DNA of 30,486 nucleotides, from IMG/VR virus record IMGVR_UViG_3300049455_000065, positions 1 to 30,486 of that record, one strand, 5' to 3'. The stretch's first letter is position 1. The number at the start of each line of letters is the position of its first letter. Shown piece by piece: positions 1 to 30,486 of this stretch. Position numbers and translations under genes: made by a program. Source of the DNA: a virus (lineage: Duplodnaviria; Caudoviricetes). The notes beneath the pieces are model-generated. The model had not been told where the DNA came from. It did not search any database and worked only from the letters and a program-made list of their open reading frames with translations.

Positions 1-158
1 ACGGGATTGGCGTTGGTTGTGTTTTTGCTTTCCTCAGAGGGTTGCTCGCCGTTGCTGGATGGGGTAGATACTGTTATCGGGATTTCTGTTGCAGGTGTCT
101 GCGGTATTCCGCTGGAAGATTCCACTGTGGTATTTGGGTCAGGGTTTGTATTCGACAT
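1..158 (-). CDS. 5' end of an ORF running off the left edge (MSNTNPDPNTTVESSSGIPQTPATE...), function unknown
   Basis: ATG at 158 with GGAGAGAGG upstream; open to base 1; Ser/Thr/Pro/Asn-rich. Confidence 0.55.
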   Translation of the reverse strand, partial: MSNTNPDPNTTVESSSGIPQTPATEIPITVSTPSSNGEQPSEESKNTTNANP

Positions 159-387
159 GGGTATGTGAGATCCTCTCTCCACAGATCACTCTGCGGCTCT
201 GTTTATTGTCATTAACTGCCAGCATTGAAAAAGATTGCTGCCCATCGCCGATTCGTTAGGTCTGGATGTCTAGCTAATAGATCGTACCTGGATTATATCT
301 TAAACGATAGACGACGGGAAGCAGTTTTTTTTGAGGATGAGTTTTAAGCTACAGCTATTACTCACCTCCTGGTTGACGCTCTCCTTT

Positions 388-750
388 CTACATATAGAAG
401 TCCCAGTCATCTCCCATAAGTCGCTGTATCTCCGCAGTCTCATACGGCCACCAGGAAGCATACCAATCATCGTCATCCCAGTAGGCGATAATAGAGCCGC
501 GTGCCTCTTCACAGGCGAGGTTACGTTTTAGTCCAATACTTTGTCGCCCAGGCGAACGTATGTAGCGGATACGCTCATCAGCAGGTACAAGGTCACCCAC
601 TGCATCATCACCATCGTCAACAATGATCAGTTCCTTGTTCGGATAGTTCTGGTGCAGGGAGTAAAAAATGGCCTGTGGCACAAACGAGCGACGGTTGTAG
701 GTCGGCATGATACAGGAGATGAGGGGCAGTACATCGATAGGTAGTGCCAT
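388..750 (-). pseudogene. Truncated family-2 glycosyltransferase (N-terminal nucleotide-binding half only), 120 aa
   Basis: ISCIMPTYNR, Q.YPNKELIIVDDG, RIRYIR, IG.KRN, ARG..IAYWDDDDWY, then a stop about 20 codons later. A full GT-A fold needs roughly twice this length. Confidence 0.7.
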
Positions 751-759
751 ATAGAGCTT

Positions 760-1206
760 TTAGGAAGTTTGCCTATCAATGTAACCTATCCTTTTCTTTA
801 GCCAATCAACTGCTGTTCCAGCCGCAATAAGAAAGTTGTGATGGTTAAAACATATCAGATAATCAGTTGTAGCATTTGTTAGGTAAAATTCGAAACCAGT
901 ACATTCCGAAAGAACCGGAACAAGCTGTGAGCCATCGTCAAATTTAAAAATGGCGATTTCATCCTGTTTATTAAAGAACATTAATACCTCGGCGTTCATA
1001 ACGAAATCACTGACCCAACGCCAAGCGTCAGGATTTTGAACCGCAACTTTGTCTGTCAAACCTTCCCATATCCATCTTGGCTTATCATGAACGAATTTCA
1101 GAAATATCTGTCTTCTGATTTCCTGTTGTTCTTCTGGTGCCAACTCAGAAATTGAAGCATTCGTTAGTTTTGTTACTTCAATAATTTCATTGCGGATGTA
1201 GCCCAT
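760..1206 (-). CDS. Putative cognate immunity protein (DUF6756-like), 148 aa
   Basis: Small, visibly AT-rich gene 20 nt after the toxin stop, with its own RBS (AGGAG). Motifs W.WE and FEFYL....DYLICFNHHNFLI. Confidence 0.68.
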   Translation of the reverse strand: MGYIRNEIIEVTKLTNASISELAPEEQQEIRRQIFLKFVHDKPRWIWEGLTDKVAVQNPDAWRWVSDFVMNAEVLMFFNKQDEIAIFKFDDGSQLVPVLSECTGFEFYLTNATTDYLICFNHHNFLIAAGTAVDWLKKRIGYIDRQTS

Positions 1207-1226
1207 AATTCTAATCTCCTACTCTC

Positions 1227-4200
1227 TTATCTATTGTAAGGCACATCATCAAGGAGGATATGGCCCCTTTTAGCTCCTCCCTTGCCCCTCTTGCCCGGTG
1301 TTTGCCAACCAACATGGGCTACATCGGGACCTTCTTTTTCATGTGGGAAGTCAATACTTACCTCAGCGCCGTCAGGTGATTGATATTCCACAGCATGAGA
1401 TTTACCCAATCTGTCTTTACCATATTTGGTGATCTTAAAATTAACTTTCGGAACACCTGTTTTCTGGAAGGCTAATTCCAATGCTTCTTCAAGGGTTTTA
1501 CCAGTACCCTGCCACCGAATATTCTCAGTGGATCCCTCTGGCTCATATCTCACTGGTATAGCGAAGTCTCTACCAATAGCAGTAAGCATAGCACTCAGTT
1601 CATTCAGGCCCTCACTGAAAATCTCTTTACGCTTATCTTTGGGAGCCTTCTTCACCTCGGATATAATCACTATTTTCCTTTTTAGAATCTCTCCGAACCG
1701 ACCGTCCAATTCCTCAGCTCGCTCTCCAGAATCGATGTCACGGAAGTGCTGTACATACTCTTTACGCAATCTATCGATTTTTTTGTCGAGATCATCGAAA
1801 CCATCACTGGCCATGAGTATAACAATATGCTCACCCTCTACGTGACCTCTTAAGGTATGGGGGTCTTGTCCAAGCTTCGCAGATTTATCTATATCTCCCT
1901 CCGGAGTACTTACAGCCTCACTTGGTTTTTCCTTATCGCCGTTTTTCCCCTTCCCAAACAACTTCCCAATGCCCTTCACAACTTTATCAATCAGCTTATC
2001 CACCGCCTTATCCACCGTATCCTGAATCTTCTTGATCGTCTCCTTGATTTTCTCCGCAATGCCTGTCAGATGTAGGAAGCGGACAAAGAATCGAATCATG
2101 ATCTTGATAGCTTTAGCCAGGGCATTTTCTATCGAGCTGGCAGCGCCGCTGATATCGCCAGTAGCAATCTTATATACCGAATTGATGATGGATTCTACTA
2201 AGTCCAATATATCATTGATACGCTCGATGAAGAACATCACTGTATCGTAGATTGCCATGATCGCCCCGATGATCGCTCCCACCGGATTAAACATGAGAAC
2301 GAGCTTTTTGATAGCCGCTCTGATGATTCCCTCAACCACCCAGTCCAGGATGGCCTTGATAATCATCTCTTTGAGGTTGCCAAGGAACTCTTTGATCTGC
2401 TCCCACATTGCAGCAGGACCACCCTTGATAAGTGCTGAGATGAATTGCCAGGCTTTTTCAAGCAGCGCGACGTTGCGTTCGCCGATGAGTTTGACGGCTT
2501 TGGCACGGATACGATCATAGGTTAGCCCAAGGACTTGTAGTACCAGTTTTAGAATCGAGCCAAGCGAGAAATCGGAGGGAATCTCAATCCCTGCCTCTCC
2601 CAGTGAGCCAAAGAGCCAGTCCATCAGGCCTTTTTCTAGATGCTTCAGGATGTTGCGTGAGAACTGTAGTACGCCCTGTTTGATTGCGTCGATGAGGTAT
2701 CCCAAGAATCTAATCGGGTGGGCCACGATCAGCATGATCGTGTCTTTGCCCTTCTTGATCATGGATGAGATACGCTCTTTGAACTCGCGCAGGATCTTGA
2801 TTATCTCGCCAAGCTTTTCTATGAATTTAGTAACAAGGCCCTTGTTCTCCTCCTGCATCTTCTTGAGTTGCTCATTCGCCTTGTCGGTTGCCTCTTTGTA
2901 GCGTTGCGCCAGTTTCTGGGCCAGGGCATTTTTCTTTTCATCTATCCCCTTGCTCAGTTCCTCAAAGCGACCGGCAACCTCTTTTTCCGCCGCTTTACCC
3001 ACCGCTTGCAGATCTTTGGGGAGGCTCTTCACATAGTCACTGATACGCGTTTGCCCCTTCGCGATCTCGTCTTTGGCCTCTTTCAGACGTGTCTCGACAA
3101 CTTTGGCTATGTTGACTACAAGCGTATCGAGTTCCTCCGTGAAGATTTTACGACCATTTTCGTAAAACACATTCACCTCGTCAGGCATACCAAAGAGCTT
3201 ATCGCTCGCCCATAACAATCCACCATCCCAGCCACCGTAGCGGTCGTCCTTGTAGGCATCCATCTTCTGGTCGATGTAACTCTTCATTTTCGTCATGGCG
3301 TCTTCGATGCCTTTGTCGAACATGCTTGATACATCGTTCTCCAGGCTTGCGAGCTTGGTTTCGACTGTCTGTTTGGTCTCGCTATAGATTTTTTCGATGG
3401 TGTCGGTAACTTCTTTGCGACGAGCCTCATCCTTTTGTTTGGCGGTGAGTTGCTTTAGTTTAACCGCTGGCCCGGCCTTGCCCTTCTCATGCTGCAATGC
3501 GGTCAATCCCTGCTTCTCATCGCTTACTGCCCTGGCGGCTTCCTGTGCGAGTGTCTTTTGTTCTGTACTCCTAAACTCTTTGGGAGCGCTATCCGCTTGC
3601 TTTGCGACGGAGGACTTCGCTGTGAGAACTGCACTGAAACGTGGGTCATTGGCCTCCTGCAATTGGCCAGGTGTCACTTCTGCATCTGTGAGTTGTTGAT
3701 CAGTATCCTGCTTGCTTTGTTGTAATGAGACTTCGCTCTCAAGCTTTGGCTCTGGTACTGCCTCTGCTGCTCCTACTGCCGGGGGAGTTGGGGGCACGTC
3801 TTCGGTTGGGAGCGGCGTGACTGCTTTCCCTTCAACTTTGCCTGGATCAGGTGCCTGACTGGATGCCGTCTTGATCTCGCCACTGGCATCTTCTTTCTGT
3901 TGGTTGACATTGCCAGTCATAGTACCTTTGAGCGTTTGTGGCTGATCGCCCTGCATAAAGTTTTCAGTGTCGCCGAGAGTTTTGGGCATGATCTTGGCGA
4001 TTTCGGCGCGTAGCAGAGTGAGAAAACTATCGGCTTCCGGCTTTTTGCCCTTCGCCGATTGCATGGTGTCTACTTGATTGGCCTGTGCGCCTGCCAGCTT
4101 TTCGTTAGCTGGTGGCAATGCGGCTGCCTGTGCCTCTGCGGCTTTGCGTTGGGGGGAGGGATGCCGTTTGGTTTGGACGGCGCTTTGTTGCAGTTTGCCC

Positions 4201-4517
4201 ATCACCTTCTGGAAGCGCGGGTCCTTTGCCGCCTTGGGATCTTTCAATGTAATGGCTGGTCCGGCTGATGAGGAGGCCAGTAAGGATGGGGGCATTTGGA
4301 CGCGGGTTGGGGCAACGGCTGCCCCAGAGGCTCGTGCGGGTCCTGGACTCCTTCGCGCTGCTTGGGACGATCGGATCGGTGATCCTGGACTCCTGCGTAC
4401 TGCATGGGGCAATCGGGCAGTGGCACGCGCTGGCCCTGGACTCCCTGGTGTCGCCTGAGACGGTCGAGCCGTGGAGGCGGTAGGAGCCGGGCGAGTGCGC
4501 GGCGCAGTCATTGCCAT
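1227..4517 (-). CDS. Polymorphic toxin / CIS effector with probable nuclease tip (Ntox47-like), 1096 aa
   Basis: GGGAGG RBS. Low-complexity N-terminus, long helical/coiled-coil middle, hydrophobic helix (LVLMFNPVGAIIGAIMAIY), and a ~100-aa tip WQGTGKT..AF.KTGVPK..F.ITKYGKD..GKS..VEY...GAEV.ID..H..GPD..HVGWQTPGK..GHILLDDVPYNR recalled as polymorphic toxin type 47. Confidence 0.78.
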   Translation of the reverse strand: MAMTAPRTRPAPTASTARPSQATPGSPGPARATARLPHAVRRSPGSPIRSSQAARRSPGPARASGAAVAPTRVQMPPSLLASSSAGPAITLKDPKAAKDPRFQKVMGKLQQSAVQTKRHPSPQRKAAEAQAAALPPANEKLAGAQANQVDTMQSAKGKKPEADSFLTLLRAEIAKIMPKTLGDTENFMQGDQPQTLKGTMTGNVNQQKEDASGEIKTASSQAPDPGKVEGKAVTPLPTEDVPPTPPAVGAAEAVPEPKLESEVSLQQSKQDTDQQLTDAEVTPGQLQEANDPRFSAVLTAKSSVAKQADSAPKEFRSTEQKTLAQEAARAVSDEKQGLTALQHEKGKAGPAVKLKQLTAKQKDEARRKEVTDTIEKIYSETKQTVETKLASLENDVSSMFDKGIEDAMTKMKSYIDQKMDAYKDDRYGGWDGGLLWASDKLFGMPDEVNVFYENGRKIFTEELDTLVVNIAKVVETRLKEAKDEIAKGQTRISDYVKSLPKDLQAVGKAAEKEVAGRFEELSKGIDEKKNALAQKLAQRYKEATDKANEQLKKMQEENKGLVTKFIEKLGEIIKILREFKERISSMIKKGKDTIMLIVAHPIRFLGYLIDAIKQGVLQFSRNILKHLEKGLMDWLFGSLGEAGIEIPSDFSLGSILKLVLQVLGLTYDRIRAKAVKLIGERNVALLEKAWQFISALIKGGPAAMWEQIKEFLGNLKEMIIKAILDWVVEGIIRAAIKKLVLMFNPVGAIIGAIMAIYDTVMFFIERINDILDLVESIINSVYKIATGDISGAASSIENALAKAIKIMIRFFVRFLHLTGIAEKIKETIKKIQDTVDKAVDKLIDKVVKGIGKLFGKGKNGDKEKPSEAVSTPEGDIDKSAKLGQDPHTLRGHVEGEHIVILMASDGFDDLDKKIDRLRKEYVQHFRDIDSGERAEELDGRFGEILKRKIVIISEVKKAPKDKRKEIFSEGLNELSAMLTAIGRDFAIPVRYEPEGSTENIRWQGTGKTLEEALELAFQKTGVPKVNFKITKYGKDRLGKSHAVEYQSPDGAEVSIDFPHEKEGPDVAHVGWQTPGKRGKGGAKRGHILLDDVPYNR

Positions 4518-4523
4518 TGCGTT

Positions 4524-6629
4524 TTACCTCCCGCTGCCGTTCAATGTTGCCGTATAGTTGTGGCGCAGTGGGCAGATGCCACCCAGTTTGCGATATTCGC
4601 GCTGAACCGCTTCTTCGAGATGCTGGGAGGTCATTATTCCTTCGTCATGAAGTGACAAGAGAGATGCATGCAGAACGGCATTGCGAATTTGTCCACCAGT
4701 GAGTATGCACCTTGCAGCAACCTCTCTGAGCAACGCTGGTTCAATGCTGTGCTGTTTCGGCAAATGGAGTTGCCAGATGGCCCAACGTTCAGTCGCTTCC
4801 GGTGGGCGAAATTCAACCACAATATCCATTCGGCGCTGGAAGGCGCTATCGATGCGGTCGTTGGCATTGGTGGTAACGATCAGGATACCCTCAAATTCTT
4901 CCAGGCGTTGGAGTAAGTAGTTCGTCTCCAGATTGGCATAGCGATCATTCGAGGTTTGCACATTGGTACGCTGAGTCAGTAATGCATCTCCCTCATCAAG
5001 CAGCAGAATGACATCCATCTCTTCAGCACGCGCAAAGATCTGGTTGAGGCTCTTCTCTGTCTCGCCGATGTATTTATTGATGACAGATGAAAGATCTAGC
5101 TTATACATGTCCATTTGGAGTACTGAGGCGAGCAGACGGGCGGCCAGGGTCTTGCCTGTACCACTTGGCCCACTTAGAAGAGCGCGTACACCTTTATTGA
5201 GTTGTATGCTGAGTGCAGCACCAACGGCAGTATGCAAGTGTTCGCGATAGCGGCACCTCTCTTCAAGATGCGAGAGTTCGCGTAACGTCTCTGCGTTGAC
5301 CGCGAGCAAAGACCAATCGCCTGTAGTTTTTACGTGCGTGGCAAGGGTTTCAAGTACCTGCCGATTGAGAGAGCGACTGGCTTGTTGTACATCCTGTAAT
5401 GTGACGGTGGTATGTCCCGCTAAACTCGCGTAGGATTGTGCAAGATGTGCCACACGTCGAATATTGCCGCTCGTCAAACACAGGCGTTCGCTGATCTCTG
5501 CTAGATCTGAAGAAGCATGAGTGCATAGGCTGTGTTGCCAGTGATGACGACGTGCTGCAATCGTTGGCATATCAATGGTTAGAGTCAACATGCGTTCGGT
5601 TCCTGGACCATGCACGCCACCTTGCTTGCCCAAAATAAGTCCAAGCGGCCCCATATATCCGTGCAAAGTTGGTAAGTCCAGGGTTTCGCCTGGGGCAAGG
5701 TCGAGCACAATGACTGGGAGGGCATGGAGTATGGTGGAGAGAGGTCCTATGAACCGCCAACGCTCGTCATCGCTCTTACTTAATCCAACCACTTCTAGTA
5801 AACCACGCTCAAGCTTGTAAGCAATAGCCCCCAGAATAGTACGTCTCCCATTATGCAGTGGACCACGTAGAGCAAGAGCCTGGACTTCACCGTTTGCTAG
5901 TAATGGTGGTAACGTAGTGCATGCATGCTGGACGGTCTCATCGATTACCAATGCTTCGATAGGCAATAATTGTGCAGGTGGACGATAACGCAGCCATGAC
6001 TCCTGCACCCGTGGCGTGTCCTCACGCAGGACATCCCAGAGTAGACCCGGAATCTGTAATGCCCACTCGATACGCGGGCTGTCAGGATTGACAACGGAGA
6101 CGAGGCCCAAGTCTTGCAATTGGTGCAACATAGCGCGTATGTTTGTGCAGTCGGCAGGTTCACGCCACCACGCATGTAGCAGACCAAGCGTTGGGCGGTG
6201 CTGACCCACCAGTCCATGTACAGCTTCAAACAGCAGGCCAAAGCGTGCGTCCTCTTCACTCAATCCAATACTCATAAGCAAAACGAGCGATGTATAATCA
6301 AGTTCAGCTCTATCGCATAAGGCACGTAGCGGGAGATGAGTTGTGATATCTTTTTCCCAGCCACATACCGCGTCACGCCAATCTTGCTCTGCATCCATCT
6401 GGTCTGTTCCCTCCAGACCATAGCTCATCAGTTCATTATGGTAGGCGATGAGGAACGGAAACTGCTCGAAGAGGGCTTCTTGCGTCTCGAAAGATTGCGC
6501 GACCTGCTCCAGTAGGTGCAATACAGCTGCATAGAAATAGAGCTTAAAGTGCTCTGCCGCTGTCATTGGAAGTTGTGCAAATGGATTTTCTTGCAAAACG
6601 TATTGCTCCTGTGTTAGAAGAATGTTCAA
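4524..6629 (-). CDS. AAA+ ATPase (Afp15-like), 701 aa
   Basis: Walker A GPSGTGKT, Walker B ILLLDEGD, DLSSVINKYIGETEK, DRYANLETNYLLQRLE, IDSAFQRR, LTGGQIRN. A degenerate first AAA module (GPLHNGRRT) lies upstream. The TTG start is uncertain. Confidence 0.95.
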   Translation of the reverse strand: MNILLTQEQYVLQENPFAQLPMTAAEHFKLYFYAAVLHLLEQVAQSFETQEALFEQFPFLIAYHNELMSYGLEGTDQMDAEQDWRDAVCGWEKDITTHLPLRALCDRAELDYTSLVLLMSIGLSEEDARFGLLFEAVHGLVGQHRPTLGLLHAWWREPADCTNIRAMLHQLQDLGLVSVVNPDSPRIEWALQIPGLLWDVLREDTPRVQESWLRYRPPAQLLPIEALVIDETVQHACTTLPPLLANGEVQALALRGPLHNGRRTILGAIAYKLERGLLEVVGLSKSDDERWRFIGPLSTILHALPVIVLDLAPGETLDLPTLHGYMGPLGLILGKQGGVHGPGTERMLTLTIDMPTIAARRHHWQHSLCTHASSDLAEISERLCLTSGNIRRVAHLAQSYASLAGHTTVTLQDVQQASRSLNRQVLETLATHVKTTGDWSLLAVNAETLRELSHLEERCRYREHLHTAVGAALSIQLNKGVRALLSGPSGTGKTLAARLLASVLQMDMYKLDLSSVINKYIGETEKSLNQIFARAEEMDVILLLDEGDALLTQRTNVQTSNDRYANLETNYLLQRLEEFEGILIVTTNANDRIDSAFQRRMDIVVEFRPPEATERWAIWQLHLPKQHSIEPALLREVAARCILTGGQIRNAVLHASLLSLHDEGIMTSQHLEEAVQREYRKLGGICPLRHNYTATLNGSGR

Positions 6630-8449
6630 GAAAAATAGAACGAAATAAAGCGTCCTGCGGCTGGCACCCAGCCAGGATTCCGGTCAAGTCCTGCCAGGCG
6701 AATTTCAATGGGCAACGTGTTCAATGAGAAAAAAACATCGAGATGCGTTGCTGTCAGCCGTACATGTGCATCATGAATGACCAACATTGGAGCAATCTGT
6801 TCTTTTGCGTCCAAGTTGAGTGCACGCTGTAAACGTGCACAGATAGAGGGCATGAGCCAGTTGAGCCAACTTTGAAATGGCTCTTCTCCATGTTCAAATT
6901 TTTTCTCTGTAGCCCATTCCTCTTCGTCCCCGCTGAACTGTTTTAACCATTCCGGAGGTATCTGCCATATATCAGGTGGCGTGAAGTCTTTTCCAGGAGC
7001 ATCTTGTACATCGCGCTCTGCCAGTTGCGCGAGTAAAGGCCAGATTGGGTCTTGCTTGATAGCTTCTCCAATAAGCTCCAGGCCAAGCAAGGCGATAAAA
7101 TCCCAGATAGGTAGCTCAATGCCTACGTTCATTGGAGAGGTAAAGTCGTTATAAAGATTGAGAAAGAGTGCAAGATTGATGAGATAGAACAGGCCACCAA
7201 AGACTGTATCGATGTGTATCTCTGGTGGGGTTTCATCTATAGCCGGTGTGCCTTGCGCCACAGGTGGGCTTGCCCCTGCCTTCCATTCTCCGCCTTCTCC
7301 TGTCTTCCCTTGCCCAACAAGAATGGAAGGCTCATCCTCAGGGGATGGACCGGCGCGAGGCACGATCCCTACGGCCGCTGCCTTCCATTCTCCGCCTTCT
7401 CCTGTCTTCCCTTGCCCAACAAGAATGGAGCGTTCATCCCTCTCTGTCGAGGTTTCATCTGTAGGTCCGAAGAAAGGGGCCGTAGGGATCGTGCCTCGCG
7501 CCGGTCCATCCCCTACAATGATGGGACGCCCATCCCTGGCTGGCAAAGGTGCCTGATCGTCAGCAATAGCTGTCAGTGCTGTGCGTTGCCAACGCTGTAC
7601 GGCCTGAGCAAAGGATTGTGTGCGTAGCCTCATTGGGGCACGTTGTAGCATCAAGCCAATTCCCAGCAGGCATTGTTGATCACTGTAGGGGAACAATTCA
7701 TTATACCCGCCTTCTGGTACAATATGTTGCCAGGGCGCAACCATTTGGGTATCATCCTGCTCCCCTTTGCCGTAGCGGCGGGCTTGCTCCGCCTTCCGAT
7801 TACCTTTCAGAACAAGATCTGTATCGTTTTCAGAATTAGAGAGAGCTTGATGGAGTGCAGATAATGAAAATGTATGGATGATTTTTCGTAGTAGGAGACG
7901 AGCATTATCATGGCTTAATGAACGTACAAAAGGAATTGCCAGACTACGAACAGCTAAATATTGTAAAGCAGCGGGGGCATATATGGGAGAGTCGAGCCAT
8001 GTTGGAAGGAGCATGGACGTAACATCACTGGTCTTAAACAAGCTTTTCCACCACCAGCGAGTGGGAAGGAGTCCTTCATACCAATCGGTGGTCATACATG
8101 CGAGCAGTTCGGCAGTATCGTTGAAGACAATAGCCTCACTGTTGGCAGGAACCGGACCGAGGATAGGACGGGCTGCATGCCGTATCATCTCTTCTAAAAC
8201 GGTATTGATAGATTGCTCCCAAGCATGGGGAGGACGACCCCCCCCATGCAGTAGGGATAATGACACATGACGCGGAGCACGCAGTGTCCGAATACAGACA
8301 ATAGCGGACGGGGCGAGTCCTGCAGGCTGAATATCAGTCGCATGCAAAAGATTCGCCATATGGATCTGTGTCAAAGTAGGGTCAAGACCCACGCCTTTAA
8401 CACGCGTAAGCCGTACTACTGTTGTGTTTGCTTGCCAGAGCGTCGTCAT
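6626..8449 (-). CDS. CIS-associated protein in the Afp14 (tape-measure) position, about 607 aa
   Basis: Immediately upstream of the ATPase (TTGA overlap). Conserved-looking motifs GGLFYLINL and HLDVFF.L..LPIEIRLAGLDRNPGWVP..GRFI.F.F flank a low-complexity middle. Start placed at ATG 8449 (GAAGGA upstream). The tape-measure role is inferred from synteny. Confidence 0.6.
   Translation of the reverse strand: MTTLWQANTTVVRLTRVKGVGLDPTLTQIHMANLLHATDIQPAGLAPSAIVCIRTLRAPRHVSLSLLHGGGRPPHAWEQSINTVLEEMIRHAARPILGPVPANSEAIVFNDTAELLACMTTDWYEGLLPTRWWWKSLFKTSDVTSMLLPTWLDSPIYAPAALQYLAVRSLAIPFVRSLSHDNARLLLRKIIHTFSLSALHQALSNSENDTDLVLKGNRKAEQARRYGKGEQDDTQMVAPWQHIVPEGGYNELFPYSDQQCLLGIGLMLQRAPMRLRTQSFAQAVQRWQRTALTAIADDQAPLPARDGRPIIVGDGPARGTIPTAPFFGPTDETSTERDERSILVGQGKTGEGGEWKAAAVGIVPRAGPSPEDEPSILVGQGKTGEGGEWKAGASPPVAQGTPAIDETPPEIHIDTVFGGLFYLINLALFLNLYNDFTSPMNVGIELPIWDFIALLGLELIGEAIKQDPIWPLLAQLAERDVQDAPGKDFTPPDIWQIPPEWLKQFSGDEEEWATEKKFEHGEEPFQSWLNWLMPSICARLQRALNLDAKEQIAPMLVIHDAHVRLTATHLDVFFSLNTLPIEIRLAGLDRNPGWVPAAGRFISFYFS
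7276..7429. repeat. 52-bp perfect direct repeat (7276-7327 and 7378-7429), 102-bp period, in frame
   Basis: ctgccttccattctccgccttctcctgtcttcccttgcccaacaagaatgga occurs twice and encodes SILVGQGKTGEGGEWKA twice. Confidence 0.95.
7340..7514. repeat. 37-bp perfect inverted repeat (7340-7376 / 7478-7514), GTAG-REP-like
   Basis: aggggatggaccggcgcgaggcacgatccctacggcc and its exact reverse complement. The unit begins GTAGGG followed by an imperfect GC-rich palindrome. Confidence 0.9.
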
Positions 8450-8469
8450 GCACATCCTTCTCTCAACCA

Positions 8470-11190
8470 CTAACTACAAGCGTAGGCGGTGGGACCGTCC
8501 CAGTCGAGTGGTGCCAGGTCCCAGCGCCAGTAATGAGCCGTGCGTCCGTCAATTCTCGCGGCAACCTCAAAGTCGCCAGGACCAGGAATATTTGGATTGC
8601 TAGACATCGTGAAGTTGCTCTGCAAGAGCGAAACTGCCGTCACGTTGCCTTTTCCAAAGGTTGCCACTTCTTTCCAGGGGAATGTCTTAGGCTCATCATT
8701 GTTGCGCCAAAGATGAACCATGCCTCCCTTGATCGAAGGTGTGACGACCTCAAAATTTCCCTTACTGCCGAAGTTACTCTGGATGAAGCCAGGAATACCT
8801 GTTGCACCCTCATAGAACTTGACTGGATCGCTGTCACTCCACTTGAAATTTGGTCCGTCGTCACGCCAGAAGTGAATCAGATCCTCTTTAACGCGGGCGA
8901 TGACTTCAAGATGTCCCGGCTGAGGCTGTCCAATGTTGCTCTGAAGCAATGCTACTGCTTCGACCTGCCCTAGCCGTTTAGCGAAGAAGGTTCCGCCTTG
9001 CCATTGAGGACGAGCAGCATCATTATCACGCCAGTAATGAACAATACCCCCTTCCTTGAGCGGGATGATGAGTTCAAAGTTGCCTCGTTTGCTAAGACTA
9101 CTTTGGATGAGTGCAGGATTGCCCGAAACGCCCTGTGTGATGATTGTTGTAGGGCCATTCCAGCGGGAACGAGGATTCGCTCCTCGCCAGAAATGTACAA
9201 GACGATCTCCCACACGGGCAATGACTTCCAAACTGCCAAGAGGACCGAAGTTGCTCTGGATGAGTGCTACGGCGTCAACCTGCCCTAGCTCCGTGCCGAA
9301 TATTTCAGGCCCTTCCCATGGAAGATTTTGAGCATCGTTGTTGCGTAGACAATTGGCAAGTCCTCCCTTGGCAGAGGGAACTACCAATTCAAAATTCCCC
9401 TTCGTACCAACAGTGCTTTGCACCATAAAGCCACTGTTCCTCGCGCCTCTGGGCCGTTCTAATCCTTCAACTGAGATGGTGACCTTCGCAGCTTTCCCAT
9501 CTGGAATCTTGGCTAGCCTATAGTAATTGAGGGCGATTTGCTCTGCACCTTGTAGCCTATGATCCCAGCCAAAGAGAGGGCCGTCATGGAGCAAGAAGAA
9601 GCCGAAACTGGGCTGAATATGTACTATATCGCGTTCTACACCTCCCAAGGCAAGCTTTTGCCCAGTGGAATGGTAGACGTGGACACGATATGTTGGCATG
9701 TCAGCCTTGGCGGCATCTTTTAAGCTAAAGTTTCCTTCCTGTACCTTTCTATTTAATTCGGCACGCTGCTCCTCTATGCTAAGAGGGCTGTCCTCCTTCT
9801 GATCAAACTTGCATGGATTACTCTCGATGTGACTTGGGAGATTAAGCCTCTCCACGTACAGGTACACATCGCGATGAGCATCCGCTGTTTCTGGTAGGCC
9901 GGCAAGACTGATTTCGGCGTCCTCAGTAACTAATGATGCAGGTACGAAATTCATATTCTGCACAGTACTGTCACTGTCGAATGTAATATCTATATCCGAG
10001 CTAAGCTGGACAAGCATGCATTGGTGCGGGTTCAAGGTCCCGCCAGTCTTATACTTATCACGCTCTGGCTGGGTCAGCGTCCAGCCCTGGGAAAGTATCG
10101 GGTGTCCTGCAGGTAGGGCGGGCAAAGCAGGAATACCGATATTATTGGCAACGTGATGTCCAACAGGAATATCATCCCAGGCTGCCCCGGTAAACAGTGA
10201 ACCCCAATTCGCTAACCTGAATCTTGCGAATATCGTGTTTGCAGGAATAGGTCCACCTGTATTGTTCGTGGGATTCGCAAAGAAGAAGTTGGCTTTGTTC
10301 AGGTCGATAGTGGTGGGATCGACGGTAGGGTCGGTGGGGTCCATTCTGCCAACTCTGCCGAAATCGAGCGAAACGCCTTGCGCGGGACAATTTCCGAGCG
10401 TAACAGTTCCCCAAGGAGCAGTAGGTGCATCAGGATTGGGGAGCACAAGTGGATTGGTTATCCCACCTGAGACATCATAGTCGTGTGCGGCATTGCTAGG
10501 CCAGGTGATCTGCTTTACTTGGAGTGGTGTGGGCATTGCTATGGCAAACGAGTACCATATCTTAAAAGATGTGCCAAGGGTTGTCGTTGGTCCATTTGCT
10601 CCCTGTTTGACAATTGGTATGCCAAGAGGAATTTTCATTTGGAAGGCCCAGGGTATACTTGGTTGGTTTGGATCGAATGTCGGACTGCTTGCCCAGAGGC
10701 GCGTATCCTGTAGCCATGTACCTAATACGTTTCCATCAGGATTAGGTGTATTCCACGTTGCTGCAGTACCTGTCCCGGTCCTCGTATAGGTGGGCGTGAT
10801 GTTAAAGTTTGGTCGATCAAGCCAATCTCTGGTACCTGGTGGATTCCCTTGCACTTGCAAAGTGAGCTGGACGATAAACGCTGGTCCACTACCGCCGTGG
10901 GCGGGGTCGGGCACGAAGCCGACATAGAGGATATCCTGGTTATTGTTTGCTCCGTCCATATCGAGCTTAACTTGCCAGGACAAGTATAGGAATGTTTGAC
11001 TCTGATCCGTTAGTGCCCGAAACTCCGCCTCGTTGCTTCCGTTATCATTGAATGTTTGCTCAGTTGTGCCTCGCCAACGTGCATCATCCAACGTTTTGTC
11101 TTGCCTCATGGCTCCAAGAAGCCAGTTGGGTGGCTGATTATTTTCAAATGGCACGCCTATAGATTTTGGAATGCATAGGTTTAACGACAT
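8470..11190 (-). CDS. Multidomain protein with C-terminal six-repeat lectin-like beta-propeller, 906 aa
   Basis: AAGGAG RBS. Six repeats of consensus (L/F)IQSNFG..G.(F/L)EV.....G...H.WR....W in the last ~320 aa. No obvious signal peptide. Confidence 0.78.
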   Translation of the reverse strand: MSLNLCIPKSIGVPFENNQPPNWLLGAMRQDKTLDDARWRGTTEQTFNDNGSNEAEFRALTDQSQTFLYLSWQVKLDMDGANNNQDILYVGFVPDPAHGGSGPAFIVQLTLQVQGNPPGTRDWLDRPNFNITPTYTRTGTGTAATWNTPNPDGNVLGTWLQDTRLWASSPTFDPNQPSIPWAFQMKIPLGIPIVKQGANGPTTTLGTSFKIWYSFAIAMPTPLQVKQITWPSNAAHDYDVSGGITNPLVLPNPDAPTAPWGTVTLGNCPAQGVSLDFGRVGRMDPTDPTVDPTTIDLNKANFFFANPTNNTGGPIPANTIFARFRLANWGSLFTGAAWDDIPVGHHVANNIGIPALPALPAGHPILSQGWTLTQPERDKYKTGGTLNPHQCMLVQLSSDIDITFDSDSTVQNMNFVPASLVTEDAEISLAGLPETADAHRDVYLYVERLNLPSHIESNPCKFDQKEDSPLSIEEQRAELNRKVQEGNFSLKDAAKADMPTYRVHVYHSTGQKLALGGVERDIVHIQPSFGFFLLHDGPLFGWDHRLQGAEQIALNYYRLAKIPDGKAAKVTISVEGLERPRGARNSGFMVQSTVGTKGNFELVVPSAKGGLANCLRNNDAQNLPWEGPEIFGTELGQVDAVALIQSNFGPLGSLEVIARVGDRLVHFWRGANPRSRWNGPTTIITQGVSGNPALIQSSLSKRGNFELIIPLKEGGIVHYWRDNDAARPQWQGGTFFAKRLGQVEAVALLQSNIGQPQPGHLEVIARVKEDLIHFWRDDGPNFKWSDSDPVKFYEGATGIPGFIQSNFGSKGNFEVVTPSIKGGMVHLWRNNDEPKTFPWKEVATFGKGNVTAVSLLQSNFTMSSNPNIPGPGDFEVAARIDGRTAHYWRWDLAPLDWDGPTAYACS
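8473..9438 (-). repeat. Six ~50-aa protein repeats in A-B-A-B-A-B alternation (propeller blades)
   Basis: A blades: VQSTVGTKGNFELVVP, IQSSLSKRGNFELIIP, IQSNFGSKGNFEVVTP. B blades: AVALIQSNFG..GSLEVIAR, AVALLQSNIG..GHLEVIAR, AVSLLQSNF..GDFEVAAR. Confidence 0.9.
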
Positions 11191-11265
11191 GGAAAATCTC
11201 CTTTTACTTATTGCTGTGCATCGCTCTTACTGAACAATTTCAGGAAGAGGTGTGTCGCCTACAAA

Positions 11266-11766
11266 CTAAGCCGATACTAACTTAAAGGAAACAAGTTGAT
11301 CATTCGGTGTTCCCTGGCGTTTGATATGAATCTCTAGCATACCTGAAACTGGTGTCGTATTAGGGGTCGGTGTAATAAAGACGCTAGGTGTTCTTCCTGT
11401 TTGGCCTCCTGGTGGTATTTCTGTAGATGGAATGGTAAAAGGCGTTTGTGTAACCTGAGTCAAGATGATATTCCAGTTAGCAGTTGGTGCTACCGAAACG
11501 ATTGTAAGGTCGTATGTTCCAGGCTGTGTGAATGTCGCGTTGATGCCGACCAATACTCCATTCGTTGTCACCTTCAGAGTATTTGATGCGCTGTCGTATG
11601 CAGTGGCAGGACTGATACCACCCAGAGTCATGCTGATGGTGCTATCTCTCACGCTTGGCTTTTCTAAAGCGGCAAGCCTACCTTCCAACTCGGTCAATTT
11701 GTCCAAGATGCTTGTCACAAAAGTGACTGTGATAAGCTCACCCGGTTTGGGTGGTGTAATACTCAT
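11266..11766 (-). CDS. Small protein with N-terminal coiled coil and beta-rich C-terminus, 166 aa
   Basis: ATG at 11766 with AAGGAGG RBS. PGELIT...ILDKLTELEGRLAALEK heptad pattern, then a Thr/Pro/Val-rich beta region. Confidence 0.7.
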   Translation of the reverse strand: MSITPPKPGELITVTFVTSILDKLTELEGRLAALEKPSVRDSTISMTLGGISPATAYDSASNTLKVTTNGVLVGINATFTQPGTYDLTIVSVAPTANWNIILTQVTQTPFTIPSTEIPPGGQTGRTPSVFITPTPNTTPVSGMLEIHIKRQGTPNDQLVSFKLVSA

Positions 11767-11792
11767 CAGTTTTCCTCCTTTATTGTCTATGC

Positions 11793-13214
11793 CTATGAAT
11801 TTGTTGTCGCAAAGTTGCTGTATTGCCAGCGTGCAATGTTGTATTGAGCATTTCCTTGATAGGGAATATGACCTGAGACGAAGAAGAGATAGAGCTGCGG
11901 CGGGTTTGCCGCACTCTTGTTGATCGTTTGGATGTTTTCTCTTATCCAATAGGTCCAGAGCATCTCTTGTTTGCCCAGGTCAATTGGTTGATACGATAAC
12001 GACATACGAATTATGTGCTCGACCTTAGCACCTTCAATAAAAACAGGGTCTCTATGTACTACTCCATCAAGAAATTTGGTATTAAAGCCTGCTAATATAG
12101 TGGAACTGCCGAATGTTCCGCTCAACGGTATCATGCCGACTGTCGGCAAATAACGAAAGTAATCCGTAATTCTCAATGCAGCAAACTTGTCCTGTGCAAG
12201 ATTCAGTGTGAGAAGTTGCGAAAGAGTTTGCGAGATGTGTTCTTGGAATTGGAGACTGATCATCTCTTCATTTAGCGGGTATCCCCCACCTGGGGCAAGG
12301 GGCCAGTATTGCGATGGTGGACCAAGAACGGGGCGGCGACGCACAGAACCCATATCGATAAACTGAATGCCGTTTATCGTCCAATACAACAGGGCGAGCG
12401 GAACGTCACAATCGGTTAGTTTCTTCTGCGTTCTAAGTGCTGCTAGAGCACCGATATCACTGTAGGGAGAGGCTCCATCTGCTGTCTGCTTGAAAGGATC
12501 GATAACAAAGCTGTTACGTTCCTCCGTGCCAAAGCAGAGATGTGCAAGCAGATTTCTCAACCTGGAAAGAGAGGCAGGGTCGCTTTGGGTGACTCCCTGG
12601 TTGAGCAATGTTTGTGCATCGTCGATCAGTACCTGCACATTGCTATTGACATTTGATAAGGTGCTTCCGTCGAGTTGCACGAGTCCGAAGCGAACGCCTT
12701 CTATTTTGTAGCGACTGCCACAGGCGGAACCTCCTCCTACGTTGGTGGCTAGTCCACTGACTTGTGCTTGCCCGATAAAGCCGGAGGCGGGACTGAGCAC
12801 TAGTATATAGACGCCAGCACCCGTGGCAATTGGCGTATTTTGTGGTGGCTCACAGGTACCGAAGAGTCCAGCGCTGGAGGGTTGCCTGTCGCGGGTGGCG
12901 ACGAGCGAGACATCGATATTTTGAGGCAACGTGAGATATTGCCCGTTGCGGTTGATGGCGGCACCAGGGCATACATGCACAACCGCTTTTGTCTGGTCTG
13001 TTGAGGGTGTTCCGTCGGATGTCACCTCCAGGCCCTGGAGTACTCCATCACCGATGGCTTGCCCCAGGCGGCGGCGAGCCTCGTTATTGGCGTCCTTCTC
13101 CATGATCAGGTCTTCGCTAGAGAGCAAACGCCCATTGAAGAAGTTGATGGAAGGCAGACCATTGTTGAGAATAACCTGATTGAGTTGTACGATATCTGTT
13201 TGTTGTGTGACCAT
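11793..13214 (-). CDS. Putative tail fibre / baseplate-attached protein B (paralogue of A)
   Basis: INFFNGRLLSSEDL..E, GDGVLQGLEV, V.PGAAINRNGQ, YILVL, VPLALL. ATG at 13214 has GGAG upstream. Confidence 0.65.
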   Translation of the reverse strand: MVTQQTDIVQLNQVILNNGLPSINFFNGRLLSSEDLIMEKDANNEARRRLGQAIGDGVLQGLEVTSDGTPSTDQTKAVVHVCPGAAINRNGQYLTLPQNIDVSLVATRDRQPSSAGLFGTCEPPQNTPIATGAGVYILVLSPASGFIGQAQVSGLATNVGGGSACGSRYKIEGVRFGLVQLDGSTLSNVNSNVQVLIDDAQTLLNQGVTQSDPASLSRLRNLLAHLCFGTEERNSFVIDPFKQTADGASPYSDIGALAALRTQKKLTDCDVPLALLYWTINGIQFIDMGSVRRRPVLGPPSQYWPLAPGGGYPLNEEMISLQFQEHISQTLSQLLTLNLAQDKFAALRITDYFRYLPTVGMIPLSGTFGSSTILAGFNTKFLDGVVHRDPVFIEGAKVEHIIRMSLSYQPIDLGKQEMLWTYWIRENIQTINKSAANPPQLYLFFVSGHIPYQGNAQYNIARWQYSNFATTNS

Positions 13215-13237
13215 GTTCTCTACTCCAATTAGTCTCA

Positions 13238-14671
13238 TCAAGCTATCTGGCTAATTTCAACTATAAAGCCTGTCGTCGTTGCGCTCGTCACATTCGCCGC
13301 CTGTCCCACGCGCACAACCCAACCGCTGGTAATAGTCTTTCCTATAGCTGTAAGTGCATTCACTAAGCTGGTATCAGTGGTAACTGATGGAATGTACTCA
13401 AAGATCTGTGCTGGTATGAGAGTGGCTGTGGTGGTAGTGGCGTTGGCAATCGGCGTGCCTTTCACAATGTACTTGCCATTCTGTTGAAAGCCTCCTTCGA
13501 GCAGGAAGAGATTCTGGTTAGGCGCATTGAGCTGAGTGGCTGTCAGCGTGTTGTTCGTGACTAAGCTGTTAAACACGTTGGTGACAGTCAGTTGTTTATT
13601 TGCATTGGCCGGAAACTGAAACGTGCCCGCCGCAACTATTGAAATGGGAGGTTGAGCAGGGCCATTCAGTAACCATTCTTGCAACAGACGCATGGGGATC
13701 AGGTAAGGACGATGTGGGTCTACGTTTATTATCACACTTGTGTTTCCGCTGGTCACGCTCCAAACTCCGTTGGCATCTTTGCTGACTTGTATATCCACTT
13801 CTGCCAGCGAGAGGCAGGCTTCCTGCGGTGCATCGCCAAAATTTGTGTTCTTCTCGCGCCATAAAGTGGTAAGTTGTGTCGCCCATATGCGGAAAGCACG
13901 ACTCATGTAGTCACTTGCTTGTGCCGCGGGGATACGGACAGGAGGAGTATCAGCTGGATCAAATGTGTATGTGAGCACTGGGGCACCTGTGACGGGTTTG
14001 ATACGACCAATAGCCGTTTCAAATTGATTTGTGGATAAGAACGGTGCGCTATTCACGACCTGCACCTGCTTCAACAAGGCAATGAATGCGCGTATGGCCT
14101 CTTCTGCTTGCTGGTCGGGTGCTGTGACTGGTGGCTTCGCATTTGGGTCGATCAGGCGCAGCTCCAGACCAAAGTCGTCGCTCAGGCGTGATGGGCGCAA
14201 GATGTCTTTTTCGTCGCGGCAGGGTTCACCGGGAATGGGTACCTCGTCTGTTGGCAGGTTGTTATAGCAGAGGACGACATAGGTAGTCAGCTTACCGCTT
14301 GTAGCAGCACCGAACATGGGATCTAGTTCAGACTTGCGTTGGGCAAGCCAATCGTTGATGTTGGCACACTGATCCAATGCGATACGCACAAGTTGGCCCT
14401 GCGGAGTGATCGCTACTCCAGCAGAGACATTGATGCGTGGATTGCTGGTGGCTGTGACTGGATTTGTGCCATCTGTTGTGACTTGCAGTCCACTGATGGT
14501 GCCGTAGCCGATCAGGTCGCGTACTAACCATTGGTTGAGCGCGGATAGATAGGTGAATTCCTGTGTGAAGTCATCTACGCCCAGGACCATGCCCACCGCA
14601 TAGTTGACGTGTTTATGCGGGTCCGGTGGAGGAGCCGTCGCCTCTGCCAGCTTTGTCGCGAAATCAGTCAT
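13238..14671 (-). CDS. Putative tail fibre / baseplate-attached protein A (Afp13-like N-terminus)
   Basis: HVNYAVGMVLGVDDF..E..Y, GYGTISGLQV, V.AGVAITPQGQ, YVVLCY resemble the anchor domain of CIS fibres; Thr/Asn/Ala-rich beta C-terminus. ATG at 14671 has GAGGAG upstream. Confidence 0.65.
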   Translation of the reverse strand: MTDFATKLAEATAPPPDPHKHVNYAVGMVLGVDDFTQEFTYLSALNQWLVRDLIGYGTISGLQVTTDGTNPVTATSNPRINVSAGVAITPQGQLVRIALDQCANINDWLAQRKSELDPMFGAATSGKLTTYVVLCYNNLPTDEVPIPGEPCRDEKDILRPSRLSDDFGLELRLIDPNAKPPVTAPDQQAEEAIRAFIALLKQVQVVNSAPFLSTNQFETAIGRIKPVTGAPVLTYTFDPADTPPVRIPAAQASDYMSRAFRIWATQLTTLWREKNTNFGDAPQEACLSLAEVDIQVSKDANGVWSVTSGNTSVIINVDPHRPYLIPMRLLQEWLLNGPAQPPISIVAAGTFQFPANANKQLTVTNVFNSLVTNNTLTATQLNAPNQNLFLLEGGFQQNGKYIVKGTPIANATTTTATLIPAQIFEYIPSVTTDTSLVNALTAIGKTITSGWVVRVGQAANVTSATTTGFIVEISQIA

Positions 14672-14702
14672 TTTGTGTTTCTCCTCTTGCATATGGTGCT
14701 AT

Positions 14703-17633
14703 CTATCTGGCCAATGCATCTCTGCTTACAATTTGCCGATCAGTAATAGTTTGTGGGTAGTTTGCCGCCAGCGTACTTTCTCCGATGTAGTTTTGCCCCA
14801 GCATGAGCGGAGGCACGCGGCTACCGCTATCCAGGATGGTATCTTCGCCGAGGCGTGCTTCCGCGACCCTGAAAGCGTTCCAGTAAAAGCGAATGTCAAA
14901 TTGTGTTTGCGTTGGCTTTTCTTGTATGATGATGCGTTTCGCCAGTGCGTAACGCTGCTGATATTTCTCGATATTGGCAGTCTCAGACCGGGGCACGGGC
15001 AGCAAGACGACAAAGCGATGTGCCGTGTTGCGCATGGACAGCACGACGGACTCAAATTGATACCAGTCCAGGAGTGGCTTGCCGTCACGTGGCAATTGCG
15101 TTGGTAGCGTTATATCCTCAAATGAAAGTATGTTTGTAAGGTATGTGTCGTTATACGCCTTGATGGTCTGATAACGGCGTGCTAAGAAGTTGTGCCACAG
15201 CGTCGGATTCACCGTTGTGATTGAGGGAACGAAGCCGAGCCGATGTTGCGAGAATTGTTGCCAAGCTGTTGATGTGTTATCTCCTGGATCTGTTATGGGA
15301 AATAGCAACGTTCCCTGGTCATCGGGCCTGGTATCCAGTGTGTATAAGTGGTTGAGCACGACCCCACCTTGCTCTGGCGTCCAATGGTCCTTGGGCGAAA
15401 CAAGACGTACACCGCTCAAGTCGGTAGTATCGCCAAACAGAATCCCTGGCGTCTTGCGCGTCTTATACTTCTCTATAATGCGAATGTGCGACATGCTCGA
15501 TGAGAGGTCGGTAAAGATGCTCTCATTCGCGCAGCTGTCAAGCACGAGACGTAGGGCCATTTGTAGCCCACGAATGGTACCACGATATTGGAAAAAGTCC
15601 ATTGCGTGACGAATGAAAAGCCGTTTTCTTTGCTCATCCCATCCTGGGATAAGGAGCACACCGAACCAGCCCGCGAGCCAATCGAGCAACTCTGGCGGTG
15701 CGCTATAGGCGTTGAACAGGACTTGAATAGCAGCGATTTTGTCTTCAATACTCGTATAGAAGCCCTCGAGATTTGCCAGATAGCGGTCAAGGAACGAGGC
15801 CGACTGCCTGTCTTCGCGATAGGTGGCGGGTAGGTAATGTTCCAGGTAGGAGAAGCGTGGATAATAGGCACGCAAGGCACTGATGCGCGGTGTGCTCCGT
15901 TCATTGCCCTGTAGGACGAGTCTCAATTGTAGATAGCGACCACGCGCATTTTGAAAAAGCAGTTCCCAGGTGCCGCGATCTGTTGTGCGTGGCTCTGGCA
16001 TGTATGGTAGTTCTGAGCCGTCACGACGCAGATATAAGGCTGGCTCAGCTTGCCATATGGCACGAGCCAGTTCTTCCTGGCTATTGGCAGCTCGGCTGGA
16101 TACTTGAATGCTGGTTTCGGCAGGAATACAAGCATCGAGCAGGAGCCGATGCCAGGCACAATCAGGTACATGTCCATCAAAGGCGTTTCCACTCGATGTC
16201 GGCTTCGTGCCGGCTGCAGATGGTGTAGAGTCTGCGATGGCCGTATACAGAATGGCCAGTTTCTCATAGCGGAGGCGCGCTTGGGAGATGAGCGGGGTCC
16301 AGCTCTCAGCGAAATCGTAATAGACCTGCTCACAAAAGGTTGCCAGTCCTTTGCCACCAAAGAGGCGCATTGGGAAATAGTGTGTGATCGGTTGCAGTTG
16401 CAGTTCCCCATCTTTGAGGTAAGGATGGAACACAAATGCTTGCTCACCTCGTGAAGAGACGACAAACAGCAGATCGGGTATCTCAAGTGTACCATCATCA
16501 GCGGTGTGTTCTGGTACAAAGGCAAAGTCATAACCAATGAGTGAGAAGCCTGTTTTGTCCTCAAGTACGCTCGTTATTATATTAAGCGAGGTCACGCTCA
16601 TTTGTTGACCGTCGAGATAGCGATAGATGTCAGAAAAGTCGTTACCCGTTTTATTGTCAAGAATAAGAATGCTGCAATCCGGTAATGCTTCTATGGCTAC
16701 AGGATTCGCTAGCGGTAAGGCTACTGCGTCATTCACCGAGATAGGGCGTGTATAAGCTGCTGTTGTGAGGCGTGGTGGTGAACCCCCATTCTTTGGTTGA
16801 AAGATGTCATTTTGATCGGGCGACGGCGTGCTCTGAAGTTCTTTCACGATGTTGAATTGACGGTCTAGTCGCCAGTAGCGTTTGTTGATACGATCAAGAA
16901 TACAGACGCCACCACCAGGCATGGCAGTGATATCAAATGGCTCAAACGCAATATCAGTAGGCCAGAAGAGTTGACGTGGTGCACCGCTACTGTGCAAATC
17001 GAAGATAAGTAGGCCACGTTGTGGTTGTACAACGCCAACCACAAGATAATGATGTTCCGAAACGGTCAGTCCACTCAGACTGTACGGAACAGGTACTGGC
17101 GGTGACACGATCGCTTGAAAGGCACCTTTCGCAACAGGAGTAGCAGGTTCTACAAGATCATCTGCTGACCAGAAATGCGAGGTTGTGCCAGTCCCTACAG
17201 AGTTGACGCGTATCTCGCTACGGATCTCATCAATCCAATACCAGTTGCCGTAGCGATCACTGCTAGCTCCGCGCCGTTGCTCAAACGCGAATTGTGTAGG
17301 TTTAGCGTTTGGGTTGGTAAACAGGAAGAGTTTTGAGGTTAGAGAAATTTCCTGGCGCACGTCATCCCATTCCACTGCCGCTCCACTCACGTTGGCGTTG
17401 ACTGGCTCCTGCTCCCACTGCTGACGAAGGCGTGTCTGTCCTTCTGGACACGTCGTAGGCTCTCCGTAGCCGAGCAGAATCCATGCCTCTTGCAACGAAT
17501 CGTTGGTGGGCCTGGGTAGCGGAGCCACGGGTATAGTTGGTCCTTGCCCTTGCTCATCTTTTGTATGATCGCTGCACCTGGCCCAATCATTATAGCCAAG
17601 GAGCAGCTGAAAATGCGTTCCGTTTACGTCCAT
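14703..17633 (-). CDS. Large baseplate/tail protein with P2 gpI-like domain and N-terminal propeller-like region, 976 aa
   Basis: gpI-like core SYLEHYLPATYRED..FLDRYLANLEG...APPELLDWLAGWFG...RGTIRGL, and C-terminal AHRFVVL..EKPTQT. The N-terminal half has blade-like motifs (DRYGNWYWID, PFDITAMPGGGVCILD, PVAIEALPDCSILILD). Confidence 0.82.
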   Translation of the reverse strand: MDVNGTHFQLLLGYNDWARCSDHTKDEQGQGPTIPVAPLPRPTNDSLQEAWILLGYGEPTTCPEGQTRLRQQWEQEPVNANVSGAAVEWDDVRQEISLTSKLFLFTNPNAKPTQFAFEQRRGASSDRYGNWYWIDEIRSEIRVNSVGTGTTSHFWSADDLVEPATPVAKGAFQAIVSPPVPVPYSLSGLTVSEHHYLVVGVVQPQRGLLIFDLHSSGAPRQLFWPTDIAFEPFDITAMPGGGVCILDRINKRYWRLDRQFNIVKELQSTPSPDQNDIFQPKNGGSPPRLTTAAYTRPISVNDAVALPLANPVAIEALPDCSILILDNKTGNDFSDIYRYLDGQQMSVTSLNIITSVLEDKTGFSLIGYDFAFVPEHTADDGTLEIPDLLFVVSSRGEQAFVFHPYLKDGELQLQPITHYFPMRLFGGKGLATFCEQVYYDFAESWTPLISQARLRYEKLAILYTAIADSTPSAAGTKPTSSGNAFDGHVPDCAWHRLLLDACIPAETSIQVSSRAANSQEELARAIWQAEPALYLRRDGSELPYMPEPRTTDRGTWELLFQNARGRYLQLRLVLQGNERSTPRISALRAYYPRFSYLEHYLPATYREDRQSASFLDRYLANLEGFYTSIEDKIAAIQVLFNAYSAPPELLDWLAGWFGVLLIPGWDEQRKRLFIRHAMDFFQYRGTIRGLQMALRLVLDSCANESIFTDLSSSMSHIRIIEKYKTRKTPGILFGDTTDLSGVRLVSPKDHWTPEQGGVVLNHLYTLDTRPDDQGTLLFPITDPGDNTSTAWQQFSQHRLGFVPSITTVNPTLWHNFLARRYQTIKAYNDTYLTNILSFEDITLPTQLPRDGKPLLDWYQFESVVLSMRNTAHRFVVLLPVPRSETANIEKYQQRYALAKRIIIQEKPTQTQFDIRFYWNAFRVAEARLGEDTILDSGSRVPPLMLGQNYIGESTLAANYPQTITDRQIVSRDALAR

Positions 17634-17636
17634 AGA

Positions 17637-19949
17637 TCAATAACATTCCTCTGGAATTACAGGTATCGGCATGTATCCGGGTGTCTGGGTAATGGGTGTG
17701 CTCTGTCCTTGTAGTTGTGCCAGGTCAAGCGCGTTGCCTACAGTTACTGCGATGCCCGCGATACGTGGCAATTCAAGGCCATTCATTTCAACTTGTGGTG
17801 CTGAAGTTGTGCTAGCTGTGAGTAGTACGTCATTCACAAACACGACGCCTGGGACACGACTAGCAACGGCTGCCAACTCGGCTGCGAGCACAGTTTTTCC
17901 TCTGGGCCATCCTTTGTTGGCGTTAAATGGCTGCTGCGTACTGAGTATGGGTACTGCGTCGTCTAACTGCACATCCGGGTTAGCGGGTAGTGGTGAAAGA
18001 AACGTGATAAGCGCGCTTTTGACGGCTTCACGCACCTCTGCAATACTCGTACCCGCGATGACGTTGATGCCGATAGAAACCCAGATGGGCTTGTAGATAG
18101 GGCCACGCACAAACACCTCGGTTGTCACAAGGCGACGCGGATCCAGGTATGCACAGATTGCAGCGAGAAAATGATCGTTCGCCTGTGGTGCGTCTGGCTG
18201 AAGTGGGTCATAGCGTGGAATGACCATCAGCGTGACCGCTCCTGGCGCATCGCCCGCCTGGTTTGGTGCCAGTTCGGGATGGAAGGTTGGGATGACATCC
18301 ACGCGCCCGATATCTACTCCTGGAGTGCGTAGCGTGATAGCTTCAAAATCTGCTACGTTCACCAGACGGTCTCGATGTTGCAGATAGCGTGAAATGTGTT
18401 TCTCGCCTTCATCGATAGTTTCCGCATCAGTTCCACCCCAGGTCGGAAGCGGGTTGTTGGCAACAAAACCGCCAGAGAGGACGGGAATACTGCTAATAGC
18501 GTTCGGGCCGACATTGCCGCCACTACCCATACTATAAGCGTAGTCAGCACGCATAGTTGCTCCCGCCGGTGGGCGCATGCCATGCATTCCATCGCCGAAG
18601 CGTATTTTTCCCGATTCTGGATCGAGCACGAACACCTTTGACAAAGTGTTGATAGGATGTGTGGTGCCTGGTGGAAGTCGCAGGTCTGGCACCGCTACCT
18701 CTGAACCCGCGCTCATGAGGTCGTCGATACGCTGCCATTCCCCGGTGACGGTATTATTTGCCGAAAGCGTGGTGGTGACGGTCAGGTGGACGGAGCCGGG
18801 AACAACGGGCGTTTTTGAGAGCGTCACCACCTGGTCTGGTTCTCCTATGCCATCAGGGAGCAGTTCATTCACTACGAGCGCCTGTTGTATGGCAGGTACT
18901 GCGTTGATTCCAGCCCAGAGCAATTTGACGGATGCTGTCGTGGGCGATGTGACACGTATCCAGGTGATGACGCGCTGATTGACCTGCGTATCCTCTATTG
19001 CGGGTGGAAACTCATCTGCTCCAGCCTCTAGGGGGTCTAGATTCGTCCATATATCAAGTTCTGTTTCTATCGGCAGGGTAACCTCTACAATGCCAGGTTG
19101 CTCAAGTACATTCGTCGTTGCCCGTGCATCAAGTGGTCTATAGGATGGCCTCCGTTTGTCTTTGTCGGACGGTAAGGTTGTACCCTGCGGGAAGGTGGGC
19201 AGCAAATATTGTAGGAACAGTGTGCCTTCCGGGTTGGCCTGCCCTGCGGGAAGCAGTTGTCGTCCGGTATCAGTAAAAATAGGTACAATGCCCAGGCTGA
19301 GTGTTTTGCCCGCGATTGCCTTCCTTGCATTTAGTCTGTCTTCATTGGGACGTGCTAGAAGCGCAATCCACAGGGAATGGTCGACGGCATCTTGTCCGAG
19401 ATCAATGCCAGTATTGCCGCGCTGTGGAAAGGGCTGTGTTTCATAGAGTAATGGCAAGACATCGCTTTGTCCAGTCATACGCAGATAGGGGCTATAGAGT
19501 TGCGTATAGTAAGCAATCTGTGTTGGGGATGGATTCGCTAATTTATGTTTATAATACATCTGGGCTTCGATTGGCAAAATGTCCAGACCTTCTTCCGTCC
19601 TGAAAGGAATCTGTCCAGCACGAACCTCTACATCGGCGTTCAAGGTGAAAGTCTGAAGTCCGCCGCTTTTGTTCGTGATCGTGATAAGACCGCGTGAAGG
19701 CGTTGCTGATTGCAGTGGGATTCCGAGCAGCGAAAGAAACTTGCGCCGGTTGCGATCAGGAATCTGGTTGACACGGTACAGTAAACTCTCGGTCAAAAAA
19801 GCCCATAGCTCAATGATGGTCACACCAGGATCGCTTTTATTGAAATTTGTCCATTCGGGATTATGGACGGGAATACGTACCAATGCTTCTTCGAGCAGGT
19901 CTGCATATTTGCGGTTATCGATTGGCTGTAATTCTAACGGCATGGACAT
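17637..19949 (-). CDS. Baseplate J-like wedge protein (Afp11-like), 770 aa
   Basis: IDNRKYADL, RIP.HNPEWTNFNKSDPGVTIIEL, YRVNQIP, IRFGDGMHG.RPP, G..GNV, NPLPTWGG.DAET, RDRLV...DFE, YLDPRRLVTT, GWPRG. Confidence 0.93.
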   Translation of the reverse strand: MSMPLELQPIDNRKYADLLEEALVRIPVHNPEWTNFNKSDPGVTIIELWAFLTESLLYRVNQIPDRNRRKFLSLLGIPLQSATPSRGLITITNKSGGLQTFTLNADVEVRAGQIPFRTEEGLDILPIEAQMYYKHKLANPSPTQIAYYTQLYSPYLRMTGQSDVLPLLYETQPFPQRGNTGIDLGQDAVDHSLWIALLARPNEDRLNARKAIAGKTLSLGIVPIFTDTGRQLLPAGQANPEGTLFLQYLLPTFPQGTTLPSDKDKRRPSYRPLDARATTNVLEQPGIVEVTLPIETELDIWTNLDPLEAGADEFPPAIEDTQVNQRVITWIRVTSPTTASVKLLWAGINAVPAIQQALVVNELLPDGIGEPDQVVTLSKTPVVPGSVHLTVTTTLSANNTVTGEWQRIDDLMSAGSEVAVPDLRLPPGTTHPINTLSKVFVLDPESGKIRFGDGMHGMRPPAGATMRADYAYSMGSGGNVGPNAISSIPVLSGGFVANNPLPTWGGTDAETIDEGEKHISRYLQHRDRLVNVADFEAITLRTPGVDIGRVDVIPTFHPELAPNQAGDAPGAVTLMVIPRYDPLQPDAPQANDHFLAAICAYLDPRRLVTTEVFVRGPIYKPIWVSIGINVIAGTSIAEVREAVKSALITFLSPLPANPDVQLDDAVPILSTQQPFNANKGWPRGKTVLAAELAAVASRVPGVVFVNDVLLTASTTSAPQVEMNGLELPRIAGIAVTVGNALDLAQLQGQSTPITQTPGYMPIPVIPEECY

Positions 19950-19954
19950 ACTCC

Positions 19955-20350
19955 CTACGCATTTGCAAATGTAACGTTCAAACTGACGCGCTCTCGTGTT
20001 TGTGTAGCGACCAGTCGATAGGTAACCGTCGCGATAGCCAGTTGTGGATCGTCGGTATCAGGCACGACGTCAACTGACTCAACATGGATGCGTGGCTCCC
20101 ACTGCGCCAGCGCTTTTTCAATACGATCCTGAATGAGATGACGGGTAGTGACGGTATTCGGCTCAAACAGAAAGAGGCCGAGGCTACCACCAAAGTCAGG
20201 TTGCATCAACCGTTCATTCTGATCAGTTGTGAGGATGATCTGTATAGATTCCCGAACGTTAGCATCACCTTCGGACCACACCACACGTCCATCGGGTCCT
20301 ACATGCGGCGGAAAGCTGATACCTTTTCCGAACAATTTTGATGCGTTCAT
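19955..20350 (-). CDS. GPW/gp25-family baseplate wedge / sheath initiator (Afp9-like)
   Basis: FGKGISFP, VRESIQIILTT..NERLMQPDFG..L..FLFEPN, ALAQWEPRI.V. The ATG at 20350 has GAGG upstream, preferred over the TTG at 20356. Confidence 0.95.
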   Translation of the reverse strand: MNASKLFGKGISFPPHVGPDGRVVWSEGDANVRESIQIILTTDQNERLMQPDFGGSLGLFLFEPNTVTTRHLIQDRIEKALAQWEPRIHVESVDVVPDTDDPQLAIATVTYRLVATQTRERVSLNVTFANA

Positions 20351-20368
20351 CGTCAACCTCTTTGTTGT

Positions 20369-22015
20369 TTATTTCTTGCTGATTAATGGTATTGGGAAAC
20401 AGATACGCACAAAGGGTAACCACCAGAATATGATGTTTAACAGGACGAGAAAAATCATGAGCACGAGTAAAGCGCAGATCGTGATAATAGGGATAGCCAT
20501 CGAGCAGATAACGCCGAGATCGAACTCTTCGCCACTGGCAATATTGCCATCAATGACGCTTTTGAGATTTGTCACACTCTCCATCTGCTGACGGAGCTGA
20601 TTAGAAATGACAAAAGAGACATTTTTCTTGAATTTGCGCAGATTCGCGATACTCGTATCGATGGGAAGCGAGATACGAATCGGGCGAGCTGGCGCATCAA
20701 AGTCAAAGAACGACGCAATTTCAAACGGGGTGCTGGCCTCACTGACAATGCTTTGCACAGCACCACAGCGCGTACGCTGATAAACGCAGCGCAAGCTGAA
20801 AAGTGGTGTACCAACTCCGGTTGAGTTGAGCTTGGGCAGTGGTACGAGATCATTGGCAGGTGAGTGCGCGTGTGCTTGATACGGTCCAATAGCATTCTTT
20901 ACCGTGTCAGACAATTTTTGTAAATCAATCTTGGTGTATCTGAGATTGTAGGTAGGGAGCGTGGTAGCTGTCCCACCATCCAGGCCTATAATAACGTTGC
21001 GCTGATCCCACACAGTGCGTAATGCAGTCTGCCAGGTGATGGATGATGCTTTATCGATGTAGGATGTGCTAAGCAGATTATAAAGTGCTAGTCCCGCGCT
21101 ATCTATTGGTGGCGTAGATGTATAGATTGCCGTCCAGAGCGATGCTACTGACGATGGATATTTTGCGAGAAATGTGGCACAATCTAGCAGTACAAACAGC
21201 GATGCCTCTTGCTCGTGCCGTTCCCGCTCAGCATCAATTTCTGTTTTCTTTCCTTGTAATTCTGGTGGCAATGCCTGTATGGGCGCTTGTAAGTGCAGCT
21301 GTATCAGATCGATAATATTGCTCTGAAACTCATCCATGCGCGGGTCTGTTGCCGTTTTTGCGGGCACGCCAGGAGGCGTTGGCGCAGGCGTATCAAATGG
21401 CGATGGAAGCTTAGTTGCTGTAGCCTTAAATGACTCACGGCTGGACGTGGGAATGAGGCCAACCAGCAAACGCCGGCGTTGCCGGTTCTCTACAAAGTTG
21501 ACAGGAAACAGTGGAAGCAGTTCTTCTTGCTCTGCAAGAGTATGCTCTGTTCCATTCTGTAACATGAGCCACGTTTTGCTATTGGGCGATTCCGAGGTGC
21601 TAACCCAGGCAAACTCCGTTAGGTTATCCAAGCTGATGCGACGGCGCAACACAAAGCCGACTCTTTCGGCTTGTGTTGTATCAACAACCTTATCGGGTAG
21701 CCCAACGATGCGACAAACGAGATTAGCAGCAATCAAACAGAAGTGTCCATGGGTGGGTTGATAGAGCTTTAATTGTGCTGGTGGAGGTGGAGTATCCCCG
21801 ATTTCGCCGGGCAATAGTTCGCGAAAGCTTTCGGGCACGGCCTGATGATTAGAAAGGTCCGGCACTTCTTTTTGTAATTGCCGTGCAAGGTCTTCCATGA
21901 AGGTATCCGACGCGAAGCGCAGGATGGCTGGTTGCTGTATCTGCGCGGGTGTTTGCTGTGGTGTTTTCCACAGTGGAGACGCCGTAACCCATTGTACTAC
22001 AGGTTCTGCTGCCAT
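20369..22015 (-). CDS. Uncharacterised CIS-associated protein with hydrophobic C-terminal segment, 548 aa
   Basis: Long ORF 4 nt downstream of the spike gene. C-terminus GVICSMAIPIITICALLVLMIFLVLLNIIFWWLPFV is more than 30 uncharged residues. Confidence 0.8.
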   Translation of the reverse strand: MAAEPVVQWVTASPLWKTPQQTPAQIQQPAILRFASDTFMEDLARQLQKEVPDLSNHQAVPESFRELLPGEIGDTPPPPAQLKLYQPTHGHFCLIAANLVCRIVGLPDKVVDTTQAERVGFVLRRRISLDNLTEFAWVSTSESPNSKTWLMLQNGTEHTLAEQEELLPLFPVNFVENRQRRRLLVGLIPTSSRESFKATATKLPSPFDTPAPTPPGVPAKTATDPRMDEFQSNIIDLIQLHLQAPIQALPPELQGKKTEIDAERERHEQEASLFVLLDCATFLAKYPSSVASLWTAIYTSTPPIDSAGLALYNLLSTSYIDKASSITWQTALRTVWDQRNVIIGLDGGTATTLPTYNLRYTKIDLQKLSDTVKNAIGPYQAHAHSPANDLVPLPKLNSTGVGTPLFSLRCVYQRTRCGAVQSIVSEASTPFEIASFFDFDAPARPIRISLPIDTSIANLRKFKKNVSFVISNQLRQQMESVTNLKSVIDGNIASGEEFDLGVICSMAIPIITICALLVLMIFLVLLNIIFWWLPFVRICFPIPLISKK

Positions 22016-22019
22016 GTTA

Positions 22020-22736
22020 TCACCAGATATTTCCAGCCCCAGGCGTGTAAGAGGTACTTACAACGCTATTGGTAATGACCGTATCGGCCTGTACGACTCC
22101 ACTAAACTTCGACATTCCTGCGTTGACGGTGAGCATGCCCGCCGAGATTTCAGCGTTGCTAGCCGTAATCGTGACCTTCGCGGACGCTGACACCGTCACG
22201 CCGCTAGTGCCCAGCTTGATGGAATTGCCATTGCTATCAACCACCTCAACCGCTCCTGGCCCATCTTTCAGCGTGATCTTCTGTCCACCAGGTGTCTCTA
22301 GTAGAAGTGTTTCCTGCCCATCTGTATCATCAAGTGTAATCTTGATGCCTTTACGCGAACAGAGGACTTTGCGATAATTATTGCCCCCACCATCCATAGA
22401 GGCAGGTGGGTCATCTTTGCCATTCCAAAGGCCACCGATGACATAGGGATGGCGGGGGTCGCCCCCTTCAAAGGTAATCAACACTTCATCGTTCACATCG
22501 GGTATGAACCAGCTGCCGCGCTTATTGCCGCCCATCAATGTGGCGATGCGGGCCCAGGCTTCGTAGAGTTCCCCTTTGGAATCAGGCGACCAGGGCAGAG
22601 TGATTTTGACGCGTCCACGCCCGTCTGGGTCCTTAATGTCACTAACTAGCGCGGGGTAGACGCCGTACCAACGACCCCCTAAGCCGGTTGGTACGCGAGC
22701 ATCAATCATCATTTCAAGTGGCATTTGTTCAAACAC
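22020..22736 (-). CDS. Spike protein, baseplate assembly protein V / gp5 OB-fold (VgrG C-terminal half), 238 aa
   Basis: GVYPALV.DIKDPDGRGRVKI.LPW, WARIAT..GG..RG.WFIPDV.DEVL..FEGGDP..PYVIGGLWNG, followed by a beta-strand-rich tail. GTG start. Confidence 0.93.
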   Translation of the reverse strand: MFEQMPLEMMIDARVPTGLGGRWYGVYPALVSDIKDPDGRGRVKITLPWSPDSKGELYEAWARIATLMGGNKRGSWFIPDVNDEVLITFEGGDPRHPYVIGGLWNGKDDPPASMDGGGNNYRKVLCSRKGIKITLDDTDGQETLLLETPGGQKITLKDGPGAVEVVDSNGNSIKLGTSGVTVSASAKVTITASNAEISAGMLTVNAGMSKFSGVVQADTVITNSVVSTSYTPGAGNIW

Positions 22737-22781
22737 TGTGTCACCTATTCTCGTGGAGTAGAGAGCTTCTCTCCCACTCTG

Positions 22782-23840
22782 TTATGGTCTGCCAAGACCG
22801 GGACGTTCGGCAGTAAACTCACTACGAATACCATTCGCGCCATCAAAAAGGTGTTTGACTTCCGAGACATAATATTTGCCATTGAACAATGGGCCGAGTC
22901 CATCCAGGTCAATGGTATTGCCAACACGCAACTGGCTGGTCGTCTCGGCGATACCATGTCCTGTCACAAAGCGGCGTGCGCTGAGCTTAAAGTAGGCTTC
23001 CGCGATAGCCTGGGCCTCCTGTCCTGTCAGGGGAGCCGTATGTACTAGCGATTCCTTGCGTTGCCCAAGTGCGGAAGAGAGGACGCTCGCTCCGCTCAAG
23101 CCGCCATTTAACTCGCCGTTGATGATCGAATCGGTTGCCTCGTGCTGCAACCCACTTTTACTCGTGACATCCCAACCATTGACGGTCACGCCCGTGCGCT
23201 GCATCGCCAGGTCTGCCAGTACGGAGAACTCGCGCAGGTCTTTTCCATAGCTCATCTTCAATGCCCCATGTGCTCGATTGGTGCGGGGTTGCGCGTGCAA
23301 GGTACTGCCTTCCATCCATACCTCTGCGTCAATAGCGCGGGCGCGTTCACGTAGAAAGGCGAGGTCGCTCTGATTCACCTGGGCCAGTACTTTGTATTTC
23401 GGGCCGTGTACATCAACGCTGGGGCTTAATCCGTGTTCGTTAGCGATCTGTTTGATGACATCGGCATCGCTCACATCGCCAAAGGTGCGTGTACGGCGCG
23501 TCATACGCAAGTCTTGAAAGCGGTCCTCAATGAGTAATGTGAGCGCGGGTGGGCTGCCCTGTGGAAATTGACCTTCGAGACCCATGATGCGCCCGTTGAA
23601 CAGCACGTCAGTGCCGAGTTTGACCTGCATGGTTTTGCCGAAGTCGAGCAGACTGCGGTCAAAGTACAGGAATTCAATGCTCTTGTTTTTGTTGCCCCAG
23701 TTGCCAAACACGGCCTCGCAGCAATACAACCCATGCGTATCTTCCGCGATGAGCATGCTGAGCAGTCGTTGTGCTAGTTCTGGCTCGTCACGTCCAGCAA
23801 TAGTGATGATTGGGCGAGCAATTCTGACAGTGTTATCCAT
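22782..23840 (-). CDS. Baseplate hub, phage late control D / VgrG N-terminal (gp27-like) protein, 352 aa
   Basis: LFNGRIMGLEGQF, EDRFQDLRMTRRTRTF, QVNQSDLAFLRERA, V.VNGWD, LRVGNTIDLDGLG..FNGKYYVSEVKHLF. Confidence 0.92.
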   Translation of the reverse strand: MDNTVRIARPIITIAGRDEPELAQRLLSMLIAEDTHGLYCCEAVFGNWGNKNKSIEFLYFDRSLLDFGKTMQVKLGTDVLFNGRIMGLEGQFPQGSPPALTLLIEDRFQDLRMTRRTRTFGDVSDADVIKQIANEHGLSPSVDVHGPKYKVLAQVNQSDLAFLRERARAIDAEVWMEGSTLHAQPRTNRAHGALKMSYGKDLREFSVLADLAMQRTGVTVNGWDVTSKSGLQHEATDSIINGELNGGLSGASVLSSALGQRKESLVHTAPLTGQEAQAIAEAYFKLSARRFVTGHGIAETTSQLRVGNTIDLDGLGPLFNGKYYVSEVKHLFDGANGIRSEFTAERPGLGRP

Positions 23841-23863
23841 GGAATCTTAAGTCGTTCTTCCAA

Positions 23864-24037
23864 TTAATGGGCACGCATGCGTGCAAGACGGTGCATATGC
23901 TGTCGCACAACTCGATGAATATCATGTGCCGTAGAAGGCTGTTGTGGCTTCTGAGACTCGTCGGTGGGAGTCCCTAACGGTTTTGCGGCTGGTGGTGGCT
24001 CCGCGACAACCTCGAATTCGTTAATAATGACGGCCAT
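23864..24037 (-). CDS. Small CIS-associated protein (possible Afp6-like), 57 aa
   Basis: ATG at 24037 preceded by GAAGGGAG; MAVIINEFEVV...RLARMRAH. Fills the gap between the tube initiator and hub genes. The Afp6 analogy is from size, the M.V.I.E start and context only. Confidence 0.65.
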   Translation of the reverse strand: MAVIINEFEVVAEPPPAAKPLGTPTDESQKPQQPSTAHDIHRVVRQHMHRLARMRAH

Positions 24038-24068
24038 GTTGTATACTCCCTTCTCGTGTATTCGAATG

Positions 24069-24806
24069 CTAGCGGTTAGAAACCGAGACATTCATGTCGA
24101 TAAGCTGTCCTGGCGTAAGGATTCGAGGATTCTCAATGCCATTAGCGGCTGCGATGCCTTGCCAATCGCCCCCCTTACCTAAGCTCGCAGCGAGATTGGG
24201 CAAATTGGTATTCGCGAGAGCTGGTGTGAGTGGGCTGGTCCCAGGAGAGGGCAATGCGAGACCGCCACCACCGGATCCAGCTCGTCCTGCTGTTGGACGA
24301 ATCACAAACTCCTGTATCTTCTGCTGTGAGAGGCTCAGATTCATACTAGCGCGTAGCGGTCTGCCATCGTTGGAAAAGAACTCAAGCGACTCGTCCAGTG
24401 AATCCATCAGGCCATCAAATTGAAATGACCCCCACACAAAGCGAATGGCTGGTGGGATGAATGTATTAGAGCCGGGTGGATCCTGCTTGGGTGTGATAAA
24501 GTATGCCACGCGTTGTGTCAGCTTGCGCACATCATCCACTGTTGGATGATCGTCAGGCTGTGGTACGGTAATGTCAAACCAGATTTGTAGTGACAGTTTG
24601 GTTGTGCCAGCACCGACAAACTGGCGTGGCGCCGGACCCGTTTTGTCGCCACCTCCATCAGGCGAGACAAGCTGGTTGGCAAAGGTCACTTTCAAGGTTT
24701 CCGGATTGAACTGCACCTTGGTCCATTTCTCTTTGTTTTTCTCGTTTTTGAAATCTGCGTCCATTTCTCGCAGTTCTGCTTTCTCTGGTTTGGTCACATC
24801 TGTCAT
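24069..24806 (-). CDS. CIS tube initiator with C-terminal LysM-like domain (Afp7-like), 245 aa
   Basis: VQFNPETL, LSLQIWFD, PPAIRFVWGSFQF.G, ESLEFFS.DGRPLRA, and a LysM-type end WQGIAAANGIENPRILTPGQLI. Confidence 0.9.
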   Translation of the reverse strand: MTDVTKPEKAELREMDADFKNEKNKEKWTKVQFNPETLKVTFANQLVSPDGGGDKTGPAPRQFVGAGTTKLSLQIWFDITVPQPDDHPTVDDVRKLTQRVAYFITPKQDPPGSNTFIPPAIRFVWGSFQFDGLMDSLDESLEFFSNDGRPLRASMNLSLSQQKIQEFVIRPTAGRAGSGGGGLALPSPGTSPLTPALANTNLPNLAASLGKGGDWQGIAAANGIENPRILTPGQLIDMNVSVSNR

Positions 24807-24817
24807 CGTATTCCCTC

Positions 24818-25315
24818 TTACAATCCAACATTCATATTGAGGCCAATACCCGAACCCAGGCTGGGTTGCTTGAATGAAAGAGACTCATACACAAGCTGCA
24901 ATTCTTCAATGGCAATCACTCCATCTTTGGCATTTAATGCAGGAGCCTTCAGTTTGGTAGGCAGACAGCGTCGAAGCAGGAAGCGAGCGCGTTCTGTCTG
25001 CCCATCGCCTGCGAAGAGCACAACTTCTGCGTCGGCGCGTAGCCCTATTTTATCTGGTAATAGCATGGTGCTAAACCAGGTCCACAGGTCGAATGAGTCG
25101 GTCATGCCGCGTTTTAAGGTCAGTTGACCATAGCTCAGTGGCCCCGTCAAGCGAATCTGTTGACCATTGTTGCCGCCCTCGCGAATCGTCTTGACTTCCA
25201 TTGTCATCTCAAGCCCATCGCATTCAGAGAATGCAGCACTGCATATCTGAGGCGAGATGCCAGGGATGTTGATTTCGACCGCGAAGTTAAACGCAGTAAA
25301 TGGATAATTCGGCAT
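24818..25315 (-). CDS. Tail tube protein 2 (Afp5-like, gp19 family), about 165 aa
   Basis: YPFTAFNFAVEI, AAFSECDGLEM, IREGGNN, LTLKRGMT, PALNA, AIEELQLVYE. Start moved to the ATG at 25315 (GGAAGGA upstream), which removes the overlap with sheath 2. Confidence 0.93.
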   Translation of the reverse strand: MPNYPFTAFNFAVEINIPGISPQICSAAFSECDGLEMTMEVKTIREGGNNGQQIRLTGPLSYGQLTLKRGMTDSFDLWTWFSTMLLPDKIGLRADAEVVLFAGDGQTERARFLLRRCLPTKLKAPALNAKDGVIAIEELQLVYESLSFKQPSLGSGIGLNMNVGL

Positions 25316-25322
25316 GGCGTAC

Positions 25323-27929
25323 TTATCCTTCCGTAACCAAAGCGCGATCATTGGATTGTAGTAAACGTACCGTTAGAAAGGTGAGCGGCAGCGATGGCGC
25401 GACCTTTAACTCGACGATGAAACGTCCCTGATCAATGCTTTGCGGCGTATTCAGATAACTTTTGGTCACGACCTGAAACGCCTCGCTCGCTGTATTGCCT
25501 GCGAGGGCACCGCGAATAAAGAGTTGCTCAAGCATAGCCTCGAAACCGCGCTGTACCTGGCGGCGGAATGCGCCATTGTTTGGCTCAAAGACATAGTCTG
25601 CTCCCAGGCGTAAGGCGAGCCGCCGTAGGAGTATCAAGAGCCGCCGAACGTTGATTGATCGCAATTCCGTGTCGTCGCTCAGTGTATCAGCACTCAAATA
25701 AAGGAATCCGCGCGGCTCCTGGTGAATGATATTCAGCTGGGCTTCTTGCAGGTCGAGCCAGCGTTCGCGAGCAAGTGGCGGGTATAACGCCACAATGTTA
25801 CTCATCACCTCATTCGCAGGCGCAATCCAGGCGCCACGGTTGAGTGCTCGCTGTGCCATGATACCAGCAGCTGCGCCATCAGGTGGAGTTTGGCGCAGCA
25901 TGTCCAACTGACTATTTTCACGTCCAATCAGCCAGGGATGGTAGAGCGAACCAAAGCTGAATGCGCGAGCTTCATCGAGACCTGACAAGCCAACATCCAC
26001 TGCTCTCACAGATGTTTCAGGCGAAAAGGACGATTTTAGCTGCAAAACGTGCGTTAGAGCGGCATCTTCCCGATAATGCGCTGGTAAGACCATGACCGCG
26101 AAGATATCACCACGAGCGCCACACAACCGCAAAAGCGCCCTCTGCACCTGGAGTATTGGTTTCTCAGTCGGTAGTGTGTCGTATTGTTCGGATGTGTTGT
26201 ATTGCCATTGTACAGCCGGGGCAACACGTACAACGACTCCATTGGACCAATCGCTTACAATACCTTCGATTTGGGCATTGACGCGATAATAGTAGTCACG
26301 AGGGCTACGATCATAGAGGGTGTGTGAAGTATCAAGACCAGAATAGATCACGGCGGCTCCCGCAAAATCAGGGCTGGTAGACTCTTGCAGCGTATAGCGA
26401 ACTGTCTGCTGGGCTGTGCCAACTGCCTTCCAGGAGAGCGCATAGCTGCTTGGCTGTATCTTTGGTTGTGGTTGCGTCAACGTTGGCGCAGAAGTAACAG
26501 GTACAACGGCACAGTTCTGAAATGTCGGTGCTGGCAATTGTGCTGTTGGTGGCTGCGGTTTTGGCGCTGGTGGGTCCTGTGGGTCTCCTCCGTCATAAAT
26601 CGAAGTCCAGCCGCGCTGCACCGCATCAGGCACGGCTATAATGGTTGCCTCCTCGATACCAAGCGCCGCGTGGATACCCTGAAGCGGACGCGGCAACGGA
26701 CGTTGATAGCGAATGAAATCTGCGATTGCCAGCAAATTCTCTGTGCTCACTCCTTCAATCATGTCATGATCGAGAAAGAGGCTGCTTTCAAACTGCGCCA
26801 ATCCATCGCGATCAAGAGCCGTCTCAGGCCGGGGCGTAGCGGAGCCGGGCACAGGAATAGTGGGCCGCTGTTCCGCACTTTGAAAAGCTTTATAGAAGCT
26901 GTCGAGCGAGAAAAGCTGCAGATCCGCCGGGAGATAGTAATATGTACCAGTATCCCAGCCCGCTAGTGGAAAGTTCGCAGCTGTCGCTTCCTGCCAGAAT
27001 GCCGCAAAGCTGTTCTCGATAGGAACGCCCGAATCCGCATATACCTGCTCGTCTGTCGGCAGAGCGCCCGCGAAGCGTGGGTGCTGCGGATTGAAGCCAA
27101 GATTGCCGAGACGAGTAAAGCTGCCATCCGCAAAGCGCACCCAAAGCTCAAACGATACGACAGCCCCCTGCGCCTGCACATTCGTCGACGGCGCGGGCAC
27201 AGTATCAGCGAGTATGGATTGCAATGAGAGCGGCTGCTTGAAGAGAAAGAGCCTGTGCGCTGCCAAGGTATAAACCTGAGTCTTAGAAAAGACTGGCATG
27301 GCCGGAGTACGAGTCACGCTGTCGATGAGCGCAAAAAGGATATAGTCACTTTTTTTAAAGGTATAGGTTAATTGTAAGAGACGCCCCGGCTCGACGGCGA
27401 AATCGGAGGTCAGTGTCAGCGACAGGCTGGTTTTATCATCGGCGAATCTGAGGTCGCTGACAGCGGCAGTCTCGCTGATCAAGGCTGCATTGACCTGTAG
27501 ACCATCGGACCAGCTACCCGCCGAACGGGCCTGAATGAGCGCCGGGCGAATATCCCACTGCTTGCCTTGCTCAATCCATTGCAAGCGTACCATACCGGGA
27601 ATGGAGAAGAGATTGTAGACAGCGAGCGCGCTTGCTACGCGAATAATCCAACAGCGGCGCCCACCGTTTCGGAAGAAGGCACGAACCGCAGGAGCAAGAT
27701 AGGCGTAGATGACCTCGCCTTGCTGTTCGTCCCAGGCCAGCGGCAGATCATCACCAAAGATGGCGGTAAAATGGATAACGTCCTCTACCGCAACCGGAAT
27801 GTGCAACGGCCCAGACGTGGCAAAGCCGACGAAGACCGCCACGTCCATGCGCGGCAGCACATCAGTGAGCGGCGGCGGTTGCACCTCAAAGCGGATTCCG
27901 GCTAGGCGTCGTGACGTTTGTATACCCAT
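25323..27929 (-). CDS. Second, enlarged tail sheath-family protein with Pro-rich and FN3-like insertion, 868 aa
   Basis: Sheath N-terminal motifs (DVAVFVGFATSGP, YLAPAVRAFFRNGGRRCWIIRV) and C-terminal motifs (LYHPWL, PPDGAAAG, WIAPAN, INVRRL, YVFEPN, GRFIVELKVAP), with internal insertions. Confidence 0.9.
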   Translation of the reverse strand: MGIQTSRRLAGIRFEVQPPPLTDVLPRMDVAVFVGFATSGPLHIPVAVEDVIHFTAIFGDDLPLAWDEQQGEVIYAYLAPAVRAFFRNGGRRCWIIRVASALAVYNLFSIPGMVRLQWIEQGKQWDIRPALIQARSAGSWSDGLQVNAALISETAAVSDLRFADDKTSLSLTLTSDFAVEPGRLLQLTYTFKKSDYILFALIDSVTRTPAMPVFSKTQVYTLAAHRLFLFKQPLSLQSILADTVPAPSTNVQAQGAVVSFELWVRFADGSFTRLGNLGFNPQHPRFAGALPTDEQVYADSGVPIENSFAAFWQEATAANFPLAGWDTGTYYYLPADLQLFSLDSFYKAFQSAEQRPTIPVPGSATPRPETALDRDGLAQFESSLFLDHDMIEGVSTENLLAIADFIRYQRPLPRPLQGIHAALGIEEATIIAVPDAVQRGWTSIYDGGDPQDPPAPKPQPPTAQLPAPTFQNCAVVPVTSAPTLTQPQPKIQPSSYALSWKAVGTAQQTVRYTLQESTSPDFAGAAVIYSGLDTSHTLYDRSPRDYYYRVNAQIEGIVSDWSNGVVVRVAPAVQWQYNTSEQYDTLPTEKPILQVQRALLRLCGARGDIFAVMVLPAHYREDAALTHVLQLKSSFSPETSVRAVDVGLSGLDEARAFSFGSLYHPWLIGRENSQLDMLRQTPPDGAAAGIMAQRALNRGAWIAPANEVMSNIVALYPPLARERWLDLQEAQLNIIHQEPRGFLYLSADTLSDDTELRSINVRRLLILLRRLALRLGADYVFEPNNGAFRRQVQRGFEAMLEQLFIRGALAGNTASEAFQVVTKSYLNTPQSIDQGRFIVELKVAPSLPLTFLTVRLLQSNDRALVTEG

Positions 27930-27932
27930 TGC

Positions 27933-28385
27933 TTATGCCATCTCCAGGCGTTCGTACGCTAATACTAACTCTTCCATTGCCACAACGTTACCCACTGCAT
28001 TCAAAGGGCCACTGGTGTGCTTGATAATGCGGGCACGCAGCAGTTTCCATTCCAGGACGACATCGGTATGATTCTCGTTCTGTAGCTGTATGACGACAGT
28101 ACGATAGGCACTCTGATCGCCATTACGAATCTGGTCGAGCCATTTGTACAGGTTGAGCGAGCCAATGACACCGCGTTTGAGCGTCACGTCGGTTGATTTG
28201 TTCATACCAGTGATCTTCATGACGCTATTCTCTTTGGCGTTGCCGTTGCGATACTCGGAAACCGTCACCTCCATGCCAATACCGCTACATTCCTGGAACC
28301 CCGCCTCCGGTCCATCGGTGCTGCCTGTACCCAGGTCCACCAGGAAGTTGAATTGTACATAGGGGCGTTCGCGTAAAACTGCCAT
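27933..28385 (-). CDS. Tail tube protein 1 (Afp1-like, T4 gp19 family), 150 aa
   Basis: PYVQFNFLVD, AGFQECSGIGME, EYRNGN, VTLKRGV, W.DQI, GP-LNA, AMEELVLAYE. Strong RBS (AAGGAGG) upstream; directly follows the sheath gene. Confidence 0.95.
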   Translation of the reverse strand: MAVLRERPYVQFNFLVDLGTGSTDGPEAGFQECSGIGMEVTVSEYRNGNAKENSVMKITGMNKSTDVTLKRGVIGSLNLYKWLDQIRNGDQSAYRTVVIQLQNENHTDVVLEWKLLRARIIKHTSGPLNAVGNVVAMEELVLAYERLEMA

Positions 28386-28425
28386 GTATTCCTCCTTTGG
28401 CTTCAGATGAGTCCCGCGCTTATAG

Positions 28426-30486
28426 TTAGCCTCGGCGGTCCCCTGTCCATTGTCCGATGCGGAAAATCACAAACTCGGCGGGTCGCAGCGGCGCAACGCC
28501 GATGAGACAAACGAGACGCCCATTATCAAGGTCGTTTTGAGTCATGGTTGAACGATCACAACGAACGAAGTAGGATGTTTCTGGTTTGTCGCCGAGTAAC
28601 GCTCCCGCTTGCCACTCATTGAGAAGGAAATCTTCGATTGTACGGCGCACATTTGCCCACAGCGCTGGCCCGTTCGGCTCAAAGACAGCAAACTGTGTCC
28701 CTCGGTCAATAGAGTGTTCGAGATAGGCAAAGTAGCGACGCAGGTTGACATACTTCCATTCAGGATCAGAACTGATCGTGCGTGCGCCCCAGAGCCTGTA
28801 GCCGCGCCCCTCAAAGAAGCGGAAGCAGTTAATTCCCTCCGGATTAAGTACCTCTTGTTGACTCTTGTTGAGCATCACCTCAAAACCAAGAGCCAGGTTC
28901 ACCACCTCATTGGCAGGTGCTTTGTAGACAGCACGGGTAATGTCGTTACGAGCATAGATGCCTGCTACGAATCCGCTTGGCGGCAAGTTAATCTCCACAC
29001 GTGTCACCGGGTCGAGAATGCGCACCCAGGGGTAGTAGAGCGCGGCATATTTCGAGTCGAATTTCGCACGCATAGCACGTGCCTGTGAAATTGATAAGTT
29101 ATCGCCACTGTCTAGCACTGCAATGCGATAGCGCATGTATTCGGCATGGGCGATAAGGAGACTAATAATCGTGTTTGCATCGTCTGTCCGTAAGGCTGAG
29201 GAAATGTAGTTTGCTGTAGAGCCAGGTGCTGCAACAATTGAGATGTCATCAATGTCCTCGAATGCTTTCAGACCTGTTTTCGTGGTTTTCGAAGGATCTG
29301 CCACCCCTTCATACTCTCCGGCGCCGGGTTGAAGACCATCGTTCCCCCCCACAAGGTCGACGACTACAGGAGACGGGTCGGCTGCTTTCGGATCGGTGAT
29401 GCCTGTGAGCACGTTGGATGGAAACAACGTTTGTAACACGTCTAGCCCATTGGCAATTTTATCGCCTATCAAAAAGACGATAGGCAGGGTGCGTGCTTGC
29501 GCAAGACTTGCCGGCACATTCGCGAAGTAATCAAACAGTGAGTCGAGCTGGTCGTTGCGTTTGTGCTCAAAATCGGGGGCGAGACCACTCCATACAAGTG
29601 ATGTACCATCGCTTTGTATAGCTGTGACGGTCAGTGTAACAACACGTACACTATCGGTTGAAGGATCAAGACCTTTGCCGTCGTCAGTGTTAAGTCGCAA
29701 GTCCTTGTTAGCAGGATCGCTGTCTTTTTGTTTCGCTTTGCCAAAACGCCACGTGTTTTCGGCTGTGTCGAATGTGGCGATGTAGAACCCACTCACTTTT
29801 GTAGGATTCGCTCCTGTTCCCGTTACCTGATTAATCCACACAATTTCATTGTTGAGCAGGCTTGGAGTGCTTGCTCTATCAGTTGTTGTTGCTGTAGTTC
29901 TCTTTTTGCCACCGAGAACGTTTTGGCCCAGATGGAGCGTAAAGAGGATACGCATATTGCCAGCATCACCGGGGAAGCGGGCGCGAATCTGAATGAGCTT
30001 GTCACTGTCCGCAGGTGGTGTTGCGCTTGCGCCAAGGAGTGCACGTGCGTGCCCATCTTCGTATACAGTAAGCCCCCCTGCTGTTGCTTTAGGGCCATTC
30101 TTTTCGATAGTGGCAGCAGGATAGCTATAGGCAGCAGCATTACTCTTGCCGGCGTCGATAGTTTTATCAGTAGCAAGAACAAATGGCTTGAAGGTACGCA
30201 TACAGTAAAGCCGTTTGCCACCTTCCTCAAAGAATGCGCGTACGGCATGCCATAGGAAGTTGTGCGAGACAGTAGTGGCGGCACTACCGACATACTGTAA
30301 CTGCTTGCGGTCTCCGTAGGCCAGTTCAAATTCACCAAGACTGGTGATAACATCGGGTACTATGTCGATGGGACCAAAGCGAGTTGGACCTATAAACCCT
30401 GTTGTGGTGGTGCTCACGCCTTCAATCGATTTAGAACGGAATGAGACCTCTTCAACATAGACGCCAGGGGCAAGATATTCAGGCAT
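28426..30486 (-). CDS. Contractile tail sheath protein 1 (Afp2/3/4-like, T4 gp18 family), 686 aa
   Basis: N-terminus MPEYLAPGVYVEEVSFRSKSIEGVST. Sheath core motifs YAALYYPW, PPSGFVAGIYARND, KAPANEVV, LNPEGINCFR, LWGARTIS..WKYVNLRR, VFEPN, GVAPLRPAEFVIFRI. The ATG is the last codon of the window. Confidence 0.96.
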   Translation of the reverse strand: MPEYLAPGVYVEEVSFRSKSIEGVSTTTTGFIGPTRFGPIDIVPDVITSLGEFELAYGDRKQLQYVGSAATTVSHNFLWHAVRAFFEEGGKRLYCMRTFKPFVLATDKTIDAGKSNAAAYSYPAATIEKNGPKATAGGLTVYEDGHARALLGASATPPADSDKLIQIRARFPGDAGNMRILFTLHLGQNVLGGKKRTTATTTDRASTPSLLNNEIVWINQVTGTGANPTKVSGFYIATFDTAENTWRFGKAKQKDSDPANKDLRLNTDDGKGLDPSTDSVRVVTLTVTAIQSDGTSLVWSGLAPDFEHKRNDQLDSLFDYFANVPASLAQARTLPIVFLIGDKIANGLDVLQTLFPSNVLTGITDPKAADPSPVVVDLVGGNDGLQPGAGEYEGVADPSKTTKTGLKAFEDIDDISIVAAPGSTANYISSALRTDDANTIISLLIAHAEYMRYRIAVLDSGDNLSISQARAMRAKFDSKYAALYYPWVRILDPVTRVEINLPPSGFVAGIYARNDITRAVYKAPANEVVNLALGFEVMLNKSQQEVLNPEGINCFRFFEGRGYRLWGARTISSDPEWKYVNLRRYFAYLEHSIDRGTQFAVFEPNGPALWANVRRTIEDFLLNEWQAGALLGDKPETSYFVRCDRSTMTQNDLDNGRLVCLIGVAPLRPAEFVIFRIGQWTGDRRG

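Follow-up and report, generated by a model that had tools for sequence, protein, structure and literature searches.

Subtype IIb of the contractile injection systems (CISs) is defined in dbeCIS (Chen et al. 2019) by the lack of PAAR, a split VgrG, a single gpJ, divergent Afp12/13, and Afp6, and the published description adds extra subtype-specific genes without known domains (PMC6899500). Listed members include Myxococcus xanthus DK1622, M. fulvus HW-1 and Sorangium cellulosum So0157-2 (PMC6899500 supplement). Already catalogued, IIb is experimentally uncharacterised in the literature that we found, which holds no experimental work on any IIb system. The nearest solved system belongs to subtype IId. 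This is the cytoplasmic CIS-Sc of Streptomyces coelicolor (PDB 9GTP/9GTS), for whose firing the membrane protein CisA, encoded in the cluster, is required (PMC12237407). CisA consists of a disordered N-terminal part, a transmembrane (TM) segment and a folded C-terminal domain on the outside, and its gene follows the baseplate genes. In the Anabaena tCIS, the baseplate-bound Cis13 anchors the particle by a C-terminal TM helix, and Cis6 forms a trimer that plugs the spike cavity (PMC8894136).

Several kinds of cargo are also relevant. DUF4157-linked eCIS toxins combine an N-terminal marker, a very long linker and a C-terminal toxin, and immunity genes near some eCIS loci have been taken as a sign of antibacterial use (Geller et al. 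2021, PMC8213781). Sle1/Sle2-type effectors (Nagakubo et al. 2026) are helix-rich, tape-measure-related proteins with hydrophobic helices and diverse C-terminal domains. They are reported from IId-type clusters of Actinobacteria, upstream of the sheath and beside a small DUF4157 partner; in one tested case the functional domain is a toxin directed at nucleic acids and an immunity gene follows downstream, and their deletion in Streptomyces gave particles without apparent defects (PMC13277306). Both eCIS toxin-immunity pairs and tape-measure-related effectors with swappable ends are, in these two reports, already in print. The Salmonella effector Rhs2-SciX (Zhang et al. 2012; preprint 10.64898/2026.05.10.723254) bears an Ntox47 domain, a predicted BECR-fold RNase, is toxic in E. 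coli and is neutralised by the adjacent gene.

Gene content and subtype

The window, by which we mean the whole 30,486-nt stretch of IMGVR_UViG_3300049455_000065, carries 21 genes, all on the minus strand, that form an Afp/PVC-type CIS cluster. Sheath, tube, tube initiator, VgrG-like spike, gp25 and baseplate J are all found in this one co-oriented cluster (ORF map, Pfam/NCBIfam), as an earlier note on this DNA had described. Its figure of about 20 genes has to be raised to 21, with the addition of a 57-aa gene that it did not list. Its limit of about 75 nt on the gaps holds only since this gene fills the sole large space, and an ambiguous toxin start can again leave 228 nt. The sheath and tube genes are as follows.

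28426..30486, minus strand: sheath protein 1, 686 aa, complete (Phage_sheath_1 E 2e-21; sheath C-term 4e-13)
27933..28385, minus strand: inner tube protein 1, 150 aa (Phage_T4_gp19 E 1e-33; CIS5_fam 1e-20; CIS1_fam 3e-6)
25323..27929, minus strand: sheath protein 2, 868 aa (Phage_sheath_1C E 3e-6, residues 752-855; syntenic in relatives)
24818..25351, minus strand: tube protein 2 or tube adaptor, 177 aa as the longest ORF (Phage_T4_gp19 E 2e-32; CIS5_fam 2e-16)
24069..24806, minus strand: tube initiator, Afp7/Cis7-like, 245 aa (CIS_tube PF19266 E 7e-26)

Sheath protein 1 begins with MPEYLAPGVYVEE, and its best solved relative is the S. coelicolor CIS sheath (8bky/9gtp, E 3e-106). Sheath protein 2 has a large insertion ahead of its conserved C-terminal part, and the true length of tube protein 2 is likely 165 aa, from an ATG at 25315. 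The C-terminus of the initiator looks LysM-like by eye.

The order sheath-tube-sheath-tube-initiator-gpD-gpV-p548-gp25-gpJ-Cis12-fibre pair is kept in 67/67 loci, these being the loci recovered with the alignment of p548, a 548-aa protein encoded behind the spike; the conservation asked about in the earlier note, from the spike to the fibre pair, is part of this order. The 67 loci carry 11 phylum labels (Myxococcota, Acidobacteriota, Chloroflexota, Actinomycetota, Pseudomonadota, Gemmatimonadota, Deinococcota, Rhodothermota and others) and include the genera Myxococcus and Sorangium. The cluster type is found in many soil bacteria.

The window has the traits of IIb: no afp10/PAAR, a split VgrG, a single afp11, Cis12 and fibre-like genes and a small gene in the afp6 position. 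No core difference from dbeCIS IIb was found, and we assign the locus to that subtype by gene content and shared genera rather than by a tree with dbeCIS references. The clade around the window differs in adding a propeller to the protein p906 and in carrying an Ntox47/DUF6756 pair. The earlier proposal of a distinct new subtype does not stand, as the combination of traits is that of the published IIb definition (PMC6899500), whereas its description of the system as uncharacterised does: we found no experimental work on IIb or on the p548 family in the literature. The locus is a known kind of system with an interesting and unexplained core component, p548.

Split spike and absence of PAAR

The spike is encoded by two genes, preceded by a small conserved gene.

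23864..24037, minus strand: conserved 57-aa gene (ORF; GAAGGGAG upstream of the ATG)
22782..23840, minus strand: spike hub half of the split VgrG, gpD/gp27-like, 352 aa (Phage_GPD E 1e-8)
22020..22736, minus strand: spike needle half of the split VgrG, gpV/gp5-like, 238 aa (Phage_base_V E 1e-25)

The two products match consecutive parts of the VgrG_rel profile, gpD at positions 104-347 (E 1e-23) and gpV at positions 370-546 (E 8e-38), and gpD is an ORF of its own in 54/54 relatives, in which the VgrG is likewise split. The final 30 residues of gpV are nearly invariant across phyla in an alignment of the C-termini of 58 relatives. A six-frame search of the window at E<=1 gave no match to PAAR_motif (PF05488), in agreement with the absence of PAAR noted earlier.

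The 57-aa gene occupies the 228-nt space between initiator and gpD and has no Pfam match. An ORF of 51-62 aa with the pattern M[AP]V[VI]INEFEV...RVRAH lies at the same place in nearly all related loci that have both neighbours. By size and position it probably corresponds to the IIb 'spike plug' Afp6/Cis6; within lineage II, afp6 is reported from IIb only (PMC6899500).

Effector and predicted immunity pair

The 3' end of the cluster holds an effector and a small gene behind it.

1227..4517, minus strand: polymorphic effector, a tape-measure-related carrier (residues ~75-850) with a swappable C-terminal module (Ntox47, residues 998-1096, E 1e-29)
760..1206, minus strand: predicted cognate immunity protein imm148, DUF6756, 148 aa (DUF6756 E 1e-11; 20 nt after the toxin)

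The effector starts either at 4517 or at Met75 (4295), the gap to the preceding AAA+ ATPase gene being 228 nt in the second case. Its C-terminal end matches Ntox47 (PF15540) with 103.3 bits against a curated cut-off of 25, and shares the motifs IDFPHEKE, HVGWQ and GHILL with a copy borne by an Rhs protein; it is a predicted RNase. The carrier matches PHROG tape-measure families (phrog_5493, E 5e-9 over residues 490-867; two more at 9e-5 and 2e-4) and has at least 972 homologues. Nuclease-toxin ends are present on 21 of the best 120 of these relatives (PF13930 on 12, PF15604 on five, PF15541 on two, PF18431 on one and PF15540, the window's own family, on one), which makes five nuclease domains among the relatives listed. 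Relatives that are 94-100% identical up to residue ~850 are less than 30% identical beyond it, and the C-terminal ~230 residues are exchanged between near-identical relatives along with the downstream gene. The genes have the make-up of a polymorphic toxin system: a conserved N-terminal and central part, unrelated C-terminal toxin domains and, directly downstream, an immunity gene exchanged together with the toxin end.

An imm148-like ORF is missing from three carrier relatives whose ends differ (L080, L082 and L085); unrelated small ORFs stand downstream where the toxin end differs, among them a YbjN-like ORF in L082. Conversely, an unrelated Rhs/PT-HINT/Ntox47 toxin, whose toxin domain is 49% identical to that of the window, has a DUF6756-like gene (34% identity, E 6e-15) 4 nt behind it. 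No sequence link of imm148 to any solved chain was found. The toxin-immunity pair proposed in the earlier note is real and points to bacterial targets. Delivery of Rhs2-SciX, which shares the toxin domain, is by an Rhs protein via the T6SS, unlike that expected here.

In 3/5 genomes searched (Myxococcus, Sorangium and Roseithermus), the cluster includes a carrier homologue on the downstream side of the AAA+ gene; the other two gave no match and a weak match elsewhere, respectively, in a stricter first look in which a miss does not amount to absence. The Roseithermus homologue bears an eCIS_core/DUF4157 domain (E 1e-23), whereas the carrier of the window has no DUF4157/eCIS_core match at E<=0.01. 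The carrier resembles the Sle1/Sle2 effectors in build, but it is encoded behind the AAA+ gene, at the 3' end, has no separate DUF4157 gene in the window and occurs in many phyla. From its likeness to phage tape-measure proteins and to Sle1-type effectors, it would ride in the tube lumen; both this location and a role in killing are suggested by analogy.

Baseplate, candidate target-binding proteins and ATPase

The genes between p548 and the effector encode baseplate components, fibre-like proteins and accessory proteins.

19955..20356, minus strand: gp25/TssE-like baseplate wedge protein, 133 aa (GPW_gp25 E 5e-23)
17637..19949, minus strand: baseplate J, Afp11/Cis11-like, 770 aa, single copy (TIGR02243 E 2e-71)
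14703..17633, minus strand: gpI, Afp12/Cis12-like baseplate protein, 976 aa (CIS12_fam E 2e-38; Tail_P2_I 8e-9)
13238..14692, minus strand: fibre-like protein 1, 484 aa (CIS13_fam, weak, E 0.0046; syntenic in relatives)
11793..13241, minus strand: fibre-like protein 2 (f482), 482 aa (N-terminal paralogue of fibre-like protein 1; syntenic)
11266..11766, minus strand: small variable protein, 227 aa by the longest ORF, to 11949 (ATG with AAAGGAGGA)
8470..11190, minus strand: p906, candidate target-binding protein (cluster-associated N-terminal part 5-440; propeller 576-906)
6626..8470, minus strand: p614, conserved, with homologues just upstream of the AAA+ gene
4524..6629, minus strand: Afp15-type AAA+ ATPase, 701 aa (AAA PF00004 E 3e-26, residues 484-608)

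The sole solved relative of gpJ is the S. coelicolor Cis11 (9gtp_1K, E 4e-32), and the Cis12-like protein has a long N-terminal extension. The two fibre-like proteins have an N-terminal region of ~80 aa in common (BLASTP, 33% over 79 aa, E 1e-5); their assignment as afp13-like is made from position and one weak match (E 0.0046). Apart from one weak segment in f482, they have no hydrophobic segment above the threshold. The small variable protein is likely 166 aa long, from the ATG with AAAGGAGGA; it matched no family and has a homologue in 1/67 loci (L055). The stop codon of p614 overlaps the start of the AAA+ gene, and p614 homologues lie upstream of that gene in Myxococcus, Sorangium, Roseithermus and L080; no match was found in the families scanned (Pfam, NCBIfam and PHROG). 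Syntenic homologues of the ATPase are 45-67% identical; by its likeness to Afp15/Pvc15, it would help in assembly or loading.

The N-terminal part of p906 is 27% identical to a Myxococcus cluster gene, and its C-terminal part consists of six repeats of ~54 aa. An AF2 model of the latter (pLDDT 90.8, pTM 0.90) has 24 strands in the six repeats, that is, a six-bladed beta-propeller. At least 641 homologues of the propeller were found, on secreted-type enzymes. Neither p906 nor its C-terminal part matches the PLL-like lectin family (PF26607/DUF346), even at E<=10. Precomputed PF26607 tags occur on 16 of the best 120 of the at least 641 relatives, and 0/5 retested relatives reproduced the tag at E<=0.01; the Atlas neighbours of the propeller include PLL-tagged clusters, with TM 0.5-0.6 by row. 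The propeller that the earlier note saw is thus confidently modelled, but its lectin-like character lacks a PLL lectin match in Pfam, and sugar binding is putative. Together, p906 and the two fibre-like proteins would bind the target. Fibre-like genes and a propeller of a type otherwise fused to secreted-type enzymes are more in keeping with a particle that is released and binds a target than with one docked at a membrane, an observation that counts against the proposal set out below.

Proposed mode of action

The best explanation, to which we give a probability of about 60%, is that the locus encodes a PAAR-less, split-spike IIb CIS. Its particle would be loaded with the carrier, the C-terminal Ntox47 RNase domain of which would be expelled into other bacteria, and the DUF6756 gene would protect the producer and its kin. 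Gene content, gene order and its conservation, the modular toxin and the co-swapped downstream gene are observed, and from these we infer the rest.

How such a machine meets a membrane is probably decided by the protein encoded between spike and gp25.

20369..22015, minus strand: p548, 548 aa, tail-anchored (same place in 67/67 loci; family-less)

No match to p548 was found in Pfam, NCBIfam, PHROG or PDB sequences, and none of its at least 783 homologues has an assigned name. The hydrophobic-tailed protein that the earlier note had placed after the spike is borne out: its one hydrophobic segment spans residues 497-546, with a mean Kyte-Doolittle value of up to 3.18, and the N-terminus has no signal peptide-like hydrophobic stretch. 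The protein is laid out as an N-terminal beta domain, a helical domain, an amphipathic pre-TM helix, a TM segment (499-526) and an aromatic tail; in the AF2 model (pLDDT 71.7), a long C-terminal helix at 500-539 has a pLDDT of ~85. Conservation peaks in the TM segment (72.6% identity to 30 distant homologues, against 62% before the TM and 28% in the helical domain).

From its gene position, p548 would sit at the centre of spike and baseplate, with its large N-terminal part in the producer cytoplasm and the C-terminal helix in a membrane. We prefer, at slightly under even odds, to see p548 as a membrane dock or gate, by which the baseplate would be held against the cytoplasmic membrane of the producer, on the inner side; from there, particles may fire or be released. 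Membrane-linked CISs have precedents in CisA (PMC12237407), a haloarchaeal anchor and the tCIS, where the C-terminal helix of Cis13 anchors the particle (PMC8894136) and offers a model for a baseplate dock; the tCIS anchor is, however, fibre-like, a PAAR-like Cis10 is present and the subtype is different. The conservation of the TM segment, above that of every other part of the protein, is atypical of a passive anchor and counts against the docking function.

TM-domain-bearing T6SS effectors have been proposed as translocators. By comparison, p548 may be a particle component at or around the spike tip that replaces the PAAR cap and, once the particle has fired, would insert its hydrophobic C-terminus in the target membrane and so aid the passage of the nuclease into the cytoplasm, a reading that we regard as not very likely. 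It would agree with the position of the p548 gene, which adjoins the needle gene in every locus and starts 4 nt after it, with IIb being uniquely PAAR-less, and with the nearly invariant needle end, as for a conserved contact surface. The conservation of the TM segment suits a specific membrane-active role, and nuclease toxins have to get across the cytoplasmic membrane of the target. Among structural neighbours of the p548 model, the N-domain of a Bacteroides T6SS effector and its spike-bound cargo complex rank highest, but their Z-scores (6.5 and 6.4) are within the tool's range for models without a true match, and the rows below them are generic Ig-like domains. Moreover, in a soluble particle the hydrophobic tail of 45 residues would have to be shielded, and there is no evident chaperone gene.

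A broader reading, and an unlikely one, sees in p548 a new class of CIS membrane component that spans phyla and would form an oligomeric gate on the PAAR-less spike, as an exit port or a prey translocon. In the first form, monoderm and diderm bacteria alike would have a T6SS-like machine docked at the envelope, with the near-invariant TM segment as its exit port; in the second, the segment would be a translocon placed in the prey membrane that lets the carrier's nuclease end reach the cytoplasm. Subtype IIb would then represent a fourth mode of action, alongside released eCISs, the T6SS and cytoplasmic/thylakoid CISs.

That the system is intracellular, with cytoplasmic particles firing at the producer's own membrane under stress, p548 in the place of CisA and the toxin serving regulated death or differentiation, is improbable. 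In sheath and gpJ, Afp, PVC, tCIS and AlgoCIS are all far more distant than the S. coelicolor CIS (for the sheath, E ~1e-47 as compared with 3e-106; gpJ matches only 9gtp), the Streptomyces CIS requires a membrane protein for firing, and related CISs of Chloroflexota and Deinococcota are described as cytoplasmic (PMC12998442). However, IId systems have a single VgrG ORF, PAAR and no fibres, and CIS-Sc has no tape-measure gene. The immunity gene, the polymorphic nuclease ends and the fibre-like and propeller proteins point to other cells as the target. CisA also differs from p548 in build and gene position: a CisA-type identity was rejected, as the N-terminal part of p548 is folded, its TM segment is C-terminal with ~20 residues after it and its gene lies between gpV and gp25. 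The work of the nearest solved relative inside its producer's cytoplasm is an observation against the best explanation, that of a CIS fired into other bacteria.

Flanks and provirus label

IMG/VR calls the record a "provirus", and phage-tail families occur throughout, but a defective prophage tail region is hardly credible given the estimated completeness of 23%, the CIS hallmarks of the cluster (AAA+ ATPase, CIS_tube, CIS5/CIS12 and the 3' toxin-immunity pair) and the flanks of its relatives. Capsid, portal, terminase and TssJ/L/M families matched none of the 20 ORFs scanned (Pfam/NCBIfam, PHROG), in keeping with the earlier note. The record boundary coincides exactly with the start codon of sheath protein 1, the ATG being the final codon of the record, no cap gene lies in the window, and flanking DNA was seen in relatives only. 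In three complete or large relative genomes, no head genes were found within the 13-19 kb examined on either side of the cluster. A Pvc16_N cap gene lies two genes upstream of sheath protein 1 in 2/3 of them (E 2e-27 and 4e-34), and the upstream DNA of the third matched no family; glycosyl- and methyl-transferases follow downstream in 3/3. As far as these relatives show, the Afp/PVC/MAC-type core described earlier is not a prophage tail.

The window itself ends in a trace of this downstream flank.

388..750, minus strand: truncated cluster-linked glycosyltransferase remnant, 120 aa (Glycos_transf_2 E 1e-18)

Its product shares 70% identity with the N-terminal 98 aa of a GT2-methyltransferase-GT2 protein of 746 aa at the equivalent position in L082, and 56-68% with proteins of ~760-790 aa in three genomes.

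Gene content of the window

The window belongs to subtype IIb of the catalogued contractile injection systems (CISs), as judged from its gene content and the genera that share it, and its cluster is real and apparently complete except for a missing 5′ end. Every gene of interest lies on the minus strand.

Genes of interest in the window (fs, identified by family scan)
Starts at 30486, minus: sheath1, 686 aa (fs)
Minus: tube1, 150 aa (fs)
25323–27929, minus: sheath2, a longer second sheath, 868 aa (fs)
Minus: tube2 or adaptor, 177 aa (fs)
Minus: tube initiator (CIS_tube)
Minus: gpD, gp27-like hub half of the spike, 352 aa (fs)
Minus: gpV, gp5-like needle half of the spike, 238 aa (fs)
20369–22015, minus: p548, 548 aa, without family
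Minus: gp25 (fs)
Minus: gpJ, baseplate J, 770 aa (fs)
Minus: Cis12, gpI-like, 976 aa (fs)
Minus: f484 and f482, fibre-like pair, 484 and 482 aa
Minus: p227, small variable protein
Minus: p906 (906 aa) and p614 (614 aa, 6626–8470), without families
Minus: AAA+ ATPase (fs)
Minus: effector carrier with Ntox47 at its end, 1096 aa (fs)
Minus: imm148, DUF6756 protein, predicted immunity (fs)
388–750, minus: glycosyltransferase (GT2) fragment, 120 aa

Family scans returned no matches in the window to capsid, portal, terminase, PAAR or TssJLM families, and a six-frame scan for PAAR_motif was empty at E ≤ 1, in agreement with an earlier note on this DNA that had found PAAR, capsid, portal and TssJLM genes missing. 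PHROGs gave no match for p548, f484, f482, p227, p906, p614, imm148 or the initiator. The same note gave gaps of at most ~75 nt, which is correct, barring the uncertain toxin start, once a gene that it overlooked is counted. The initiator–gpD interval of 228 nt is the only long stretch that seems non-coding, and it holds a 57-aa ORF (23864–24037) preceded by a good ribosome-binding site. A counterpart of 51–62 aa occupies this interval in nearly all related loci with an initiator and gpD; these ORFs begin with the same strand-like motif, continue through a disordered middle and end in a basic helix. By size and place, the gene likely encodes the Afp6/Cis6 protein, which in the cyanobacterial tCIS is a trimer plugging the spike cavity (PMC8894136).

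Sheath2 has a long insertion, and its residues about 480–560 look fibronectin-III-type by eye, with no Pfam match at E ≤ 0.01; such a segment would decorate the sheath surface. p614, whose stop overlaps the start of the AAA+ gene, contains a low-complexity stretch in which a unit of ~20 aa is duplicated (around residues 340–400), and weakly hydrophobic segments at 422–440 and 449–467. Its position is that of afp14 in Afp, which makes p614 a second candidate for a role in length determination or loading. The start of a further ORF, rich in Ser/Thr/Pro/Asn, lies at 3–182 (minus) and continues past the record's low end.

Gene order and subtype

At least 783 homologues of p548 were retrieved, all unnamed and without Pfam domains. 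An alignment of 35 p548 homologues located 67 distinct loci in species-representative genomes. The order sheath1–tube1–sheath2–tube2–initiator–gpD–gpV–p548–gp25–gpJ–Cis12–f484–f482 is kept in 67/67 as far as each contig reaches, including the run from the spike through p548, gp25, J and gpI to the fibre pair that the earlier note had singled out. A stop codon separates the hub and needle ORFs in all 54 loci that have both, so the split is ancestral and not a lesion, and a frameshifted VgrG pseudogene is ruled out. In several high-GC relatives (L009, L013, L018, L021, L024, L027, L030 and others), the longest gpV ORF measures 360–565 aa with no in-frame stop before it; as these extended ORFs overlap gpD in another frame, they are most likely an ORF-calling artefact and not a fused spike.

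Chen et al. (2019) divided eCISs into Ia, Ib and IIa–IId. By their definition, IIb is the sole subtype without afp10/PAAR and the sole lineage-II subtype with afp6; its VgrG is split, afp11 occurs once, afp12 and afp13 are divergent, and two or three genes with no recognised domain are particular to it (PMC6899500). M. xanthus DK1622, M. fulvus HW-1 and S. cellulosum So0157-2 are named as IIb members in the supplement. The window agrees with their definition in gene content, the likely Afp6/Cis6 gene standing for afp6, and Myxococcus and Sorangium genomes are present among the 67 loci. The cluster is therefore not the distinct subtype that had been proposed. The accompanying term 'uncharacterised' does hold for IIb: searches of freely available full text found no experimental work on an IIb system or a p548-like protein.

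IIb carries at least 11 phylum labels, mostly of soil and sediment bacteria, predatory myxobacteria included. In a quick maximum-likelihood gpJ tree of 58 rows, 11 phylum labels require at least 18 changes, where 10 would be the minimum, and the window falls among Chloroflexota rows (Ktedonobacteraceae, Chloroflexia) in no supported clade, with a best identity of 58%. Sheath matches to solved systems were strongest for the S. coelicolor CIS (E 3e-106, versus about 1e-47 for Afp3, tCIS, Pvc2 and AlgoCIS), and the only solved match of gpJ was 9gtp_1K (E 4e-32). The nearest solved machine by sequence is the cytoplasmic S. coelicolor CIS, a IId system.

p548 and the PAAR-less spike

p548 is the hydrophobic-tailed protein that the earlier note had placed behind the spike, and indeed it has a single hydrophobic stretch, at 497–546. 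Its AF2 model (35 sequences; pLDDT 71.7, pTM 0.46) consists of a beta-rich domain (5–190 with 405–433), a helical domain (225–376), a poorly modelled linker and a long helix at 500–539 (pLDDT about 85). At 499–526, p548 is 72.6% identical to 30 distant homologues; the figures are 62% for 446–498, 64% for 527–548, 50% for the beta domain and 28% for the helical one. Since there is no N-terminal signal-like segment, p548 would be tail-anchored with its N-terminal part in the producer's cytoplasm.

Comparison of the model with the whole PDB gave a best Z of 6.5 and none at Z ≥ 8, and no known fold was assigned. The top two neighbours, a Bacteroides T6SS effector N-domain and its VgrG-bound cargo complex (Z 6.5 and 6.4), are within noise as the structural comparison tool describes it; Ig-like domains came next. 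The PDB sequence search gave no match for p548, and its Atlas neighbours are unnamed clusters only. Homology to CisA was rejected, as CisA differs from p548 in build and gene position. The haloarchaeal anchor, with six TM segments, is also unlike p548, whereas Cis13 of the tCIS (PMC8894136) has a C-terminal TM helix comparable in principle.

The final 30 residues of gpV hardly vary across 58 relatives, suggesting that the PAAR-less tip has a conserved partner; p548 is the obvious candidate. Among the subtypes, only IIb lacks a PAAR tip, and it always has the family-less, tail-anchored p548 beside the spike. Knowing the role of p548 would show how a large share of environmental injection systems come into contact with a membrane; this protein and, with it, the way in which the subtype as a whole acts are what merits bench work.

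Provirus label and flanking genes

The record spans 30,486 bases, all that is available of its source as a genome, and IMG/VR labels it 'provirus' and puts its completeness at 23%. The proteins of the window are catalogued on a parent contig of 47,248 nt. The N-terminus of sheath1 is MPEYLAPGVYVEE and its start codon is the last codon of the record, which was therefore cut at a gene boundary, as in provirus trimming. The prophage reading is rejected because head genes are absent from the window and from the flanks examined in Sorangium, Myxococcus and Roseithermus. The window is a CIS cluster mistaken for a prophage and cut precisely where the sheath gene starts, with no head, portal, terminase or integrase gene. 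Users of viral collections should be warned that such clusters get filed as 'proviruses'.

Upstream of sheath1, Sorangium and Myxococcus carry a Pvc16_N cap gene plus an unknown gene of ~300 aa; in Roseithermus, neither of the two preceding ORFs matched a family. A BTAD-domain transcriptional activator, a possible cluster regulator, is encoded ~2 kb upstream of sheath1 in Roseithermus (L075 10285–11334). Downstream of f482, these relatives carry a variable gene, a p906-N-like gene (in Myxococcus), p614, the AAA+ gene and the carrier. The f482–p614 slot of a Roseithermus locus (L076 1265–3909) holds an HHH-domain protein and a GT4-type glycosyltransferase, not p227 and p906.

The carrier is followed by a ~760–790-aa methyltransferase/GT2 protein in Myxococcus, Sorangium and Roseithermus (3/3), and a close metagenomic relative has one of 746 aa. 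Large methyltransferase/GT2 proteins follow the toxin–immunity pair at L082 3812–6052, L074 14178–16454, L076 13162–15510 and L077 4474–6849. The 120-aa GT2 ORF of the window is 56–70% identical to the beginning of the GT2 region in the ~760–790-aa and 746-aa proteins and is a truncated N-terminal remnant. The glycosyl/methyl-transferase link with this CIS subtype is conserved and may reflect modification of fibres or sheath.

Putative effector carrier and immunity gene

Residues 490–867 of the carrier resemble three PHROG tape-measure families (E 5e-9, 9e-5 and 2e-4), with hydrophobic helices at 594–612 and 736–765. Residues 380–900 have at least 972 homologues of about 1000–1250 aa; in 21 of the best 120 of these, the end belongs to one of five nuclease-toxin families. 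Compared with 14 homologues, the carrier shows 94–100% (closest) or 45–90% identity over residues ~100–850, and only 0–32% from 851 on, the closest included. Its first ~75 residues are unconserved, so that Met75 is the likelier start, in line with the 1022-aa form on record. In Myxococcus, Sorangium and Roseithermus, three of five genomes in a stricter first search, the carrier gene comes after that for the AAA+ ATPase within the cluster. The Roseithermus copy bears the eCIS_core/DUF4157 marker, associated by Geller et al. (2021; PMC8213781) with eCIS toxins having very long linkers.

This toxin design is of an already published kind. A 2024 paper from the Nagakubo group reportedly treats the same topic, tape-measure-related CIS effectors. 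In Actinobacteria, such effectors have diverse ends, one with an immunity gene, according to Nagakubo (2026; PMC13277306). The carrier and its exchangeable nuclease ends place the design far beyond Actinobacteria, where it has been described so far. Ntox47 is predicted to be an RNase of the BECR fold (Zhang 2012). Its type example is Salmonella Rhs2, for which a preprint reports toxicity in E. coli and neutralisation by the adjacent SciX (10.64898/2026.05.10.723254). The PDB sequence search found no match for the toxin, its last 137 residues or imm148.

The DUF6756 gene begins 20 nt past the toxin. A DUF6756 search of 301 Chloroflexota genomes gave one weak match, so the pairing with Ntox47 was checked in metagenome loci. 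In one of these, an Rhs/PT-HINT/Ntox47 toxin, 49% identical to the carrier in its toxin domain, has 4 nt behind it a gene for a DUF6756-like protein of 178 aa with 34% identity to imm148 (E 6e-15) and a Pfam score of 24.5 bits, below the 27-bit cut-off. A second metagenome fragment has the same pair, so the two count as one independent context. An imm148-like ORF is absent in three carrier relatives with other ends (metagenome loci), and one of the three instead has an Endonuclea_NS_2 end and a YbjN-like gene. Pairing elsewhere and absence beside other ends argue that the toxin end and the downstream gene travel together, consistent with the putative toxin–immunity pair of the earlier note.

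Fibre-like proteins and the predicted p906 propeller

f484 and f482 share an N-terminal region of ~80 aa and keep their position; this, together with one weak CIS13 match, tentatively suggests the label 'fibre'.

The C-terminal part of p906 (residues about 586–906) comprises six ~54-aa repeats and is, in the AF2 model (34 sequences; pLDDT 90.8, pTM 0.90, 24 strands), a six-bladed propeller. At least 641 homologues of this domain were found at 40–70% identity; among the matches listed, they occur on galactose/glyoxal oxidases, astacins, trypsins, DUF4185 proteins, one GH18 and one tyrosinase, the pattern expected of a putative accessory binding module. Of the 'lectin-like propeller' in the earlier note, the predicted fold stands and the link to lectins is thin. 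Atlas structural neighbours point to PLL-type lectins; faint precomputed PLL tags on 16 of the best 120 of the at least 641 relatives failed to reproduce in all five retested. p906 has no match in Pfam or PDB sequences, and a profile of its six blades retrieved nothing from the latter. The full p906 build was seen in only eight close relatives among the matches listed, and the Myxococcus counterpart consists of the N-terminal part only.

What the first reader, a model, noticed from the sequence alone, without database searches (positions are those of the whole stretch)
20369..22015. Protein with very hydrophobic C-terminus sits in the PAAR slot behind the spike
Seen: the gene starts 4 nt after the spike stop and ends with GVICSMAIPIITICALLVLMIFLVLLNIIFWWLPFVRICFPIPLISKK (20369-20515), a stretch of more than 30 uncharged residues, with three Cys in the segment and a basic end. 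No N-terminal signal peptide is evident. Known: in many CIS loci PAAR lies next to the spike and gp25 genes, and membrane-attached CIS exist (Amoebophilus T6SS-iv, Anabaena thylakoid CIS, Streptomyces CisA). Inference: a tail-anchored membrane tether, or a spike-tip/plug protein that inserts into target membranes.
Basis: partly seen in the sequence, partly recalled or inferred. Interest (0 to 1): 0.8.

Follow-up and report, generated by a model that had tools for sequence, protein, structure and literature searches.

The report
Spike-clamping membrane protein of PAAR-less injectors
In a little-studied class of bacterial injection needles that lack the usual PAAR tip protein, this conserved protein is predicted to clamp onto the side of the needle's spike and likely uses its strongly hydrophobic tail helix to grip a membrane, most likely the target's, during injection.

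Summary
The 548-aa ORF starts 4 nt after the spike stop and ends in a 37-residue uncharged run with one TM-grade helix (510-530). No signal peptide is evident. The locus fits eCIS subtype IIb (split VgrG, no PAAR), whose subtype-specific genes were published without function (PMC6899500). The gene follows the spike in 15 of 16 viral and 44 of 51 metagenome loci found by the spike-tip motif alone. No PAAR-type gene lies within 100 kb in 46 of 46 genomes. The hydrophobic segment is the most conserved part of the protein. It is not a PAAR: the model shows an Ig-like beta-sandwich with a helical insert. A complex prediction (spike trimer + protein) passes at 0.64, best control 0.17; this mark was reached by 116 of 157 solved and 2 of 215 mismatched pairs. 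The beta-domain sits on the flank of the distal spike beta-helix; the tail is not placed. Best reading: a spike-borne collar, likely three copies, whose helices insert into the target membrane (0.42). Main rival: a tether to the producer's membrane (0.33). Verdict: new variant of a known kind; interest 0.62.

The parts
20369..22015 (-). The finding: 548-aa core protein of subtype IIb-type CIS. Predicted Ig-like beta-sandwich (about 7-192 plus 405-440), variable helical insert (225-376), low-confidence linker (445-503), hydrophobic C-terminal helices
   Evidence: no Pfam, NCBIfam or PHROG family (4, 5, 137)
20369..20515 (-). Hydrophobic C-terminus: TM-grade helix 510-530, short helix 529-539, near-invariant C504, P509, T512, C514, A515, W532, C539, P541; acidic N-flank, basic C-flank
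21440..21907 (-). Residues 37-192, holding the predicted spike-binding surface (37-44, 86-92, 113-114, 167-173, 180-192; plus F436 outside this range)
   Evidence: conservation
22020..22736 (-). gp5-like spike (C-terminal half of a split VgrG), 238 aa, with a near-invariant last 10 residues; residues 174-229 form the predicted binding face
22782..23840 (-). gp27-like hub (Phage_GPD), N-terminal half of the split VgrG
19955..20356 (-). gp25 / Cis9 baseplate protein
17637..19949 (-). Baseplate J / Cis11, single copy, 770 aa
14703..17633 (-). Cis12-like protein (Tail_P2_I; CIS12_fam E 2e-38, below cut-off)
13238..14692 (-). Cis13-like protein (weak, E 0.005)
23864..24040 (-). Conserved 58-aa ORF in the Afp6/Cis6 position (identity inferred from position and size only)
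   Evidence: no match in 104, 108
24069..30486 (-). CIS_tube (Cis7-like), tube, sheath, tube, sheath
4524..6629 (-). AAA+ ATPase (Cis15)
760..4517 (-). 1096-aa effector candidate with C-terminal Ntox47 domain, followed by a DUF6756 gene (likely immunity, inferred from position)

Best explanation
The protein is a conserved core gene product of PAAR-less (subtype IIb-type) contractile injection systems that is predicted to bind the flank of the spike's distal beta-helix, would ride out with the spike, and likely inserts its hydrophobic C-terminal helix into the target cell's membrane. Shown: the fixed position between spike and gp25, the mutual exclusion with PAAR, and one TM-grade helix that is the most conserved part of the protein and the only such segment among the conserved structural genes. 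Predicted: an Ig-like beta-domain docking on spike residues 174-229, contributed by all three chains. Inferred: three copies, one per face of the trimer; their helices gather around the spike's own pointed end, shielded inside the baseplate before firing, and pin the spike and tube in the target membrane so the effector can cross. Spike binding as such I put at about 0.75; the target-side action is the less certain step.
For: Complex score 0.64 (runs 0.64, 0.67, 0.60), best of 3 controls 0.17; the mark was reached by 116 of 157 solved complexes and 2 of 215 mismatched pairs (counts hold only roughly for this job); runs agree in at least 65% of contacts; partner pLDDT at least 63. The 25 interface residues are more conserved than the rest of the beta-domain (0.60 vs 0.50, p 0.03 in A2; 0.77 vs 0.62, p 0.006 in A1) and include F39, G186 and P189. 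The spike-to-gene gap is -10 to +20 nt in 79 of 87 loci. Exclusion with PAAR: 31 of 31 against 0 of 24. Residues 504-541 are the best-conserved 38-residue window, also in the 14 sequences found by the spike motif alone; that is more than a plain anchor needs (inference). The published anchors I read about attach, or are proposed to attach, to the baseplate that stays behind: Cis12/13 in Anabaena, CisA to Cis11, Hbor_38620. A part fixed on the spike must move when it fires (inference). An effector with a likely immunity gene beside it points to delivery into other cells (inference).
Against: The hydrophobic tail is not among the confident contacts, and only one copy of the protein was modelled. 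On the spike side the interface conservation excess is not significant (0.79 vs 0.72, p 0.07). The conservation test uses the alignments the model was given, so it is not independent. A helix this hydrophobic would normally be taken into the producer's own membrane; no chaperone was identified. No lysis gene was recognised in six fully read loci, which fits a cell-attached system as well. Seven of 51 spike-tip loci lack the gene. The PAAR exclusion is one clade against others, so it is not many independent events.
Confidence: 0.42

Rival explanations
1. Producer-side tether: the helix sits in the cell's own cytoplasmic membrane and the beta-domain grips the spike, docking the CIS tip-first at the membrane (T6SS-like or cytoplasmic-CIS mode). 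It would release, or act as the trigger, at firing.
For: Same spike interface. It is the only conserved structural gene with a TM-grade segment: KD at least 2.0 in 80 of 83 ORF pieces, against 2 of 83 for baseplate J and 0 for the other families. No signal peptide and a short basic tail, like a tail anchor. Positions 516, 518, 520, 522, 523 vary but their majority residues are hydrophobic, as on a lipid-facing side (inference). Other CIS lineages each recruited their own anchor. No lysis gene recognised in six loci.
Against: The anchor would be on the moving part. Near-invariant residues and three conserved cysteines are unusual for a plain anchor. The acidic N-flank (68 of 87) and basic C-flank (84 of 87) run against the positive-inside rule for an N-in single pass (rule recalled, and some bacterial tail anchors also end basic).
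Confidence: 0.33
2. Purely structural spike collar or plug: the hydrophobic helices are buried against each other, the spike end or baseplate J, stabilise the PAAR-less tip and never enter a bilayer.
For: Very high sequence conservation; some coupling signals link 454-467 with 503-537 in the pooled alignment.
Against: Those couplings are unstable between subfamilies. The helix has almost no hydrophobic moment (0.11) and no charge in 316 of 321 cores, unusual for a soluble bundle.
Confidence: 0.13
3. The modelled spike contact is wrong or incidental; the protein is a membrane protein that binds another baseplate part (gp25, baseplate J, Cis12), like CisA.
For: The job is unlike the tool's calibration, partner pLDDT is only 63-64, and a beta-helix face is a generic docking surface. 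Other partners were not tested.
Against: Both unrelated partners (0.00, 0.17) and the replaced spike (0.00) scored low; three runs agree; conserved residues lie in the interface.
Confidence: 0.12

Closest known systems
eCIS subtype IIb (Chen et al. 2019, PMC6899500; passages and Table S3 read, figures not seen)
   Same: Split afp8, single afp11, divergent afp12/13, PAAR gene 'solely absent from subtype IIb', two or three subtype-specific genes with no known domain. Listed carriers include Sorangium, Corallococcus and Archangium, genera in which homologues were found here.
   Different: The passages read assign no function, membrane segment or partner to those genes. That this gene is one of them is inferred. 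No experimental study of a IIb system appeared in my nine literature searches.
PAAR / Cis10 / gp5.4 spike tip
   Same: Same gene slot; predicted to bind the distal spike; alternative to PAAR across loci.
   Different: 548 aa; no PAAR family match; predicted Ig-like plus helical fold; binds the flank rather than the blunt end in the model; carries a TM-grade helix.
CIS membrane anchors: Anabaena Cis13 (PMC8894136), Streptomyces CisA (PMC12237407), Halogeometricum Hbor_38620 (PMC11566945), Salmonella SalCis19 (bioRxiv 2025.06.01.657177); passages read
   Same: A CIS-linked protein with a transmembrane helix, specific to one lineage.
   Different: Those attach, or are proposed to attach, at the baseplate or fibres; this one is predicted on the spike. 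No sequence match to any PDB chain; CisA and Hbor_38620 were not compared directly.
T6SS spike cargo: Bacteroides BtpeA-BtaeB-BtapC on VgrG (PDB 9JG8; secondary passages in PMC13402684 and PMC13699834); TMD-bearing PAAR effectors such as Tse6 (recalled)
   Same: Spike-borne proteins needed for system function; BtaeB domain aligns to the beta-domain at Z 6.1-6.2, rmsd 3.6-3.8 A, 126-131 residues.
   Different: That Z ties with generic Ig-like folds (best 7.0), so homology is not shown. This protein is a fixed core gene with no toxin domain or adjacent immunity gene.

Membership tests
eCIS subtype IIb locus | afp8 split into gp27 and gp5 genes | tested here: met
   Phage_GPD and Phage_base_V as separate ORFs
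eCIS subtype IIb locus | No afp10/PAAR gene | tested here: met
   No PAAR_motif in the record (only this family was searched there, and the record ends at the first sheath gene); none of three PAAR-type families within 100 kb in 46 of 46 related genomes
eCIS subtype IIb locus | Single afp11; divergent afp12 and afp13; afp15 ATPase | tested here: met
   (CIS12 and CIS13 matches below curated cut-offs, CIS13 weak)
eCIS subtype IIb locus | afp6 present | tested here: inconclusive
   Conserved 58-aa ORF at the expected place; no Pfam or PDB match
eCIS subtype IIb locus | afp16 cap gene | tested here: inconclusive
   Outside the window; Pvc16_N found upstream in 6 of 6 related loci read in full
eCIS subtype IIb locus | Placement in the IIb clade of the published tree | not tested
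   No reference sequences of dbeCIS loci were at hand
PAAR / Cis10 tip proteins | PAAR-type sequence family | tested here: not met
   No Pfam, NCBIfam or PHROG match
PAAR / Cis10 tip proteins | Small conical beta fold | tested here: inconclusive
   Model is an Ig-like sandwich plus helices; residues 445-548 were barely tested in the fold search
PAAR / Cis10 tip proteins | Caps the blunt end of the spike | tested here: inconclusive
   Confident contacts are on spike 174-229; 230-238 are not named, which is no evidence that they do not touch
Tail-anchored membrane protein | Single TM-grade helix near the C-terminus, no N-terminal signal | tested here: met
   (hydropathy only)
Tail-anchored membrane protein | Short C-terminal tail throughout the family | tested here: not met
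   Met in the window and in 85 of 87 loci; not in a subfamily with a 100-125 aa extension
Tail-anchored membrane protein | Resides in the producer's membrane, N-terminus inside | not testable with these tools
   Needs fractionation and topology reporters

The most novel reading that the evidence does not exclude
Subtype IIb injection systems have replaced the PAAR tip with a two-part device: a self-pointed spike end and a trimeric collar clamped on the spike's three faces, whose conserved hydrophobic helices form a membrane-inserting harpoon or translocation ring that is carried from the baseplate (or the producer's membrane) into the target membrane.
Probability: 0.3. Interest if true: 0.85.

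Novelty: new variant of a known kind. Interest (0 to 1): 0.62.

Why it matters
Subtype IIb is the one eCIS lineage described as lacking PAAR, and its authors suggested a different way of contacting targets without naming a part. This gives a concrete candidate and a testable interface in a family found in Chloroflexota, Myxococcota, Acidobacteriota, Actinomycetota, Bacillota, Gemmatimonadota and Pseudomonadota. Either outcome is informative. A membrane-inserting collar on the spike would be a new way for a CIS to engage its target. An anchor on the spike would be a further independent route to a membrane-attached CIS, on a part where the papers I read report none.

Tried and rejected
Family and sequence searches of the protein gave nothing: Pfam, NCBIfam, PHROGs, PDB sequences, phage and plasmid records. 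No longer, fused form scored among 8000 candidates (58; weak evidence); shorter forms were not searched. Foldseek against PDB and BFVD had no match at E 0.001 or better. VIA-align gave only generic Ig-like and helical-bundle matches, best Z 7.0, none at 8 or more; this does not show a new fold. The ESM Atlas returned only unnamed clusters for the whole protein and nothing usable for 440-548. Mean-field coupling analysis (328 sequences, Neff 211) recovered plausible beta-sheet pairs, but the tail pairs changed between subfamilies, so a hairpin, a C101-C417 or C504-C539 disulfide, or a Cys4 metal site stay unsupported ideas. Two full TM helices rejected: 527-545 scores +6.4 on the summed insertion scale. 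Tape-measure role considered unlikely: globular model, spike-flank contact. DNA-level cause of the spike-tip conservation rejected: third codon positions vary freely. The S. davawensis and Roseiflexus systems are other subtypes. A second AlphaFold job on a more diverse alignment (A5) had not finished when the session ended, and no profile search of the 50%-identity library was obtained, so very remote relatives are not covered. No RNA holder was listed. Earlier scan findings: none returned.

Full report
Observation. The ORF at 20369-22015 (minus strand, 548 aa) starts 4 nt after the stop of the spike gene and is followed by gp25. Its end is as quoted: a 37-residue uncharged run, three cysteines and a KK end. 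Its 19-residue hydropathy peak of 3.18 is the highest of the 21 window ORFs tested. One helix, 510-530, is TM-grade; the following half is not (scales recalled). The protein matches no Pfam, NCBIfam or PHROG family.

The locus. The record is filed as a provirus, but the 21 ORFs scanned are two sheaths, two tubes, a CIS_tube protein, a conserved 58-aa ORF, a split VgrG (gp27 hub and gp5 spike), this gene, gp25, one baseplate J, Cis12- and Cis13-like genes, four unknowns, an AAA ATPase, an Ntox47-bearing effector candidate, a DUF6756 gene and a glycosyltransferase fragment. No capsid or terminase family was hit. Chen et al. 2019 (PMC6899500; passages, Table S3, figures not seen) define eCIS subtype IIb by a split afp8, one afp11, divergent afp12/13, afp6 present and afp10/PAAR 'solely absent', with two or three subtype-specific genes of no known domain. 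The window fits. The afp6 identity is inconclusive and the tree placement was not tested. That this gene is one of their unnamed genes is my inference; their Figures 4B and S4, which I could not see, bear on it.

Family and context. Homologue searches gave 783 and 852 hits among 8000 scored candidates each and 429 confirmed stretches in GTDB genomes, of which the best 80 were kept. In those 80, the spike precedes the gene in 73 (the other 7 contigs end at the gene) and gp25 follows in 79 (the other, L073, is frameshift-ridden). Those loci were found with patterns from the hydrophobic end, so I repeated the test from the spike side. Of 16 viral contigs found by the spike's last ten codons, 15 have the gene next and one ends 191 bases later. 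Of 120 metagenome loci, 51 have at least 1 kb downstream and 44 of these have the gene. Of 37 complete ORFs, 36 keep the hydrophobic segment and the 37th is frameshifted; 5 have a C-terminal extension of about 100-125 residues, as do L093 and L095. The 7 exceptions are a T6SS-type VgrG, a protein with a signal-peptide-like start, orphan spikes and one hub-plus-spike pair, all ending in the same tip motif. The tip is therefore portable and does not need this gene. I found no homologue outside a CIS, and none in phage or plasmid records; most protein-database hits have no context.

PAAR. In 46 genomes chosen from the 80 loci for long contigs, no match to PAAR_motif, Tox-PAAR-like or DUF4280 lies within 100 kb of the gene; the nearest is 154 kb away (coordinates compared by eye). 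Nineteen of the 46 have no match to any of the three; many are incomplete MAGs. In 30 of these genomes, 31 spikes reach the end of the spike profile and all sit next to this gene. Of the 24 next-closest spikes (E 4e-46 to 9e-23), 18 have a PAAR-type gene within 1 kb downstream and none has this gene. One further decayed tip remnant lacks the gene (L113). This is one clade against others, not many independent events.

Conservation. Residues 504-541 are the best-conserved 38-residue window: 0.76 in 68 diverse homologues and 0.66 in the 14 found by the spike motif, against 0.29-0.32 for the helical insert. C101, C417, C504, C514 and C539 are kept in 327, 328, 325, 322 and 326 of 328 sequences. 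The segment has an acidic N-flank in 68 of 87 and a basic C-flank in 84 of 87. It is the only TM-grade segment among the conserved structural genes of the 80 loci. The spike's last ten residues are 0.98 conserved in 53 loci found through this gene, with free third codon positions.

Structure. AlphaFold2 (119 sequences; mean pLDDT 81.9, pTM 0.62) gives a beta-domain from 7-187 plus 405-433, a helical insert at 225-376, a low-confidence stretch at 445-503, and helices 501-525 and 529-539. The beta-domain aligns to Ig-like folds at best Z 7.0, rmsd 3.2 A, 113 residues; the Bacteroides T6SS spike cargo BtaeB ties at Z 6.1-6.2. This is a common arrangement, not shown homology.

Complex. Three copies of spike residues 100-238 with one copy of the protein scored 0.64 (0.64, 0.67, 0.60), best of 3 controls 0.17. 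The mark was reached by 116 of 157 solved complexes and 2 of 215 mismatched pairs, counts that hold only roughly for this job. Runs agree in at least 65% of contacts and partner pLDDT is at least 63. The model supports binding; it does not show it. Confident contacts join spike 174-229, from all three chains, to residues 37-44, 86-92, 113-114, 167-173, 180-192 and 436. I read this as one flank of the distal beta-helix; neither spike 230-238 nor the hydrophobic tail is named. The protein's interface residues are more conserved than the rest of its beta-domain (p 0.03 and 0.006); on the spike side the excess is not significant (p 0.07). These alignments were also the model's input.

Mechanism. 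A trimeric spike has three equivalent faces, so three copies would form a collar near the tip, with three hydrophobic helices at the end that meets the membrane (inference). I favour action at the target (0.42): the protein is on the part that moves, the helix is far more conserved than a plain anchor needs, it takes the slot of the PAAR tip, and the locus carries an effector with a likely immunity gene. The rival is a tether in the producer's membrane (0.33): it is the locus's only conserved TM gene, looks like a tail anchor, no chaperone was identified, and no lysis gene was recognised in six loci read in full, where only 30 of the 108 unassigned or flanking ORFs and effectors were scanned against Pfam. 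A buried structural role (0.13) and a wrong interface (0.12) remain.

Literature. Anchors in Anabaena (Cis13; PMC8894136), Streptomyces (CisA; PMC12237407), Halogeometricum (Hbor_38620; PMC11566945) and Salmonella (SalCis19; bioRxiv 2025.06.01.657177) were read as passages; they act or are proposed to act at fibres or baseplate. Passages of PMC12998442, PMC11126660, PMC8651086, PMC13402684 and PMC13699834 were also read. Nine searches of the open-access library showed no experimental study of a IIb system or of this gene. Subscription papers, dbeCIS itself and preprint supplements were not covered. Tse6-type TMD effectors and the positive-inside rule are recalled, not looked up.

Verdict. A real, conserved core component of a known but unstudied CIS subtype, with a newly predicted spike interface and a membrane-grade helix. 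New variant of a known kind; interest 0.62.

Noticed in passing
L164:1206-3230, L172:3201-3683, L135:672-1136, L175:97-498, L191:2802-3230, L207:2463-3230, L113:7173-7445: The IIb spike's last ~45 residues occur as a portable C-terminal module: on a full T6SS-type VgrG, on a 160-aa protein with a signal-peptide-like start, on a 154-aa protein with an effector-like N-terminus, and on orphan or decayed spikes. Possibly a self-pointed, PAAR-independent apex.
   Followed up: partly
window 22020-22050: The spike's last ten residues are near-invariant across phyla at the protein level and lack the paired histidines recalled for P2 gpV-type apexes; how the point is stabilised is unexplained.
   Followed up: partly
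L093, L095, L144, L147, L155, L169, L177: Subfamily in which the hydrophobic helix is followed by about 100-125 further residues; useful for settling topology.
   Followed up: partly
window 388-750; L101, L103, L105, L107, L109: GT2 glycosyltransferase genes follow the effector in the window and in 5 of 6 related loci read in full; one locus also has a GT4 inside the operon. Particle or receptor glycosylation is a possibility. The window's GT2 ORF is only 120 aa and may be broken.
   Followed up: no
window 760-4517: 1096-aa effector candidate with a hydrophobic stretch and C-terminal Ntox47, then DUF6756. Related loci carry homologous carriers, two with an eCIS_core domain, and different C-termini.
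   Followed up: partly
window 6626-8470: Conserved 614-aa gene before the ATPase with a conserved C-terminal motif; position suggests a divergent tape-measure (Cis14) gene, although lineage II is said to lack one. No family match.
   Followed up: partly
window 8470-13241: 482-, 227- and 906-aa genes after Cis13-like; the 482-aa gene is conserved, the others vary between loci and may be fibre or receptor-binding parts.
   Followed up: no
G012:C1:749405-750796 and G012:C3:1525722-1527221: One myxobacterial-type genome carries two divergent copies of the system, each with its own version of this gene.
   Followed up: partly
window 1-30486: The record is filed as a provirus but reads as a CIS operon; several other IMG/VR contigs found here are of the same kind.
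   Followed up: partly
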